Positions 1 to 64,000 of a stretch of 64,000 bases of DNA are shown here, one piece after another; within the stretch, counting starts at the first letter, position 1, and every line of letters starts with the position of its first letter. The stretch covers positions 2,752,001 through 2,816,000 of the forward strand of contig OY761158.1 in NCBI GenBank assembly GCA_963664405.1, written 5' to 3'. Position numbers and translations under genes: made by a program. The notes below the pieces were generated by a model, which saw only the letters and a list, made by a program, of their open reading frames with translations, was not told where the DNA came from and made no database searches. Source of the stretch: Thermoanaerobaculia bacterium (lineage in GTDB: Bacteria; Acidobacteriota; Thermoanaerobaculia; Multivoradales; Multivoraceae).

Positions 1-562
1 CATCGCCGAGCGCCGAGTGCTCGAGAGCAATGGCGAGAATCTCGCGACAGTGTCGCTGCGTCCCCACCTGATCTGGGGTCCAGGTGATCCGCACCTTGTC
101 CCTCGTCTCCTTGACAGAGCCCGCTCCGGCCGCCTACGCCTGCTGGGTGATCGCCCCAACCAGGTGGACTCGGTCTATGTCGATAACGCCGCCGACGCGC
201 ACATCCTGGCGGCCGATCGGCTGGCACCAGGCTCGGCCATCGCAGGCAAGGCGTACTTCATCACCCAGGGCGAGCCCCTCGCACTGGCGGACCTGATCAA
301 CCGCATCCTGGCGGCCGGGGGCTTGGCGCCGGTAGAGCGCAGAATCTCGCCGCGCCTCGCGTACTTCCTTGGCGCGGCGTTGGAGGGCGCTTACGGGCTG
401 CTCGGCATCGACCGCGAGCCCCCGATGACCCGCTTCGTAGCGCGGCAACTCTCGACCGCGCATTGGTTCGACATCTCCGCAGCGCGGCGCGACCTCGGTT
501 ACGCTCCCGCAATCAGCCTCGATGAAGGAATGAAACGGCTCGCTTCCTCGCTCGCCGGGTAG
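1..562 (+). CDS. 3-beta-HSD/NAD-dependent epimerase family, OleD-like (5' partial)
   Basis: LRPHLIWGPGD, DSVYVDNAADAHILA and FDISAARRDLGYAP motifs; open to the window edge. Confidence 0.75.
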   Translation, partial: IAERRVLESNGENLATVSLRPHLIWGPGDPHLVPRLLDRARSGRLRLLGDRPNQVDSVYVDNAADAHILAADRLAPGSAIAGKAYFITQGEPLALADLINRILAAGGLAPVERRISPRLAYFLGAALEGAYGLLGIDREPPMTRFVARQLSTAHWFDISAARRDLGYAPAISLDEGMKRLASSLAG

Positions 563-563
563 A

Positions 564-1259
564 ATGGAGCCGAGACGCCTAGCGGACCCCGGTGGTGTCC
601 AGCTCTGGCTAGTGGAAGACACCGGCACGGCGCTCGCGGACGCCGGGCTCCAGGAGCTTCTCAGCGACGACGAGCGAAAGCGCGCTTCCCGGTTCAAGGT
701 CACATCCGCACACCGCTCCTTCGTCGTTTCGAGAGGTTTCCTTCGCAGGATCCTCGGCGGCGCCCTCGGTTGTCGTCCCGACTCGCTCCGATTCGGCGAG
801 GGAGAGCACGGCAAGCCCTTCCTCACGGGTCCCCACGTGGCAAGCGGGCTGGAGTTCAATGTCACCCACTCCGGCAGCATCTTCCTCTATGCCATGACCA
901 AGGCCAGGAGCGTCGGGGTGGATGTCGAGTTGAAGAAGGAGGGCCTCGAAGTGGAGAAAATGGCTCGGAGGTACTTCGCGCCGGGTGAGGCGCGTCGCCT
1001 CTGCGAGCTGGAGCTTTCCAAAGATCGATTGGACTGCTTCTACCGCTGCTGGACCCGAAAAGAGGCCTACCTGAAGGCGCGAGGCACGGGCCTGACCGCG
1101 AAGCTCGAGGCCTTCGAGGTCACCTTTCTGCCCGGCGTCCCGCCGGCCCTTGTCAACACCGAAGTCGCTGGCGAGGACCCCGCCGCCTGGAGGGTCTTCG
1201 ACGTCCCGGTACCCGACGGCTACGTCGCCGCTCTGGTGGTACGAGGCGTTGGTGCATGA
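564..1259 (+). CDS. 4'-phosphopantetheinyl transferase, Sfp type
   Basis: GKP, FNVTHSG, VGVDVE and WTRKEAYLKA motifs. Confidence 0.92.
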   Translation: MEPRRLADPGGVQLWLVEDTGTALADAGLQELLSDDERKRASRFKVTSAHRSFVVSRGFLRRILGGALGCRPDSLRFGEGEHGKPFLTGPHVASGLEFNVTHSGSIFLYAMTKARSVGVDVELKKEGLEVEKMARRYFAPGEARRLCELELSKDRLDCFYRCWTRKEAYLKARGTGLTAKLEAFEVTFLPGVPPALVNTEVAGEDPAAWRVFDVPVPDGYVAALVVRGVGA

Positions 1260-1770
1260 ATCGACTTCGGCCCCGACGGTTGTCGTTCCTCAAAACTCGT
1301 CCGGCGGCAGAAAGGTGGTTTCGTAGGCACGGAGTTCGGCCGGCAGCCCGGTCTGAGCTCCCCAAAGGACGACGGCAACGGTCGAGATGAAGGACGACTC
1401 GTGGGCAGTGCGCTGCTGGCGGTATCAGTGCCCAGCGAAGCCCCCTTGCCTCCAGAAGGCAGCCTGCGGAGGAGAAGCCGAGACCGAGATCGCGTGTTCA
1501 GGCGGCTTCGCGCCATTCGTATCGGTGATGGAGCCCTCCGACACGAGGCATCGAGACGACCTTCGCGGTCGGCGCCGGGGGCGGTGTCACGGGCCGGCTA
1601 GACGGAGTGTCCTTGCGGAATGGCTCGCGCAGCTGCTGGACCACCCAGTCGGCCGCTCGGGTTGAAGGTGGCGTTGAAGTGAAGGATTCGCGCTCACCCC
1701 TTCGGGTTGATTGTTCGGCTGCGAATCCGTCTCGGCGGCTGCAAGGAGAGCAGAAGAAACAGCAAGTGAT

Positions 1771-1986
1771 CTAAGAGGCGACGACGACGTACTCCGCGAT
1801 CGTCGAGGATTCAGGGACGGGAAGTCCGTCCTCTATCAGGCCGTCGATGTGCATCTTGAGGGCTTCATACATGCTGGCTTCAGCGTCTTCCTGGGAGTCA
1901 CCCGTGGCGACGCAGCCTGGTACATCCGGCGAGTAGGCCGAATAGTTGGTCCCGGCCTTTTCGACGACGATCAGAAAACGATGCAT
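1771..1986 (-). CDS. hicB: HicB-family antitoxin
   Basis: YSAYSPDVPGCVATGDSQEDA...EALKMHIDG; lies downstream of a hicA remnant. Confidence 0.88.
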   Translation of the reverse strand: MHRFLIVVEKAGTNYSAYSPDVPGCVATGDSQEDAEASMYEALKMHIDGLIEDGLPVPESSTIAEYVVVAS

Positions 1987-1997
1987 TCTTTGTTCAC

Positions 1998-2181
1998 CTA
2001 CTTGAGTCGTGCTTGTTTCAAGATGCTGTTCAGTGTGCCGGGGGCCAGATCGTGGCTTGCCCTACCGGCGATCGTGACGCGCCCCGGCTTTTCGGGGTGC
2101 TTGTATTGGCGATGGGCCTTTGGTTGTTACGAGGTACCAGCCGTTCTTCTCTATCATCCGGATAGCATCGCGAACCTTCAC
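1998..2181 (-). pseudogene. hicA: HicA toxin, frameshifted at the G-S-H motif
   Basis: Manual translation: MKVRDAIRMIEKNGWYLVTTKG / HRQYKHPEKPGRVTIAG...GTLNSILKQARLK*; frameshift near 2114 (AAA GGC C CAT). Confidence 0.85.
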
Positions 2182-2694
2182 TACTCCGATTCTAGCCTGG
2201 CGACCGCTCGTTGTATCGGATCTGAAGTCCTATCGGCTTCTTGAGGGCAGCGAACGGAGGGTAAGAAACGGGCTCTTGCCGAGAATCCTCCCGAAAGATT
2301 CCGCAAGATCTCCACGTGGCTGCTTGCTGCTCAAAGGCCCAGTGCGCGAGATCAGTCCGGCGTTCATTGAAGCACGTTTCGAAGTCGCTCGAGCTGCCTG
2401 AGCCATTGGAGCAAATAGTTCCAACTGGCGTAACGTGGGGATACCAGCGTTGCATTGGGTGTCTGAATCGCAGGCAAGTCGCTGAAGCGAGGCGGCGCAC
2501 CCTGATGCCATGCCCACGCGCATGAAGAACCTGCACGACCTCGCAGAAGCGTACGAGGAGATGGTGGAAGAGATGAGGCTCGCCCTCGAGCAAGAGAGAT
2601 TCGAAGCCGAATCAGATGAGCGGCTACACGAGAGTGAGTCGAACCCAACCGACTCAAGGGCATCTATCTTGACAGGGTAGGGGAGAGGGGTAAG

Positions 2695-2925
2695 GTGGAG
2701 AGCATGACGAAAACCGAGGTACAAAAGGAGTTGGAGCGTCTTCCTCTTGACGAACAGATCGAGCTCGCGGGCGAGGTGATGGAGCGAGCTGCCCCAGAAG
2801 AAGGCTTCACGTTGAGCGATGAGCTCAAGCAAGAGCTCGTGGCGCGACGCGACGAAGCGATCGCACATCCGGAGAGAGGCATTCCCTATGAGGAGGTGCG
2901 CGAAAGACTCTTCAAGGGTCTATGA
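2695..2925 (+). CDS. Putative addiction-module antitoxin component
   Basis: LPLDEQIELA...LSDELKQELVARR...GIPYEEVRERL pattern; only an ~11-codon ORF follows where a toxin is expected. Confidence 0.7.
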   Translation: MESMTKTEVQKELERLPLDEQIELAGEVMERAAPEEGFTLSDELKQELVARRDEAIAHPERGIPYEEVRERLFKGL

Positions 2926-3040
2926 AGGTTCCCTTTGGTGCTCGGAGTCGTACATGACGCGCGTCATCCACGAAGTTGGCGGGACCGTCGCTAGATAGAT
3001 ACGCGCGTATCCGAGTGTCTCGGTGAAGGGCGGGAAGCGT

Positions 3041-3655
3041 TCACTTGGTGGTTTCCGTCCGACATTCCCGGAGATAGTTGGTGACGGTCTGACGATTGAC
3101 ACCGAGCTCCCGAGCGATCGCGCGTTTCGACTTGCCGGATGCAGCGAGATCGCGGATCTGTTTCTGTTTGGCTTCCGGGATCCGAGGTCGGGAGATCTGT
3201 TTGCCTTGCGCACGAGCTCGGGCCATACCGGCACGCACGTTCTCTGAGATCTGCTCGCGCTCGAGCTCCGCAAAGCCAGCGATCACCGTGAAGAAGAATC
3301 TTCCCTGGGGTGTCGTGGTGTCGATGTTCTCGGAGTAGGAGATGAAGTCGACATCGAGGGCGCGAAACTCCTCGAGTGAGTTGATGAGCTCCCGAGTCGA
3401 GCGAGCGAAGCGGTTGTAGCGATAGACGAGAACAACGTCGACCTGGCGCTTGCGCACGCGGTCGAGAAGTTCCTGGTACTTCTCGCGATCCGTCGTTCCA
3501 CCACTGGCATGGTCAACAAACTCGTCGGCGACACTCCAGCCGTCGTGGTGACGTACGAGATCTCGAAGCACCCGAAGCTGTGTCTCTGGGTCTTGGTTCT
3601 TGTCGATGGTCGAGACCCTGGCGTAGATCGCGACACGTTTGGTGGATGAGGGCAT
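3041..3655 (-). CDS. Serine recombinase (resolvase/invertase) with C-terminal HTH
   Basis: YARVST catalytic motif, RFARS, FAELEREQISE, HTH SKRAIARELGVNRQTV. Confidence 0.93.
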   Translation of the reverse strand: MPSSTKRVAIYARVSTIDKNQDPETQLRVLRDLVRHHDGWSVADEFVDHASGGTTDREKYQELLDRVRKRQVDVVLVYRYNRFARSTRELINSLEEFRALDVDFISYSENIDTTTPQGRFFFTVIAGFAELEREQISENVRAGMARARAQGKQISRPRIPEAKQKQIRDLAASGKSKRAIARELGVNRQTVTNYLRECRTETTK

Positions 3656-3738
3656 AGATGGGGTGGCTAAAAAGGGTAGTCAGATTAGAGCCTCGAAAAC
3701 CCCTATTCCATAAGGGTCAAGAGGGGAGCTCAAGGCAG

Positions 3739-3926
3739 TGCTAAAAAGGACTTCCTATTTAGCCACCATAGCAACGCCTCGCAAGAATGCAAGCGGGGAA
3801 GCCGGTGGCGTCTTCTGCCTTGGAAGGTGCAACTCTGGCACCTTCCGTCTGTGGACAACTCCCCGTGGTTGCTGGTTTTCGCCTCGATGGGGGAGGGAGT
3901 GTTGGCACACTTCGTGGCGGAAGGTG
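3739..3926 (+). repeat. Direct repeat copy 1 (pairs with 6866..7035), palindrome-rich, possible res/recombination site
   Basis: ~120 bp near-identical core plus GCTAAAAA..TTTAGC and GGAAGGTGC..GCACCTTCC inverted repeats. Confidence 0.85.
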
Positions 3927-4021
3927 CCAGGACAGGGGAGACTTGCTTTTTGTTGCGCTCTCGGAAGCGGGGGTTGCGCCACCCGCTTGGCGCGCCTTGG
4001 CGGTAGACTCTCCTCCACATC

Positions 4022-6697
4022 ATGGCGCTAGAAGCTGGCACTCGCCTCGGCCACTACGAAGTGGTCTCCTCGCTAGGTGCGGGAGGCATGGGAGAAGTGT
4101 ATCGAGCCAAGGACACGAAGCTCGGTCGCGAGGTAGCGGTCAAACTCCTGCTCGACGAGGTCTCCACAGATCCTGAGCGTCTAGCTCGCTTCGAGCGCGA
4201 GGCGCGGGTTCTGGCCTCGCTCAACCACAAGAACATCGCCAGCCTCCACGCCTTCGAGCGGGAGGGTGACACGGGCTTCCTGGTCATGGAACTGGTCGAG
4301 GGCGAGACTCTGGCCGATCGGATTGCTCACGGCCCAATCCCCGTCGAGGAGGCGATCCCGCTCTTTCTCCAAATCGCCGAGGGCCTGGAGGCAGCGCACG
4401 AGAAGGGAGTGATCCACCGGGATCTCAAACCCGCGAACATCAAGGTCACCGACGACGGGAACGTCAAGATTCTTGACTTCGGTCTGGCCAAGGCAATGGC
4501 TCCGGCAACGGGCCCGGAGAGCGACCCTTCGGAGTCGCCCACGCTGACCCAGGCGGCCACGCTCCGGGGCCAGATTCTCGGCACGGCGGCCTACATGTCG
4601 CCCGAGCAAGCCAAGGGGAAAGAGGTCGATAGAAGGGCCGACGTCTGGGCCTTCGGCGTGTGTCTCTACGAGTCGCTGACGGGATCGAGGGCGTTCCGCG
4701 GCGACGATGCCGCCGACACGCTGGCAGCGGTACTCAGAGCGGAGATCGACTGGGGCAAGCTCCCCCCGGCGACGCCGAGAGCGATCAGGAGACTGCTCCG
4801 ACGGTGTTTGACGAAGGACCCGCGGGAGCGCCTTCACGACATCGCCGACGTCCGGATCGAGATCCGAGGAGTGCTCGAGCAGCCGGACATCGACGCGCCA
4901 GCCGGTGGCGAGACGGCGCCTGCCAAGCGTCAGGTATCGGCGGTCTTTGCCGGAGCACTCGCCCTCCTAACTCTGGCGGCCGGTCTCGTCCTCGGCTTCG
5001 TCCTGCCCCGGAGCGGAGGCGATGCGGCGAGCGACGCTGCCTCCGACGACACCTGGACGGTCACGGCTCTCGACCTCGTCGAGGCAGCTCCGGGTCAGCG
5101 CTTCCGGCTCTCTCCGGACGGTCGGATGGTGGTTTTCCGTCGTCGCGAGGGAGCCAACAGCAGCCTCTACCGGCGCTCTCTCGACTCCCTGGTCGCCGAG
5201 CGCATCTCCGGCAGTGACGGTGCCCGCAGGCCGATCTTCTCGCCCGACGGCAAACAGCTTGCCTTCGTGGACGCCGGGGGCAGTCTGAAGACGCTTCGCG
5301 TGGAGGGTGGAGGCGCCAGCGCTCTGGTGGAAGGGATCCGCAGGGCCGGTGTCTGGGGGCGCGATGGCTTCCTCTACTACACGCTTGGCCAAGGCAGGAC
5401 CACGTCTCTCGAGCTATGGCGGATTCCGGCGGGTGGGGGTGTCTCCGAGCAGGTGGGACATGGCTACGGGGGAGCGCTTCTGCCGGGTGAGCGGGTCGCC
5501 CTGGCCCACTTGAGATCCGAGCGTCCGGACGGCTTCTGGAGCGATGTTCGGGCGGTGGACCTCGAGACCGGCCAGGAACGGGTTCTCCTCCCTGGGGCGC
5601 AGCCGTTCTATCTCGATCCGGGTTTTTTGGTCTTCTATCGCGAAGGCGGACTGTGGGCGGCGCCAATCGATCCCGAGACCGGCGACCTCCTCGGTCCGGC
5701 GCGTCAGGTCGAGAACGGGGTGGCTCCGTTCCCCGGCATTGGCATCGATGTCGGCCGCTTCGCGCTCGCAGATTCGGGCGACCTGCTCTACGTTCCCGGG
5801 AGTCGGAGCGTGTCCCGGCTGGTTTGGGTGAGTCGGGACGGCCGGGACATCGAGGAGGTGGCGCCGGAGCGCAAGCCTTTCGGGGCGCCGCGACACTCCC
5901 TGGACTGGCTCCGGATCTCGGTCAGCGCCCGCGACGCCAAGGGGAACTCCGAGCAGTGGATGCTCGACCTCGAGACCGGCTCCTGGACCCGCCCGACCCA
6001 GGAGGGGAATCGCAACGCTGAGGCGATGTGGGTGCCCCCCGACGGCCAGGAGATCGCCTTCTTCTCGGATCGCTTCGAGGGGCGCTGGCAGATCTACATC
6101 CAGCCCGCCGATCGCGGGGCCCCGGCGGAGCGTCTCTTACCGTCGGAGCACAACCAGGGCGTGCTCGGCTTCTCCCCGAACGGGCGCTACATGCTCTACA
6201 CGAACTTCGATTTCCCCGGACTCTGGGCCTTCGACCGGGAGAGCGGAGAGTCCGAGACCCTCCTCGAGGGGAACGTGGTCGGCGCTGCTCGCTTCCACCC
6301 CGCCGGACGTTGGATCGCCTACTCGATGGTCGTTCAGGGACAGGGGGACGTCTGGATTCGGCCCTTCCCCGGTCCCGGCGAGCCGCGCCAGCTCACCTTC
6401 GACGGCGGCCAGGAGCCCGATTTCTCCCCCGAAGGCAGCGAGATCCTCTACCGCAGCCCGACCCACATGATGACGCTCCCGATCGAGATCTCCGGCGAGC
6501 GCTTCGTCACCCGGCGTCCCGAGCCACTCTTCGTGGATGATTACCTGCGCACACCCACGAGGCGCCAGACCTACGCCATCCACCCCGACGGTCGCTTCCT
6601 CATGATCCAGGCGACAGAGGCCGAGGAGGAGCGTCTAGTCTTGGTCCAGAACTGGCGGGCCAAGGTGCTCGAGATGTTCTCCGAGGGGGGCTCGTGA
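4022..6697 (+). CDS. Hanks-type Ser/Thr kinase with TM helix and TolB/PD40 beta-propeller
   Basis: GAGGMGEVY, VAVK, HRDLKPAN, DFG, YMSPEQ; FSPDG repeats. Confidence 0.95.
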   Translation: MALEAGTRLGHYEVVSSLGAGGMGEVYRAKDTKLGREVAVKLLLDEVSTDPERLARFEREARVLASLNHKNIASLHAFEREGDTGFLVMELVEGETLADRIAHGPIPVEEAIPLFLQIAEGLEAAHEKGVIHRDLKPANIKVTDDGNVKILDFGLAKAMAPATGPESDPSESPTLTQAATLRGQILGTAAYMSPEQAKGKEVDRRADVWAFGVCLYESLTGSRAFRGDDAADTLAAVLRAEIDWGKLPPATPRAIRRLLRRCLTKDPRERLHDIADVRIEIRGVLEQPDIDAPAGGETAPAKRQVSAVFAGALALLTLAAGLVLGFVLPRSGGDAASDAASDDTWTVTALDLVEAAPGQRFRLSPDGRMVVFRRREGANSSLYRRSLDSLVAERISGSDGARRPIFSPDGKQLAFVDAGGSLKTLRVEGGGASALVEGIRRAGVWGRDGFLYYTLGQGRTTSLELWRIPAGGGVSEQVGHGYGGALLPGERVALAHLRSERPDGFWSDVRAVDLETGQERVLLPGAQPFYLDPGFLVFYREGGLWAAPIDPETGDLLGPARQVENGVAPFPGIGIDVGRFALADSGDLLYVPGSRSVSRLVWVSRDGRDIEEVAPERKPFGAPRHSLDWLRISVSARDAKGNSEQWMLDLETGSWTRPTQEGNRNAEAMWVPPDGQEIAFFSDRFEGRWQIYIQPADRGAPAERLLPSEHNQGVLGFSPNGRYMLYTNFDFPGLWAFDRESGESETLLEGNVVGAARFHPAGRWIAYSMVVQGQGDVWIRPFPGPGEPRQLTFDGGQEPDFSPEGSEILYRSPTHMMTLPIEISGERFVTRRPEPLFVDDYLRTPTRRQTYAIHPDGRFLMIQATEAEEERLVLVQNWRAKVLEMFSEGGS

Positions 6698-6865
6698 GCG
6701 AGAGCCTGTCGCCCCTAGAAGCGCTCTACGATATATATAGCGAAAGCGAATAAGCACCGGTACCGCTGAGCTGCACCTTTTCTAGTGGAAGGTGCAGCGG
6801 GCAAGATCGACCAGTGTCGCGAGCCCGAGCGCGACCGTCTCCTAGTCGCGCACCTAGATGGCACA

Positions 6866-7035
6866 TGCTAAAAATGATCTCCTATTTAGCACCCACATAG
6901 CGACGTCTCGCTGTGGCGTCTTCTACCTTGGAAGGTGCAACTCTGGCACCTTCCGTCTGTGGACAACTCCCCGTGGTTGCTGGTTTTCGCCTCGAATAGG
7001 GGAGGGAGTGTTGGCACGCTTCGTGGCGGAAGGTG
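6866..7035 (+). repeat. Direct repeat copy 2
   Basis: Matches 3739..3926 with an ~20 bp indel. Confidence 0.85.
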
Positions 7036-7146
7036 ATACGGCCTCGGCGCAACTCTGCAGCGTCTAGCCCCTACCGAGACTCTCGAAAGTACCTCCCGGT
7101 CCAGGACTACGTTATCCTGCTTGGTTTTAGACAAAGGAGACTAGGA

Positions 7147-9489
7147 ATGTCGAGAGTTCAACGATTCAGTTCGCTCTGCCTCGTCGTCGGCGTGGCCCTC
7201 ATCGCCATCGCCTGCCAGCCGGCAACCGACTCTCCATCGGGAGAAGTCCCTGACCCGCGCATGGCCGGCTTCGAAGGAAAGATCGCCCGCTCGTACGAGG
7301 AGTCCGTCGAGGACTGGCCCGACGAGTCGACCTTCACGGGTGAAGAGCCCAACGTCCTGCTCATCCTGCTTGACGATGTGGGCTACGCTCAGATCGGAGC
7401 CTTCGGCGGCCTGACCGAGACGCCGAACATCGATGCCCTGGCGAACAACGGCCTGCGGTACAACAATTTCCATACGACTGCGCTCTGCTCGCCCTCGCGA
7501 GCCGCCATTCTGGCCGGCCGCAACCACCACTCGATCGGCCTCGGCTCTCACGCGCTGACTGCGATGGGGTTCCCCGGCTACGTCGGCAGAGTTCCGTACG
7601 AGGCACAGGAAGTGACGCGCGTCGCTCGGGAGCAGGGTTGGACGACCTATGCTATTGGCAAGTGGGACCACACTCCCACTTTCCAGGTCCATCAGGTCGG
7701 TCCCTTCGATTACTGGCCGACGAGCGACGGCTTCGATCACACCTACAACTTCATGGCGGCCGACGCCAACAACTTCACGCCTGTGATGTACGCGGGCCAC
7801 GAGCCGGTGGAGCCGGCGCGCGGCAATCCCGACTACCACCTCTCGACCGACATGGCTGACAAGGCGATTCACTATCTGACCGGCCACGTCTCCATCGCGC
7901 CCAAGAAGCCGTTCTTCATGTTCTGGGCTCCCGGCGCCATGCACGCCCCCCACCACGCGCCGCAGGAATACATCGACAAGTACAGGGGCCGGTTCGACAT
8001 GGGGTGGGATGCGGCTCGCCAAATGGTTTTCGAGAAGCAACAGGAGATGGGCCTATTGCCCGAGGGCACGGTTCTGACCGAGCGGCTCGACGCCATTCCG
8101 TCCTGGGACAGCCTGGACGACCGGGAGAAGCAGATGTACGCCCGCCAGATGGAGGCCTTCGCCGGTCAGCTCGATCACGTCGATCACGAGATCGGCCGCA
8201 TCATCGACACGCTTGAGCGAATCGGCAAGCTCGACAACACGCTCATCTTCGTCACGTCGGACAACGGTGCGAGCGGCGAGGGCGGTCTTTCGGGCAGCCA
8301 TAACGAGGTGCTGCTCCTCAACGGGATCCCGAGAACCGACTTCGAAGAGAACTGGGAGCGCTACGAGACGTGGGGGTCCGAAGAGACCAACAACCACTAC
8401 CACGTTGGCTGGACCTGGGCCGGCAACACGCCGTTCAAGTACTTCAAGCAGCACGTGCACCGCGGTGGCACACAGGACCCGCTAATCGTGCACTGGCCGG
8501 CCGGGATCGAAGCAAAAGGCGAGATCCGCGGTCAGTACGCCCACATCATCGACCTCGCGCCGACCATCGAAGAGGCGCTGGATCTCGACTTTCTGGAGGA
8601 GATCGACGGCATCGAGCAGATGCCCTACGACGGCACCAGCTTCGCTTACTCCTTCAACGATGCTGACGCGCCCGATCAACACACGCGGCAATACTACGAA
8701 CAGTTAGGCAACCGAGCGATGTATCTCGACGGGTGGAAGGCCGTCACCATCCACGCCGACCGGATGCCGTGGGATCTCGCCGCAAGGCGTCCGTTCGAAG
8801 ACGACGTTTGGGAGCTCTACCACCTGGACGAGGACTTCTCGGAGGCCAACGACCTCGCCGACGAGCAACCCGACAAGCTCGAGGAGCTGAAGGCGGCGTG
8901 GGACGAGGAAGCCATCGAGTACAACGTCTACCCGCTCCACGACGACGTCCTAGCCCGGCTTACCAACGTGGTGAAGCAGTTCGCCCCGATTCGGAACGAG
9001 TATGTGTACTACGCGCCCGGCGCCATCCGGATCTCGGAGCCCTACTCGCCCCCGGTGAAGAATCGCAACCACAGCATTACCGCGTATGCTGATCTTTCGG
9101 AAGGCGCAAGCGGCGTGCTCGTCGCGGCCGGCGGCATCTACGGCGGGTACGCGCTCTTCGTCAAAGACGACCTGCTTTTCTACGAGTACAACGCCTACAA
9201 CGAAGATCGCTACCAGATCCGCTCGCACTCGAGGCTCCCGGCAGGGGAGGTCGAGCTACGAGCCGTCTATGAAGCCGGTGAGAACCTTACTGCGACGGTA
9301 ACGCTCTTCGTCAACGACGAGCAGGTCGGGCAAGGCGAGATCGGCCGCTCCATCCCGGGGACCTTCTCGTTGTCCGAAACGTTCGACGTGGGAGAAGACA
9401 CCGGTACGCCCGTTTCGAGGGACTACGACCGCGAGGAAAGCGTCTTTAGCGGAAACCTCGACAGGGTCGTAATCCGGCTGGAGGGCTGA
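7147..9489 (+). CDS. Arylsulfatase (Cys-type), probable lipoprotein
   Basis: NVLLILLDDVG, CSPSRAAILAGR, GKWD, SDNG; LIAIAC lipobox; AAGGAG RBS before ATG at 7147. Confidence 0.92.
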   Translation: MSRVQRFSSLCLVVGVALIAIACQPATDSPSGEVPDPRMAGFEGKIARSYEESVEDWPDESTFTGEEPNVLLILLDDVGYAQIGAFGGLTETPNIDALANNGLRYNNFHTTALCSPSRAAILAGRNHHSIGLGSHALTAMGFPGYVGRVPYEAQEVTRVAREQGWTTYAIGKWDHTPTFQVHQVGPFDYWPTSDGFDHTYNFMAADANNFTPVMYAGHEPVEPARGNPDYHLSTDMADKAIHYLTGHVSIAPKKPFFMFWAPGAMHAPHHAPQEYIDKYRGRFDMGWDAARQMVFEKQQEMGLLPEGTVLTERLDAIPSWDSLDDREKQMYARQMEAFAGQLDHVDHEIGRIIDTLERIGKLDNTLIFVTSDNGASGEGGLSGSHNEVLLLNGIPRTDFEENWERYETWGSEETNNHYHVGWTWAGNTPFKYFKQHVHRGGTQDPLIVHWPAGIEAKGEIRGQYAHIIDLAPTIEEALDLDFLEEIDGIEQMPYDGTSFAYSFNDADAPDQHTRQYYEQLGNRAMYLDGWKAVTIHADRMPWDLAARRPFEDDVWELYHLDEDFSEANDLADEQPDKLEELKAAWDEEAIEYNVYPLHDDVLARLTNVVKQFAPIRNEYVYYAPGAIRISEPYSPPVKNRNHSITAYADLSEGASGVLVAAGGIYGGYALFVKDDLLFYEYNAYNEDRYQIRSHSRLPAGEVELRAVYEAGENLTATVTLFVNDEQVGQGEIGRSIPGTFSLSETFDVGEDTGTPVSRDYDREESVFSGNLDRVVIRLEG

Positions 9490-9577
9490 ATCGAGATCTG
9501 GTGGCAAGAGGTGGACGGTCCTCGGCCTCTGCATGTGTCGCCCTTCATAGCGAAAGTCGACACGGATAGCCCAAATC

Positions 9578-9955
9578 GGACCAGCGGGGGCATTTGAACG
9601 AAAACTTACGGTTCTGCGTTCTTCGCCTATCGTGTTCGTTATCTGGCTTCAAGAAGAGCGTGTTGGGCTAGTGTAGTCCGACCTTGAAACCGCACCCGAG
9701 CCCTCTGGCTCCTGAGTATCAGGCGCTACGTGTCCCGGTCACCGCTAGGACTGCTCTGAACACTCCAGGGGGTGATCGGCATGAGTGAAAACCCTCCTCC
9801 TCCGGAACGCTTTCTCTCGGGCCGCCAGCGACGCCACTCGGTTGCACTACCCGAGCGCCTTTCCGATGACGAGCTTGTCCGAGATTGGTCGTTGACTGGG
9901 AACGAACTCGAGCGACCGGAACCGTAAGTTTTCGTTCAAATGCCCCCGCTGGTCC
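9578..9955 (+). mobile_element. Internally deleted Tn3-family element (mini-Tn3)
   Basis: Perfect 37 bp inverted repeats at 9578-9614 and 9919-9955 containing GAACGAAAACTTACG; ORF from 9781 (FLSGRQR...LPERLSDDELVRDWSLT) resembles a Tn3 transposase N-terminus. Confidence 0.8.
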
Positions 9956-10019
9956 TAATAGTGGTCGTGGTCTTTCCAACGCCTCCTTTTTGATTGACGA
10001 TGGCGATGGTGGTGGTCAT
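9956..10019 (-). pseudogene. parA: ParA/Soj N-terminal stub truncated by the Tn3 end
   Basis: MTTTIAIVNQKGGVGKTTT deviant Walker A, ending at the inverted repeat. Confidence 0.85.
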
Positions 10020-10256
10020 GGGGGTTTTTTGTAGGTGCGCGTTGTGCGACGAGAGACTCTGAAGACGACGACCGTCGTCTGATCGTAGTCGACGCCGAAG
10101 AGGATGCGCCACGACCCGACTCGCCGGCGAAATTCGAGGCGCGGTGATCGCCCCTTGAGTCGAACGACGTCTCCACTGAAAGGATCGGTGGCCTCTGGTA
10201 GGGAGGCGTCGGATGTCTCTGACGGCGGCCTTATTTGTGACTACCTGCCATCTCAT
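10016..10256 (-). pseudogene. RelE/ParE-family toxin with internal deletion and frameshift
   Basis: MRWQVVTNKAAVRDIRRLP / ATDPFSGDVVRLKG...FRRRVGSWRILFGVD...VFRVSRR in two frames. Confidence 0.8.
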
Positions 10257-10500
10257 TGTGAAGCTCTTCGAGTGTCACGTACTCGCCGGTCTTGTAAGCC
10301 TTCCAGCCATCCTTGAGCATGCGCGCCTCTTGGCTGGTGGGTTCGACCACGGGAATGCGACGGGAGCGCTCTATGTAGGAGCGCAGCGCTTCTCGGACGA
10401 GCTCCGAGCGTGTACGGTGCTCGGCCTTCCGCACAGCCTCGGCCTGCTCATAAAGGTCAGGGGGTAGCGAGATGGAGAGTTTCTTGTGAGCCATTTCCAT
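10231..10500 (-). CDS. Ribbon-helix-helix (CopG-like) antitoxin
   Basis: KLSISLP...RTRSELVREALRSY; overlaps the toxin start. Confidence 0.85.
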   Translation of the reverse strand: MEMAHKKLSISLPPDLYEQAEAVRKAEHRTRSELVREALRSYIERSRRIPVVEPTSQEARMLKDGWKAYKTGEYVTLEELHNEMAGSHK

Positions 10501-10520
10501 AGAGCCTATTGTGTTAGCTG

Positions 10521-10558
10521 GTATGACTCCATACTACCGGGTTGTGGGGGCTCGTCAA
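10521..10558 (-). promoter_or_regulatory. Sigma70-like promoter with overlapping operator palindrome
   Basis: Minus strand TTGACG-N16-TAGTAT; GTATG-N4-CATAC palindrome at 10521-10534. Confidence 0.55.
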
Positions 10559-10744
10559 GTGGGGATAATCGGTCGCACGCCTACCATTCAGCTGTGGCAC
10601 TTACGAGCCCCCTCCCAAGCGTAGCCGCTTCGTAAATCGAGGCGGTAAGGCCTCGACGAGGACCAATCTAATGATTGGCCAAATAATTCAAGGCGAGCTC
10701 CACGAGCCTTGCACCGTAGTAGAGAATGGCCAGCCAAGCTGCAA

Positions 10745-10848
10745 GCGAGCGCGTCGATATTGGGCGTGGAGACGAGTTCCTCGCCATAACAGCCGTACCG
10801 AGGGTCTTGGTCCTCGATGAAGATCCAGAGAATATTGGGTCTGTTCAT
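10745..10848 (-). pseudogene. Sulfatase N-terminal remnant
   Basis: MNRPNILWIFIEDQDPRYGCYG...TPNIDALA, after which similarity stops. Confidence 0.75.
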
Positions 10849-10937
10849 AGCAACTCCTGAAAGTGCTGAACGATTCTGTTAGCTCCGGTCGCTCGAAACA
10901 CTGCTAGGGTGATTCGGGCACGCTCACCGGGTGAACC

Positions 10938-12551
10938 GTGAAGATCCGCGTCTCTTCCCTTTCGCTTCCGCTCGAACACTCCGACGCGGATCTGCGCGCT
11001 TCAGTCGCCGAGAGGCTCGGACTCGAGCCTGACGAGATTCGCTGCATCGAGGTCTTTCGCCGCAGCGCAGACGCGCGTCAGCGCAGATCGGTCAAGCTGG
11101 TGTACACGGTCGATGTCTCTGTGGAGGGTGCGGAGAAGGTGCTCGAGCGTCTGGAGTCGGGCTCTGGCGTGCGCAGAGCTCCGGACTTGGCCTACCGCTT
11201 TGTCGCCAAGGCCACCAGAGCCCCTGAGCCACGACCGGTCGTCGTCGGCTTGGGGCCTTGCGGGCTCTTCGCGGGCTTGGTCTTGGCACAGATGGGGTTG
11301 CGGCCGCTGATTCTCGAGCGCGGCAAGAAAGTGCGAGAGCGCGCCAAGGACACCTTCGGTTTTTGGCGCGAAGGACGGCTCGACTCGGAGTCGAACGTGC
11401 AGTTCGGCGAGGGCGGAGCCGGCACCTTCTCGGACGGCAAGCTCTACAGCCAGGTGCGCGACAAGCAGAACTACGGGCGCAAGGTCCTGACCGAGTTTGT
11501 AGAGGCCGGGGCGCCCGCCGAGATTCTGTACGAAGGCAGGCCCCACATCGGCACTTTCAGGCTGGTGCCGATGCTGGAGAAGATGCGAGCCAAGATCGAG
11601 GGGCTGGGTGGCGAGATCCGCTTTCAGACGAGGGTTGACGACTTCATTCTGGAAGGCGGCGCATTGCGTGGCCTAGTCGCGAGCGGTGAAGTGTTGCGAG
11701 CCGATCATGTGGTCCTGGCGTTGGGGCACAGTGCCAGAGACACTTTCCGAGTCCTGCACGAGCGCGGAGTCGAAACGGTGGCCAAGCCCTTCTCGATCGG
11801 CTTTCGGGTCGAGCATCCGCAGAGCATGGTCGACCACTGCCGCTATGGCCGCTTCGCCGGGCACCCCTTGTTGGGTGCGGCCGATTATCGTTTGGCCCAT
11901 CACTGCACCGGCAGCGGTCTCGAGGGGCGCACCGTCTACAGTTTCTGCATGTGCCCGGGCGGCCTGGTGGTGGCGTCGGCTTCGGAGGAGGGCGGTGTGG
12001 TGACCAACGGTATGAGCCAGTACGACCGCGGCGAGCGCAACGCCAACGCCGGCCTGGTGGTCGATCTCTCGCCAGAGGATTTGGCGAGTGGGGTGTTCGC
12101 CGGGATGGAGCTGCAGCGGGACCTCGAGCAGCGCGCTTTCGCCGCTGCCGGCGGTAACTACGAGGCTCCCGGTCAGTTGATCGGAGACTTCCTCGCTCAG
12201 CGCCCCTCCACCAGTCTTGGCGGTGTTCTGCCGTCCTACCAGCCGGGTGTGCACCTGACCGAGCTCGACAGCTGCCTACCGGACTTTGCACTTGCGGCGA
12301 TTCGTGAGGCCATCCCGGCGTTCGACCGCAAGATCCCAGGCTTTGCACGGGAAGACGCCGTACTCACCGGGGTCGAGACCCGCACCTCCTCACCGATCCG
12401 CCTGCCGCGCGCCTCTGATCTCCAGAGCGTCAACGTGCGCGGCCTCTTTCCGGCCGGCGAGGGCGCCGGGTACGCCGGAGGAATCCTGTCGGCGGGAATC
12501 GACGGCATCCGCGTTGCGGAGGCAGTGGCAAGGGTTATCGGCTCGACCTGA
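10938..12551 (+). CDS. NAD(P)/FAD-dependent oxidoreductase
   Basis: GLGPCG, QFGEGGAGTFSDGKL, FCMCPGG, GVETRTSSP, GEGAGYAGGI. Confidence 0.9.
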   Translation: MKIRVSSLSLPLEHSDADLRASVAERLGLEPDEIRCIEVFRRSADARQRRSVKLVYTVDVSVEGAEKVLERLESGSGVRRAPDLAYRFVAKATRAPEPRPVVVGLGPCGLFAGLVLAQMGLRPLILERGKKVRERAKDTFGFWREGRLDSESNVQFGEGGAGTFSDGKLYSQVRDKQNYGRKVLTEFVEAGAPAEILYEGRPHIGTFRLVPMLEKMRAKIEGLGGEIRFQTRVDDFILEGGALRGLVASGEVLRADHVVLALGHSARDTFRVLHERGVETVAKPFSIGFRVEHPQSMVDHCRYGRFAGHPLLGAADYRLAHHCTGSGLEGRTVYSFCMCPGGLVVASASEEGGVVTNGMSQYDRGERNANAGLVVDLSPEDLASGVFAGMELQRDLEQRAFAAAGGNYEAPGQLIGDFLAQRPSTSLGGVLPSYQPGVHLTELDSCLPDFALAAIREAIPAFDRKIPGFAREDAVLTGVETRTSSPIRLPRASDLQSVNVRGLFPAGEGAGYAGGILSAGIDGIRVAEAVARVIGST

Positions 12552-12599
12552 TCCGATCGCAGGACACCCTCGCGCGGAGCGGAACGCGGGCTACGCGCT

Positions 12600-13136
12600 C
12601 TAGGATTGCGCAGAGCTCTTCAGCTCGGACATCGTAAAGAGTGGCCGCAAGAGCAAGCCTTCCTTAGCGAGATTCTCGGCACCGCCGGATTCCCGGTCGA
12701 TCACGCAGACGACGGACTCGACTCGCGCGCCGCGGCCCCGCAGTGCTCGGCAGGACTCGATGATCTGGCCACCGGAAGTCACAACATCTTCGACAACGAG
12801 GAGTCGCTTCTCCGCCACATCGCCGCCTTCCGCCAGTTTGCAGGTTCCGTACTCCTTAGCCTTCTTGCGTACGAACAGCACAGGCAGGCCCGTCACCTGA
12901 GAGAGGATCGTGGCGACGGGGATGCCTCCCATTTCTAGACCCGCCAGCAGCTCGCAGTCCGGCGGCACCATTTCCGCCATGGTTTCCGCGATCCTCCGCA
13001 GCAACACGGGGTCCGCTTCGAAGAGATACTTGTCGAAATACTCGCTACTGGTCACGCCGGAGCGAAGCACGAACTGTCCCTCGATATGGGAGGCCGTATA
13101 GAGCTGCTGGGCCAGTTCGCGGCGATTTGACTGCAT
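12600..13136 (-). CDS. pyrE: Orotate phosphoribosyltransferase
   Basis: FVLRSG, RKKAKEYGT, VVEDVVTSG. Confidence 0.9.
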   Translation of the reverse strand: MQSNRRELAQQLYTASHIEGQFVLRSGVTSSEYFDKYLFEADPVLLRRIAETMAEMVPPDCELLAGLEMGGIPVATILSQVTGLPVLFVRKKAKEYGTCKLAEGGDVAEKRLLVVEDVVTSGGQIIESCRALRGRGARVESVVCVIDRESGGAENLAKEGLLLRPLFTMSELKSSAQS

Positions 13137-13464
13137 TCGTCCATCATCCTTCGAGTGGCGAGCCAGCCGCCTCCGCTGCCAAACCAGTCTGGCAGAGAGA
13201 GGTCCGATCGGTCACAGTAGAAGACGCCATAATCGAGTATTGCCTGGTCCGAGGGTACCCGCTCAGGTGGTTCCACACAGTCTGAAACAGGTACCCGCTA
13301 GGTAAGCGTAGTACGCCGGCAGCCCTACCGAGTCTGTGCGCCCTCACACTATCGCCTACTTAGCGAAGCGCACCGTGCTACCGGTTTCGCATCGGCTTTA
13401 AGAATGTCCTTTTTCCTTCCTTCGAGATGTAGCCAGGAGCGCCGACCGAGAGTAGGCTTCAGGC

Positions 13465-14685
13465 ATGAGCTCTGACATGGCCGATGTGATTGTGGTGGGC
13501 AACTATTCGGAGGATCCTTTCGCGATCGACGTCGCATTCGCGATGGGTCAGCGGGAGGACGTCGCTGATCTCATCAGTATGAAGACCTTCGCCAATACAG
13601 AGTTCTGCCCGCGCTTCATCTCCGACGAGCAGGATCTCTCTCGCATCGGCTCGGGGCTTGCCGGCAAGACGGTGATCATCGTAAGCACCTCGAATCGTCT
13701 GATTACCCGCCAGAATCTGGCGATGCGCAACCTATTGATTGCCCGATCGGCGAAGGAGAACGGCGCCGGCAGTGTGGTCTTGGTCGAGCCTGACCTCTAC
13801 TACAGCGCCCAGGATCGAGGCCCCCGGTCCGAGTCCTGCGACACCAACCCCAATCGTGAGCCTGGCGACCTGAAGAAGTTCGACGGTCAGCCTTTCACCG
13901 CCAAGCTTTATGCCCAGATGCTGCGACTCGCGGGCGTCGACACCGTGCTCACGGTACACAACCACTCGCAGGCGGTGCAGAAGATTTTCGGTGAGATCTT
14001 CGAGGGGCGGTTTCACAATCTAATCCCCTACGAGCTCTACACGGACTATCTGCGCAACTCCAACATCGTCAGCTATGGGCCCGAGGGCGAGGGTCTGGCT
14101 CTTTGCGCACCGGATCAGGGGGCTCGCGACTTCGTCAAGGAGATGTTCAGGAAGCTGGAGTTGCCCAAGGCGCGCTTCATTCTGCTCGACAAGGAGCGCA
14201 GCGGCGAGCGCGAGGTGAGTATCCGGCTCCATGAGAAGAGCGAATCCACCTTCGAGGAGATCGGCGGGCACGATGTCGTGCTCTTCGACGACATGGTCCG
14301 AACGGGCTCGACGGTGGTGAAGACATGTCAATTCTTGAAGCAGATCCGACCCGGGCGATTGGTCTTCGCCGTGACCCACTTTTACGCCAGTGGCGAGGGA
14401 CGCCGCAAGATGGCCGACACCGCCATTGACGAGATCCTGACTCTCAACTCGATGCCCACCGTGCTCAATCGCGACGAGCAGGGCCGACTGCGCCGTAAGA
14501 TGGTCGTTCTGAAGATCGAACGGTGGTTGGCTCGGAATCTGTGCGACATCCTCGACATTGAGGCGCCACCGGGTGACAGCCTCTACCAGATCGACATGTC
14601 TTCGAAGAACCCCAGATTCACCCGCAAGATCTGGTCGAACGATCAGCTCGCAGACCTGAAGGCGGAGCGGACCACGGCGGCATGA
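13465..14685 (+). CDS. Ribose-phosphate pyrophosphokinase-like protein
   Basis: FANTE, YSAQDR, APDQGA, LFDDMVRTGST, AVTH. Confidence 0.75.
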   Translation: MSSDMADVIVVGNYSEDPFAIDVAFAMGQREDVADLISMKTFANTEFCPRFISDEQDLSRIGSGLAGKTVIIVSTSNRLITRQNLAMRNLLIARSAKENGAGSVVLVEPDLYYSAQDRGPRSESCDTNPNREPGDLKKFDGQPFTAKLYAQMLRLAGVDTVLTVHNHSQAVQKIFGEIFEGRFHNLIPYELYTDYLRNSNIVSYGPEGEGLALCAPDQGARDFVKEMFRKLELPKARFILLDKERSGEREVSIRLHEKSESTFEEIGGHDVVLFDDMVRTGSTVVKTCQFLKQIRPGRLVFAVTHFYASGEGRRKMADTAIDEILTLNSMPTVLNRDEQGRLRRKMVVLKIERWLARNLCDILDIEAPPGDSLYQIDMSSKNPRFTRKIWSNDQLADLKAERTTAA

Positions 14686-14705
14686 GCTCGATCCGCTGGA
14701 GATCC

Positions 14706-15488
14706 ATGACTAAGCAATACGCACTTGCTCTTGCCCTTGCGGCGCCGGTGTGTGGGCAACCTTTATCGGACGTGCGGCCCGCCTCGATCGCCGATGGCAT
14801 CTCCGAGGAAGAAGCCGCCAAGGGTCGTGCCCTGCTCGAGGAGGCCCAGATGGCCTATGGGCTCGACGCCTGGAAAAACTACCGCGGGGCCGAGTTCGAC
14901 ATGGTGGCGAAGTGGTACACGGAGAGCTCCGGATGGCTCGACGACCCGCAGATGTTTCACTTCACCGCTCTGCAACTCGGCGCCGACGATGCCGACCTGA
15001 TCTTCCTCAACGGTCCGACCAAGGGTGAGGGCTGGGCCATCGCCGATGGAAGGCACTTCGACATCAAGAACGGCGAGCACATTGCGAAAGGCGGCCCCGA
15101 CCCTCATATGAAGGTGCCGGTCAAGAATTGGTGGTTCCAATTCCCGTTCAGGATTAGCGAAGCAGAGTTCATCGGCCACGCTGGCACTGCCGATATCGGG
15201 GGCAAGACCTACGAGCTCGTCTACGCGACATGGGGCTCAGCCGAGCCCAACGACACTCATGACCAGTACGTCATCTACATCGACCCCACCTCGAAGCGGA
15301 TGGAGTGGCTGCACTTCACCCACCGCAAGGCGAACCCGGCGGCGGCGATCTCGATGAATCACGCCGACTTCCACACCGTCGACGGGGTCCTGGTCCCGCA
15401 CCACTACATGGTCTACACGGGGCCTCCCGGCGCCAGCGACCGGAAGGTCCACGAGAATAGCTACGCGAACCTGAAGTTCATTCGCTAA
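14706..15488 (+). CDS. Secreted hypothetical protein (DUF6503-like)
   Basis: Signal peptide, AYGLDAW, DQYVIYIDP; strong GC3 bias. Confidence 0.6.
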   Translation: MTKQYALALALAAPVCGQPLSDVRPASIADGISEEEAAKGRALLEEAQMAYGLDAWKNYRGAEFDMVAKWYTESSGWLDDPQMFHFTALQLGADDADLIFLNGPTKGEGWAIADGRHFDIKNGEHIAKGGPDPHMKVPVKNWWFQFPFRISEAEFIGHAGTADIGGKTYELVYATWGSAEPNDTHDQYVIYIDPTSKRMEWLHFTHRKANPAAAISMNHADFHTVDGVLVPHHYMVYTGPPGASDRKVHENSYANLKFIR

Positions 15489-15552
15489 CGGACGCAGCAG
15501 GTCTCTAGTAGAAGTCTAAGGAAACGCCTCCCGTCCCGAACATTTCTGGAGG

Positions 15553-15942
15553 CTAGTTCGTGATGTCGCTGGTGACACTGCCACCGCGCACCGGCATGTA
15601 GAGCTTGTACCAGTTCCTTTGCGCCTGACTGCCGGCGTAGTCGGCCAGGGCCTTCTCGCTCTCGAACTCCATGACGAAGGCTGCGTCTCTGGTCTGTGAC
15701 TTGATGCTTCTCAGCCAGACGCGAGAAATACCATCGTATTCGGCGGCTAGGGTTTCGACGCCTTCGAGCGCTTTGGCGATCGCGTCTTCGGAGGCGCCCT
15801 CGGCCCAATTGAGAGTGACGACGTGGATCACCGATTTCGGCTTCTCGACACCGGCGGCGCCGAGCACAACACCCGCGGCGAAAAATGCAGCGGCGGCGGG
15901 TACCAAGAAGAGAGATTGTCTCGAGCGTTTCCTAGCAATCAT
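15553..15942 (-). CDS. Dabb (stress-responsive A/B barrel) family protein
   Basis: VIHVVTLNW...AFVMEFESEKALADY; N-terminal signal. Confidence 0.7.
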   Translation of the reverse strand: MIARKRSRQSLFLVPAAAAFFAAGVVLGAAGVEKPKSVIHVVTLNWAEGASEDAIAKALEGVETLAAEYDGISRVWLRSIKSQTRDAAFVMEFESEKALADYAGSQAQRNWYKLYMPVRGGSVTSDITN

Positions 15943-16002
15943 GTTCGACCCCCTTTGTTTGCCAGCCGACGGCTGGAGTGCGTCCCATAGGTGGCTCTCC
16001 CC

Positions 16003-16248
16003 TCCGAGTATTGGTTGATCCGTCTCCCGGAGCGAATAGGAAGCAGCACCGAGTGCGCCGTCCTCGGCGCCAAAATGCAACTAGCCGTATGAAATGATAG
16101 CAATCATTTCTGGAGGCTAGGAGCGTGTCCGAGTATTCGGCCAGAGCCGTTTCCCGGAGCGAATAGGAAGCAACGCCTGAGTGCGCCGTCCTCGGCGCCT
16201 AAGGGCAGCTAGCCGGAGGAAATGATAGCGATCATTTCAGGAGGCTAG
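16003..16248. repeat. Two tandem ~125 bp REP-like structured repeats
   Basis: GTGCGCCGTCCTCGGCGCC plus a CTAGCC..GAAATGAT-N4-ATCATTTC..GGCTAG hairpin in each; related copies at 15541-15556 and 51740-51802. Confidence 0.85.
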
Positions 16249-17633
16249 TCCACTAATCGGGTCTCAGGATAGGCGGCAAACCAACCGAACCAGAAGGCGC
16301 GCTGCGCCGGTAGCCGGTGGCACACGCGACCGTCCTCAGCGAGGAGCCGGTCCTCGTCGAGCGTCCATGCATCTCCGGCGGCGTCAACCACTCTCCGATC
16401 CTGGTCCCACTCCGAGAAGCGCACACCGCCTGTGCTGTAGACGCGGTTTGCGCCCGAGGCGTCGGTGAGAACGACGATCTCCAGATCGCCGATCCGATCG
16501 TGGTGGACAGGCTCTTTCGCCAAGAGCTCGGCGGCGATCGCGAGTGGCTCAGCCTCATCGCCACCGAGTACGAGAGTAAGAACTTCGTCTTTGTTCTTGA
16601 GACGGCGATCGAGCTTGGGGACGTTGAACATCAGCCTGTCAGTCGAGAAGTACTCTCGGTAGGCCGCGCCCTCTGAGTAGTCTCGGTTGTGGCCGGTGTC
16701 TTTAGAAAGCACCAGCGTCTGAGGGTGACGGCGACGCCATTCAGCCCAGGTTGTGGTGACGATGGCGCGCCCTCTGAGCTGGATTCCCTTGCCGACCAGT
16801 GGGCCGATCACCGGCCGCCCCCAGAGAGTGCTCCACAGCGATTGAGTGGCCCGGTCGTACATGAGTTTGTTGGACCGATAGAGAAAGCCGCTGGTACCGA
16901 CCTCGTGCTCAACACCCTCGTAGGTCGTTTCGTAAAGGATGGCGGTGCCGCAGAGCGTGCAATAGACACCGGCGAGCGGGATGCCGCCGACTACGTCGGT
17001 GAACATTTCGTGCCATGCCAGAATGCGCTTGGGATAGGCGCGGATGTCGTCGTTGATCGCAATGCCGAAGACGACGTTGTCGTCGCCGAGATAGTCTGCC
17101 TCGGCGGCCGAAATCATCTTGGGCCTGCGCAGTGGTGGAATTCCGTCTTGAAGCACTCCGCCCCAGCGCACTTCGTCGAGGCGGATCGTAGCTGCGCGAT
17201 CGTTGGCGAAGTAGGCGGCAAAGCGTGGGTCGAGGTTGCGATAGAGCCGATGCATGAATTCGGCGTAGTCGGGATGGGGGCGATACGGCTGCGCCCACAG
17301 CCACTCGTACCAGGCGTCCATGTCGTTGCCGAAAGACCGCCGTGTTCCCTCCTCCAGGGCCGAGATCGTGAAACCTGCCACCTCCGGTTCTCTTGCGAAG
17401 TGAAAAACATCGATCAGCATCGGGGCGTATCCCGGTTGCCAGGTCTTGCGGATCTTCCTCATCACAGGAGCCCAATGGCCCGGCTCGTTGACGAGGAGTG
17501 AGAAGAACTCATCCGGTGTCGCAAGCTCAAGCTCGGCGGCGCCGGCGGTAAGCGCGGGGCAAGGGAAGAGCGAAGAGACAGCCGAGGCGGCGACGAGAAG
17601 GAGCGTAAACCGTGGACGGATAGGTGAGCTCAC
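16245..17633 (-). CDS. DUF3179 domain protein (CxxC form), secreted
   Basis: WGGVLQDGIPPL, AYPKRILAWHE, YCTLCGT, GTSGFLYRSNKLMYD, FWFGW. Confidence 0.85.
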   Translation of the reverse strand: MSSPIRPRFTLLLVAASAVSSLFPCPALTAGAAELELATPDEFFSLLVNEPGHWAPVMRKIRKTWQPGYAPMLIDVFHFAREPEVAGFTISALEEGTRRSFGNDMDAWYEWLWAQPYRPHPDYAEFMHRLYRNLDPRFAAYFANDRAATIRLDEVRWGGVLQDGIPPLRRPKMISAAEADYLGDDNVVFGIAINDDIRAYPKRILAWHEMFTDVVGGIPLAGVYCTLCGTAILYETTYEGVEHEVGTSGFLYRSNKLMYDRATQSLWSTLWGRPVIGPLVGKGIQLRGRAIVTTTWAEWRRRHPQTLVLSKDTGHNRDYSEGAAYREYFSTDRLMFNVPKLDRRLKNKDEVLTLVLGGDEAEPLAIAAELLAKEPVHHDRIGDLEIVVLTDASGANRVYSTGGVRFSEWDQDRRVVDAAGDAWTLDEDRLLAEDGRVCHRLPAQRAFWFGWFAAYPETRLVD

Positions 17634-17655
17634 GGAGTCGGATCGGCGCCCGCAA

Positions 17656-19008
17656 CTAGCCGGAACGCGCCGAAAGTACGGGTGGAAGGTGGCAGGCGGC
17701 CTCGCTCCAGCTCGAGCCGGCGTCGGCGGAGGCGAAGAGCTGCCCCGAAGTCGCGCCGAAGTAAAGGCCGAGGGGCTTGCCCCCATCGTGACAGAAGGCC
17801 TGGCGAAGGATGGTCAAGAAAGCGGGGGGAGAAGGCAAGCCGCTCGTGTGCGGCTGCCAGGTGTTGCCTCGGTCGCGGGTCTCGTAGACGCGCATCTTCG
17901 CCTCGGCGGTGATCCGATCTTCATCCGAGTTGAGTGGGATCACCCACGCGCGATCGGGGTCGCGCGGGTCGGCTACGAGCGGAAAGCCGAAGTCGGCCGG
18001 CAGCCCGCCTTCGCTGCCGATGTCGATCCAGGTCTCGCCGGCATCGTCGGAGCGATAGACGCCGCCGTGAAATTGCATATAGAAGGTGCTGGGCTGAGCC
18101 GGAGATCGATGGAGGTTGTGCACACACTGATCGGGGGCGTCGTCTCGAGCCCCTTCGGGGAGGTAGCGCGAGATCAAGCCCTTGCCGGCTCGATGCCAGC
18201 TTCTCCCGCCGTCCTCCGTATGCCAGACGCCGGCGGCGGAGATGCCCACCGACAGCCGAGAGGCGTCGCCGGGCCAGGTGCAGATCGAGTGCAGGGCGAG
18301 ACCACCCATCCCGCCTTCCCAGGATGGACGACTTGGGACGTTCCAGAGTGCCTCGTTGAGGGCCCAACTGTGACCGCCGTCGCGGCTCTCGAAGAGCGCG
18401 GCCGGCGCGACTCCTGCCAGCACCTGCCCTTCGGTCTCTCCAGGGACTACGGACCATATTCGCTCGAGCGCCTGTCCCGAATCCTCTGGAAATGCCGGGC
18501 CGTCACACTCCTGCCATTCGCCGTCAGGTGATGCGGCCCAGAACAGGTGGGGGCCGAACTGGCCGTGCACGACGCTGGCGAAGATGCGACCCGTGCGCAG
18601 ATCCCGCATCGCATAGGGCACTTCCTGGCCGCCGAAGGCGCGGTGGGTGATCTCGAGCTCGCCGCCGCGGGAGCCACGAAGAACGAAGAGACCCTTCTTG
18701 GTACCGACGAGAAGCTCGATGTCGGCACCCGCTGCGTGGTCGGGCTCGGATCCTCCTGAGATCGCGGGGATCACCCAGACCTCGTCCCCGTCTTCCACGG
18801 CGGTGTCTAGCTCCGCGCGATCCTGGTTGACGAACACATTGACGTGCCGGCGGATGCGCTCTTGTTCGTCGAGGATCCAGCCTTTCAATCGGGGGTGACG
18901 ACTCAACAGGTCTTGGAGTACCGCCGCGACCGAGGCTCCGTCGACCTCGACTCGGTCGTCTCCGTCGACGAGCTCGCGCAACGCCGCGGTCAAAACGACT
19001 TTCGCCAT
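17656..19008 (-). CDS. MoaD/ThiS ubiquitin-like domain fused to a BNR-repeat (sialidase-like) beta-propeller
   Basis: N-terminal ...GDEVWVIPAISGG, then LLVGTKKGLF and several SxDGGxSW Asp-boxes; GAGGAGG RBS before ATG at 19008. Confidence 0.85.
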   Translation of the reverse strand: MAKVVLTAALRELVDGDDRVEVDGASVAAVLQDLLSRHPRLKGWILDEQERIRRHVNVFVNQDRAELDTAVEDGDEVWVIPAISGGSEPDHAAGADIELLVGTKKGLFVLRGSRGGELEITHRAFGGQEVPYAMRDLRTGRIFASVVHGQFGPHLFWAASPDGEWQECDGPAFPEDSGQALERIWSVVPGETEGQVLAGVAPAALFESRDGGHSWALNEALWNVPSRPSWEGGMGGLALHSICTWPGDASRLSVGISAAGVWHTEDGGRSWHRAGKGLISRYLPEGARDDAPDQCVHNLHRSPAQPSTFYMQFHGGVYRSDDAGETWIDIGSEGGLPADFGFPLVADPRDPDRAWVIPLNSDEDRITAEAKMRVYETRDRGNTWQPHTSGLPSPPAFLTILRQAFCHDGGKPLGLYFGATSGQLFASADAGSSWSEAACHLPPVLSARSG

Positions 19009-19033
19009 GCAGCCAACCTCCCTCAGGAAGAAA

Positions 19034-19582
19034 TCATGGTAGCAGGACGGCTTCGAGCTGGATTCCGAGACCATCGGCGATGCGGTTGGCGTAGGCGTAA
19101 TAGGCGACGACCTCGGCGATGTGGAGGACGTCTTGGTCGCTGAAGCCGTCGTGGAGCAAGGCCTCCACATCCTTGCGCTCCATCGCGCCGGGAGTACGGG
19201 TGAGCTTTTCGGCGTAGACGAGCACTTCGCGTTTCTTGGAGGAAAGGCGCGCACTGCGAAAGTCCGCCTCGATCTGCTGCAGCAGAAGGTCATCCCGGAG
19301 CAACCGGCGCAGACCGCGCCGATGGTGCGCGATTCAATAGTGGCAGGCGTTGGCGCGGCTGACTACCAGCGCGATCATCTCGCGGTCTACCTTGCGCAGC
19401 GAGCGAGTGCCGGTCATCACCGCCCGATAGAGCTCGTAGTGGGCGCTCAGGCCCGCGGGGTGCAGCGAGTGCACGCTCATAATCTGATCGAGCGCTCCCG
19501 TCGAGGGATCGGCGACGGCGTGGTAGAGCTCGAGAAGAGTGCCTTCGGCGTTGCTCGGGTCGATGGTCCGAATCCAGGGCAC
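19034..19582 (-). CDS. AhpD/CMD-like peroxidase-related selenoprotein (CxxU, TGA at 19334-19336)
   Basis: EMIALVVSRANAC-H-Y-TGA-IAHH continues in frame into YAEKLTRTP...YAYANRIADGLG; SECIS-like hairpin at 19305-19321. Confidence 0.85.
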
Positions 19583-19585
19583 GAT

Positions 19586-20515
19586 CTATTCGGCCCTGAC
19601 GTTGCCACGGGCTCGATCGCGCTCACGCTGCGCCCGCCGCCGCTCTCCCTTCGCTCGTAGCGCCTCGCGGTTGGAGTCGTCGACGCGCGAGTAGGAGTCG
19701 CGCCAGTCCGGATCTCCTGGCCAGACGAAGAGCGACTGCACGGTGGTGCGAGGTTGCCGCGCGGACTCGAGCAGCTCCAGCCCGAGCTCGACGATGGTGC
19801 GCTGCATCTCGGGCTGCCAGGGCAGGCCGGCGGAGTTACCCAACGGGAAGTCATTGAAGACGAACCGGGGCACGCCGCAGTGCTCGACGATGTCGCGGGC
19901 AGAGCCCAGGATCACGGTTGGCAGGCCGTTGGCCTCGAGGTGCCGAGCCGTCAAACTGACGGTCTGATGACAGACCGGTCAGAGTGGGACCAGGATTACC
20001 ACATCGGCACCGTCTTCGCGGCAGCGGTGCAAGATCTCGGGCGCGTCGTTCTCGACAGTCCGGCGGTGGCTGTACTCCGTTGGGACGCCGTGACAGCGAT
20101 CGGCGAGGCGGCCGATGCGGCCTTCCTCGGCGAGCTCTGTCAAGCGGTGCACCGGCAGAAAGGAGTCCAGGTCGTCGGTGTTTGTCACCTCCTTGTGCCA
20201 GCTCAGGTCGTCGGTGTAGAGCGAAGGGGGCTCGCCGGAAGAAAAGGAGTGAACTCGGCGTAGGGGTCTGGGATCACCCACCTTCCAACCCGGTGGAGAC
20301 GGCTCGTTGGCGGTCGTGATCAGAGACACCACCGACTCTGAAAGAGGTTTGTTGAGAGGGGTGAGGGGTACGTTCTGGTGATAGGCCCAGCGATAGGGAC
20401 GCTCGAAGCCCTGAGCTTCGTAATGTTCTCGGGTTCTGTCGATGTAGCGGACGAAAGTTGTGCGCGTCGTCGCCGGGGTCAGCTCGCGTGGCTTTTCCGA
20501 GAGTGCTTGGCTCAT
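19586..20515 (-). CDS. GrdB/PrdB-like (reductase selenoprotein B family) selenoprotein (UxxC, TGA at 19979-19981)
   Basis: DGADVVILVPL-TGA-PVCHQTVSLTARHLEANGLPTV...VPR...FPLG is in frame; hairpin CCGTCA-GTT-TGACGG 16 nt downstream. Confidence 0.85.
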
Positions 20516-20642
20516 GCTGCTTTCCTGCGTTCGGTCGCTCCGGCCATGTTAAACCGGCTCGGCCACTGTTGCCCAGCGGACGCGACCCTGGTTGGCGAGA
20601 GCCTGTGCTAGCGTCGCACTCTTGCCCTCAAGGAGAAGTGTG

Positions 20643-22280
20643 ATGTGGAAGACGATTCGCCTCTTGGCGCTGCTCTGTGTTTGCCTGGCTTGTAGCCCTT
20701 CAGAGGAGGCCGCTTTGGACCCTCAACCTGCCTCCCTTGGTCCGGTCCTCGAGACCGCCAATGGACAATTGGAGGGAGACTGGGTCGACGAGACGCAGGA
20801 CGTTTTGGTCTTCCTCGGCGTGCCCTTCGCGAAGCCCCCGGTCGGCGACCTTCGCTTTCGGCCCCCGCAGCCGCCGCAATCCTGGGAAGGCACTCGCTCG
20901 GCGAATCGCTTCAGTCTGCCGTGCTGGCAGCGAGTCTCACCCGAGACCTCGATCTATAGCCGTGGAGAGTTCGAGCGCAGCGAAGACTGTCTCTACCTGA
21001 ATCTGTGGACGCCTGCACGGAGCCGAGAGGAACGACTGCCGGTGATGGTGTGGTTCCACGGCGGCGGCCACCGGAGCGGTCACGCCAACTCACCGACGTT
21101 CGACGGCACCGCGCTGGCGCGAAAGGGCGTCGTGCTGGTTGCGGTCAATTATCGTCTGGGCGCCTTGGGCTTCATGGCCCATCCGGCCCTCACCGCGGAA
21201 TCGGCAAACCGCTCCTCGGGCAACTACGGCATCCTCGACAAGATCGCATCGCTCGAGTGGGTAAGGAACAATGCCAGCGCCTTCGGCGGCGACCTCGACA
21301 ACGTCACCATCTTCGGTCAGTCCGCCAGCTCGGCGAGTGTGTGTACGCTGATGGCGTCGCCGCTCGCACACGGGCTTTTCCACCGGGCGATCGGCCATTC
21401 AGGGAGCTGTATAGGGCCTCGGATGGAGCTTGCCGGCGAGGGCGGAGCCCACAGTCTCGGGCTCAACTTGGCGGCTGCGCTCGGAGTCGAGGGAGAGGGC
21501 GCCGAGGCGACTGCCGCGTTGCGGGAGCTCGAGCCTGAAGCGATTCTCGACGCTTCGCAGGGTGGCACTACTCGCAGCCCCGGCATCCAGATCGACGGCT
21601 GGGTGGTGCCCCGGCAGATGCGAGAGATCTTCGCTGCCGGCGAGCACAACCGAGTGCCAATGATCGCTGGCTGGATGGCGGATGAAGGCAAGGGGCTCTA
21701 TTCGACTCTGCAGGGACGGCCCCGGCCGCAGCTCGAAACCTGGATCGAGACTCGCTACGGTGCTCATGGCAACGCTCTCTTGGCCGAATACGGCCCCGAG
21801 ATCGAGGCGTCTACAAGAGCTGCAGAACAGGCGATCCTAGGCGATCAGATCTTCGGTTGGGGAACCCGCGCCTGGGTCCGCGAGGTCGAAGGGGCGGGCG
21901 ATCCCGCTTTCCTCTACTTCTTCAGCCAAGCGCCTCCGGTCTTCCTGCTCTACCTTCCCGATCGTCCGGCGCTCGAACTTGCCGAGGGCCCGCGCAGCTA
22001 CGGCGCCTATCACTCCGGCGACCTGCCCTACGCTTTCGCCAATCAGCACCTGGTCGGCTACGGCTGGAACGAGACGGATCGCGAGATCTCTCGCGTCATG
22101 TCGCAGTACTGGGTGAATTTCGCCCGCAGCGGCGACCCCAACGGTGAAGGGCTTCCGGCTTGGCCTCGCTACGACACAGAAGGCGACCAGGCGATCGAGC
22201 TCGGTGCCGAGATTGGTGCCGTCTCCGGTGCGATCAAGGAGAAGCTCGATATCTTCGACGCCATAGCCGGCTCAGGGTAG
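20643..22280 (+). CDS. Carboxylesterase type B, probable lipoprotein
   Basis: FLGVPFAKPP, SEDCLYLN, HGGG, GQSAS nucleophile elbow, AYHSGDL. Confidence 0.92.
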   Translation: MWKTIRLLALLCVCLACSPSEEAALDPQPASLGPVLETANGQLEGDWVDETQDVLVFLGVPFAKPPVGDLRFRPPQPPQSWEGTRSANRFSLPCWQRVSPETSIYSRGEFERSEDCLYLNLWTPARSREERLPVMVWFHGGGHRSGHANSPTFDGTALARKGVVLVAVNYRLGALGFMAHPALTAESANRSSGNYGILDKIASLEWVRNNASAFGGDLDNVTIFGQSASSASVCTLMASPLAHGLFHRAIGHSGSCIGPRMELAGEGGAHSLGLNLAAALGVEGEGAEATAALRELEPEAILDASQGGTTRSPGIQIDGWVVPRQMREIFAAGEHNRVPMIAGWMADEGKGLYSTLQGRPRPQLETWIETRYGAHGNALLAEYGPEIEASTRAAEQAILGDQIFGWGTRAWVREVEGAGDPAFLYFFSQAPPVFLLYLPDRPALELAEGPRSYGAYHSGDLPYAFANQHLVGYGWNETDREISRVMSQYWVNFARSGDPNGEGLPAWPRYDTEGDQAIELGAEIGAVSGAIKEKLDIFDAIAGSG

Positions 22281-24227
22281 CGCCAACGCCACCAGCTCCG
22301 AGGGAAAAGAAGCGCCGCCGACCGAGACCGCGATGTACTGCTTGCCCTCGAACATATAGGTCATAGGCGCTGCGATGCCGTTGGCCGGAAGATCGATCTC
22401 CGCCACCAGCTCACCTGTCGCTTTGTCAAAGGCGCGTAGGCGTGGCTCGACCATCCAGGTGTCGATCTCGAGCGCGTGCTGATCTTCGCTGAAGCGAAGG
22501 TTGCCCCAAGGCCCCTCCTGTGAGACGAAGAGCAGCGATCGCGTCACCAGGGGAGCACCGCGGTTCGACCAACCTAGCGGCGGCAGATCCAGGTCTCTGA
22601 GTCTTGGGTGGTCACGAGGGCCGCTGCCGAGGGGCGACATCCAGACATGCTCGCCGGTGTTGAGATCGATCGCAGTGACCCGGCCATAGGGGGGCTTGAA
22701 GAGGGGCAGGCCATCCGGCCCCTCGACCATGGTGGGGCTTGCCGAATAACGGAAGTGCGAGCGGGCGGTGTCGTTGGGGAGCAGGCTGAAGGCGACGGGA
22801 CCGGTGTGGGAGGGTACGTAGAGGATGCCCGTTTCCGGGTCTACGCCTGCCCCGGTCCAACTCGCGCCGCCGGCCCAGCCGGGCAGGTAGATCGTGGGCC
22901 GCTCGGTGTCGAAGGGACTGAAGATCGGCCCGTAGTTGAAGTCGGCGAGAATCTTCTCAGCCTCGGCGCGGAGCTCGGGAGTGAAATCGATCAAGTCCTC
23001 TGGGCGAACCCCTTGGCGCTCGAAGGGCGGCGGCTTGGTGGGAAAGGGCTGGGTCGGCGACAGCTTCTCGCCGGGCACGGTCGAGGCGGGGACCTTGCGC
23101 TCCTCGATCGGCCAAACCGGCTCGCCGGTTGCGCGATCGAAAACATAGGTGAACCCCTGCTTACTGACCTGCGCGACCGCCTTGATCTTCTTGCCTCTGA
23201 CCGTGATGTCGACCAGGTTGGGGGCGCTGGGGAAGTCATAGTCCCAGATGCCGTGATGCACGCCCTGGAAGTGCCAGACTCTCTTGCCGGTGGTGACGTC
23301 GACTGCGACCAGACTCTCGGCAAAGAGGTTGTCGCCCGGCCGTTCTCCTCCGTAGTAGTCACTGGTGGGGGTTCCGAAGGGGAGATAGACGTAGCCGAGC
23401 TCCTCGTCGCAGCTCATCAGGCTCCACACATTGGTGTTGCCGGTGTGCTCCCAGGAGCCGTCTTCCCAAGTCTCGTTGCCGAATTCGCCCTGTTGAGGAA
23501 TCGAGTGGAAGGTCCACAGCTGCTTACCGGTGCGCACATCGAAGCCGCGCACATCGCCCGGCGGCGCGTTGCGTCGGATGGCGAGGTCGGCGATCGAAGC
23601 GCCGACCACCGCGACGTCACCGCAGATCGTCGGTGGTGAAGTGACAGAGTAGTAACGGCGTCGGATGGGACGGCGCAGACCTTCCGTGAGGTCGATCCGT
23701 CCGTCGTCTCCGAAAGAGGTGATCGGCGTCCCGGTCTTCATATCGAGGGCGATCAGGTGCGCATCGCCGGTGCCGAGGAGCAGGCGAGACTCTTGGCCGT
23801 CGGACCAATGGGACAGACCGCGATGGACGAAGCCGGTGTTATTGGGTCGGCCGGATTCGTGGCTCTTGGAGTCGTAATGCCACAGTGTCTTGCCGGTCCC
23901 CGGGTCGATTGCGACAGCGTGACTGTGAGAGGTGGTGGTGTACAGGACCCCGTCGATCACCAGTGGGGTCGCTTCGTACCAACCAGGTCGGTACTTTGGC
24001 TCCTTCTCCGCCATCGCGTTTTCGGGCGAGCTCCAGCGCCAGGCGATGCGAAGCTTGTTGACGTTCGATTTGTCGATCTGATCGAGCGGGGCGTACTTGG
24101 TGCTCCATGAGTCGCCGCTGTAGCTCGCCCACTCCGAAGACTCAGCGCTCTTTTCGGCGGCAAAGAGGGTCGCTTGCAGCAAGACAAATGTCCCGCAGAA
24201 GACCATGATGGCTCCGAGTCGACTCAT
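22272..24227 (-). CDS. PQQ-dependent (glucose-type) dehydrogenase
   Basis: YAPLDQIDKSNV, EATPLVIDG, HHGIWDYD, PPYGRVTAIDL, APMTY. Confidence 0.92.
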   Translation of the reverse strand: MSRLGAIMVFCGTFVLLQATLFAAEKSAESSEWASYSGDSWSTKYAPLDQIDKSNVNKLRIAWRWSSPENAMAEKEPKYRPGWYEATPLVIDGVLYTTTSHSHAVAIDPGTGKTLWHYDSKSHESGRPNNTGFVHRGLSHWSDGQESRLLLGTGDAHLIALDMKTGTPITSFGDDGRIDLTEGLRRPIRRRYYSVTSPPTICGDVAVVGASIADLAIRRNAPPGDVRGFDVRTGKQLWTFHSIPQQGEFGNETWEDGSWEHTGNTNVWSLMSCDEELGYVYLPFGTPTSDYYGGERPGDNLFAESLVAVDVTTGKRVWHFQGVHHGIWDYDFPSAPNLVDITVRGKKIKAVAQVSKQGFTYVFDRATGEPVWPIEERKVPASTVPGEKLSPTQPFPTKPPPFERQGVRPEDLIDFTPELRAEAEKILADFNYGPIFSPFDTERPTIYLPGWAGGASWTGAGVDPETGILYVPSHTGPVAFSLLPNDTARSHFRYSASPTMVEGPDGLPLFKPPYGRVTAIDLNTGEHVWMSPLGSGPRDHPRLRDLDLPPLGWSNRGAPLVTRSLLFVSQEGPWGNLRFSEDQHALEIDTWMVEPRLRAFDKATGELVAEIDLPANGIAAPMTYMFEGKQYIAVSVGGASFPSELVALALP

Positions 24228-24277
24228 GAATCACCTCCCCTGTCTGTTGCGTGGCGGGGATGGTATCAGGGCCTCGA

Positions 24278-25138
24278 TCACCTTGGAGAAGGGCCCGGTT
24301 CCCGACTGCTCGGCGATCGGAGGGCTATCCCCACGCCTCCGAGGATGAGTACAGAGGAGATGAACAGGCGTAGGGTGATGTCCTCTGCCATGAAGATCAC
24401 TCCTCCAGCGGCTGCGATCATTGGGACCGACAACTGGACAGTGGAGGCTACCGTTACGCTGAGGCCTGCGAGGGCCGCATACCAGATGGAATAGCCGACG
24501 CCGGAGGCGAGAGCACCGGAGGCGATCGCAAGCAAGCCGCCGGTCGGGGTGATGTGGAAATCGGACAGGCTCGCCAGGCTGACGATCGCCACCATGGGGA
24601 CACTGCGAAGAAAATTGCCCGCGGTGTCGGCCAACGGGTGGTCCGAGTCGCGACCGCGCAGCGAGTAGAAACCCCACGCCACGCCCGCTACCGCCATCAA
24701 CACCGAGCCGATCGGCTCTGGCGCTCCGAGACCTGGCAGCACGAGATAGATCAGGCCCGCTGTCGCTCCGAGCAACCCTAGCCACTGCAGGGGATGGGGA
24801 CGCTCGCCCGCTCCCAATGCGGCGATGAGCATGGTCGCCTGCACCGCCCCGAAAAGGATCAATGCGCCGGTCCCCGTTGCAAGGGCCTTGTAGGCAAAGG
24901 AGAAGGGAACCGCGTAAAGCAGCAGGAATGCTGCCGAGGCCCAGCTGCCGCCGCGCGCTGGGTCCGTCGACTTCCTCAAGAGCTTGTGCAGAATCCAGAG
25001 GATGAGCGCGCCAGATACCAGTCGCAGGGTAGAGAAGCTTGCCGCGTCGATCCTCGACCCGGCGAGCGCCCCCCGGCACAAGATCGAATTGGCCGCGAAG
25101 GCCACCAGGGCAAGCGTCGTAAGGATTGAGGTACGCAA
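24278..25138 (-). CDS. EamA/DMT transporter
   Basis: AFAANSILCR, about 10 TM segments, QLSVP. Confidence 0.85.
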   Translation of the reverse strand: MRTSILTTLALVAFAANSILCRGALAGSRIDAASFSTLRLVSGALILWILHKLLRKSTDPARGGSWASAAFLLLYAVPFSFAYKALATGTGALILFGAVQATMLIAALGAGERPHPLQWLGLLGATAGLIYLVLPGLGAPEPIGSVLMAVAGVAWGFYSLRGRDSDHPLADTAGNFLRSVPMVAIVSLASLSDFHITPTGGLLAIASGALASGVGYSIWYAALAGLSVTVASTVQLSVPMIAAAGGVIFMAEDITLRLFISSVLILGGVGIALRSPSSREPGPSPR

Positions 25139-25141
25139 ACG

Positions 25142-25588
25142 CTACCGGCGCCGAATGGGCATGGTGTAGCAGACCGCGTCGCCATCGAGGACCAAAGTTC
25201 CGTCGCCGCGGGTCACACTCGTACGCAGCTTGGTAATCGGCTTGTCGTCGCGCACTTCTACAACTTCGACCCGTCCACAGATGGTGTCACCGGGTCGCAC
25301 CGGAGCCTTGAAGCTCCAGCCGACCTGTAGAAATACCGTGCCGGGCCCCGGCAGATCTTCGGCGACGACGGCGTTTAGAATCGCGCTGGTCACCCCCCCC
25401 TGAACGACGATCTCGCCGAAACGGGTGCTCTTGGCGACCTCTTCGTCGTAGTGCAAGGGATTTCGGTCGCCGCTGATCTCGGTAAAGAGTTGGATGTCGA
25501 TCGGCCCGATGATACGGGATCGCTCGGCGACTTGGGCCACCTGAGGCTTTCCCCCTGGCCACACCTCGTTTCTCTCGACTTTCTTCAT
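25142..25588 (-). CDS. MaoC-family dehydratase
   Basis: SGDRNPLHYD, LPGPG, FKAPVRPGD. Confidence 0.88.
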   Translation of the reverse strand: MKKVERNEVWPGGKPQVAQVAERSRIIGPIDIQLFTEISGDRNPLHYDEEVAKSTRFGEIVVQGGVTSAILNAVVAEDLPGPGTVFLQVGWSFKAPVRPGDTICGRVEVVEVRDDKPITKLRTSVTRGDGTLVLDGDAVCYTMPIRRR

Positions 25589-25638
25589 GCGCTCTCTTCC
25601 GCCGTCTCTCAGGGCAGTCGGGCGTCTCAGTGTGGCCT

Positions 25639-26874
25639 TCAGGCAGCGCTGGCCGCCTGCATCACCTCGAGGCTGAGCAGGTTGTCCACCTCTTCATTCA
25701 TGGCGCGACTGAGCTCCAGGAGATGGCCTCTGACCTCCTCCAAGCTCCAATCAAAGGCGGCGACCTGATCGCTGAGACCGATGAAGTCGGTCGACAGCCG
25801 ATCTCGTATCCGTCCATAGGCTGCCAGGGCGTCCTCCTCTCGAGACCAACCGCTCAGGGTACTTGTGATCGCCTGGGCGAGGAACTCCGAGTCGCGTAGA
25901 GCGTCGGTCATGCCGTGGGCGCTCAGGGGATCTTTGAAGTGGCTGGCATCGCCGACCAGTGCCCACCCCGGTCCGAAAGGCTGGCGCCAGAAGCCTGGCG
26001 CACCTGGGAAGCCACGAAACTTCGACTCGCGCGATGTTGTGCCTTGCATTCGTGCATGGGCCTCGGGAGCGGCTTCCTCGAGCACTCGATAGAACGAGCC
26101 CTCGAGGTCGGAGCGCATTTCGCTCATGAAGCGCCGTTCAGGAACACCAGCCCACACACAGGTCTCGCCGTTGTTGGTCGGAATGAGCCCGGCGGTAGCG
26201 TTCTCTTGGTAGAACCACTCATAGCCGTCGGCAGGCAATCCGGAGAAGTAGGCGTAGACCACACCGGTGCTGTGCTCGCCGGTCCAGAGTTTCTCGGCCC
26301 CGACTGCCGTCGCAACAGTCGAGCGGATGCCGTCGGCACCGACGGTGATTCTGGCTCTGGCCTCGAAGCGATCGCCGTCGCCGTCTCGCGCGACGATGCC
26401 GTGAACCCGTCCGCTGCTGTCTCGGATGACATCGTCGACCGAGACGCCAAAGCGAGCCTCGACCCCTGACGCCTCGGCGGCATCGACCAGAATCGAATCG
26501 AGAACGGTCCTGCGCGGTGCGTAGAGGGCGTCGACGCCGAACTTGGGCTTCATCGGGATGGTGTCGAAGTGATCGCCGTAGTGGATGACCGTCTGTCTCA
26601 CCGCCGGTGTGCCGGCCTCGATCACCTTGTCGAGCACGCCCCAGCGGTGCAGCTGCAGAACGCCGGCCCGCATCAACGCGTGGGTGGAGAGGGTGTCGGT
26701 GCCGGGTCGACGCCGGTCGACCATGAGTACGCGATGGCCCTTGCGGGCGAGCTGCATCGCCGTTGCCGCTCCCGCGACTCTGGCGCCGACGACGATCACA
26801 TCGTGGGTACCGTCCAATTTCGGTTTTTGTTCAGTCATGGGTGCTCCTGCTGGGGGGTCCGCCACTGTTTTCAT
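25639..26874 (-). CDS. FAD-dependent monooxygenase/oxidoreductase
   Basis: VVGARVAG, VGADG, LVGDASHFKDPLSAHG. Confidence 0.85.
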   Translation of the reverse strand: MKTVADPPAGAPMTEQKPKLDGTHDVIVVGARVAGAATAMQLARKGHRVLMVDRRRPGTDTLSTHALMRAGVLQLHRWGVLDKVIEAGTPAVRQTVIHYGDHFDTIPMKPKFGVDALYAPRRTVLDSILVDAAEASGVEARFGVSVDDVIRDSSGRVHGIVARDGDGDRFEARARITVGADGIRSTVATAVGAEKLWTGEHSTGVVYAYFSGLPADGYEWFYQENATAGLIPTNNGETCVWAGVPERRFMSEMRSDLEGSFYRVLEEAAPEAHARMQGTTSRESKFRGFPGAPGFWRQPFGPGWALVGDASHFKDPLSAHGMTDALRDSEFLAQAITSTLSGWSREEDALAAYGRIRDRLSTDFIGLSDQVAAFDWSLEEVRGHLLELSRAMNEEVDNLLSLEVMQAASAA

Positions 26875-26889
26875 CGTGCCTACTTCTTA

Positions 26890-26915
26890 CTCAGGGGAAG
26901 AGGTGGCAAGGTTAC
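26890..26915 (-). promoter_or_regulatory. Conserved upstream motif GTAACCT-N9-TTCCCCTGAG
   Basis: Same motif and spacing at 27686-27711. Confidence 0.55.
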
Positions 26916-26928
26916 ATGTCGCATTCGC

Positions 26929-27651
26929 TTAGGCGGCCCGCTGGTAGGCGCTCCTCTCGCGGCGGGCGCGCAGCGACGCCTCATCGCAGATCTGGACGAA
27001 GAGCACATTCTGGCCGTTGCTTCCGCCCAGAGATGAGACTCCGTCAACGGCTCTCCTCAGCAACTGAGCCGCGACTTGATAGTCACCGCTCGCGAAAGAG
27101 CGCAGTGCCCATGCCACGGGCAGCAGAGCCCGGCACCGCTCGTCGGCGACAGAGGAGATGTAACCATCCAGCCACTCATCCAAGATCGCCAGATCCCGGG
27201 CGCCGGCCAGGGCCAACACGTTGTGGAGCTCGACGTAGGGATCGCCTTCCGGGCTGTGTCGCGCCATCGCGGCACCGCGGACGGCACTCCAGTCGATGTC
27301 GATCGCTCCGGTACCCGAGAGGAGGAAGCGCCACAACAACGAAGGGCCATCGGTCAGTGCTTCGTTCGAAGAGACAGCCGGGAGGATGGAGTGCTCGAAA
27401 CGGTCGAAGGCGTCACCCAGGCGGCCGGTCGAGAGCTCAAAAACGGCCATGTGCCACTGTAGATGGACCCAGTCGCTGCCGCTACCGGTGTGCTGCTGCA
27501 GCCAGTCGCCGAGGAAGCGGTAGCCCTCTTCGAAACGCCCTGAGTCGAGGAGCTCGTGGCTCGCAACGTGAGTAGCTCCCGCGTCTCCGGTGTTAAAGGC
27601 GGCGAAGCCGCTGATGTCCCGATAGGTTTCGTGAGTGGTTGTGCTCTGCAT
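26929..27651 (-). CDS. TTC38-like helical-repeat protein
   Basis: HLQWHMAVFEL, DGPSLLWR, LGGSNGQ. Confidence 0.6.
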   Translation of the reverse strand: MQSTTTHETYRDISGFAAFNTGDAGATHVASHELLDSGRFEEGYRFLGDWLQQHTGSGSDWVHLQWHMAVFELSTGRLGDAFDRFEHSILPAVSSNEALTDGPSLLWRFLLSGTGAIDIDWSAVRGAAMARHSPEGDPYVELHNVLALAGARDLAILDEWLDGYISSVADERCRALLPVAWALRSFASGDYQVAAQLLRRAVDGVSSLGGSNGQNVLFVQICDEASLRARRERSAYQRAA

Positions 27652-27685
27652 CTCGTTCCTCCGTTCTTGGCCTCGTCAAGAGGTT

Positions 27686-27711
27686 CTTAGGGGAATCGAG
27701 GACGAGGTTAC
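27686..27711 (-). promoter_or_regulatory. Conserved upstream motif GTAACCT-N9-TTCCCCTAAG
   Basis: Matches 26890-26915; enclosed by a CCTCGTCA..TGACGAGG inverted repeat. Confidence 0.55.
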
Positions 27712-27765
27712 TCATCTTGGACCTCTGACGAGGAACGCCAATGCCGACCCCGCTTCAACTCGCCG

Positions 27766-29970
27766 CTAGGGAGTTGAGCCGGCCGTGGCTTCGGAGAGCC
27801 AGTTCTCGGCAAGGGAGAGCCGCGCCGGCTCCGTTTCTGAAAGAAGCAGGACCCGTTGACCGTCAGGCGCGAAGGACCAATCGCGCCCGGTCGTGCGGGT
27901 GTATCGATCCGGCGCGACTTCGATCGGACTACCGACCCGAAGCTCCGGGGTGAGCTCGACGTCGACCCTGAAGATTGTGCCTTCGCCTCGATAGAGGATC
28001 ACATCTCCTCTCGGCGACCAGAGAAGATCGACAACAACCCCCTGGGAGATCGGCACTCGACCCGCTGAGCCGTCGACCTTCGATAGGTAGGCCTGGAAGG
28101 CGCCTGACTCGTTGGACATGAAGACGTAAGAGCTGCCGTCGGGCGAGAAATCCGCATTGCCCGCCAAGAACGGGGTTTGGTGCAGCGGGCGGGCCTCGCC
28201 GCCGTCGGTCGGCACCAGCCAGACTCCTCCTGCATGGTTGGTGATGACGTAGGCGCCGTCGGCCGTCGCCGCGACCGGGCGACCATGGTCGAGGTCACCC
28301 ACCATTTCGGCGTCGCCGGCGCCGTCGGCCCTTCTTCGATAGAGAGTTCTGGTGCCTTGCCTCTCGGACCAGAAGACGAGGCTGCGGTCCTTCTCTATCC
28401 ATACTGGTGACTCGTTGACTCCGGTAAAGGTCAAGCGAGTCTTTCGCTGGTCGTGGAGGTCGAAGATCCAGATGTCGGCCCACTCGCCCGGCGAGGTCAT
28501 CGAGACCGCGAGGCGGTCACCCGCGGATGAGAGTGCGGGTGCGCTGTAGTGGCCGGCGGGGATTCCGACCTCGGTTTCCCCGCCCTCGAGGTCAAGCCAC
28601 ACCGGGCGATTCTGTGCCGGCGTAGCCTGTACCAGTAGACCGTCATCCGCGATCGCGATTTGACGTAGACCCCAGGGTCCGGTCGCCTCGATCTCAGCCG
28701 GCGGCCGAGGAGGTCCGAGGATGTGTCCTCTCTCAGCATCGAAGGGAGCGAGGAGAGGCCGACTCCCTTGGAAGAAGAGAATGTGGCCGCTCGGCAGGTA
28801 GCGAGCGTACGTGCCGTCGGCGAGTACGCGGACCGATCCGTCATCGCGGGACAGGAGGCCGACACGAGCCAGCTCGTCGCTCCCTCCCCAGATCGTGAAG
28901 ATGACCCACCGCGAACCGGGAAGCACTTGCGGCCAGCGATGACTCTCTTCCTCCTCGCCGGATCCGGCATCGTGAGAACCTCGGGGTCACCGCCCGTAGC
29001 CTCGATCTGCGATAGGCCGTTTCCTCCTGTCTGGCTGTGGAAGACGATGAAGCCATCGTCTCCCCAGGAACCTCCCCAGTTGCGGACTAGATCCTCGGCA
29101 AGGACGGTCACTGGACCGCCGCCGATCGAGGCAACCTTCAAGTCATTGTCGCTCCGGGCGAAGAAGCCGACGCGAGACCCATCGGGAGAGAAGAAGGGAA
29201 ACTCACCCCGCTCGGTGCCGGGGATGGGCTCTGATGTGTCGCGATCGAGGCGCCTCAGTTGCAGAGCGCGCAGAGCGTCGATTGGGGCGACGGCGACCAT
29301 GCGCCCGTCGCGTGAAAGAGCGAACGAGTGCACCCCACCCGCCGCCTCGGGCAGCGGAAGCACGAAACGCCGCACCGTAGCTCGACTCGACTCGACCACC
29401 TCGGCTCCTCGGGGCCAGAGGCCGGCTGTCAGCAATCCTGAGATCAGCCCCGCGGCGACCCATGCCACGCGAGAGGCTGCGATGCGGGCTCGGGCAGGCC
29501 GTCGAGGCAGAGGAGGAGCGGTCCCGGCTTCATCGACATTCCCAGCCAGCATTTCCTCGATCTCGAAGGCGGCATCGCCGATATCGCGCATGCGACGATG
29601 GACGTCTTTCTCGAGGCAGCGGCGAAGCAGACGAACGACTGGCGGTGGAACATCGCTCGGAACGAGTTGCCACTCGGGCTCCTCCTTGAGGAGGTTGGCG
29701 AGCGTTTCAGAGATCGAGTCCCCTCCGAATGGAGGTCGGCCGACGAGGGCCTCGAAGAGGCAACAGCCGAATGCCCAAATGTCGCTTCGTTTGTCTACCC
29801 TGCGGCCCGTGGCCTGCTCCGGGCTCATATAGCCCGCGGTACCGAGGATCATGCCGGGCCGGGTCAGCTCATGCGCCAGGGTCGGTGATTGAGTGAGTGG
29901 CGAGCTGCTCGAATTACTCTTTTCCGCCAAACCTCTGGAGAGGCCGAAATCGAGGAGCTTCGCGGTCCGC
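27766..29970 (-). pseudogene. Ser/Thr kinase-TolB propeller, N-lobe missing, frameshift near 28940
   Basis: Begins at AKLLDFG; YMSPEQ, DIWAFG; propeller split across two frames. Confidence 0.8.
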
Positions 29971-29971
29971 C

Positions 29972-30507
29972 CGATGTTCGAGATCTCGACTCCGGGCATT
30001 ATCGCCGGCAGGTGGGAATGGTGCTGCAGGATCCTTACCTCTTTCATGGTGCTGTGGCCGACAATATTCGCTACGGAAACGCCGAGCGATGTCGTTGAAG
30101 CGGCCAAGGCCGCGAACGCCCACGACTTCATCTGCGAGCTGGAGCACGGTTACGACACCGTTGTCGGAGAGCGGGGTCACACCCTCTCGGGCGGCGAGCG
30201 GCAGCGTGTCTCGATCGCTCGAGCGATTCTCAGCGATCCTCGAATTCTCATTCTCGACGAAGCGACCTCCAGCGTCGACACGGAGACTGAGCGCAATATT
30301 CAGGAGGCGCTGGAGCGACTGACCGTGGGGCGTACCGTGATCGCTATCGCTCATCGTCTTTCGACCCTGCGGAGGGCGGATCGCCTCTTCGTTCTGGAGG
30401 ACGGTAAGGCCTCGGAGATGGGCACTCACGAGGAGCTGTTGGCAAATCCGGTAAGTACCTATCGACGGCTCTATGAAATGCAGCTGGAGCTGTCCCACGC
30501 CGTCTAG
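29972..30507 (+). pseudogene. ABC transporter ATPase C-terminal fragment
   Basis: [10 protein letters not shown] / [22 protein letters not shown]; Walker A and TM domain absent; frameshift near 30080. Confidence 0.8.
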
Positions 30508-30544
30508 GCGTTGACTGGATGCGGTGAATCAAGGGGGAGAAGTT

Positions 30545-31087
30545 ATGACCATACCTACAAAGACAGAGAGCACGCGAGTCGAAGACAGGCCTGTGCAGAC
30601 GGAGCCTGTCGAGGACCGTGCCTCCCAGCGCCTACGATTCGAGCAGCGGCAGGACGGCCAGCTGTGGGCCCTGCGCGGGGACGAGGCGAAGGCGGTTGTG
30701 GTAATGCGCTGCTTTCCGTGGTCGGAGCCGACCCGCTTTATCTCGCTTCGAGACGAGGACGAGAAAGAGCTCGCGCTTGTCGAGGATCCGAGCGAGCTCG
30801 ACCCGGGGTCTCGCGAGGCCCTGGAGCAGAGCTTGGCGACAGCCGGCTTCGTGCTCGAGATCGAGCACATCTTCAAATGTGAAGACGAGGTCGAGATTCG
30901 CAACTGGGAAGTGCTCACCTGTAACGGTCGTCGTCGCTTCCAGACGCGACTTGATGACTGGCCCCGCGAGCTTCCCGGAGGGGGTCTGTTGATCCGGGAC
31001 GTTGCCGGCGACCTGTTCCAGGTTCGGGAGCCGGAGCGGCTCGACAAGAAAAGCCGGGCCGTGCTGTGGGCGTTCTTGGACGACTAG
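30545..31087 (+). CDS. DUF1854 family protein
   Basis: RCFPWSEPTRFISL, WEVLTCNG, LLIRDVAGD; typical position after an ABC transporter. Confidence 0.75.
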   Translation: MTIPTKTESTRVEDRPVQTEPVEDRASQRLRFEQRQDGQLWALRGDEAKAVVVMRCFPWSEPTRFISLRDEDEKELALVEDPSELDPGSREALEQSLATAGFVLEIEHIFKCEDEVEIRNWEVLTCNGRRRFQTRLDDWPRELPGGGLLIRDVAGDLFQVREPERLDKKSRAVLWAFLDD

Positions 31088-31142
31088 ACCAGCGTTTCCA
31101 AAGTTCGAGATATGTGCGCGAACTTTGGAAACGCTGGTCTAG
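31084..31142. mobile_element. Internally deleted palindromic element, subfamily A (59 bp)
   Basis: 24 bp arms CTAGACCAGCGTTTCCAAAGTTCG identical to the 56100 copy; first TAG is the stop of DUF1854. Confidence 0.85.
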
Positions 31143-31177
31143 TATTACGGTCCACTAAACGATAACCCTGTGTCAGT

Positions 31178-33040
31178 TTAGGGGCAGGTGGCGAACGCGT
31201 CGGTGTCCTGAATCGGGACGAAAGCTCTTCCTAACGGGTTGGTGTAGGTCAGGATCATGCCTTCCTGGGTATCGGTGACCTCGATCTCGACCTCTACGTT
31301 GGTCAGACCGGCGGCAAAGACCCAGAAGTGGTTGAAGGTGGTATTGCAGGCGTCGAGCACCTTGACCACGATCTCGACGTTCTCGGCCTGGAAGAAGGAG
31401 TAGAAGCCGGTGTCGTCGGTCAGGGCTTGGGCGGCGCCGGTGCCGCTGTCCTGACTCGTTACGAAGCTCGACCTCACTCGAAACCGGTCTCCGTTGAGAC
31501 AGAGGGTACTGGCGTCTTCGACACAGACGCTGGGAGCTTCGAAGCTTACGGCTGGGTCGTTGGGGTCCGGCGGCGGCTCGGGCTCGGGCTCTGGCTCGGG
31601 CTCTGGGTCCGGGTCCGGGTCCGGTTCGGGGTCCGGCTCGGGCTCCCCCAGGACCTCCTTGATGAGCTCTCCATCTTCCTGGCTGACCATGACGGAGGGT
31701 ATGGTGATCGAAGGGTCCGTCCCGGCCATGGGGACCGGCGCGCCCGATTGATTGTTGACGACGAGGACTCCGACAGCGCCCGCGTTCTGGGCGTTCTTGA
31801 CCTTGACGGTGAAGTCGCAGGCGCCTCGATCCACTACTGCGATGGCACCGTTCAATTCACCGGAGTTGGTGAGCACGTTGCAGCCCTCACCGGGTGCCGC
31901 GCTTGCGTCGCTGACCGCAGTTAGATTTGCTTCGACGCCGCCCAGGGTCAAGCTCGGACCAAACTGCGCGGTCGTTACTTCGTACTTGCCGGCGATACTC
32001 GGGGGCGAGTCCAGGCTGAGCCTGGGCGACGGGGGGAGTAGGTCTGCCGCAGCGGCGTTGGCCATGGCGCCGTCCCAGACCAAATTGCCCGAGTTGATCG
32101 CCGAGGCCACCCGCTCAGGGGCGGTCATCTGGTGCCAGAGCAGACCGATCGTGTTGTCGCGAATGTGGCGGCTGAAGATATCGGTCAGCCCGAGCGCGTT
32201 CTGGCCGGTGGTCTCATTGACGAGACTGACGAAGCCAAGGCCGTGAGCGAGCTCGTGGAGTGCAACGTTGACGAACCCGATCTGACCCTGCGGAGTTCCA
32301 CCCGCGAGACCGTAGTAGAAGCGGGATCCTGCTCCCAAGCACTGGTTGTCGATCGCATCGTTGAAGGTCAATTGGGCCTCGCCTGCGTCAGGGTCCGGCA
32401 GGTCCTCCAGGCTGAGATTCTGACCGCTCAAGGCCTCCGCCAGTGCTCCGGGGTACCAAGTGTTTGAGAAACCGGCGCCGGCGAAGCTCTCGAAAATGAA
32501 CTGGGGGCCGGCCTGGGCGATGGTCGCTCCGCTCGGGTCGCAGGTCAGCGGGTCGAAGCTGACGTCGATGTTGATCTCTACATTACTGGCCAAGAAGCCG
32601 CCCCAGATGTCGGCGACGAGCTGGATGGCTGCACGGCGTTGATCCCCGAGGACGCCTGGCGCGTTGAAGCCCTCACCGGCACCATCCTGTATTCGGATAG
32701 TGACGTTCGAGCTCCCCGGCTTCCAACCGAGATCCCTGAAGTGGTCGAGAGTGAGGTCGATCTCGCCGGCTTGAGTACTTGGAGAAGCGAAGGGCTCCAT
32801 CAGCAGGTCCGGAGTCGGCAGTGGGTCCCAGTGAGAGACGGAAGATCCTGGCGAGACCGGGTTCGGTGCGTTAAGCCGCAGCCGGCCCATGGTGTCTGTG
32901 CCGATCGGGGATGTTGGATCGAGGCGGAGGCTGGCGCTGACCTCTGCGCTCCGTGAAGGTCCCGCTGTGAGAGCAACCAGCAGCAGCGCAGCGGCAGGTG
33001 TGCCCGCCTTTCGGAGGCGCCGATCGAGGTTGGAGATCAC
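31178..33040 (-). CDS. Secreted PA-domain zinc metallopeptidase with Pro/Glu/Asp linker and C-terminal disulfide domain
   Basis: HELAHGLGF; VDRGACDFTVKVKNAQNAGA PA domain; (PE/PD)n linker; signal peptide. Confidence 0.85.
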   Translation of the reverse strand: MISNLDRRLRKAGTPAAALLLVALTAGPSRSAEVSASLRLDPTSPIGTDTMGRLRLNAPNPVSPGSSVSHWDPLPTPDLLMEPFASPSTQAGEIDLTLDHFRDLGWKPGSSNVTIRIQDGAGEGFNAPGVLGDQRRAAIQLVADIWGGFLASNVEINIDVSFDPLTCDPSGATIAQAGPQFIFESFAGAGFSNTWYPGALAEALSGQNLSLEDLPDPDAGEAQLTFNDAIDNQCLGAGSRFYYGLAGGTPQGQIGFVNVALHELAHGLGFVSLVNETTGQNALGLTDIFSRHIRDNTIGLLWHQMTAPERVASAINSGNLVWDGAMANAAAADLLPPSPRLSLDSPPSIAGKYEVTTAQFGPSLTLGGVEANLTAVSDASAAPGEGCNVLTNSGELNGAIAVVDRGACDFTVKVKNAQNAGAVGVLVVNNQSGAPVPMAGTDPSITIPSVMVSQEDGELIKEVLGEPEPDPEPDPDPDPEPEPEPEPEPPPDPNDPAVSFEAPSVCVEDASTLCLNGDRFRVRSSFVTSQDSGTGAAQALTDDTGFYSFFQAENVEIVVKVLDACNTTFNHFWVFAAGLTNVEVEIEVTDTQEGMILTYTNPLGRAFVPIQDTDAFATCP

Positions 33041-33044
33041 GGCT

Positions 33045-33542
33045 CTACTTCTTCGCTGCGGAGGTGGAGGTGACGGGTGCCGAGCTAGCGGCGTGCGTAT
33101 GCGCGGCATCTGAGCTGCTTCCGCTCGGGCTGACACAGGTCATCTCCCAGCTTCCGTCCTTCGTCACCCGCAGTCCGGTTGCGCTGTGGAAGCGACCCTG
33201 AAGAAAGACCCCTCGACCGCCGCCGGGCAGAGGAAAGGGCCGCAGGCCCTCGGTCGAGCGGCTGAACAAGGCCGAGCTTGCCTCGAGCAGACGCCCGACC
33301 TGGTCGGGACTCGGGTTGGAAGTGAGCTCGCCGGTGACAGGGTCGATGAATGCGCGTAGCCCGAGACTTCCGTTCTTGCCTGCATCGGCGTCTCCGGGTC
33401 CGGAAAGCGTGCTCGATCCGTCCTCTGGGGGTGACGAGCTCGTCTCTTCCGCCGAGGCGAGTAGGACGCCGCTGACGAGGATGAGGGCAAAGGCGAGCGC
33501 AGGGGCGCCCCTGGATAGGGAGTGAGATCGGCGACTATTCAT
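33045..33542 (-). CDS. Small secreted protein (post-PEP-CTERM-1-like)
   Basis: GLRAFIDPVTGEL...SRSTEGL...VFLQGRF; AGAGGAG RBS. Confidence 0.65.
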   Translation of the reverse strand: MNSRRSHSLSRGAPALAFALILVSGVLLASAEETSSSPPEDGSSTLSGPGDADAGKNGSLGLRAFIDPVTGELTSNPSPDQVGRLLEASSALFSRSTEGLRPFPLPGGGRGVFLQGRFHSATGLRVTKDGSWEMTCVSPSGSSSDAAHTHAASSAPVTSTSAAKK

Positions 33543-33933
33543 AGGTGTGACTCCTCTTTCTTTGGTACTCACGAGCCAGCGACGCAGGATGTCTCCGCAA
33601 AGACCGGGCCAGGGCGGAGCGGGTTGGTCGCTGCAGCATCTTTTTCGAGGGGTTTCGGCAATCAGGGCGTCCAATATGAAGACGGGCGAGTTTCGCGAGG
33701 TCGCTCGTGACCGCGATTACGTTAGCAGTAGGAAAACCAAGGAAGAGACCATTGACGTACTCATCCAGGGCACATACGAGCCTCAGCTCAGCCGTAGCCT
33801 CATGCTTCTCGAAGTCGGTGGCTTTGAGGTGGGGTTACAACAAGGGGTCCGGAACAGAGTACGCTTTCACCTTCGATACGCCGTTTCATGTCTTTGAAGA
33901 ATCAGGGTCGCTCGCTCGCCAACAGAGGTAGCG

Positions 33934-34686
33934 ATGATGCGAGAGTCGATTGGAGAGACACCAAACGCCCGCGTAGAGAGTACATTCTTGCCGCCAGGCA
34001 TTAGGCGGCGGCCGAAAGAGATCAAGGAGTCTCGGGTGAGAGCAGTGCCAAGCGCCCCGATCGACACGGATGCACGAGAGAAGGCCCTGGTCGCGCGCAT
34101 GCGCCAGGGCGATGAACGTGCTTACGACGAGTTTTCTGACGTCTATATCCCGGGTCTCTATCGATTCGCGTTCGGCCGACTGGGCCGGGACCGAGAGCTG
34201 ACTCGGGAGATCGTACAGAACACGGTCTGCAAGGTCGTCGCCAAGCTCGACACCTATCGGGGAGAAGCGCCGCTGCGCACTTGGCTGTGCGCGTGTTGTC
34301 GCAACGAGATCGCGGGCCACTACAGGCGGAAGTCTTCTCGTCCGATGGAAGTCGAGCTCGAGCCAACGAGCAACTCGCCTGTGATGCGATCGGCCGATCC
34401 CGATCCAGAGGCCCAGTATCTCACCTCGGAGACTGCCGATATGGTCCATCTGGCCCTAGACGACCTCCCAGCCCGCTACTCTCGGGCTTTGCACTGGAAG
34501 TACCTCGATGGTCTCTCGGCCCGCGAGATTGCCGCACGTCTCGAGCTCAGCACTAAGGGGGCCGAGTCGCTCCTAGCGCGAGCTAGGGGCGCTTTCCGAA
34601 CGGCCCATGAGAGGCTGACACGGGCGCCCGGACCAGCCTCAGTTTTCACCAACACGCCTAGTCTTACAGGGATGAGCAAGTCATGA
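33934..34686 (+). CDS. ECF RNA polymerase sigma factor
   Basis: Region 2 (YRGEAPLRTWL) and region 4 (LSAREIAARLELSTKGAESLLARAR); start uncertain. Confidence 0.88.
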   Translation: MMRESIGETPNARVESTFLPPGIRRRPKEIKESRVRAVPSAPIDTDAREKALVARMRQGDERAYDEFSDVYIPGLYRFAFGRLGRDRELTREIVQNTVCKVVAKLDTYRGEAPLRTWLCACCRNEIAGHYRRKSSRPMEVELEPTSNSPVMRSADPDPEAQYLTSETADMVHLALDDLPARYSRALHWKYLDGLSAREIAARLELSTKGAESLLARARGAFRTAHERLTRAPGPASVFTNTPSLTGMSKS

Positions 34687-35729
34687 CGAACCCACCCATC
34701 AAAAGCTCACAATACGGCGAGCCACCGAATGACGACGAGGTCGCAAGGCTGATCCGCATGGCCGGACGGCCCGCGGTGCCACCTCTTGACGATATGACCG
34801 CGATCAAAGCCGCGGGGCGAGCGGAGTTCCGGCGGCGCTGGGTCCGCAAGCGCTAGCCCAGCCGAGTTACGATCTCGCTGGCGCTCGCCGCAGCTTTGGG
34901 TTTCGCGGCGCTGGGACTCATTCTGTGGCGGAGCACCCCCGAGGTAGCCCCCTTCCCGGCCGCTAGGGTGGCGTCGGTGGAGGTAGTGGAGGGAGACGTT
35001 ACTCTGCTTCGTAGCGGGGGGGCCTCCGGCACTTGGGCTCTGGAGCCTGAGGGTGTCGTTGTCGCCGGCGACCGTATCGAAACCGCGCCTTCAGCGGGTC
35101 ACACTGCTCTACTCATGGACGACGGAGTCTCCTTGCGGCTCGACGGCGGAGCCCGAGTCGTATTTGTCGATGCCGACACGGTCGATCTCGTTGAAGGGGC
35201 TCTGTATGTGGACGCTGCGCCGTCAGCCGAGGTTGCTTCCGTGCTGCGTATTCGCACACCTCTGGGTGTGGTGCAGCACGTGGGCACCCAGTTCGAGGTG
35301 CGTTTCACCGAAGGGGAAGAAGGGAGCTTGCGCGTTCGGGTACGAGAAGGTCGTGTTCTCGTTGCCCGAGAAGATCAGACCCTCTCTCTCGAGTCCGGCG
35401 AAGAGCTTGCGGTGGCCGACGATGGGGCCGTTGTCCGCGGCGAGATTTCGACCCACGGTGCCGCCTGGGACTGGGTCTTGGAAACGGCGCCGCCCTTCGA
35501 GATCGAGGGCCAGTCGCTGCAAGTCTACCTAGACTGGTTGGCTCGGGAGACAGGCTGGGAGATCGTGCTCGCCGAAGGCGCGCTCGACAGGCCGACCGAT
35601 GAGGTCATGATGGCCGGTCCGGTTCTCCACGTTCGACCCGACGAAACGCTCAAAGTTGTATTGCCTGGTGTGGACCTCGCCCATCGCTTCGTCGAGGGTC
35701 GCCTGATCCTCGAGCATCTGATCCCCTAG
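34683..35729 (+). pseudogene. FecR-family anti-sigma factor with a single in-frame TAG at 34854-34856
   Basis: ATGA overlap with the sigma gene; frame continues after TAG into the TM helix and FecR domain (GTQFEVR, VREGRV). Confidence 0.75.
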
Positions 35730-35892
35730 TGCCGTGTCTCCGACATGGCTTACCAATATCTCGGCCCCTTTAGCCCGCTGCCGTCGTCGCGACTCGTCGA
35801 CATATTCCCAATATGCCTGCCTCGTCGCTCCTTGACAGCGAACAAAATGGCCTCGAGCTCTTGGCAAGCCATGTCGGAGACACAACACCTAG
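35726..35892 (-). mobile_element. Palindromic element, subfamily B (167 bp, CTAG-flanked)
   Basis: Arms GTGTCTCCGACATGGCTT / AAGCCATGTCGGAGACAC; core homologous to subfamily A; sits between two convergent TAG stops. Confidence 0.85.
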
Positions 35893-38567
35893 AACTCCCA
35901 GGTCACACCTAGAGAGGGGAAGATGCCGGGCCATGCGTCCTCGAGTACGATGAGCACTTGCTCGTCCTCGTCGACCTCGATGTCGAACCCGGCGACGTTT
36001 TCGCGATCGTAGAGATTCTGCGCGTCGAGGAAGAAAGTGATCGAGCCTCGTCGAGTCGACCAACGTCGGCTGGCACGGAAGTCGAGTCGGTGGTATTCGG
36101 GCAGCCTCAGGCTATTCAGGGGACCGAGCGCTAGACGGAAGGTGTCCTCGCCGTCCGGGTCTTCTTCGACAACCAGACTTATGGGTGTAGTCGGCCAACC
36201 GGTGTGGTATCGCCAGGCGAAGTTTAGATTCCAATTGTCATTGGGGCGGAAATTGAGATCGAGATTGAGAGCATGGGTCTGGTCGATCTCTCGTCTGATG
36301 GTCTCTGCATCGATTCTGTCCTCGGTGTTGGCATAGGCGTAGTTTGCCCACCAGCCCACGCGGGGGCCGAAACGGCCGCGCAAGTAGACCTCGACTCCCT
36401 CTGCACTACTGCTCTCCGGAACGATGCGAAAGCGGTCGGGCTCCGCCTCTGGAAAGATATTGATGGCCTCGAAGAGATTCTCATAGCGAGGTCTGGGGTC
36501 CGAGATCGTTTTGCTGTAGGCCTCGACGCGGAGAGCGAGAGGGTAGACCGGCGAGTCGCCTCGAAACGTGTGCTCGAAGCCAACCACCACCTGTTCGGAG
36601 CGCTCAGCCTTGTGAAACTCGGTCTCGCCGTCGGCGACCTGTAGCTCATAGGCACGCTGGCTCTGGAAGAAATGGCCCCAGCCGATGCGCAACGCGCTGG
36701 TGGCGCCCGTTGCCAGGGCCATATTGATACGTGGGCTGAGCAGCTCGTCGTCGGTAAGCGAGTGCTGGTCGTAGCGAAGCCCGAGGGCGAGGGTGAGAGG
36801 CTCTACGACTCTCACCTGGTCGGTGAGGAACCCTCCGTAGTAGTCGTCGCGAAAGCTTGCGACGAAGCGTTCGACCCCGTCGGGAGGCTCGCCTTCGATG
36901 GGCACGATGGGGGCGCTGAATTCCCGAGTATTGAAGTAATCGTAGTCGGAATCGAAGCGTCGTCCTTCGAGACCCCACAGAAGAAAATTCGACGCTCCCG
37001 CCTGGAGATTCCAAGATTGAAGAATGCCGAAGACGTCCATTCGACGAATGTCTGCGATCTCGAGTAATTGCCCTACGTCGTTCTCGACCCCGGTTCGGTC
37101 GCGGTCGATGGCGCTGGTCGAGAGGACCGTATCGATGTAGAGAACATCGGAGAGTACCGACTGATGGGTTCCCCACAGATAGGCATTGCTGTAATCGGTG
37201 TCGAAGAGCTTGGTCTCGCCGTCGATATCCTCGGTCAGGTTGAGTTTGTCTTGGGCCTGTAGGGCGCTGAGCCTCAACGAGTTCGCTGGGGACACTCGGT
37301 AGTCGAGCTTGCCGAAGGCGTCCCAGAACTCAGGGTCTTCGCCGCCGAAGACCCGGCTTGCCAGGTCGACCGACCCCCGCCGCAGCGAGGCGAGCCAGTT
37401 GGCTCGTTCTTGGTCGAAGGTCCCAGAGCTCCCGAACTGAGCCGTGAGGATGCTTAGACCGACCGAGTACTGCCGACCGCTGTCAGCGATTGTTGTTGTC
37501 AGATCGAGGACCCCGCTCATGCGATCTCCGTATTCGGCCTGGTAGGCACCGGTGGAGAGTGCCATGCTCTGGAGGCCGGAGTCGGCAACGATGCTGAGCC
37601 CGTCGTCGAAGTCCTTGAGGTGGTAGGCGTCGTAGAGCTCCTGGCCATCGAGAAGGATCTGTACTTCGTCGCGACGGCCCCCTCGGACGTGAAAGCCTGC
37701 CGAGACATCGTTGCCGGTGGTACCGGGCATGAGCGTGATCGCACGAAAGAAGTCGCCGCCGAGGTGAGGCAGCGCAAGCATGTCGTCGCGGCTCAATGCC
37801 AAGGGGGCTGCCGGCTCTTCGAGCAGAAGAGAGATTCTGCTCGGGCTGACGACGATCTCGTCGCTACTGAGAGGTGTCGGTTGCAGAGTGATCGAGATCT
37901 CATGATGGGTACCGGTGGCGATCACCAAACTCTGTCGCTGCTCGACGACGAAGCCTGGATGCCGGGCCTCGAGGGTATAGGTGCCGGCCGCCAGGCTGTC
38001 GATCTCGAACCGGCCATCCTCGTCAGTCCGGCGCTCGTCGCCCGATTCCAGGACTCGAACAAACGCCCCGACCACGGGACCGAGGCCGCGCCGGGAGCGA
38101 ACCGAGCCGGAGAGACTTGCTGGAGTGCTCGCCGCCACTTTGGCCAGGCGGATGACCGTGAGGGTGCCTCCGGGCCCGGCCTGGAGGCCTAGACCGTGCG
38201 CGCGCAAGAGCTCTTCGGCGAGGTCGCGCACGTCTGTTGCCCTGGGCTCTGCGGTGACCTCGAGATCGGGTGAGACGATCAGATCGCTCCAAAGGAGGTC
38301 GAGGCCCGCGTCTCGCAGCTCGGCGAGGACAGCGCTCAGGCGTCGACCGCTGTAGGTCGCCGTCGCGGAGTCTGCGTCAGGGTCCTGTGATGATTCTGAC
38401 CGTGCCCAGCTCGAGCCGCCAGGCGCGGTCAGACCCAGGCAGGTGACCAGCAGCACAGCCGTCATCAAGGGGCGGCTCGAGGTCGATTTGCCGGCTCCGC
38501 CCCCAGAGCTCTCCCCTAGTCGCTGGGTGCCGCGAGTTGATCTGTCAAAGGGTGCTGTCGCTGCCAT
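35889..38567 (-). CDS. TonB-dependent receptor with N-terminal signalling extension and carboxypeptidase-like domain
   Basis: Plug motifs VRGG..DE, GAYQAEYGDRMSGV, GLRYD; C-terminal WEF. Confidence 0.9.
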   Translation of the reverse strand: MAATAPFDRSTRGTQRLGESSGGGAGKSTSSRPLMTAVLLVTCLGLTAPGGSSWARSESSQDPDADSATATYSGRRLSAVLAELRDAGLDLLWSDLIVSPDLEVTAEPRATDVRDLAEELLRAHGLGLQAGPGGTLTVIRLAKVAASTPASLSGSVRSRRGLGPVVGAFVRVLESGDERRTDEDGRFEIDSLAAGTYTLEARHPGFVVEQRQSLVIATGTHHEISITLQPTPLSSDEIVVSPSRISLLLEEPAAPLALSRDDMLALPHLGGDFFRAITLMPGTTGNDVSAGFHVRGGRRDEVQILLDGQELYDAYHLKDFDDGLSIVADSGLQSMALSTGAYQAEYGDRMSGVLDLTTTIADSGRQYSVGLSILTAQFGSSGTFDQERANWLASLRRGSVDLASRVFGGEDPEFWDAFGKLDYRVSPANSLRLSALQAQDKLNLTEDIDGETKLFDTDYSNAYLWGTHQSVLSDVLYIDTVLSTSAIDRDRTGVENDVGQLLEIADIRRMDVFGILQSWNLQAGASNFLLWGLEGRRFDSDYDYFNTREFSAPIVPIEGEPPDGVERFVASFRDDYYGGFLTDQVRVVEPLTLALGLRYDQHSLTDDELLSPRINMALATGATSALRIGWGHFFQSQRAYELQVADGETEFHKAERSEQVVVGFEHTFRGDSPVYPLALRVEAYSKTISDPRPRYENLFEAINIFPEAEPDRFRIVPESSSAEGVEVYLRGRFGPRVGWWANYAYANTEDRIDAETIRREIDQTHALNLDLNFRPNDNWNLNFAWRYHTGWPTTPISLVVEEDPDGEDTFRLALGPLNSLRLPEYHRLDFRASRRWSTRRGSITFFLDAQNLYDRENVAGFDIEVDEDEQVLIVLEDAWPGIFPSLGVTWEF

Positions 38568-38616
38568 CGCGTAAGGGTCGAGGCATAGCCGACCCAGAGC
38601 AGAATACCAGTCGGGA

Positions 38617-38901
38617 TCAGTCGAGATCGAAGATCTGATGGAAGCCTGCCATCTCGAAGATCTCCCGGATGTGGGTGTTCATGTTGGCGATACGTAGCCG
38701 GTGTCCGGTTCCCATGAGTCGCTTCTGCGCGGCGAGGAGCACTCCCAAGCCGGCACTCGAGATGTACTGCAACTCCCTGAAGTCGATCGTCCCGGACTCT
38801 GAAAGGTGGTCCAGAACCTCTCGGGCCTTACCCTCCTGGGATGCGTCAAGGCGACCCTTGAGCTCGACGTCGCCATTGTCTTTACGGCTGATCTCAAACA
38901 T
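38617..38901 (-). CDS. STAS anti-sigma-factor antagonist (RsbV-like)
   Basis: LKGRLD, YISSAGLGVLL, IREIFEMAGF. Confidence 0.9.
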   Translation of the reverse strand: MFEISRKDNGDVELKGRLDASQEGKAREVLDHLSESGTIDFRELQYISSAGLGVLLAAQKRLMGTGHRLRIANMNTHIREIFEMAGFHQIFDLD

Positions 38902-39310
38902 TTTCGTGCTCCAAATACTTCGCTACCGAGATCGTCATCGTCCGGTTGCGATACTCGTAAGCGATCTTGTCGACCATCGACTTGACCAATTGCAGCCCGA
39001 GGCCACCTGGCTCCCGCTCTTCAACCGGGAGGCTGGTGTCTTTCTCGGGTGCGTTCGCGATGTCGAAGGGGTCGACATGCTCATCAACGAGGTCCAAGAG
39101 GAGTTGGGCTCCTCGGCGTCGGATCTCGATGCTGATGCCACCGCTGCCGATGTTGTACTTCACCATATTGGTGAAAAGCTCCTCGACGACGAAGTTGAAT
39201 GCGAACACGGGGCCCTCTCCCAGGTTTTCGCGTTGGAAGAACTCCGACAAGAAAGAGAAGATGTCTTCGAGGGACCCGATACTGCGAGCGAAAGTGCGCT
39301 TTTCGGACAT
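38894..39310 (-). CDS. RsbW-like anti-sigma kinase (HATPase_c)
   Basis: EELFTNMVKY, PFD, GGLGLQLV. Confidence 0.88.
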   Translation of the reverse strand: MSEKRTFARSIGSLEDIFSFLSEFFQRENLGEGPVFAFNFVVEELFTNMVKYNIGSGGISIEIRRRGAQLLLDLVDEHVDPFDIANAPEKDTSLPVEEREPGGLGLQLVKSMVDKIAYEYRNRTMTISVAKYLEHENV

Positions 39311-39725
39311 TCCGTGAAGCGCGACACTAGGTGAATCTCGCAACCAAGAGGGAGAAATCGTCTTCGAAAACGTCCTCCCGCATGACGTTCCGCACTGCCT
39401 GCTCGATCCGCTCAGGCTCACCGCTCTCCAACGCCGGGCCCGCGACCACCAGGTCGAGGAATTCGTCCATGCTCCACTCTTCGCCCGCTGTAGTCACGAC
39501 CTCGAAGGCTCCGTCGCTGTACACATACAAGCGGCTGCTGGGCTCGACAGTGATTTCGGCATCTTCGAAACTGAGATCTTCCATCAATCCGATCGCCATG
39601 TTGGGAGTACGCAGTCTCTGGTTCGATTTCTCACTCAGGAGCAGAGCCGAGGGGTGGCCGGCAGACGCGTAGAGGAGCTTACGGTCGCTCGAGTCGAAGA
39701 TGCCGTACCAGAGGGTGAAGTACAT

Positions 39726-39803
39726 CTTGGGTTCAAGGGGTCGTCGCAACGTTGCCTTGGTGAGCAGAGTGTACAAACTCATCGAAGACTTCGGCAGGGG
39801 TTC
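39726..39803 (-). mobile_element. Isolated IS30 right end (second copy)
   Basis: Near-identical to the segment starting at 40218. Confidence 0.85.
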
Positions 39804-40217
39804 TGAGCGGTCACGGTTTCGTGGACACCAAGTTAAGCCCCATCGGGGCAGTTCCTATTCTGCATCAGTTCGGGTAGTCAGCTTCGGACGAGGCTGTGCG
39901 AGGTTCGGGGAGCGCAGCCTCCCTTCGGATCCGACCGCCGGTCGCGCGTGAGTTCACGCTGCCCCTTCGAAGGCCTCGGGGCTCAGGAATCCGAGCGTCG
40001 AATGCTGGCGTCTCAGGTTGTAGAACACTTCGAGGTAAGAAACCGCTTCGTCGTGAGCTCGCTGACGAGTCTCGAAGGGTCGGTCCCAGACCTCGGTCTT
40101 GAGACTGTCGAAGAAGCTCTCCAAGACCGCATTGTCATAACAATTTCCGACGCCGGACATGCTGCAGCGAAACCGCAGCTCAGCCAGCCGATCCTGGTAA
40201 GCCTTCGAGGCGTACTG
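39804..40217 (-). mobile_element. IS3-family 3' remnant
   Basis: QYAS...SMSGVGNCYDNAVLESFF...YNLRRQHSTLGFLSP; terminus GTGTCCACGAAACCGTGACCGCTCA. Confidence 0.85.
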
Positions 40218-41669
40218 CTTGGGTTCAAGGAGTCGTCGCAGCGTTGCCTTGGTGAGCAGAGTGTACAAGCTCATCGAAGACTTCGGCAGGGGTTCTCCAG
40301 CCGAGGGTCTTGCGGGGTCGGCCGTTGAGTGCGAGCGCGACCGCGGCGAGGTCGTCGCAGGAGTATCTGACAAGGTCGGTGCCCTTCGGGAAGTACTGGC
40401 GTAGTAGTCCGTTGGTGTTCTCGTTGGTGCCCCGCTGCCAGGGGCTGTGCGGGTCGCAGAAGTAGATCGCGAGGCCGGTATCGACGCGGAGTTGAGCGTG
40501 TTGAGCCATCTCGGCGCCCTGGTCCCAGGTCAAGGACCGGCGGAGCTGCTCGGGCAGCGTGGTGATTGACACCGCGATCGCGTCACGGACGGCTTCGGCG
40601 CCGTGCCCGGCGAGGGCCGGCCCGTTCTTCACCCTCGATTCGGTCCCGTGCCCTTCCATGCGGGGCAGGTGCAGCAGCATCGTGAACCGCGTAGTGCGTT
40701 CGACGAGGGTCCCGATCGCTGAGCTCTCGAGCCCGACGATCAGGTCGCCTTCCCAGTGACCCGGCACGGCCCTGTCGCCGGCTTCGGCGGGGCGTTCGCT
40801 GATCATGATCTCCGGAGTTACAAATTTCTTGCCTCTCCCCCGGGTTCGCGCATGCGGCACTCGTAGCGCTCGCCCGGTTCGCAGGCACGCGACGAGCTCG
40901 CGTTTGAGGGCTCCTCGACCTTGGATGTAGAGCGCTTGGTAGATCGCCTCGTGAGAGATCCGCATCGACTCATTATGGGGGAAATCAATCCGAAGCCGGT
41001 TCGAGATCTGCTCCGGACTCCAGGATTTCGCCCAACGCCGATCCTGGCGACGGCCGTGCCGACGGCCGATCCAACGCACATCCGGACCCGGCACCAGCTC
41101 CCCGTCAGGCCTTGCGATCACGCCGGCGAGGCGGTTCTGCACGTACTCACGCAAGGCATCGTTCGCGGCAAGCTTGGAGACCTTCGGACGGCTGGCGCGC
41201 CGCTCCGCGTGCCACTGCGCAGTCGTGGCCCGATAAGTTACGGCACGGCTGCGAGTCGCCGCGTTGCGGCGCAGCTCCCGCGAAATCGTCGACGGTGAAC
41301 GACCCAGGCGGCGAGCGATCTCACGTACCCCAACATGCTGAGCGTGAAGGATGGCGATCTCTTCACGCTCGGCGAACGACAGATAACGCCCCGACACCGG
41401 AGCCAACGAGATAGGTCGCATTCCACCAGCTTGCCTGAACCATCTCGACCCGACAGCCGGCGACACCCCAGCCTCTGTTGCGGCGTCCTCGCTGGACGCC
41501 CCACGAGCGATCGTCTCCCAGAACCGGATCCGGTCCTCGCGCCGCGCTGTCGAGGGCCGGCCAGGTGACCGCATCTGGCCACGCATCGCTCGAATCGCAC
41601 CCTGACACTTGCCAACTCCCATCGAAACACCTCCATCACGAGATGTTGCGACGACCAGTTGAATCCGCC
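40218..41669 (-). mobile_element. IS30-family element, transposase 40225..41622
   Basis: STISREL HTH, GHWEGDL, TWDQG, PWQRGTNENTNGLLRQYFPKG; ends GGCGGATTCAACTGGTCGTCGC / CTTGGGTTCAAGGAGTCGTCGC. Confidence 0.93.
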
Positions 41670-42469
41670 CATGTTGCCATGGTCTTCCATCCGGAAAGAT
41701 CGATTGAGAGCGGCAAGCACGTCGGCCGGCTTGGAGAAATCGACTCCTGGCAGGGCTTGCTTGGACAGGAGGTTCAGCACCGCCACCGAGTGCAAGGCTG
41801 GAGCTGTGCCGTGGCCGGAAACATCCACGAGATAGATAGCGAACTTCTCGTCGGTGATCCAGTGATACCCGAAGGCGTCGCCTCCGAGCTTGTCCGAAGG
41901 AATGAAACGCCATTCGGTCGTCACCCTATCGGTCTTCAGAGGAGCTGGCAGCAGAGAGCGAACGTACCTCGAGGCCTTGTCGAGATCGCCGGCTAAGCGC
42001 TCCTCTTCTTCGACTTCGCTCTTATTTCGATACTCGTGTTTGAAGAGCGAGTTGCCGACCTGGACCATCGAGCCCACGGCGACCACCTGTGGCTCCTCGA
42101 CGGACTCTTCGTCGACGAAAGTTCCGTTGCTCGAGCCGAGGTCCTCTACGACGAGTTGTCCGACGATCACGCTCAGGCGGCAATGCCTCCCGGAGGTTGC
42201 CGGGTCTTGGATCAAGATGTCGGCCCCCTCCTTGCGCCCGACCGTGATTGCCGTGGATGGGAGCTCGATCCTCTTGCCGGACATCGGCCCCTCGACAGCA
42301 AGCAGATAGTGTCTACGGTCGCGCGACGAAACAGTCTGACGCTGAGCGACGATGGTCTTGTCGAATTCCATGGGGCCTTGGCGACGGACGGCTCTAGCAT
42401 TGCCGGTCCGGACCCCGCATCGTATGACGAGTCCTCTCGGGTCGGGGCCTCGAAAGGACGATGTGCCTG

Positions 42470-42664
42470 CTACGCGGCCCCGTCGGTGGCGACTCGGACC
42501 TCGTCCATGAGGGCCTGAAGGTAGTCGCCGTAATCGACGGCCCGGCCGGCCCTACGTTCGGCCCAGGTGCGCGGCCGACGGCCGTGGCGTACGAGGCCTT
42601 CAAGAGTCGTCTGGAGGGAGGTCTTCTCGCGATCGAGGATATTCTGAGCTTGGGATTGGGGCAT
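42470..42664 (-). CDS. Small hypothetical protein
   Basis: AGGAG RBS; no recognisable motif. Confidence 0.3.
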   Translation of the reverse strand: MPQSQAQNILDREKTSLQTTLEGLVRHGRRPRTWAERRAGRAVDYGDYLQALMDEVRVATDGAA

Positions 42665-42782
42665 GGAGTCTCTCCTGGAGCTGGCTGTTGAAGCCTTCTT
42701 GGCTGCTTGCTCCTCTAGGTACGGGAAAAGCCGCCTTCGGTTTCGCCTCCGCAGCCACTTCCGCCGCCGAAGAGCTCTGTTG

Positions 42783-43334
42783 TCATCCTAGGCGAACCGG
42801 GACACTGGCACGAGTGGACTCCCACTCGAAGTGGAGCAGAGTCCCCCGGGCCGTCTCGTCGAAACGGATGGTGAACTGCTCGATGTGCTGGCGTGAAGCT
42901 CCTGCGCCGATCTCTACTCTTAGCAGATCTTCTTTTTCCTTGTAGACATTGCCGAAGTGGCCGGTCTGGCGGTTTACGATGAGGGTCCAGCCGTTGGGCT
43001 TGGGAATCGTGTAGAGAGAGTATTCACCTGCTGGCACTCGGGCGTCGCCCAAGAAGAGCTCTCTGTCAGTGACCAGTGTCGTGGCCTCGTTGGCTCCGGT
43101 GCGCCAGACCTTGCCGTAGGGCACTACACCGCCGAAGATCTCCCGATCCCGTGCGTAGGGTCGACTATAAGAAATGACGACCCTAGCCCCGTTCTGTTGA
43201 AGCTCCGCGTTTCCCTGCGGACTGAGCCTGAAATTCGGCTGCCCGATCTGAATTCCGATGTAGAGGCCGCCGCCAAAGAGGACGGAGCCGCCTGCCACCA
43301 GACCGATGATCTGTAAGAGCTTTCGTCTTTCCAT
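42783..43334 (-). CDS. DUF2911 family protein
   Basis: YSRP..R.IFGGVVPYGKVWRTGANEAT, YSLYTIP. Confidence 0.88.
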   Translation of the reverse strand: MERRKLLQIIGLVAGGSVLFGGGLYIGIQIGQPNFRLSPQGNAELQQNGARVVISYSRPYARDREIFGGVVPYGKVWRTGANEATTLVTDRELFLGDARVPAGEYSLYTIPKPNGWTLIVNRQTGHFGNVYKEKEDLLRVEIGAGASRQHIEQFTIRFDETARGTLLHFEWESTRASVPVRLG

Positions 43335-43395
43335 CGACTGATCATACGCTCGAAAGAGAGCTCGGGCTCTCGCACGGCTCCTCAGAACTGCTGAC

Positions 43396-43584
43396 TCATT
43401 CAGATTCTCGAGTGCCCTCGACGTGCACGAGTCCCTCGAAGTCGAAGCGAACGATGAGTACTACCGGGCGACAGCAGACCTGGCAGTCCTCGACGTACTT
43501 CTGGGCTCGTCCGGCGGAGAGGTCGACGGCGACTTCGAGCTCCTCACCGCACCAGGGGCAATCAAAAATGCCTCGGTTGTCCAT
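43396..43584 (-). CDS. CPXCG-motif cysteine-rich protein
   Basis: CPWCGE...YVEDCQVCCRP. Confidence 0.88.
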   Translation of the reverse strand: MDNRGIFDCPWCGEELEVAVDLSAGRAQKYVEDCQVCCRPVVLIVRFDFEGLVHVEGTRESE

Positions 43585-43595
43585 TCCTTCCTCTT

Positions 43596-45808
43596 TCACC
43601 GTGCCGGCTGGAGCTCAGCAAGGGCCTCATACTCTTTTGCCTTCGATTCTTTGTCCCAGGCGCGATAGAGAGCGATGATTCGCGCCAGCGAGTCTCGCGC
43701 GGCTGCCGAGCTTGCGCCGCGCTCTTCCTTGATCTTCGGGTACGCCTCGACCAGGAGAGGTTCCGCTTCGTCGAAGTCTCCGGTTGCCGTCAGACTCTGG
43801 CCGAGAACGCTCATAGCCACTGCGACTCTCCAGTGATCCGCGGTAGCCCCGCGGCGAGGATTCGGCTCGCCTCCCTTGCATGAGACTGTGCCTCGCAGCC
43901 TCGTCCAGCGCGAGCAGGCTACGCGCGAGGTTGTAGAGGACGAGGCCGACGACCACATGGTCCGGGCCCACGGTGCGCTGGTTCATCGCCAGGGTCTCTC
44001 GGAAGAGGACTTCGGCCTCACCGTGCTTGCCGCTGCTAGCGAGGACCGAGGCCAGATTGTGAAGGCTCCTGGCCAGGGACGGGTGCTCTCCGCTGAAAAC
44101 CTCGCGATATAGAGGAATGAGCTCCCGGAACACCGCTTCGGCTCCCTCCAGGTCGCCCCCCGCGAGGAGAACGCTGCCCAGACTGTTGAGGCTGTTTGCG
44201 GTCTCGGGGTGCTGGTCACCGAGCTTGTGACGCCGGGTCTCGAGGGCGCTGCGTAGCAGCGGCTCCGCGGCCGCGGAGTCTCCTCGTGACTGCAGAGTCA
44301 ACGCCAAGGAGCTTTGAGATGCCGCGACCAGGAGATTGTCCGCGCCGAGCAGATCGAGGCGCATGCGTAGAACCTCGCGATATAGGCCTTCGGCGGTTTC
44401 GTTGTCACCCTTGTTGCTAGCCGCGGTCGCGAGGCCGGCGATCGCTTCGGCGACATCCAGGTGCTCGTTCCCCAAGAGCTTTCGGCGCATCTCCAGCGCT
44501 TCACGGAAGAGCGACTCGGCGATGTCGAACTCGCCACGGTCGGTGTGCACCCAGGCGAGCTCGTAAAGGATGTCGGCTACCTTCGGGTGCTCCGCCCCCG
44601 CGAGCTCGCGCTGCATTCGTAGAGCGTTGCGGTCAAGTTCTTCCGCCTCGTCGAGATCATTGGTCAACCGCAGCAGTCGCCCGAGATGGGAGAGGCTCGC
44701 CGCTGTGTCCTGGTGGTCTGCGCTTAGGGTGTCAGTGCGTAACTCGAGACCTTGGCGTAAGAGAGGCTCTGCCTCCTCGTAACGGCCTAGCTTCAGATAG
44801 GTCAGGCCTATGGTGTCTTCGACGGCCGCGCGAATCTCTGGTTGATCGGGAAACGAGCCTTCGATCTTTCCGACGGCTTCTTCCAGGGCCTCGAGCACCG
44901 TGACTTCCCGTCCCAGGCTTTGATAGGGGTCCGGTGAGCCGAGGACTTCTTGAAGAAAGTCGTTGATGGCCGTTGCCTTCGCGGCCTCGGCCTCGGCAAC
45001 TCTCTCGGCGCTGCGGGCGCGGAGGAGGCCGACTGTCGTGCCACCGATCGCGACAAGGGTGGCGATTGCGACCAGGCCGGCGCCGGCTACCGCCACCCGG
45101 TGTCTCTTGATGAACTTCTGTATGCGGTAGGTGGTGCTCGGCGGCCCCGCAAGAACTGGCTCATCGCGAAGGTGTCGGACGACATCCGCCGCCAGCTCGT
45201 CGGGAGAGCCGTAGCGTCGACGTCGATCCTTCTCGAGCGCCTTCATCGTGATCCAGTCGAGGTCACCTCGAAGCTGACGTCGCAGCGTCGAGGGCTCGGT
45301 TCGGCGTTTGCGGGCCGACTCCGCTGAGGAGTCGCCATCAGACGCTCTGTGTCGCAGAAATCGTTGATGGGGATGCCGGGGACATACTCCATAACAAAAT
45401 AGGGCCGGCCTTCGGGCGTTGCTCCGCCATCGAAGACTCTGGCGATCGCGGGGTGGTCCATCAGGGCCAGAGCTTGGCGCTCCGCCTCGAAGCGCGCCAC
45501 GACCTCCCGGGTATCCATGCCCCACTTCACGAACTTGATCGCACCTGGCGTCGGACCGGCTCGCGCTGCTCGGCTCGATATACGGTGCCCATGCCGCCCT
45601 CGCCAATGGCCTCGAGCAGCCGATAACGACCCATATCCCGCGGCGGCCCGTCGGTGGGGTCTGTCGCTTGATCTGGCTCTGCGAACTGGGTCGCCTCGGT
45701 GGCCGGACTCTCGCCGAGTCGGAGCGAGCAGACCGGACAGACCTTCAACCCTGAGGCAAAGAGGTGCAGCTCAGCGTCGCACTCGGAACAGCGCTCCTCT
45801 TCGGACAT
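43596..45808 (-). pseudogene. Ser/Thr kinase + TPR repeats, frameshifted with internal deletions
   Basis: GEGGMGTVY, frameshift near 45540, HRD/DFG region absent near 45340, TPR array, break near 43880. Confidence 0.85.
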
Positions 45809-45825
45809 CGGGATCTTCTCCGACT

Positions 45826-46113
45826 CTACCAGGGGAGAAGGTCGGCAAGCGCCCAGAGCAGAAGCAGGCCGGCTAGTAGGTAGGTCGCTGCGTCTGCGGC
45901 AACCAGAGAGTTGGGTACGAGTCGAATGTCACCGGCCCGCGAGATCCGCGCGATCCAGCCCGCAAGGCTTGCTTTTGTGCCTAGGACTCCAAGGGCGAAC
46001 CAGAAGAGCACAGGTGGGTCCGGCCTCCACAGAAGGAGAAAAGCACCGAACGCCACCAGAATGCCGGTCATGGGCGAAAGCATACCGCTGTCCGGCCTCG
46101 GCTCCCCCTCCAT
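45826..46113 (-). CDS. Small membrane protein
   Basis: Three hydrophobic segments. Confidence 0.45.
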   Translation of the reverse strand: MEGEPRPDSGMLSPMTGILVAFGAFLLLWRPDPPVLFWFALGVLGTKASLAGWIARISRAGDIRLVPNSLVAADAATYLLAGLLLLWALADLLPW

Positions 46114-46135
46114 CCGGGCTAGAATGGGATGCCCT

Positions 46136-47977
46136 ATGCGGTCTCGCTCGCCATTGCTAGTTGTGTGTAAGGCTCGCCTTCATGCGCCTCTGTTGGCGTT
46201 GAGCGTCGGCTGCAGCGGCGTCGCCTCGGCGCCTGCTTCCACCGAGATCGCGGCTGAGTCTCGAGTCGCCCCGGAGCCGAGAAGCCTGGCGGAGCCGATT
46301 CCCGAGCCGGTCTTCCGCGGTGCCGAGCAGGACCCGGTATTCGACAGCGCCCCAGAGCCTGCGGAGCTGCCCGATTCTGTCGAGCCCGAGGTGGCCAACG
46401 AAGTCGGAGAGCCGCCTCTGAAGATCCGCGAGGAAGACGAAATCGACAGCGCGACTTTGCTGACAGACTCCCTCGAGGCTGTTGAATCGGCGCAGGTGTT
46501 CTGGGAACAGGGCAGCTTTGATGATGCCTTTGCGGCCTTGGATCATGCTTGGCAGCTGATGGCCGCGGTCCCGGTCAACGGCGAGGCACGGGTTGCGCAG
46601 GAGAAGGAGGATCTACGCCACCTCATCTCGCGTCGGGTGGTGGAGATTTATGCCTCTCGTCGTACGACGGTCGGTGACATCGATCGGTCGATCCCGGTCG
46701 AGGTGAACTCCTATGTCGAGCGGGAGATCAAGAGCTTCCTTGGCGCGGAGCGTGAGTTCTTCTTGGAGTCCTTCCGCCGCTCGGGTCTCTATCGGGGCCG
46801 CATGCTCGAGGAGCTCGAGAAGGCGGGACTACCCGAGCAGCTCAGCTGGCTTCCGTTGGTCGAGAGTGGCTTCAAGGTTCGCGCCTATTCGAGCGCCCGT
46901 GCCCTTGGCCTCTGGCAGTTCATCCCTTCTACCGGTTATCGCTTCGGGTTGGAGCGAAGCTCCTGGGTCGATGAGCGCATGGATCCCGAGAAGGCGACTC
47001 TCGCTGCCATTGGCTATCTCACCGAGCTCCACAGCCTCTTCGGAGACTGGCTTACCGCGCTCGCCGGCTACAACTGCGGAGAGCACAATGTGCTGCGGCA
47101 GATCAACCGCCAGCGGGTGAGCTACTTCGATCAATTCTGGGATGTTTACGAGCGACTGCCGCGCGAGACGCGACGTTATGTACCGCGCTTCCTTGCCGTT
47201 GTCGCTATCGTGTCGGATCCGGATCAATACGGTATCGAGCTGCCTCCAGTATTGCCGCCGCTGGCCTTTGAAACCGTCAACGTAGATCGGGCCATTGAGC
47301 TTTCCTCGCTCGATCAGGCTCTGGCGCTCGAAAAGGGGACCCTCGAGCGGCTCAACCCCGAACTTCGCCACAAAGTGACTCCGGGGGCCGCTTACGAATT
47401 CAAGATTCCGCCGGGTTCCCGAGAGGCGCTCGAGAAGGCGGTGGCGGAGCTGCCAAGTTACGCTGGCGGAGCTGGGATCCACCGGGTTCGGCGCGGAGAG
47501 ACTCTGTCTCAGGTCGCGGCCGCGTACCGCACGAGTGTCCACACTCTTGTCGCGATGAACAGTCTCCGCAGTCCGGATCGTATCTGGCCGGGCCAACAGC
47601 TGAGTGTCCCTGGGGCGGGTTCGGCATCGGTATCCTCGTCGGTCAGTAGCAGTCAGACGGGTCCGGCCCGTGAGGTCAGTTACCGAGTACGTCCCGGCGA
47701 CAACCTTTGGGTCCTGGCCAAGCGTCATGGAACCAATGTAGAACGGATCAAGTCGGACAACGGCCTCCAGAGTAATCACTTGAGTGTCGGCCAGAGGCTG
47801 GTGATCCGTAGCGGAGCCCCCAAAGCCAGCGGCGACGGCAACTACACAGTGAGGAGAGGCGACACTCTCGCCAAGATTGCCCAGGCTCACAGCGTCTCCC
47901 TCAATCGTCTGCTGAGCTCGAACGGGCTCTCGCGCAGGACCACGATTTTTCCTGGGCAGCGGCTGGAGATTCCCTGA
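46136..47977 (+). CDS. MltD-like lytic transglycosylase with three LysM domains
   Basis: LPLVESGF, GLWQF, AGYNCG, ETRRYVP; LysM repeats. Confidence 0.92.
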   Translation: MRSRSPLLVVCKARLHAPLLALSVGCSGVASAPASTEIAAESRVAPEPRSLAEPIPEPVFRGAEQDPVFDSAPEPAELPDSVEPEVANEVGEPPLKIREEDEIDSATLLTDSLEAVESAQVFWEQGSFDDAFAALDHAWQLMAAVPVNGEARVAQEKEDLRHLISRRVVEIYASRRTTVGDIDRSIPVEVNSYVEREIKSFLGAEREFFLESFRRSGLYRGRMLEELEKAGLPEQLSWLPLVESGFKVRAYSSARALGLWQFIPSTGYRFGLERSSWVDERMDPEKATLAAIGYLTELHSLFGDWLTALAGYNCGEHNVLRQINRQRVSYFDQFWDVYERLPRETRRYVPRFLAVVAIVSDPDQYGIELPPVLPPLAFETVNVDRAIELSSLDQALALEKGTLERLNPELRHKVTPGAAYEFKIPPGSREALEKAVAELPSYAGGAGIHRVRRGETLSQVAAAYRTSVHTLVAMNSLRSPDRIWPGQQLSVPGAGSASVSSSVSSSQTGPAREVSYRVRPGDNLWVLAKRHGTNVERIKSDNGLQSNHLSVGQRLVIRSGAPKASGDGNYTVRRGDTLAKIAQAHSVSLNRLLSSNGLSRRTTIFPGQRLEIP

Positions 47978-48038
47978 CCTACCCCCTAGGGTGAAGACAG
48001 CGACGAGCGGCGTTGCGAAGATGAGCCTCCCACCGAGA

Positions 48039-48204
48039 CTAGACCAGCGTTTCCACAGTTCGCGCACATATCTCGGCCCCTTCTGTCCGCTGGCGGCGTT
48101 TCGCCTCCTCGACATATTGCCCAATATGCCTGCGTCGGCGCGCCTGGCCAGCGAACAGAATGAGCTCGAGCTATTGCACACGAACTTTGGAAACGCTGGT
48201 CTAG
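48039..48204 (-). mobile_element. Palindromic element, subfamily A (166 bp, CTAG-flanked)
   Basis: Near-identical reverse complement of 56100..56265. Confidence 0.9.
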
Positions 48205-48324
48205 CGGTGGCGGAAGGAGTCTGCAATGGTGCCGGAGCTTGTCATCTTCGCTGTTTTGTTCTCGGTCTTGGTGGTTCCCTCGGACCCAAAAAACATTCTT
48301 GCGGGCGGTGTTCAAGGCTGGGCA

Positions 48325-48492
48325 CTAGTGGACGGTAACACTCGAACGTTTAGTGGCTGAGTGAGTCATTCGTGGTCGAGATCAAGGCGCGCTGACGCAG
48401 GCATATCGGGGACTATGTCGAGGAAGCGTAACGCAGAGATCGGCCGCGAGGGCCGCTCAGGCGCTAATCGTTTGGGTGTTACGGCCCACTAG
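48325..48492 (+). mobile_element. Palindromic element, subfamily C (168 bp, CTAG-flanked)
   Basis: Arms CTAGTGGACGGTAACAC / GTGTTACGGCCCACTAG; core AGGCGCGCTGACGCAGGCATA..TATGTCGAGGAAGCGTAACGC. Confidence 0.8.
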
Positions 48493-48505
48493 ACCCTAGG
48501 GCTCG

Positions 48506-50836
48506 CTAGCGCGTGAGCCTGACTTCGTGACGCCCGGGCCCGAGGGCAACGGCGACGAAGGAAGCGTTGACTCTCAGTACGGGCGCCGGATTCCCGTCGA
48601 CGACCGCCCGCCAGTTGTGGTGAAAAAACTCATTGGTTGCCAGAACCGTAGGGGCGCTCGTCTCGGCCTGAAAGAGCAACTCGCCCGGTTTTGCGTCAAC
48701 GAGATCGATCGATGCGCGCAGATCCCCTCGCTGGGAGTCCGGCGGCTCCGGTAGCGCTCCTCCTTGCGTAGACGTCAGAATGCCGTGGCGCCGTAGCTCG
48801 GCACTGCCGGCCAGGTTGAGCTCGGCACTGCCGGCCAGGTTGACCAGCCGCTGGGCCGCTTCTTCGAAGGATTGAACGATCTCCCACGAGGAGAGCGCCC
48901 AGCCTTTGGGAAAGGCATCCGCGGCCTCGAAGAAGTGAAGATTCTCTGGATCGTTCTCGTCGGTCAGAGGGATGCCGCCGGGCATCAGGTGGCCAGGAAG
49001 GATCCACCAACGGATTCCCATCATCTGCGCGATGCCGAGCTCGAGCATGCGGGGGTAGTCGAGAATCATCCAGTAGGGGAGGTTCACCTCGCGCACGAGA
49101 TCGGTGGCCTCGAAGAAGTCGAGGACTTCTCGCGGCATCCAGTGCAAGCTGTAAGAGAGCGCGCAGGGAGTGTCGAGGTAGTAGCACCACTTCTCTCCCA
49201 GAAGTCGGTACTCGCGCTGATGGCGGACTTCTTCGGGGACCCGCTTGAGGATGCTCTCGTCACGGGCGAGAGTGATGCGCGCGTCCTTGACACCCTGGCT
49301 GCACTGGAGGGCACCGGTTTGGTAGCTCTGGTCCGCAAAGCGCCAACTGAAAAGGAGTCCAGCGACAATCAGGGCGGCTGAGCCGAGGTAGGGCCGAGCG
49401 CCGGGCTGCCCGGCGAGAGTGGCCACCGCAAGCACGGCTGCGATGACGAGGATGGCGACCGCTACGTCGATCGTGAGCGTAGCTCGTGAAAGCGCGTGAG
49501 CGAGGAAGAGGAGAAGAGCGTAGACACCTACTGCGACGGCTACCTCAGCACGCCGGCGCCCAGGGGTCGAAGGTCGCAGCGTCCACTCAGCAAGATAACC
49601 TACGCCCAGAAGCAGCCCTCCGATCTCGGCAAGAACGAGCCAAGTTCTTTGTGTCGTGTGAAAGAAGATGGCCGCCGAGGGCGTGACAGCCAGAGGAAGA
49701 AAACTCCACTCCAGACGATCGCCGCGAATCGCGAAGAGATCGAATGGGAGCTCGGGGAGGAAGCTCAGAGCAAGCGAGACGAGAAAGAGTGGACCACCGA
49801 TTCGGCGTAGAGGGCGAAGCTCGTCGGGTGCCGCCCAGACTTCGCCTTCTATGACCTGTCGCCTGCCCCTGCGACCGTTGATCATGACCGCCACCAGGAG
49901 GCTTATGCCTGCGATCGACCATGGAGCCAAGCCTCGGCCAGGTTTGAGGAGATCGGCGAAGGTAAACCAATCGTGGCCACGATAAAGATAGTCGAGAAGG
50001 CGCTCGGGATCTGAGGCCATCTGGCCGAGGAAGGCGGACTCTTCCATGGCGCCGCGACTGCGCAGGTACATCGGCAGCAGCGCGATACTGACGAGGCTGA
50101 GGGAGAGTAGAGGAGGGCCTGCTCTGCGTATCGCCAAGAGTCCCTCGCCGTGCAGGCGCTCGAGAAGGGTGCGCCTCTCGAGCCAGGCGTGGATCGCCAA
50201 CCAGAGACATACCAGTGCGCCTACCCAATAAAGAGCAAACGCCTGCCCCATGCAAATGACGGTCGCCGCGGCGAGAAGGGCCCAGTATGCGTAGCCCCCC
50301 TTGGTGGTTGCCAGGAAGAGGCCGAGAAGGACCAGCGGAAGCATCAGCCGTCCGCGAAGCAGATCGACGTGCCTCCACTCGATAAAGATCGTGTAGAGCC
50401 AGGGGTAGGTGCATGCGACGGCAGCAGCAAGCGCCGTCGGGACCTTGGCACGGGAGAGGAAGAAGAAAAGCGCGGTCATCGAGGCGAGGACATACAGACT
50501 GGTGATTCCCCACTCGAAGCCCATCAACGAGCTCGGCTCTTGGGGGGCGATACGAGCAGCGAGAGCGGGCAGCAGGGGGAAGACGACCGCCGGTCCCCCT
50601 AACGCGAAGGTGGCGGATCCGAAGTGCGTGCTTGGAGTGGGTCTGCCGGCGAATGCCTCGAGTGGATGCTGGTAGGTGTAGGCCTTGGTCGGCAGGAAGT
50701 AATGGCCGATGTCTTCGCAGTAGAGAAAACGGGGATCGGTTAGGCGGAAGTGCAGCAGCCAGGTAACGGCGATGAAGAGACCGAGTATCGCGAGCGTAGC
50801 TCGCCAACCCCAGATCATGGACCGTGCCGACCGCAT
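48506..50836 (-). CDS. YfhO-like polytopic membrane protein (GT-C type)
   Basis: Many TM segments; C-terminal WRAVVDGNPAPVLRVN..VALGPGRHEV. Confidence 0.7.
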   Translation of the reverse strand: MRSARSMIWGWRATLAILGLFIAVTWLLHFRLTDPRFLYCEDIGHYFLPTKAYTYQHPLEAFAGRPTPSTHFGSATFALGGPAVVFPLLPALAARIAPQEPSSLMGFEWGITSLYVLASMTALFFFLSRAKVPTALAAAVACTYPWLYTIFIEWRHVDLLRGRLMLPLVLLGLFLATTKGGYAYWALLAAATVICMGQAFALYWVGALVCLWLAIHAWLERRTLLERLHGEGLLAIRRAGPPLLSLSLVSIALLPMYLRSRGAMEESAFLGQMASDPERLLDYLYRGHDWFTFADLLKPGRGLAPWSIAGISLLVAVMINGRRGRRQVIEGEVWAAPDELRPLRRIGGPLFLVSLALSFLPELPFDLFAIRGDRLEWSFLPLAVTPSAAIFFHTTQRTWLVLAEIGGLLLGVGYLAEWTLRPSTPGRRRAEVAVAVGVYALLLFLAHALSRATLTIDVAVAILVIAAVLAVATLAGQPGARPYLGSAALIVAGLLFSWRFADQSYQTGALQCSQGVKDARITLARDESILKRVPEEVRHQREYRLLGEKWCYYLDTPCALSYSLHWMPREVLDFFEATDLVREVNLPYWMILDYPRMLELGIAQMMGIRWWILPGHLMPGGIPLTDENDPENLHFFEAADAFPKGWALSSWEIVQSFEEAAQRLVNLAGSAELNLAGSAELRRHGILTSTQGGALPEPPDSQRGDLRASIDLVDAKPGELLFQAETSAPTVLATNEFFHHNWRAVVDGNPAPVLRVNASFVAVALGPGRHEVRLTR

Positions 50837-50859
50837 CCGCCACTCACCAGCGACTTATC

Positions 50860-51717
50860 TCAGGTCCTGGGATCCAAAGATACCCGCGCCGGCGCGACAG
50901 GCTGGCCTGGAATGTCGACGTGAGCTCGATAGATAGTGCCTGAGTGATCGGACTCTGCTCCGCGGGAACCGGTCACGATGAAGAGGTCGTGCAGCTCGGC
51001 GCCCCCGAAGCAGACGCTGGTGACCATCGGAAGAGGAACCTCGATGGCGGACCGTTCGTTGCCGTCGGGGGCAAACACTCGCACCTTTCCTCCCCCGGCA
51101 ACGGCGACAAAAACTGCTCCATCCTCTGCCACGGCGAGACCGTCGGGGGCCCCGTCGTCGAAGGTGGCGAAGACACGTCGCTCCGAGACACTTCCGTCTT
51201 CCCGCACGTCGTAGACCCCGACGATTTGGCGCCGAGAATCGGAGTGGTAAAGACGGCTGCCATCGGGTGAGAAGCCGAGTCCGTTGGTGAGAAGAATGCC
51301 CTCCGCGAGAACACGAGTGCTGCCGTCGAGGTCGAGCAAGTGAAGGGCCCCCGATCGCTGCTCGACTCCCGGGTCGAAAGGACTCGCTCCCAGGGAGCCT
51401 ACGTATACGCGGCCAGCGAAGTCCGTAGTCAGGTCGTTGAAGCCGACCCCTCCGCAGGCTTCGCGGTCGAGAAGTATCGCGGTGCCCTCGGTGGCTGGCC
51501 CTTTGTAGGCGACATTGCGGCCGCCGACTACGAGCCCGCCACGGTGGTGGAGCGCCATGCCGCCGATGCCGCGCCTGTGCTCGACTACTTGGGATACCTC
51601 TCCGTCGGCAGCGAGGCAGAAAACTCCGCCGTCGTGCACATCGCTGAAGAGTAGACCCCGCTCTGCGTCCCAGACCGGCCCTTCGATGAGAGTGAATCCG
51701 CTTGCCAGCTCCTTCAT
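50860..51717 (-). CDS. SMP-30/gluconolactonase family protein
   Basis: EGPVWD, FND, NGLGFSPDG, PDG, TSVCFGG. Confidence 0.92.
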   Translation of the reverse strand: MKELASGFTLIEGPVWDAERGLLFSDVHDGGVFCLAADGEVSQVVEHRRGIGGMALHHRGGLVVGGRNVAYKGPATEGTAILLDREACGGVGFNDLTTDFAGRVYVGSLGASPFDPGVEQRSGALHLLDLDGSTRVLAEGILLTNGLGFSPDGSRLYHSDSRRQIVGVYDVREDGSVSERRVFATFDDGAPDGLAVAEDGAVFVAVAGGGKVRVFAPDGNERSAIEVPLPMVTSVCFGGAELHDLFIVTGSRGAESDHSGTIYRAHVDIPGQPVAPARVSLDPRT

Positions 51718-51739
51718 CGTCCCCTCACCTCTCTTGGGA

Positions 51740-51802
51740 TGCGCCGTCCTCGGCGCCATGTTGCGTAGCCGATGGGAGTGATAGCGATCATTCCGTCGCC
51801 TA
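51740..51802. repeat. Divergent copy of the REP-like repeat at 16.0-16.2 kb
   Basis: TGCGCCGTCCTCGGCGCC..TAGCCGATGGGAGTGATAGCGATCATTCCGTCGCCTA. Confidence 0.75.
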
Positions 51803-52648
51803 TACCTTGAAAGTTCGCACCAAGTTCTTCTCGGCGCCCTCCGCTACCGAGGCTTCGAGCTCCACGTAACCTTCAAGGCCGCTGCCCCTCAGTTTCTCTC
51901 GAAAGAGGCTGTCGAGTTGAAAGACCCCTGCAGAGTTGGTCATGTTGACCGAGATTCGCACGGCCTTTTTGTCGCCGGCGTCGATCGTTACCGACTCGAT
52001 CGCAGCGGCCGAGATCGAGTGGATGCTCTGCGAGCCCTTCTCGAACGGGATGCGGGAGCGCCCCTGCGCCATGTCGAGAGCGTCCGCGATGCGTACGACC
52101 CCTGCTTCCAGCGTCATTGGCTTGCCACCGGATCGGTGCGAAATGATGGCATGGAGGATCTCGGAGCGGATAATGGCCCCCTCCCGTGCACCGTAGACTA
52201 CGGGCAGCAACTCTTTGAGCTTGGAGTCGGCGAGAAAGAGTGAATAGGACTCGTGGTCGGCGCGATGAATCGACATTCCGAGATCGTGAAACAAGGCGGC
52301 GAAAGCGACGACGACTTCAGCGTCTCCGGGCTCCATTCCGTAATTGTGAGTAACTGAAGGCTCGACGCCGCTCTTCAAGATCAACCTCAGCAACTTGAGG
52401 GCGATGTTCATTACGATCTTGACGTGCACAGGGCCGTGGTCGGTCATTCCGAGCCGTTCCATCGCGTTGACGTTGACTGCCAGCCATAGAGCGTAGACAT
52501 CGTCATCCTCGTTGAGATGCTCGATCAGGGCCTTGAGCTTCGGATCTGTCCGGGGTGGCGCGTTGATCCGGACACGATTGGCGAAACGCTCCTCGATGGT
52601 GCGGCCGGTGTCTGCCAGCTCCTCGCTTGTGGTACTTGCTTCGTTCAT
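51800..52648 (-). CDS. HD-domain phosphohydrolase
   Basis: DHGPVH, HDLGMSIHR, ADALD. Confidence 0.88.
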   Translation of the reverse strand: MNEASTTSEELADTGRTIEERFANRVRINAPPRTDPKLKALIEHLNEDDDVYALWLAVNVNAMERLGMTDHGPVHVKIVMNIALKLLRLILKSGVEPSVTHNYGMEPGDAEVVVAFAALFHDLGMSIHRADHESYSLFLADSKLKELLPVVYGAREGAIIRSEILHAIISHRSGGKPMTLEAGVVRIADALDMAQGRSRIPFEKGSQSIHSISAAAIESVTIDAGDKKAVRISVNMTNSAGVFQLDSLFREKLRGSGLEGYVELEASVAEGAEKNLVRTFKV

Positions 52649-52830
52649 GGCTGGGTCTCCGATCGGGGCTGGATATGCCGGCTCGGTGTTCGCCAGCAGC
52701 CGCCCTTCTAGAGCTTCTTAAGGGTGTAGTTTCTGAGTTTCCGAGTCAAGCCCGAGGTGCCGGGCTATGTTCGCCTGACGATGCGCTGACGGCCGCTGCG
52801 TACCCTGATGCCGAGCTCGGAGAGCGAAGA

Positions 52831-53058
52831 ATGAACGAGATCCCCGCAAGCCGTCGCATTGTTGAGACCTTGCTGGTGCGGGCGATGCTCGAGCACGAGT
52901 CCGGTAATCGTGAGGCCGCCGCCGACTTCGCCGCCGCGGTACTCATGATGCTCGATGGAGATCGAGACAGAGAACTGGTCGTGGAGGCCAGACGTGTGTT
53001 GCTGGTCTCCGGCGTCGTTGGGCTGGGGGATGACGTCACTCCTCCTCAGTCGAGGTAA
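52831..53058 (+). CDS. Small hypothetical protein
   Basis: GGAGAG upstream; helical composition. Confidence 0.35.
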   Translation: MNEIPASRRIVETLLVRAMLEHESGNREAAADFAAAVLMMLDGDRDRELVVEARRVLLVSGVVGLGDDVTPPQSR

Positions 53059-53072
53059 GAGAGCCTCGACTG

Positions 53073-53375
53073 TCAGCCGCGGTCCCGCCGCGCCGCCAGC
53101 TGATTGTAGATCCAGGCTACACACCAGCCCATGCAGGCGCCGACGAGGCCGCCGTAGACCAGGCCCAGGACAGAGCCTCGCCAAGACACTGAGTAGCCGG
53201 GGAAGTAATTGTGCAGAAGGGAGAGGTGCTCTCCAACGCTAACGCCTCCGCGCAGGACCAGCCATGCTGTGGCCACGAACAGTCCGATCCCGAATACCAT
53301 CGAGAAGACCACTGCCATGATCCCAGCCCGCAGACGCGCGACGGCGGCTGCGATCAGCTCAGTCTCTTCGTTCAT
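53073..53375 (-). CDS. Small membrane protein paralogous to the C-terminus of the upstream oxidoreductase
   Basis: GLFVATAWLVLRGG..VGEHLSLLHNY..SW. Confidence 0.75.
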   Translation of the reverse strand: MNEETELIAAAVARLRAGIMAVVFSMVFGIGLFVATAWLVLRGGVSVGEHLSLLHNYFPGYSVSWRGSVLGLVYGGLVGACMGWCVAWIYNQLAARRDRG

Positions 53376-55187
53376 TCGTCGCCGCTCTCGAACAATTCCA
53401 GGGCTCCGGTCGCCTCGAGTCCCCTTCGCAGGCTCGCTTCATGCCATCCCACCTGGACATTGATCGCTTTGGCGAGGACCCAGCCGAGCCCGAAACCGCC
53501 GATGCCGGCTTCGGCGGCCCCGATGACCGCGCCCTGCCAGGAAGCGTTGAAGCCAACCAGGTAGTTCCCGAGCAAGGATAGGTTCATACCGACTCTCGAG
53601 CCTCCTTTCAGTAGGAGGAGCGCGGTGGCAAGGAAGAGGCCAGGGGCACCTGTCGCGCCGATGGCACCGCCCAGGGCCACGGGATCGTAGCGCGCGAAGG
53701 CCGACCTCATCAGCTCGTCTACTGGGGCCGCATTCACCGTTCCGGGAGTTGCCCGATCTCCCGCCCCGGTGGCGGATTGGCTCGCCTCTTCGTGGTAGTC
53801 ACTGTCGACGTTGACTGCCCACACATCATGGCTGGCGCCGGCTATGTTGCGAGCGGCGAGGATGCCGGTCAGCATCGAGTGGTCCTGGTTGTTGTATCGG
53901 TGCTGGCCGTTGCGACCGACGGTTTGAAGATTCTCGAAGGTTTCGATGAACGAGCGCAGAGTCTTCAGCGCCTCTTGGTAGCCCTCATCGTAAACCGGGT
54001 AGGCCTTGGGCACTCGGATTACGACACCGTCCAGCACTTCTCCGCTGTCGAGCAGGCCGAGTTTCACACACTCTCGCTCGCCCAGCTCGATCAGGTCGCT
54101 GTCCTCCGATTCCCACAGAGAGTCTCCCTGCTGCACGAAGTACTCTAGCCCCAGGCTCGTTTTCTCGGAGTCCGGGACCATATCGGGACTCCAGTTCTTG
54201 AAGTTCTGGATCCTGCCCATCTTCACCTCCGGGGCATGGATGTAGATCCAATTGTCGGGAAAGATATTGGGCCGATCAACGATGAGGCCGACCGTCATGA
54301 AGTCTCGATATCGAAGGCTTCGTGCTGCGGCCATGACCTCCGGCGGCGGGGGCGGATCTAGAGCAAAGAGGAGGCTGCTGATCGGCATCGACGAGATGAC
54401 GTGCTCCGGCCGTAGGCTTTGCCCGTCGCCGTTGCTGCCCCTCCACCTCGATGCCGACGATGCGGCGGTTGTCGTGCTCGATCCTGCATACCTCGGAACG
54501 CAAGTGTGTCTCGATGCCCTGCTCTGCCAGCCGGTCGCGGCAACGCTCCCACATCATGCCGGGTCCGTGGCGCGGGTAGTGGAAGCTATCGATGAGCGTA
54601 GTGACCACTTCGCCCTTCTTCGAGGCTTGGCCCAGGAGAGCGTTTCGGAGCGCAGTCGCGAGATCGAGGTTCTTGATTCTTTGGCTCGCCCACTCGGCGC
54701 CGATCTCGCTGCACGGGATGCCCCACACCTTCTCGGTGTAGGTCTCGAAGAAGATCTCGAACAGTCTTCTGCCGAAACGGTTGACAACCCATTGTTCGAA
54801 GTTCGTCTCGGCGGTTGGGAAGAGCCGCGCCGCAAGGTAGCTGGCGCCGATTCGCGTGGCCTCCACGGGGCCAAGCCCGGTCAGAGCGTTCAGGGGGCGG
54901 AGGGGATAGTCGAAGAAGTGGTTCTGATAGAAGATCCGTGAAAGGCGGGGCCTTTCGAGGAGATCTTCACCCAGGAGTTCTTCCCAGACTTGGCGGACCA
55001 GCTCGACTTTGGTGAAGAAGCGATGCCCCCCCAGGTCAAAGCGATACCCCTGGTAGTGAACCGTGCGGGAGATTCCACCCACGACCGGGTCTTTCTCCAG
55101 CACGATAGCCGGAAGGTCGAGCTTCGCTAGCTCCCAAGCCGCAGTCAAGCCTGCGGGCCCTGCTCCGATGACTGCCGTACGATTCAT
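53372..55187 (-). CDS. FAD-dependent oxidoreductase (UDP-galactopyranose mutase/PPO-like) with membrane tail; one frameshift near 54438
   Basis: IGAGPAG, FDLGGHRFFTK, AYPVYD, GRNGQHRYNNQDH; the shift lies in a G4 run and may be a sequencing error. Confidence 0.8.
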
Positions 55188-55194
55188 GGCTCCC

Positions 55195-57146
55195 CTAGCA
55201 CTGAGGTTCGGTCTCCTGGTCCGAGCTTGTTGGCCGATACCCTTCCCGTTCGCGTAGCACGACCACGTCTCCGCCTCCGAGTGTTCCATGGAAGCGCTTG
55301 GCCGTTTCGAAGCTTGCCAGCAGTTCTGTCCACATCTGCGGGTCGTTGGCTTTGAGGTGCCCACCAAAGTGAGGATGACCCAGGTCGTACCGGCGGCTGA
55401 AAGATGGGCTTGGAGCGCCTCGACCGACGAAGCCCCTGCCATCCCGGGGGCGTAGAGAGCTCTGTAGACCGAAAGCGCCATCCCCACGGCGACCGATCGG
55501 ATCCTCGGGAGCCTTCTGCGCGAGAACCCAGTCTCGCGCTCCGGTGAAGTCCTGCTTTGGACTGCGGTAGTTGCGAGGCAGGGCCAAGGCCGACAGCAGG
55601 ATCAGGGCAAGGACGAATATGGCTCCCAGATTCTGCCTAGCTCCACGAAGTCGATCGCCGAGGTCGTCTCCCAAGAGTCGCGTACCCACGACTACGAAGA
55701 GGGCGGCGAAGCCGAGCTCGTTGAAGAAGAAGCGGGGCCACAAGTTTCTCTCGAGTAGAGCCAATGTGCTCCCACCAAGAACGGCGGGAAGGACGAAGCA
55801 CCAAGTGGCAACCGGTGTCCGTCGCCATAAGCTTCTGGTGCCTATGAGCAAGACCAGCGCGGCCGCGATCAGCCCGGTCCAGCCCAGTACCGACCCGATC
55901 GCGAGTCCACGCACGGTTTCCGCTAGCGCCCAAAGGGGGCTCTTCCACTCTTCAGGTCCGGTGCCGGCGCCGGCGGATGGTTGGGTGTAGAAGGCGAGGA
56001 CCTGGGGAAGGACCAGGGCGTAGAGCTGCAGCGTCAGCGTTGTGGCAAGAAGGAAGCCGACCCCTGGGCGCCATCGCAGAGTAGAGCCACTCTGCCGCAC
56101 TAGACCAGCGTTTCCAAAGTTCGTGTGCAATAGCTCGAGGTCATTCTGTTCGCTGGCCAGGCGCGCCGACGCAGGCATATTGGGCAATATGTCGAGGAGG
56201 CGAAACGCCGCCAGCGGACAGAAGGGGCCGAGATATGTGCGCGAACTTTGGAAACGCTGGTCTAGCAGCGTGGCCACTACCAGAAAGTGGGCGGTCACAA
56301 CGAAGACCATGCTCAGATGGAGACCCATGCCCACCGCGACGACTCCCGAGTAGCCGATCCAGGTGGACCAGCGACCCTGCCACAGCCCCCGCAGCAGCAG
56401 GTCGGTTGCCAGCACAGTAGCGAAGAGGAGTCCGGTGTAGCCGCGGGCGTTTGAGAGAACCATACGTGGTGGTAGGACACGGCGAGCAGAGCGACGACCA
56501 GAATCGTGTCGCGCTGACTCGTGACGAGAGAGGCGAGACGCTGTGTTGCCCACAGGCTGGCAACGCCGAAGACGACTGCGGGAAGGCGCAGTGCGGCGGC
56601 GCTCTCTCCAAATGCGGAGACGCTGAGGTGCCCGAAGACCGAGTAGAGGAGGTGGTTGTTGTCATCCGTATAGCGGGTGAGGATCTGCCCTAGGGAGGGC
56701 CGTACGAACTTCACCAAGGTGGAGACTTCGTCGATCCACAGATCCTGGTGGATACCGATCCAGCGCAGCACGAGCGCTAGAGCCAGAAGGCCTACCAAGG
56801 CGAGCGGGTAGCCCCTGCTGGGGGCAACTACCGTCTTGGTTGTGGGCGGTTGCCACAGAGAGTCCTCCGGACCGAGGACGGGCGCTTCACCTGCCCTTGG
56901 CCGCCAGACTGCAGCCACGAGCCAAAGGCCGTGAAAGAGGAGTAGCGCCTTGAAGAGCTTCGCGCCAACCTGCAGCTGCTCGAAGCGGGGGCCCGGATCA
57001 GGCTCCAGCCTAAGGATGACAGAGACCGGTAAGAGCACAGCCATCAAGACCAGGCTCGCGCCCAGGCCGAGACTAAGCGCTCGATCTCTCTTCGCCGCCT
57101 GGAGTGAGGGTCTGTGATGGTGGCGGGCCAAGGGTGATAGCTGCAC
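55195..57146 (-). pseudogene. GT39/ArnT-like glycosyltransferase with frameshifts and an in-frame palindromic insert
   Basis: DLWIDE, NNHLLY, ALRLP, ARGY; shifts near 56450, 55495 and 55365. Confidence 0.7.
56100..56265 (+). mobile_element. Palindromic element, subfamily A, inserted in frame (162 bp + CTAG)
   Basis: 24 bp perfect arms; adds 54 sense codons LDQRFQSS...TNFGNAG to the host frame. Confidence 0.9.
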
Positions 57147-57161
57147 TCGCTGGCCAGGCCT

Positions 57162-57593
57162 TCAGAGAAGCTCCGCGCGACACGAGATGATGTCGAAGGC
57201 ACCCCTTTCCGAAGAGAGCTCTACCTCTACATCTTGGGCGGAGGTCAGTTGAGACCAGATCGGATGCGATGCGCTTGGACAGGCGACCTCGGCTACCTTG
57301 CTGCTGCGGGTCCATCCGTTCATCATGATCAGCTCGCCGGCCAGCTCCGGAGGTACCGCCACTCGGTGGACGAGGGAGGAGGGGTGGTCTACATTGCGCC
57401 CGACCGACAACAGCCGCCATCCGGGCCGGATCTGTCCGGGAGTGAATTGACGACGATACTCATAGACAATGTCGGCCGGGATGTGGGACCGAGGTTGACG
57501 AAGCTGGCTCTGCCACACCAAGGCGAGGACTAGCCCGAGGCCGACGAAGGCAGCGATCAGCCAGAGAACCTTGGACCGTCGTGGTGGATTCAT
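57162..57593 (-). CDS. Membrane-anchored hypothetical protein
   Basis: N-terminal TM; ATG overlaps the upstream stop. Confidence 0.5.
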   Translation of the reverse strand: MNPPRRSKVLWLIAAFVGLGLVLALVWQSQLRQPRSHIPADIVYEYRRQFTPGQIRPGWRLLSVGRNVDHPSSLVHRVAVPPELAGELIMMNGWTRSSKVAEVACPSASHPIWSQLTSAQDVEVELSSERGAFDIISCRAELL

Positions 57594-58081
57594 GAAGGGA
57601 GGGAGCTTACATTGCCCGGAGGCGAGCCGGACAGCTCCTCCAGGCGGTCGATGAAAGGTGATTGGGCGGGGTTTATCCTCTTCCTTGCTTCTGCGAGAGA
57701 GAAGAATTCTGCCCGGTCTACTTCCGGAAAGTGCTGGATGTTGCCCGAGCGCGGTGGCCACTCGAGCTCGAAGGTATTGCTCGACACAAGCGAAGTGTCG
57801 CAGTCGCCCTCGACCGCCCACGCTTCGACGATCTTGCCGCTCCTCAGGCGGACTGTTCCAAGCTCGAGGAGCTCGGCCAAGGGCACCGTAAAGCCCGTTT
57901 CTTCTTCGAATTCCCGGCGGGCTGCGGCGATCGCCTCCTCGCTCTCCTCGACCAGGCCTTTGGGGAGGGTCCAAGCGCCGAGGTCACGGTTACGAAAAAA
58001 GGGACCGCCCGGGTGGGCCAGGAGAGCCTCGAGACCGAGGCTCGTCCGTCGATACATCAACAGGCCGGCACTTCTCTTCAT
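57590..58081 (-). CDS. NUDIX hydrolase
   Basis: HPGGP, PKG..AARREFEEETG, FPEVDRA. Confidence 0.9.
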   Translation of the reverse strand: MKRSAGLLMYRRTSLGLEALLAHPGGPFFRNRDLGAWTLPKGLVEESEEAIAAARREFEEETGFTVPLAELLELGTVRLRSGKIVEAWAVEGDCDTSLVSSNTFELEWPPRSGNIQHFPEVDRAEFFSLAEARKRINPAQSPFIDRLEELSGSPPGNVSSLPS

Positions 58082-59079
58082 TCAGTGGTTTGGGAGGCTC
58101 GGACGATCCCGAGGGCGTCGCCAATCTCGTCGCGCATGCGACAGCACTCTTGCCGGCTCGCCTCTGCCCATCCTTCATCGCCGAGCTCCTGATATCGAGG
58201 CGCCCGATAGGCGAAGAGAATGCTACGAGACGCATTGACGACTACGCCACGGTTGTCTGCGTCAAAGGCGGCCGCGACGTCGGTAGCGGCGGCGCCCTGA
58301 GCTCCGTATCCGGGCACCAGGAACGGCAGTTGGGGAAAGGCCCTGCGCAGTGCGCCTGCCTGGCCGGGGCTCGTTGCCCCGACTACCAGTCCGGCCGCGG
58401 CGAAGCCGTGCTCGCCGATCGAAGTCTCGCCGAGACGAGAGACCATCTTGCCGACGGCGGTGTGCAGCGGCTGGCGGGGACTCTCAGCGCCAACCTGCAG
58501 CTCTTGAAGCTCTGCGGAGCCGGGGTTGGAAGTCTTGGCGAGAACGAACAGTCCCTTTCCCCGCTCGAAATAGGAGGCGAAGGGCTCGAGACTGTCTGTG
58601 CCCAGATAAGGGCTCACGGTCATTGCGTCTGCTTCGAGCCCTCCGTGTTCCGCTGCTGGACCGAGGTAGTAGTCCGCATAAGCCTGGGCGGTAGAGCCGA
58701 TGTCGCCCCGCTTGGCGTCCACGAGTACCAACAGCCCCAACTCGCGCGCTCGACCTACGACTCTCTCCAGTGCTTCCCACCCCGGCGGGCCGAGCCGCTC
58801 GAAGAACGCGACCTGTGGCTTCACGATCGCGACGACGTCGGCGACAGCTTCCAACAGCTCGTCAAAGAAGCGTTGAGCTGCTGCTGCCGCGACCTCCCGC
58901 CGCGGGCTGCTCGATAGGTGACGCAGCGGGGCGGGGAATAGGTCGAGGTGCGGGTCGAGGCCGACCATCACCGGGCTACGCTTGGCTTCGATCGCTTCGA
59001 TGAGCCTGTCACCGAAGAGGGCCGCGTCCGCGGAAGACGGAGGTTGCAGCGTGCTCGTTGAATCCTCGTGTACGACCAT
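58078..59079 (-). CDS. pyrF: Orotidine-5'-phosphate decarboxylase
   Basis: VGLDP, DAKRGDIGST, KTSNPGS, LVPGYGAQG, NASR. Confidence 0.93.
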   Translation of the reverse strand: MVVHEDSTSTLQPPSSADAALFGDRLIEAIEAKRSPVMVGLDPHLDLFPAPLRHLSSSPRREVAAAAAQRFFDELLEAVADVVAIVKPQVAFFERLGPPGWEALERVVGRARELGLLVLVDAKRGDIGSTAQAYADYYLGPAAEHGGLEADAMTVSPYLGTDSLEPFASYFERGKGLFVLAKTSNPGSAELQELQVGAESPRQPLHTAVGKMVSRLGETSIGEHGFAAAGLVVGATSPGQAGALRRAFPQLPFLVPGYGAQGAAATDVAAAFDADNRGVVVNASRSILFAYRAPRYQELGDEGWAEASRQECCRMRDEIGDALGIVRASQTTE

Positions 59080-59200
59080 GATTTGAGTATACCTAGAGTC
59101 GCTGGAGCGCTGAAGATTCGGGTCCGAGGGACGTGAGCTTCTGACTGCCGGACCTGTCATGCTAAGATAGACCCTCTTCTATAAGAACCGGAGCTCGACT

Positions 59201-59722
59201 ATGCGGAAGATCATCATGCTTGCTCTCGTCGCCGTCGTTCTCGTCGGCACCATTCCAGCTGTCGCGGATTCCCTCGAGGTGCATTTGCGGAATGGGAACA
59301 TGCTCGGAACGCGCTATGTCCCCACGCAGTCGCCCTGGGATTCGTCGAAGGTCATGCTTCTTACGCTTATGGGGAACCGAGTTTCGATCCCTGCCGACGA
59401 CATCGTACGAATCGTTTCGGGGAGGCGGAGCTCCGCTCATGGGGTCCGTCTCGATTCGCTGACGGTGCTTATCGGCGTAGCCCCCAACGACAAGTTGACT
59501 CCTGAAGAGGCTGCGGCCCTCGAGGGGCAGTTTCCCCAACAGCAGCTGTCACCTTCCTACAATATTGAACAGTTTGCCGAGCCCGATGGAACCGGCGGCA
59601 TTCCGTTGAATTTTCTCGGAATGACGACACCTCCGCTCGGTCGTGCCAACACCTTTGGTGGTGCTGCAAGTCTGCGACGGGGTGGCGGCGGTAACTTCGG
59701 TGAACCGCAGACTCGAAACTAG
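59201..59722 (+). CDS. Secreted hypothetical protein
   Basis: Signal peptide; GGAG RBS. Confidence 0.55.
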   Translation: MRKIIMLALVAVVLVGTIPAVADSLEVHLRNGNMLGTRYVPTQSPWDSSKVMLLTLMGNRVSIPADDIVRIVSGRRSSAHGVRLDSLTVLIGVAPNDKLTPEEAAALEGQFPQQQLSPSYNIEQFAEPDGTGGIPLNFLGMTTPPLGRANTFGGAASLRRGGGGNFGEPQTRN

Positions 59723-59749
59723 GGGAAGGCCGGACCCGACAGGGACTGA

Positions 59750-59926
59750 ATGGTCAAAAGGATCGCTTGGTCGGTCGCCTTCGGTATCTTGACTCTTGCG
59801 GTGACCCTGTTCTGGCGCGGCTTCCCTCTTCGACTCGCTCTGTTGAGCGGAGTTGCCGTCGGCATTCTGCTCTACTCGACGTCGGAAACGATCGGCCGAG
59901 TTGCGGCCCTTTATCGCAAGAGCTGA
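59750..59926 (+). CDS. Small 2-TM protein (58 aa, not in the ORF track)
   Basis: MVKRIAWSVAFGILTLAVTLFWRGFPLRLALLSGVAVGILLY... Confidence 0.45.
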   Translation: MVKRIAWSVAFGILTLAVTLFWRGFPLRLALLSGVAVGILLYSTSETIGRVAALYRKS

Positions 59927-60104
59927 CGAGGGTCGTGATGACTTCGAAGCGCCTGATATTGTCGACCGGCTTATTCTGTGCTTGGTTCCTCTTGCTCATG
60001 AGCGGTGTAGCGTTTGCCGGTTCTGTGCATCTACTGCTCCTCGCTTCTTTGTTCGCAGTGCCGTGGCGGCAGGGTGCGAATCGATCCTAGTTGAGAGTTT
60101 CGAG

Positions 60105-60659
60105 GTGGGTGCTCCCAAGCCAAGACCCTGGCGGCTACTGTCGAGACACCTATTGTTTCGGCACTCCCTCTTCTCGCTCGAGGAGCAGAAGTTGGTCGCT
60201 GACGAGTCTGACCATAGGGACGCCCTGGTTCTTCATCCTTCCGGCTGGGTGAACATGATTGCTCTAACCGAGGACCAGGAAGTTCTCCTAGTGCGTCAAT
60301 GGCGCTTCGGCAGCGGAGAGCTGACCCTAGAGATTCCGGGGGGCATGATCGATCCGGGTGAGCAAGAGCTCGATGCGGCTAAACGCGAGCTGCTCGAAGA
60401 GACTGGATATCGGGCGGGGGAGTGGACTCGTCTCGGTGAGGTTCGCCCCAATCCAGCATTCATGTCGAACCGATGCGGAACGTGGCTGGCAAGAGATCTC
60501 AGTTGGATCGAAGAGCCTAAAGGGGACGGGAGCGAGGAAATCCGTGTCGAGTCGGCTCCGCTCGCGGCGATTCCCGGGTTGATCTCGAGCGGCGAGATCT
60601 CGCATGCGCTCGTGGTGGCGGCGTTCTATCTCTACGAGCGGCGGCTAGCGCCGAGATGA
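60105..60659 (+). CDS. NUDIX hydrolase (ADP-ribose pyrophosphatase-like)
   Basis: LVRQWR, EIPGG, AAKRELLEETG, PNPA; start uncertain. Confidence 0.88.
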   Translation: MGAPKPRPWRLLSRHLLFRHSLFSLEEQKLVADESDHRDALVLHPSGWVNMIALTEDQEVLLVRQWRFGSGELTLEIPGGMIDPGEQELDAAKRELLEETGYRAGEWTRLGEVRPNPAFMSNRCGTWLARDLSWIEEPKGDGSEEIRVESAPLAAIPGLISSGEISHALVVAAFYLYERRLAPR

Positions 60660-61375
60660 ATCAGCTCGAGGCCGTCACCTTCGATGTCACTGGGACTCTG
60701 ATTCACTGCCCGCGAATGGCCGAGATCTACTCGGAGGTCCTGGGGCGCCACGGTATCGTGGCCAACGAGGAGGACATCCGAAGGCTGTTCCCGGTCGTGT
60801 GGCAGGAACTGGACTGCCGGACACCCAGTGGGCGAGATCGCTTCACGGATCATCCGGACGGGGCGATAGGCTGGTGGGGGCGGCTCATCGAGAGACTCTG
60901 TGAGCTCCTCGCTACCGCCCCCCCAACCCCCTTCACCGTTGCCGAGCTCTACCATCGCTTTGCTATGCCGTCGTCTTGGGAGGTCTACTCCGACACCCGT
61001 GCCGGTCTGCGAGCGCTGGAGCGGCTCGGCCTGCGACTGGCGGTGGTGAGCAACTTTGATGAGCGCCTGAGCGAGATTCTCGCCGGCTTGAGCCTAGCCG
61101 ATCACTTCGAAGAGGTGCTCTATTCTGCGCAGCTAGGCATCGCCAAGCCGGACCCGCGATTTTTTCATCATTGTCTCTCCGCTATGGAGGTGAAGCCCGG
61201 TGCCGCACTCCACGTCGGCAACCGCCGGCTGGAGGATGTCGAAGGGGCCGAAGCCGCAGGGATGACGGCCATCTTGATCCGTAGAACCGGCGAGGGGCCG
61301 GGGTGCACGGATCTTCGCGAGCTCGCTCATCGGGTGGCGGGGATGCTGCCGGGGTCTCCTTACGCTGCGGTATAG
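60656..61375 (+). CDS. HAD-superfamily hydrolase
   Basis: FDVTGTL, VSNFD, KPDPR. Confidence 0.88.
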   Translation: MNQLEAVTFDVTGTLIHCPRMAEIYSEVLGRHGIVANEEDIRRLFPVVWQELDCRTPSGRDRFTDHPDGAIGWWGRLIERLCELLATAPPTPFTVAELYHRFAMPSSWEVYSDTRAGLRALERLGLRLAVVSNFDERLSEILAGLSLADHFEEVLYSAQLGIAKPDPRFFHHCLSAMEVKPGAALHVGNRRLEDVEGAEAAGMTAILIRRTGEGPGCTDLRELAHRVAGMLPGSPYAAV

Positions 61376-61518
61376 TGCAGGTCAGGGAGATGCTGACCAA
61401 GCATGTTCTTGCCGACGGCTTCCCTCCGCCCTGGCGGCGGCCCACTTCGTCATCCGAGAATCCCGGATGACTCTCGGGCAGATGTTCGGAGGCGGAGGGC
61501 TTTGATGCAGGTGAGAGA

Positions 61519-62016
61519 GTGAAGATATCGACAAAGGGTGAGTATGGCATTCGCGCGATGCTCTTCGTGGCAATGCGGCGAGAGGAAGGGCCCACGACCA
61601 GCCACGAGATCGCCACTCATCAGGGGATTCCCGAGCCCTACTTACGACAGATCCTCGCATCCCTGGCTAAGCATCAGCTGATCCAGTCGAATCGGGGACC
61701 TCAGGGAGGCCATACATTGGCCCGACCTGCCGACCAGATCTCTCTGCGCGACATAATCTACGCGCTCGAGGGACAAGTCACATCGGTCGATCAGATCCTC
61801 GCTCAGCCGTGCTCGATCGACATCGGTACCCGGCACTGCGTCATTCGCGAGGTTTTTCTCGAGGTGAAGCGTGCGGTCGAGACCATTCTCCAGGATACTA
61901 ATCTCCAGGATCTGGCGCTGAGGCAAGAGGAGATCATCGAGTGCGATATCGAAGTGCCGCTCGATCTGCCCCCGAGCTTCAAGTCGCTGCATGTTCTTGG
62001 CGAGGATACCCGCTGA
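61519..62016 (+). CDS. Rrf2-family transcriptional regulator
   Basis: ISTKGEYGIRA, YLRQIL, SNRGPQGG. Confidence 0.9.
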   Translation: MKISTKGEYGIRAMLFVAMRREEGPTTSHEIATHQGIPEPYLRQILASLAKHQLIQSNRGPQGGHTLARPADQISLRDIIYALEGQVTSVDQILAQPCSIDIGTRHCVIREVFLEVKRAVETILQDTNLQDLALRQEEIIECDIEVPLDLPPSFKSLHVLGEDTR

Positions 62017-62480
62017 GCGGCCGCGTTCTCGTCTCCACTGCCTCGACGCTGCTCGTTGCCGTCGCCTCTCTCGCGGGTTGCTCCCGACCGCCGGAGGGAG
62101 AATTGGAGACCTTGGAAATCGTCGATGTGACAGAAGGGGTCGACAGCCAGATCAGGCCCGAGGACGACATTCAAGCCGAGCTGCGCGAGCGTGAGTTTCT
62201 CGGAGTCCTTCCAGGCGGTTTTCCGAGTGACTTCTGGGTCTATAGCCCTGGCAGCATTGTGGATCTGGAGTCAGACGATGGCGATCGCGGGATCGTGGCC
62301 CTGCGCACCTTCGGCTCTGTGGACGACGTACGAAGGCGGTTGATCGAAGAAGAGAGCGCGCGCGGCTGGCAGGAGTCAGGGGTTGGAAGCGCGCTCCTGA
62401 GCTTCACCAAAGAAGGCAGACGAATCGACCTCGCTCTCGAGGCCAAAGGCAACGAGACTTGGATTCGGATCGAGTATTGA
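62013..62480 (+). CDS. Hypothetical lipoprotein
   Basis: LAGC lipobox; start uncertain. Confidence 0.55.
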   Translation: MSGRVLVSTASTLLVAVASLAGCSRPPEGELETLEIVDVTEGVDSQIRPEDDIQAELREREFLGVLPGGFPSDFWVYSPGSIVDLESDDGDRGIVALRTFGSVDDVRRRLIEEESARGWQESGVGSALLSFTKEGRRIDLALEAKGNETWIRIEY

Positions 62481-62493
62481 GTAGGAAGAGAGA

Positions 62494-62570
62494 AGTAAGC
62501 AGTAAAAAAAGTAAGCAGTAAGCAGTAAGAAGCAAAGCAGCAATCAGATTCTTTACTGCTTACTGCTTAC
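62494..62570. repeat. Inverted heptamer arrays (AGTAAGC)n / (GCTTACT)n
   Basis: AT-rich stretch between convergent genes, overlapping the atpC stop. Confidence 0.75.
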
Positions 62571-62963
62571 CGCCAGCCGGGCCTCCGCACGCTGAACCGT
62601 CAACCGAGCCTGGCGAAGCTCTTCCCCGGAGAGACGTCCGAGGGAATCGCTGGCCTCTTGAAGCTCTTTGCGGGCGGCTTCGGCGTCGATCTCGTCGGGC
62701 AGCTGGGCTTCTTGCGTCAAGACGGTCACAACGTCGTCCGAAACCTCGAAGAACCCGCCGGATAGGGCCAGGGCGCCTTCCTTTGTTCCTTGCCGGTAGG
62801 AGAGAACGCCGACCGCGAGAGTACTCACTAGAGAAGTGTGTCCGGGCAGAACGGTGAGGTAGCCCTCGGTCGCCGGCAGCGAAACAGATGCGCAGCCTTC
62901 CTCGAGCACACTTCGCTCGGGGGTGACAACGGAGAGGCTCAGAGGTGATTCGCCGTTCGACAT
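62553..62963 (-). CDS. atpC: ATP synthase F1 epsilon subunit
   Basis: VVTPER, LPGH, SGGFFEV; follows atpD. Confidence 0.93.
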   Translation of the reverse strand: MSNGESPLSLSVVTPERSVLEEGCASVSLPATEGYLTVLPGHTSLVSTLAVGVLSYRQGTKEGALALSGGFFEVSDDVVTVLTQEAQLPDEIDAEAARKELQEASDSLGRLSGEELRQARLTVQRAEARLAVSSKQ

Positions 62964-62966
62964 CTT

Positions 62967-64000
<1,034 letters not shown>

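Follow-up and report, generated by a model that had tools for sequence, protein, structure and literature searches.

Two predicted selenoprotein genes tightly packed with ThiS-BNR and DUF3179 genes in a lineage of Thermoanaerobaculia

The window analyzed here, a stretch of 64,000 nucleotides from a Thermoanaerobaculia bacterium, carries on its minus strand four co-oriented genes, g1 to g4, which are separated by only 3, 25 and 22 bp (the last distance presumes that g4 starts with the GTG at 17633). The first gene, g1 (19586..20515), encodes a stand-alone PrdB/GrdB-superfamily selenoprotein of 309 aa with the motif U179-P-V-C182, and g2 (19034..19582, start GTG at 19582) encodes an AhpD-like, TIGR01926 peroxidase-related selenoprotein of 182 aa with the motif C80-H-Y-U83. 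These are followed by g3 (17656..19008), which codes for a 450 aa fusion of a ThiS/MoaD-type beta-grasp domain and a BNR (Asp-box) beta-propeller, and by g4 (16245..17633), a DUF3179 protein of 462 aa in its Cys form. A preliminary description of this DNA had given the same layout, the same motifs (UxxC in g1, CxxU in g2, a GG-ending ThiS domain with a BNR propeller in g3, YCTLC in g4) and the same families, all of which agree with the ORF coordinates and with the Pfam and NCBIfam profile matches. No terminator-like site lies between the four genes, and the sole internal match (17785-17769) falls within g3; altogether five such sites were found, with 3.1 expected. The short spacing and the lack of an intergenic terminator-like site suggest a single transcript, so that g1 to g4 are probably co-transcribed, and hence at least co-regulated, in this lineage; a search for RNA runs that contain the stretch gave none. 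The flanking genes are unrelated (a carboxylesterase, a PQQ dehydrogenase and Dabb), and the GC content of the region shows nothing unusual.

The TGA of g1 at 19981-19979 (residue U179, in the context VPL-U-P-V-C) is the only one in its frame, while g2 has an in-frame TGA at 19336-19334 (residue U83, in C-H-Y-U) and a second TGA as the stop at the gene end. Under translation table 11 both genes fall apart into two ORFs each, as would be expected if the TGAs were inactivating mutations or assembly errors and g1 and g2 were pseudogenes or four gene fragments. The genome encodes selA (423 bits), selB (340 bits) and selD (362 bits, itself carrying one TGA), all above the curated cut-offs, as well as a tRNA-Sec (72 bits, anticodon TCA) that ARAGORN calls as tRNA-SeC (tca). 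A single in-frame TGA is present in 49 of 54 g1-family matches from 41 related genomes, with two in one match and none in four. At the Sec column, family-level orthologs of g1 have TGA in eight of ten cases and TGC or TGT in the other two, and phylum-wide the column holds a stop in 75 of 80 loci and Cys in two, the motif being unmatched in three. All 11 matches of g2 with at least 46% identity contain one in-frame TGA, in all 15 homologous loci examined the TGA comes directly after C-x-Y, and the stop-free homologs have Cys at this column (3/3), thus carrying C-x-Y-C at the AhpD motif.

Behind each of the two codons lies a SECIS-like hairpin. The one of g1 (19951..19967, minus strand), 11 nt past the UGA, has a 6-bp stem (UCAGAC/GUUUGA) and the loop CGUCA; across eight orthologs 48 of 48 cells are paired, compared to 0-35% of cells in slid controls, and the closing pair covaries (C-G in four orthologs, U-A in four). 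The hairpin of g2 (19305..19321, minus strand), as folded 12 nt past the UGA, has the stem CGGCGC/GCGCCG and the loop GGUCU, which we take to resemble the loop of E. coli fdhF. Here, 76% of cells are paired across 12 sequences, one pair occurs in five types (GC, GU, AU, CG, UA), and the covariation score was matched by none of 500 shuffles. No Rfam family was matched by either hairpin. The pseudogene or error reading is extremely improbable, since the position of the TGA is shared between genomes and between phyla, the sequence past it is strongly conserved at the protein level in homologs, the hairpins covary, the Sec machinery is present, and the cluster is letter-identical in contigs from two studies, one of which may be the source sample. 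The Sec machinery, the hairpins and the Sec/Cys exchange seen at one column in homologs mark the TGAs of g1 and g2 as genuine Sec codons, as had been proposed before. In decoding, SelB carrying Sec-tRNA(Sec) would bind the short hairpin 11-12 nt past each UGA and Sec would be inserted, whereas at the second TGA of g2, which is not followed by such a hairpin, translation would end.

The best model match of g1 is NCBIfam TIGR04483 (PrdB; E 9.5e-25, model positions 20-222 of 238), but its 87.4 bits are far under the cut-off of 300 bits; likewise, the GrdB model (TIGR01918) gives 27.9 bits at a cut-off of 65.45 bits. Scores below the cut-offs make g1 a distant superfamily relative of PrdB/GrdB and not an equivalog. 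With PrdB, the 26-kDa selenoprotein of D-proline reductase, it shares the size and the UxxC Sec motif, of which C179(U), P180 and C182, together with H183, are invariant across 64 sequences. In an AF2 model (pLDDT 91.2), U179 is placed at the N-terminus of helix 180-195, and in the predicted Rossmann-like alpha/beta fold the U179/C182 pair sits at the turn that leads from a strand into a helix. As the PrdB and GrdB models are its top NCBIfam matches and the UxxC motif is present, one could place g1 in a canonical D-proline or glycine/betaine/sarcosine reductase as one of its subunits. We consider this very improbable, because the scores are far too low (87 vs 300; 28 vs 65), Pfam gives no match at E<=0.01, GRDB (PF07355) included, no conserved partner gene is found across 80 g1 loci, and neither PrdA nor GrdA is matched in this 97% complete genome, although 14 control genomes were equally silent. 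With PrdA and GrdA unmatched here, if also in the controls, g1 would be a selenol/thiol oxidoreductase that is neither D-proline reductase nor glycine reductase, a stand-alone member of the PrdB/GrdB superfamily. This stand-alone family comprises 589 confirmed loci in species-representative genomes, is nearly always in the Sec form, and has no conserved neighbor and no solved structure. By description, it can be likened to the marine metagenomic "PrdB" class of Zhang and Gladyshev (2005 and 2008), as both consist mostly of Sec and few Cys forms and are very abundant and widespread.

The protein encoded by g2 passes the cut-off of TIGR01926 (128.3 bits; cut-off 81.8) as well as that of the AhpD core model TIGR00778 (38.8 bits; cut-off 27.8), and it matches Pfam CMD with 43.4 bits. 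With its CxxU at the position of the AhpD CxxC, it is an ordinary member of the AhpD-like selenoproteins of COG2128/TIGR01926 ("AhpD-like 1"), without notable difference, and would function as a hydroperoxide or disulfide reductase. The two metagenomic studies report 42 and 235 PrdB UxxC and 27 and 299 AhpD-like CxxU sequences for the Sargasso Sea and GOS datasets, respectively (PMC1088965, PMC2398784). Both were thus described in 2005 and 2008 as belonging to the most abundant selenoprotein families of marine samples, and the novelty claimed for this locus was therefore overstated. In later sources, the AhpD-like TIGR01926 proteins already appear in selenoprotein lists (PMC9312934, PMC13188914).

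The match of g4 to DUF3179 (PF11376) reaches 241 bits (cut-off 27) and spans the whole profile (positions 1-292 of 292). Its motif GVYCTLCG contains a CxxC (C-T-L-C at 16950..16961, minus strand) of which the first Cys sits on the DUF3179 Sec column. The protein thus differs from the Sec-containing members of the family, of which one is encoded by a paralog in this genome (at ~1.796 Mb, with the TGA at the Sec column in AAVW-U-PLA), and others with a UxxC/T motif are already published (PMC9312934). The statement that the PrdB-like, AhpD-like and DUF3179 families each include Sec members is correct (PMC9312934, PMC13188914, PMC2398784 and PMC1088965). The N-terminus of g4, as read from the sequence, has a signal-peptide-like hydrophobic stretch, and g4 would thus represent the Cys form of a probably exported DUF3179 protein, which counts against a direct relay chemistry with cytoplasmic g1 to g3.

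In g3, the ThiS domain (residues 1-86, 18751..19008) ends with G85-G86 (18756-18751) and is followed by a variable linker and the propeller (residues ~96-450, 17656..18723). Residues 4-86, ending with AISGG, match ThiS PF02597 (45.3 bits, cut-off 22.5), and PDB 4n6e_B, a ThiS protein, is matched with E 5.7e-10. This beta-grasp match and the invariant Gly-Gly liken g3 to sulfur-carrier/Ubl proteins of the ThiS/MoaD type. The propeller is of the BNR/Sortilin type (PF15902, 34.4 bits), and residues 95-449 match PDB 3b7f with E 8.9e-52, a structural-genomics entry titled "Glycosyl hydrolase, BNR repeat" that lacks a ThiS domain and whose title establishes no function. Among 8000 scored sequences, 6925 are homologs of g3 at E<=1e-3, and the query coverage is at least 92% in 119 of 120 among the matches listed. 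I83, G85 and G86 are invariant and S84 nearly so in 16 homologs. Where the two parts are split into separate genes, the stop codon of the ThiS gene directly follows the GG, while the GG is internal in the fusion; the ThiS-BNR pairing is conserved in either form, fused or as adjacent split genes. We thus assign g3 to a large family of ThiS(GG)-BNR propeller proteins, which has a conserved ThiS-propeller partnership of its own. In Deinococcus, MoaD-MoaE fusions are reported to be cleaved by a JAMM protease (PMC8832034); g3 differs from these in that the partner is a BNR propeller resembling PDB 3b7f and not MoaE. A JAMM-ThiS-ThiF cluster is present at another site in this genome. Literature naming both "MoaD" and "BNR repeat" was absent among the matches listed.

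The preliminary description had combined the four genes into a compact Se/S redox relay, which would call for their linkage elsewhere. In 40 relatives, the orthologs of g1 to g4 are spread over different contigs or separated by more than 100 kb. By tblastn of fetched loci, no other cluster member was found near g1 in nine family-level loci (with short upstream flanks of 33-2468 bp), near g2 in ten loci or near g4 in seven, and near g3 in only one of ten. The same holds for all 80 phylum-wide g1 loci, of which 72 reach at least 2 kb and 63 at least 5 kb downstream, and the commonest shared neighbor of g1 occurs in 15 of these 80 with variable offset and strand. The order of the cluster is kept only in near-identical and ~93%-identical contigs, a relative of ~93% identity retaining g1-g2-g3. 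As g1 and g2 adjoin ThiS-BNR and DUF3179 genes only in this lineage, the cluster is lineage-specific, and the idea of a dedicated pathway formed by the four genes finds no support. In our view, g1 to g4 are likely four independently evolving genes of widespread families that are tightly packed in this lineage and include two true selenoprotein genes.

A narrower proposal is a lineage-restricted couple, in which g2, the AhpD-like protein, would return the Se-S bond of PrdB-like g1 to the reduced state, and g3 and g4 are co-transcribed clients or accessory steps. Mycobacterial AhpD reduces AhpC, a precedent for such a role, and g1 and g2 may be translationally coupled, given their stop-to-start gap of 3 bp. 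Moreover, this genome (G000) contains a second PrdB-like/AhpD-like adjacency (5.7758-5.7772 Mb, convergent orientation), whose paralogs share only 30-35% identity with g1 and g2; two such pairs within 1.5 kb in one genome have P~3e-5 under random placement, and two independent adjacencies lend support to a dedicated couple. One further pair, 4.4 kb apart, occurs in a relative (G028), and in another (G009) ~1.5 kb separate a Sec-encoding AhpD-like gene and a Sec-DUF3179 gene. A review also describes that AhpD-like and Prx-like selenoprotein genes cluster operon-like in metagenomes (PMC13188914). Nevertheless, such a couple seems unlikely, as a g2-type neighbor is missing from all 9 and 80 g1 loci, the sole clear ortholog of a second-locus paralog (G014, 45% identity) does not adjoin an AhpD-like gene, g4 looks exported, and the conserved partnership in which g3 takes part has nothing to do with selenoproteins. 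Somewhat more doubtful still is the extended proposal that the PrdB-like and AhpD-like proteins form a dedicated selenol/thiol couple here, co-expressed with a conserved, so far undescribed Ubl/sulfur-carrier and propeller module, which might be released at the GG by the JAMM protease of this genome and activated by its single ThiF-type E1. If true, selenium redox chemistry would be connected with a thiocarboxylate carrier through this cluster.

The function of the PrdB-like family is no more testable at this locus than through any other member. As a lead for comparative genomics, the pairing of ThiS and BNR domains is cleaner than the four-gene model. The chief practical value lies in annotation, as pipelines without a Sec model split or truncate g1 and g2, and this genome contains at least ten such TGA-containing genes, including five PrdB-like, at least three AhpD-like, one DUF3179 and selD.

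The cluster consists of four genes on the minus strand, and re-reading of coordinates, in-frame TGAs and gaps confirmed the layout given in the preliminary description. The PrdB/GrdB-like gene g1 (20515..19586) encodes 309 aa, and its single in-frame TGA at 19981-19979 results in VPL-U179-P-V-C182 if read as selenocysteine. Three bases separate its stop codon from the GTG start of the AhpD-like gene g2 (19582..19034); the latter owes its motif C80-H-Y-U83 to an in-frame TGA at 19336-19334 and terminates at a second TGA. The ThiS-propeller fusion gene g3 (19008..17656, 450 aa) follows 25 bp after g2 with the Shine-Dalgarno sequence GAGGGAGG, and g4 (17633, GTG start, to 16245; 462 aa) lies 22 bp after g3. 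An 11-codon upstream ORF (MAGATERRKAA, window 20513-20547, minus strand), whose TGA stop overlaps the ATG of g1 (ATGA), may be due to chance. The promoter scan found no sigma-70-like sites, and the five terminator-like sites observed are not above the shuffle level (3.1). The GC content of the cluster is ordinary, and it is flanked by genes for a carboxylesterase, a PQQ dehydrogenase, a Dabb protein and a PRPP-synthetase-like protein. Runs of two studies include contigs that match 16281-20600 and 16219-20600 without a difference, which lends weak independent support, since the source sample may be one of them; a contig from a third study, with about 93% identity, covers the N-terminal part of g3 through g1. 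No RNA run containing the stretch was listed, and the contigs do not bear on transcription.

The g1 product has no Pfam match at E<=0.01 and is best placed by the NCBIfam PrdB model TIGR04483 (E 9.5e-25), at 87 bits against a cut-off of 300; GrdB-type NCBIfam models match more weakly. Its sequence finds nothing in the PDB at E<=1, and a Foldseek search of the PDB with the AF2 model (64 sequences, pLDDT 91.2) gave no match at E<=1e-3. In this model U179 sits between a strand (172-176) and a helix (180-195), which would be the usual place of a redox centre of the CxxC type. A wide structural alignment (VIA-align) reached a best Z of 9.1 with LacI/periplasmic-binding and SDR-type alpha/beta folds, generic matches that reflect just a shared Rossmann-like arrangement. 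The g2 product passes TIGR01926 ('peroxidase-related enzyme') with 128 versus 82 bits, as well as the AhpD core domain. DUF3179 covers g4 over its full length (241 bits), and g4 is probably exported because its N-terminus reads as a hydrophobic signal-like segment, while g1-g3 probably are not. A DUF3179 paralog in the source genome (G000:C1:1795549-1796373) has a TGA (…AAVW-U-PLA…) at the column of the first cysteine in the CTLC motif of g4.

The in-frame TGAs of g1 and g2 had been taken as selenocysteine codons, and this reading is well supported by the decoding machinery, by cysteine at the same columns and by covarying hairpins. The source genome (6.78 Mb, 97% complete) encodes selA (423 bits), selB (340 bits) and selD (362 bits) together with a tRNA-Sec with anticodon TCA. 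Its selD (G000:C1:388007-388930) itself contains one in-frame TGA (…KTCG-U-AAKL…), and the selenophosphate synthetase is therefore a selenoprotein in this organism. A genome-wide reassignment of TGA is excluded, since g2 itself terminates at TGA. Of the 54 g1-family matches found in 41 related genomes, 49 have exactly one in-frame TGA, one has two and four have none; at the Sec column, the family-level orthologs carry TGA in 8/10 and TGC or TGT in 2/10. A scan of species-representative genomes yielded 589 stretches encoding a g1 relative, and in the best 80 of these, which were examined, the column holds a stop in 75 and cysteine in two, with the motif unmatched in three. For g2, all 11 matches of at least 46% identity in related genomes have one in-frame TGA, this codon directly follows C-x-Y in 15/15 homologous loci, and the stop-free homologs have cysteine at the Sec column (3/3). 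The protein sequence downstream of both TGAs is strongly conserved.

Both TGAs are followed by a hairpin. That of g1 (19967-19951) starts 11 nt past the UGA and has a 6-bp stem and the loop CGUCA; across eight Sec-containing orthologs 48/48 cells are paired, with a closing pair that is U-A in four and C-G in four, compared with 0-35% of cells in slid controls. The serine codon in its 3' arm is AGU in 8/8 Sec forms, and in the two Cys forms AGC or a threonine codon replaces it. The g2 hairpin (CGGCGC-GGUCU-GCGCCG, 19321-19305) starts 12 nt past the UGA and is paired in 76% of cells across 12 homologs, one pair occurring as GC, GU, AU, CG and UA; its covariation score was reached by 0/500 shuffles, and in more distant homologs the hairpin is present in a shifted register. 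Its GGUCU loop resembles, we presume, the fdhF element of E. coli. An Rfam scan of 15500-21500 (E<=1) found no SECIS family, its sole match being a sub-threshold flg-Rhizobiales element outside the genes.

The source genome has five PrdB-like paralogs, at G000:C1:5575053, 6328842, 6356524 and 5775751 in addition to g1, and in each of them a P-[VSL]-U-P-x-C motif contains the TGA. The paralog at 6328842 carries the hairpin CAGACCGUGAGUCUG, identical to that of g1 orthologs. Passages of earlier surveys place these families among known selenoproteins: in the Sargasso Sea, PrdB (UxxC) is named third among the new selenoprotein families, with 42 sequences, and the AhpD-like family (CxxU) as the leading one, with 27 (PMC1088965), and the GOS data contain 235 and 299 sequences, respectively (PMC2398784). 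Two reviews tabulate AhpD-like TIGR01926 (CxxU) and DUF3179 (UxxC/T) (PMC9312934, PMC13188914), and a set of 25 bacterial selenoprotein families is described as including proline reductase and AhpD-like proteins (COG2128) (PMC1794560).

The preliminary description had further proposed that the four genes form a Se/S redox relay. The evidence speaks against this, as the linkage does not recur, and as a conserved system the relay lacks support. In 40 relatives the orthologs of the four genes lie far apart or on separate contigs. By tblastn of fetched neighbourhoods, another cluster member was present in 0/9 family-level g1 loci, these loci covering 1.7-7.2 kb downstream and only 33-2468 bp upstream; the same search gave 0/10 loci for g2, 0/7 for g4 and 1/10 for g3, the single case being an AhpD-like paralog (37% identity) 2 kb off, divergent and with a beta-lactamase-family gene between. 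Nor, phylum-wide, does any of the 80 best g1 loci hold a g2, g3 or g4 homolog, with at least 2 kb downstream covered in 72 and at least 5 kb in 63; the most frequent shared neighbour of g1 occurs in 15 of them, at variable offset and strand. Clustering of the neighbours around orthologs of each gene revealed none shared in at least three loci, with two exceptions, namely a gene for a MacB/FtsX-type permease of ~800 aa downstream of the g1 ortholog in 3/9 loci (L036 4651-7104, also L037 and L041, with no AhpD-like gene there) and an unannotated shared block adjoining g4 in 3/7 loci. The source genome gave no match to PrdA or GrdA, with the reservation that the control genomes were silent as well. 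The probable export of g4, but not of g1-g3, counts against the relay too.

A narrower coupling, in which the PrdB-like and AhpD-like proteins form a lineage-specific redox couple, seems improbable to us, even if several observations point towards it. The gaps in the cluster are very short, with g1 and g2 only 3 bp apart, and the source genome has a second such adjacency of paralogs 30-35% identical to g1 and g2: a PrdB-like gene (PV-U-PDC, G000:C1:5775751-5776509, plus strand) is convergent with an AhpD-like selenoprotein gene (in-frame TGA, C-H-Y-U, G000:C1:5776759-5777151, minus strand), the pair spanning 6252-7652 of locus L070. With AhpD-like genes placed at random, two pairs within 1.5 kb have P ~3e-5. 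However, this second pair is not conserved, as the sole clear ortholog of its PrdB-like member (45% identity, in the related genome G014) has no AhpD-like neighbour. Another relative (G028) has a PrdB-like/AhpD-like pair 4.4 kb apart, and in a further one (G009) an AhpD-like Sec gene and a Sec-DUF3179 gene are ~1.5 kb apart, the interval holding genes that lie on mixed strands and read, from their translations, as SRPBCC-like and TerC-like. AhpD-like genes are also stated, in a passage of one review, to cluster with Prx-like selenoprotein genes (PMC13188914).

A different partnership is found within g3, which combines ThiS (PF02597) with a BNR/Sortilin-type propeller; the propeller matches PDB 3b7f (E 8.9e-52) and the ThiS domain 4n6e_B. 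This fusion family is large (6925 of 8000 scored candidates at E<=1e-3), and the 120 g3 homologs listed are mostly full-length, ~60% identical and, where named, called 'MoaD/ThiS family protein'; none of the papers listed in a literature search combined MoaD with BNR repeats. In 16 members residues 83-86 read I-S-G-G with little or no variation, and the linker after them is variable. The two parts are fused in the window and in five other cases, and in five relatives they are adjacent separate genes, either the propeller gene followed by a ThiS gene ending ...VSGG-stop (L058 5956-7321, L059 6173-7629, L060 6208-7628) or the reverse order, with a ThiS gene that stops at GG-TGA ahead of the propeller gene (L055 6236-7642, L062 3419-4864). 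Complex prediction of the ThiS domain (1-87) with the propeller (96-450) scored 0.02 against a mark of 0.32, which speaks neither for nor against contact between the two. Elsewhere in the source genome, genes for a JAMM protein (Prok-JAB), a small ThiS-like protein (3687276-3687527) and a ThiF-type E1 lie side by side (G000:C1:3686780-3688309), and together they may process and activate ThiS-type proteins, g3 among them; this E1, the only ThiF-type one in the genome, lies far from the window and could act in trans. The fused-or-adjacent pattern across relatives indicates a conserved ThiS-propeller partnership, one that does not depend on the selenoprotein genes. The cluster as a whole is lineage-specific, and its genes are new members of known families.

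Follow-up and report, generated by a model that had tools for sequence, protein, structure and literature searches.

Palindromic miniature elements with interchangeable arms and a widely conserved structured centre in an uncultured Acidobacteriota genome

The palindromic repeats analysed here are elements of an ordinary kind, MITEs, with an unusual and widely conserved structured centre. We consider it likely that they are moved in trans, that their arms can be swapped, and that their folded centre is selected along the element lineage. A cut-and-paste DDE transposase would act in trans by binding the 20–30-nt terminal inverted repeats of these non-autonomous elements and would insert them into TA, preferably within CTAG, with duplication of the TA; the transposase would most likely be of the IS630/Tc1-mariner type. 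The arms would be interchangeable around the centre, a domain of 60–90 nt selected as a folded single strand.

The window, that is, the whole stretch of 64,000 nucleotides that was analysed, holds five copies, each where the original prediction had placed it, and a genome-wide blastn census finds no sixth copy in it. CTAG stands at the start and at the end of each of the five, and the full copies measure 166–168 nt, as had been described:

31084..31142, no strand assigned: mini-A, 59 nt, CTAG-bounded, no core
35726..35892, minus strand (core strand): B-type element, 167 nt, CTAG-bounded
35797..35820, minus strand: B core hairpin, GCAGGCATA..loop..TATGTCGA, flanking pair flipped to G-C
48039..48204, minus strand (core strand): A-type element A1, 166 nt, CTAG-bounded
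48109..48133, minus strand: A1 core hairpin, from the census of copies
48325..48492, plus strand (core strand): C-type element, 168 nt, CTAG-bounded
48397..48421, plus strand: C core hairpin, from the census of copies
56100..56265, plus strand (core strand): A-type element A2, 166 nt, CTAG-bounded
56171..56195, plus strand: A2 core hairpin, from the census of copies

Mini-A consists of two perfect A-type terminal inverted repeats of 25 nt each, with an 11-nt loop between them. A1 and A2 are 99% complementary to each other and thus lie in opposite orientation. The stems read as claimed, with CGCC/GGCG in A, CGAC/GTCG in B and CGCT/AGCG in C.

The host genome, a 6.78-Mb uncultured Acidobacteriota, carries the repeats at 275 blastn loci dispersed over the whole chromosome, and 243 core-bearing copies form one cluster. 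The arms are observed to be modular: at least six types, mutually unrelated in sequence, all surround one core in this genome, with 141 copies in family A, 35 in C, 27 in B, 18 in D, 10 in E, 9 in F and 3 others. The earlier picture of interchangeable arms around a covarying centre is thus borne out, and its count of three arm types was too low. Families A and B have inner arms in common and are not independent of each other. The many dispersed elements are 59–197 nt in size and have no coding capacity; every CTAG-bounded family has its own complementary ends, those of A being terminal inverted repeats of 24–25 nt with 100% complementarity.

The mobility footprint can be read from these ends, both of which were located in 203 of 222 copies of CTAG-bounded families. 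CTAG stands at both ends in 158 of the 203, TTAG with CTAG in 11 and TTAG at both in 2; TTAG is paired with CTAA in none of them, and CTAA, with all ends counted, is seen at one end only. The outer base at one end varies without regard to that at the other, and a TA duplication therefore fits and a 4-bp duplication does not; about 4% of ends, with xAAG or xGAG, are hard to reconcile with a clean TA duplication. Empty sites, all of them paralogous, were found for three filled ones and have a single CTAG or CTAA, and the public contigs break at elements, none spanning an empty site. End statistics and empty paralogous sites together thus argue for TA duplication with a preference for CTAG, the signature of IS630/Tc1. 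Judged from sequence, the elements are very probably TA-duplicating MITEs; a zero-duplication model with A...T ends would predict sequences identical to those of TA duplication. CTAG itself is underrepresented in the genome (7502 observed against 12769 expected under a Markov model), and the TAG serves as stop codon of a crudely called gene at the end of 48 of 161 CTAG-bounded copies, compared with 819 of all 7502 CTAG sites. The CTAG ends are no structural peculiarity but the footprint of TA-duplicating insertion into CTAG in the IS630/Tc1 style.

No match to DDE_3, DDE_Tnp_1, Y1_Tnp or IS110-type transposases falls in the range of the window, in keeping with the earlier remark that it has no mobilising enzyme. 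The suggestion of a transposase flanked by the arms of a family led to no such case: an autonomous transposon with arms matching any family was found neither in the host genome nor in the few other genomes inspected. Arm pairs 200–6000 nt apart in the host genome are all A copies interrupted by other insertion sequences, and a genome-wide search for CTAG-flanked inverted ends 700–3000 nt apart returned other IS types only. The sole full IS630-like element of the host genome (5164179–5165423, with HTH and DDE_3 in two frames) has CTAG at both flanks and inverted repeats unlike those of the MITE families; the IS630-like element of another genome, G263, is likewise CTAG-flanked. According to PMC2170065, IS630/ISY100 elements duplicate TA, and its reference list includes a 1991 paper with TA in 5'-CTAG-3' given in the title as the target of IS630. 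Several further insertion sequences of the host genome, with DDE_Tnp_1 transposases, are CTAG-flanked too, and CTAG targeting alone therefore does not point to IS630. We infer a mobilising enzyme from these features, and we lean, with some reserve, towards one specifically of the IS630 type.

The centre is observed to covary. In a core alignment of 84 sequences from many genomes, 81 of them distinct, standard pairs occupy 78.4% of the alignment cells compared with 64.0% after shuffling, and the covariation score is 0.337 compared with 0.114, a value reached by none of 500 shuffles and by none of the slid controls (at most 0.141). The compensatory changes first seen in a handful of copies are thus strong in the larger alignment. 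Pair 36–51 is GC in 53 sequences and AU in 23; pair 39–48 is CG in 39, GC in 21 and UA in 16; pair 22–64 is CG in 27, GC in 25 and UA in 8. The C-G pair between the G/A positions (29–58) is indeed G-C in B, as had been pointed out, and over the 81 distinct rows it reads C-G 75 times and G-C 4 times. The near-invariant G.U pair 34–53 is kept in 78 of 81 rows. The core also keeps G/A-rich mismatches with invariant columns, and tandem G-A pairing would be a model that fits these conserved mismatches. Outside the invariant pair, G.U cells outnumber A.C cells only slightly (about 12 and 9, respectively, over the listed pairs). The centre would thus comprise a hairpin whose closing pairs are G-C, G.U and C-G; an invariant internal loop of 3x2 nucleotides in which GCA faces GA; a single Watson-Crick pair able to flip, followed by a G/A-rich step; a helix variable in length and sequence; and another conserved loop, CAAGGC ... 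AACGCC. As the original prediction had argued, the centre is under constraint beyond that on ends bound by a transposase, given the covariation and the one core shared across at least six arm types.

The fold differs between the two strands. The energy of copy A folded as single-stranded DNA is -64 kcal/mol compared with -27.0 +/- 3.2 for shuffles (z = -11.5), and that of the complement of this core strand is -52 kcal/mol. The corresponding RNA folds of core strand and complement reach -111.6 and -87.3 kcal/mol in A, -113.2 and -76.3 in C, -107.4 and -71.2 in B and -90.9 and -72.4 in D. In the family consensus folds, the core strand and its complement have 7 and 1 G-U pairs in A, 10 and 3 in C, 9 and 3 in B, 4 and 1 in D, 4 and 4 in E and 4 and 7 in F. 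The asymmetry of the fold is absent from family E and reversed in family F. The claim that mismatches resolve as G-U pairs on one strand thus stands for A, C, B and D, and fails for E, where the strands are equal, and for F.

The core is, furthermore, spread across phyla. The exact motif occurs in 52 of 401 Acidobacteriota genomes (G000 is counted among them, and so is the unpublished genome G088, which has a single match), and a reversed control pattern occurs in 2. A scan of the collection for the motif gave at least 119 stretches; among the matches listed are Desulfobacterales, Geobacteraceae, Syntrophaceae, Myxococcota, Nitrospiraceae, Spirochaetaceae, Carboxydocellales and other MAGs, the motif is also found in Bacillota, and no Rickettsia record is among the 119 listed. 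Whole-genome counts of the core in five of the MAGs are 204 (in one from Desulfobacterales), 26, 14, 3 and 1, with controls at 0. The arms and helix P2 are unrelated in sequence between families, and their GC content runs from low to high between genomes; the core is unchanged. Genome G201, labelled as a distant family, has near-identical A, B and E copies whose flanks match the host genome as well, a case more probably due to DNA in common or to faulty binning than to transfer. Real copies also lie on a few viral contigs.

What the core does can be approached through the level at which it is selected. Since selection would act on the element lineage and not on each inserted copy, the core may aid the element's own propagation or retention, a role we put forward tentatively; a benefit to the host from each copy is less likely. 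The folded core could work as single-stranded DNA at replication forks or in transposition, or as read-through RNA. A further possibility, which we regard as rather doubtful, is that the centre is an autonomous pan-bacterial structured module (ssDNA or RNA) recognised by a factor that the host may encode, with the arms as swappable vehicles. If true, the conserved G.U pair together with the two loops, GCA/GA and CAAGGC...AACGCC, would make up a new nucleic-acid motif, whose role could be priming, protection from hairpin nucleases, or transposase recruitment or decoy, and would be open to direct test in its many carrier genomes.

It is unlikely, in our judgement, that the core functions as a non-coding RNA, or as a module of RNA acting on neighbouring transcripts (in stability, processing or the binding of a conserved protein), that the arms spread and from which the host benefits. 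In its favour, the core shows hallmarks of structured RNAs: covarying pairs, an invariant G.U pair, non-Watson-Crick loops that are conserved and a helix that varies in length. In four of six families, moreover, the RNA folds better on the core strand. By crude gene calls, made from ORF length and codon-position GC only, the copies also lie mainly after genes, with 73 in convergent, 105 in tandem and 34 in divergent intergenic regions, and the 48 of 161 ending on a stop codon belong here too. Placement after genes, however, is to be expected anyway from a CTAG/TAG target. Of the copies in tandem regions, 51 have the core strand codirectional with the genes and 54 have it opposed, with no orientation bias, and copies A1 and C are without a sigma-70-like promoter. 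Among 125 A copies chosen by their arms alone, divergence from consensus per site is 0.013–0.057 in the core and 0.009–0.062 in the inner arms; within family A, the core is conserved no better than the arms. The proposed Rfam comparison gave no family either: no match in the window reaches the gathering score in Rfam 15, and permissive scans of the window copies and 16 diverse loci returned chance-level matches only, all below gathering.

With respect to replication, the core strand coincides with the G-rich leading strand in 98 copies and with the opposite one in 145 (binomial p = 0.003; Fisher p = 0.0013 in a replichore test), a modest bias in which one 0.5-Mb bin (24 vs 4) weighs heavily. 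Such an orientation bias could be expected of REP/BIME-like hairpins that an HUH tyrosine transposase (Y1, RAYT-type) mobilises as single strands of DNA by recognising the central hairpin, and so could a hairpin specific to one strand whose unpaired bases are conserved and the 13 matches to Y1_Tnp in the host genome; we nevertheless hold this reading to be very improbable. The better-folding strand is depleted on the lagging-strand template, and the replication-strand bias of IS200/IS605 elements runs opposite to this. Long terminal inverted repeats and the footprint of TA duplication, both seen here, are lacking in Y1 elements; the copies nearest to the 13 matches lie from 389 nt to more than 40 kb away, with only one Y1 gene within 1 kb of a copy and none flanked on both sides. 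Furthermore, the GTAG/CGTC tag of REPs is unpaired at one end according to PMC3733652; here CGTC, if present, lies within a stem.

There is, in our view, hardly any chance that the core is unselected, its palindromy kept by intrastrand template switching and recent descent and its spread due to recent horizontal transfer of one MITE. Copies within a family are young and uniform, real copies are found on viral contigs, and the near-identical copies of G201 come from a genome with a distant family label; the matching flanks of the latter, however, suggest another origin. The G.U pair and the G/A mismatches would not survive template switching, yet they are the most conserved features (78/81 and invariant columns), and the core stays the same although the arms and P2 helices are unrelated between families and run from low to high GC between genomes. 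Least probable of all is a reading of the core as a recombination site in double-stranded form, with a spacer between two arms that bind protein, for an Xer-like or other tyrosine recombinase: it has two inverted arms with palindromic inner and different outer parts, a candidate dif (6765434-6765450 and flanks) at the cumulative GC-skew maximum has the TATGTC of the A, B, C and F cores in its right arm, and two A copies carry, exactly in their hairpin loop, a 2.55-kb element that encodes a tyrosine recombinase together with an IS91-type transposase. Against this, the dif candidate matches at only 7 of 11 right-arm and 3 of 11 left-arm positions (hand count), most cores elsewhere have TACGTC and have changed on the opposite side to compensate, no hybrid sites occur where the inserted element joins the copies, and the spacer varies from 4 to 10 nt with covarying neighbours, which a hairpin accounts for and a protein site does not.

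The MITE reading is best seen against known systems. RUP of Streptococcus pneumoniae is a TA-inserting MITE attributed to an IS630-family transposase; like other IS630-attributed MITEs, it resembles the present elements in being short and non-coding, with terminal inverted repeats, TA duplication, many copies and proposed trans mobilisation by an IS630-type DDE transposase. Here, on the other hand, the ends are variable and the centre is conserved, at least six arm sets and several phyla are involved, and no matching cognate IS was found in the genomes searched. The ISfinder label MITEEc1_IS630 appears in PMC11602168. IS630/ISY100 elements share TA duplication (PMC2170065) and, by a title in the reference list of that paper, a CTAG preference, and the IS630-like elements of the host and G263 are CTAG-flanked; those elements are autonomous, of 1.1–1.3 kb and transposase-encoding, whereas ours are of 59–197 nt with other inverted repeats. 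ERIC and Correia elements, for their part, reportedly have orientation-dependent RNA effects. ERIC/IRU and Correia (NEMIS) are imperfect palindromic MITEs of 100–200 nt that form long hairpins, adjoin genes and are co-transcribed, as given in PMC3733652, but they are confined to one bacterial family or genus, and no sequence relation to the present elements is established. REP/BIME with RAYT offer hairpins, conserved unpaired bases and strand specificity; REPs, however, are of 20–40 bp with an unpaired GTAG or CGTC tag, and without inverted-repeat ends or TA duplication (PMC3733652). Membership of REP/BIME was rejected for the present elements, which at 125–197 nt are far longer, have inverted-repeat ends and carry CGTC, if at all, in a stem, and flank no Y1 genes. 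Chunjie of Geobacter uraniireducens is a hairpin MITE of 178–235 bp, and Geobacteraceae also carry the present core; Chunjie is set apart by its description in PMC3184786, being A+T-rich with 21-bp inverted repeats and 9-bp direct repeats, not a TA duplication. RPE-4 and RPE-6 are equated with CGTC-tagged REPs, another architecture, in PMC3733652. The likeness to RPE-1 put forward in the original prediction would be a putative one. Rickettsia palindromic elements in general are palindromic repeats of about 100–150 nt able to sit inside genes, as do 31 of the 243 copies here by crude ORF calls; compared by description, the present elements differ in their defined TA/CTAG footprint and inverted-repeat ends.

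MITEs are normally defined by conserved ends, with a free interior. The present family inverts this norm: the ends are swapped freely, and an interior of 60–90 nt keeps its sequence, mismatches and pairing, a pattern that holds from Acidobacteriota to Desulfobacterales, Myxococcota and Bacillota, with up to about 200 copies per genome. In practical terms, copies break short-read assemblies, coincide with TAG stops and could pass for regulatory RNAs or terminators. To our knowledge, a cis-acting function of such a kind is undescribed for IS630-type elements, and the conserved interior points either to a function of this sort that is new for them or to a new, widespread structured motif.

The five copies that the original prediction had listed prove exact in their coordinates, each of them begins and ends with CTAG, and a blastn census finds no further copies in the window.

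Copies of the element family in the window
31084–31142, mini-A, perfect arms of 25 nt each flanking 11 nt
35726–35892, B copy, 167 nt
48039–48204, minus strand, A copy, 166 nt
48325–48492, C copy, 168 nt
56100–56265, plus strand, A copy, 166 nt

The two A copies are 99% complementary to each other and thus lie in opposite orientation. The stems quoted for A, B and C, together with the flip from C-G to G-C in B, also agree with the sequence. A second, smaller family of CTAG-flanked hairpin repeats, of the GAAATGAT...ATCATTTC type, is present at window 16051–16120, 16179–16248 and 51766–51792, and in other parts of the genome A-type elements have inserted into it. Other repeated sequence in the window includes an 83-nt direct repeat of 99% identity, 3.1 kb apart (3805–3887 and 6913–6995), and a perfect inverted repeat whose 37-nt arms lie 304 nt apart (9578–9614 and 9919–9955), possibly another small mobile element. 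Window 39632–42287, with 85-nt direct repeats at 39720–39804 and 40212–40296, reaches a summed contig depth of 100 to more than 4000 in four public runs against about 5–12 for neighbouring DNA, and looks like multi-copy or widely shared sequence. At window 48795, 24 nt are missing from the contigs of all four runs; either the site varies in length or the assemblies differ here.

The window lies on a single contig of 6.78 Mb with 62.6% G+C, in which blastn with the five window copies as queries finds 275 loci. A relaxed core pattern occurs at 281 places, 243 of them in one similarity cluster, which by arms divides into A (141 copies), C (35), B (27), D (18), E (10), F (9) and others (3). Of the three arm types first proposed, A, B and C are thus all real, but they are part of a larger set of families, A to F and three further copies. 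Inner arms are common to A and B, with the outer 28 nt or so different; C, D, E and F have only the central 60–70 nt in common. One A variant is 179 nt long and has a 13-nt insert, and a single CTAG can be common to adjacent elements. Flipped cores within family A were considered and rejected, as in an alignment of 126 A sequences, the reference and 125 arm-anchored copies, the core has the same orientation relative to the inner arms in 125, the remaining one being without a recognisable core. Some D units form tandems with a variant half-unit that has other sequence in place of the hairpin's 3′ half, at about 5242358–5242796, 5447963 and 6746231 of this genome's contig, and five D copies carry a one-sided extension of about 65 nt that starts at CTAG.

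What unites these families is the core, that is, the central hairpin and its flanking loops, and its predicted covariation is borne out. In an alignment of 84 core sequences (81 distinct rows) from this and other genomes, a two-helix model has standard pairs in 78.4% of cells, compared with 64.0% in shuffled alignments, and a covariation score of 0.337, compared with 0.114; none of 500 shuffles scores as high, and slid controls stay at or below 0.141. Within the hairpin, pair 36–51 is GC in 53 and AU in 23, and pair 39–48 is CG in 39, GC in 21 and UA in 16. The outer helix is wholly changed between families, as seen in pair 22–64 (CG 27, GC 25, UA 8) and pair 25–62 (GC 25, CG 24, AU 7). These statistics cover the two-helix model; farther out, a helix whose length varies is repeatedly bracketed by CAAGGC (5′) and AACGCC (3′). 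RNAalifold recovers only part of the structure.

The most conserved features of the core are not Watson-Crick. Little or no variation is seen in the GCAGGC columns (5′ side) and the GTCGAGGA columns (3′ side), a G·U pair at 34–53 is present in 78 of the 81 distinct rows, and a 3 × 2 loop, GCA opposite GA, adjoins the hairpin. Between the G/A positions lies one pair, CG in 75 rows and GC in 4, and family F of this genome has both forms. Some families (rows L055 and L059 of the alignment) have G-C pairs in place of the two G/A positions beside the outer helix, a replacement that fits the view of these positions as opposed partners within a helix. A C that is bulged elsewhere has a pairing partner in family D, namely an additional G.

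This core extends well beyond the genome. With copy A as the blastn query, the central 80–120 nt, not the arms, are found in 14 of 41 related genomes, this one included. Of 401 sampled Acidobacteriota genomes, 52 contain the exact motif GCAGGCRTA-N4-10-TAYGTCGA (among them this one and G088, an unpublished genome with one match), compared with two for a reversed control pattern; the number of matches per genome goes up to 163 in this genome and 111 in the genome G145. Outside this genome, most exact-motif copies are again CTAG-bounded rods with still other arms. One locus of the genome G151 (L068, G151:C1:662700–663530) holds four core-bearing units head-to-tail with a 168-nt period, and all eight exact core matches in this single-contig genome are on one strand. 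In a one-genome-per-species collection, at least 119 stretches carry the core, in MAGs labelled Desulfobacterales, Desulfobacteraceae, Geobacteraceae, Syntrophaceae, Smithella, Myxococcota, Nitrospiraceae, Spirochaetaceae, Carboxydocellales, Auribacterota and others; in low-GC genomes among these MAGs the arms are rich in A+T but the core is unchanged. Counted over the whole genome, five of these MAGs have 204, 3, 26, 1 and 14 matches, and the controls none. The pattern also hits nine viral contigs, about five of which look like real copies by eye, and a plasmid collection gives no match. A genome labelled as another family of the phylum (G201; loci L076–L078 on G201:C5) has A, B and E copies at 96–99% identity to this genome; since the match extends into the flanks, one or more of them being 100% identical over 45 nt, we do not count this case as evidence of transfer, and DNA common to both, faulty binning or a wrong label is suggested instead.

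At the level of individual copies, no extra constraint on the core is visible, since in 125 A copies, selected on the arms alone, differences from the consensus range over 0.013–0.057 per site in the core and 0.009–0.062 in the inner arms. Constraint shows up only when families and genomes are compared, in other words on copy-making lineages.

How the elements insert can be read from their ends. Using the arm sequence just inside each end as an anchor and scoring the four outer bases, both ends were located in 203 of 222 copies of the CTAG-bounded families (19 were missed). The pairs are CTAG/CTAG in 158 of these 203, TTAG with CTAG in 11 and TTAG/TTAG in two; TTAG is never paired with CTAA, which is itself seen once. 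Exceptions to CTAG-type ends, xAAG or xGAG, make up about 4% of ends. A CTAG-specific cut-and-ligate mechanism was rejected, since TTAG ends greatly outnumber CTAA ends (26 to 1, with some ends double-counted). TTAG/CTAA pairs, of which there are none, would be expected if a YTAR target were duplicated over 4 bp; the pairs observed are those expected if TA is duplicated and C is favoured in front of it and G behind it. Three copies lie within other repeated DNA, so that paralogous empty sites can be compared: each empty site has one CTAG or a CTAA-type variant, and the filled counterpart reads CTAG-element-CTAG. We have high confidence that the elements are TA-duplicating MITEs of an ordinary kind. 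CTAG is scarce in the genome (7502 observed, 12769 expected under a Markov model), and in 48 of 161 CTAG-bounded copies the terminal TAG doubles as a gene's stop codon, compared with 819 of all 7502 CTAG sites, on a crude gene set; we read this coincidence as a by-product of target choice. Contigs of the four public runs stop at the elements, none bridges one, and the joints listed connect repeat copies.

TA duplication is given as the hallmark of IS630/Tc1-mariner elements in PMC2170065, and a title cited there names the TA in 5′-CTAG-3′ as the IS630 target. The genome has two DDE_3 matches, one of them in the full element at 5164179–5165423, and elements of several other types.

Insertion sequences discussed in the text
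5164179–5165423, full IS630-like element, 1245 bp, HTH and DDE_3 in two overlapping frames, CTAG at both ends
6272421–6275118 and 6758848–6761545 (L246), 2.55-kb IS91-type element, two copies 97.4% identical, Y2_Tnp, Zn_Tnp_IS91 and tyrosine recombinase
6281701–6285331 (L247), IS21-type element (IstA/IstB), interrupts one A copy

A second IS630-like element, in the genome G263, is CTAG-flanked too. The inverted repeats of these two elements match no MITE family, and the ends of IS630-like elements in G263 and G145 differ from the MITE arms. The high-copy MAGs G426, G428 and G430 have DDE_3 fragments only, or none, and end matches in the genome G034 include no clear long pair among the matches listed. 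In this genome, A-arm pairs more than 200 nt apart are all A copies interrupted by other elements, and CTAG-like-flanked inverted ends 700–3000 nt apart belong genome-wide to several other IS types, some of which encode DDE_Tnp_1 transposases and none of which has MITE arms. The transposase flanked by an arm type, as suggested at the outset, was not found in this genome: CTAG-flanked IS630-like and DDE_Tnp_1 elements are present, none with the arms of the MITEs. Since no insertion sequence with these arms was found, the class of enzyme is itself inferred, with moderate confidence: the transposase is probably of IS630 type.

Other elements do meet the MITEs. IS110-family elements as users of the hairpin were rejected, as none of the 15 matches in the genome is inserted in a copy. 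Both IS91-type insertions are exactly in the core hairpin loop of A-type elements. Twelve "long A" copies (235–248 nt, for example 481089–481337) contain an 80-nt remnant of another element whose junction is identical to that of the IS21-type insertion, and the composite of A and remnant thus seems to have spread as a unit.

The two strands of the element are not equivalent. In the family consensus sequences, the core strand, which carries the GCAGGC...TAYGTCGA reading, is predicted to fold more stably as RNA than its complement.

Predicted RNA folding energies of family consensus sequences (kcal/mol)
A, core strand −111.6, complement −87.3
B, core strand −107.4, complement −71.2
C, core strand −113.2, complement −76.3
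D, core strand −90.9, complement −72.4
E, core strand −108.6, complement −104.6
F, core strand −121.6, complement −107.8

As single-stranded DNA, copy A gives −64 kcal/mol for the core strand and −52 for the complement. The original prediction that mismatches resolve as G-U pairs on one strand holds for A–D, where the core strand is ahead in G-U counts, but not for E, where the counts tie, or F, where they are reversed. Orientation relative to genes is even, with the core strand running with the genes in 51 and against them in 54 of 105 tandem intergenic copies (crude gene calls), and a scan finds no σ70-type promoter in the C copy or in the A copy at 48039–48204.

Relative to replication, there is a modest bias. 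Cumulative GC skew forms a clean V with its minimum at 2752898 (about window 898) and its maximum at 6765398; the minimum thus probably places the replication origin at the very start of the window. Within about 40 nt of the maximum, a candidate dif-like site (6765434–6765450 and flanks, L248) with two short inverted inner arms and a 6-nt spacer is probably the chromosome's dif, and one replichore is longer than the other, about 4.0 against 2.8 Mb. Mimicry of dif by the core was rejected as weak. In the plus-leading replichore, the core strand is plus in 49 copies and minus in 76, and in the other replichore 71 and 47 (Fisher p = 0.0013); by local skew, it is on the G-rich strand in 98 and on the other in 145 (binomial p = 0.003). 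By both counts, the better-folding strand is thus under-represented on the lagging-strand template, a trend shared by families A–E and by most bins of 0.5 Mb, with one bin (24 to 4) weighing heavily. On one reading, drawn from what is known of palindrome instability, copies with the more stable hairpin on the lagging-strand template would be preferentially lost. Our best guess is that the core would act in cis, as a folded single strand of DNA or RNA, for the element's own spread or survival.

The Rfam comparison proposed at the outset, made with Rfam 15, gives no family match, whether for the window, for the copies themselves or for 16 diverse relatives. Our literature search (Acidobacteria MITEs; IS630/CTAG MITEs) found no description of such a family, and core strings searched in the literature gave, among the matches listed, unrelated primer-type ones only. 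What is unusual here is the combination of interchangeable ends with a strand-asymmetric, covarying and deeply conserved centre. Chunjie of Geobacter, which according to the review PMC3184786 has 9-bp direct repeats, is set apart by that description as a different element, and the CGTC-tagged REPs, including RPE-4 and RPE-6, have, as described in PMC3733652, an architecture unlike that of the elements reported here.
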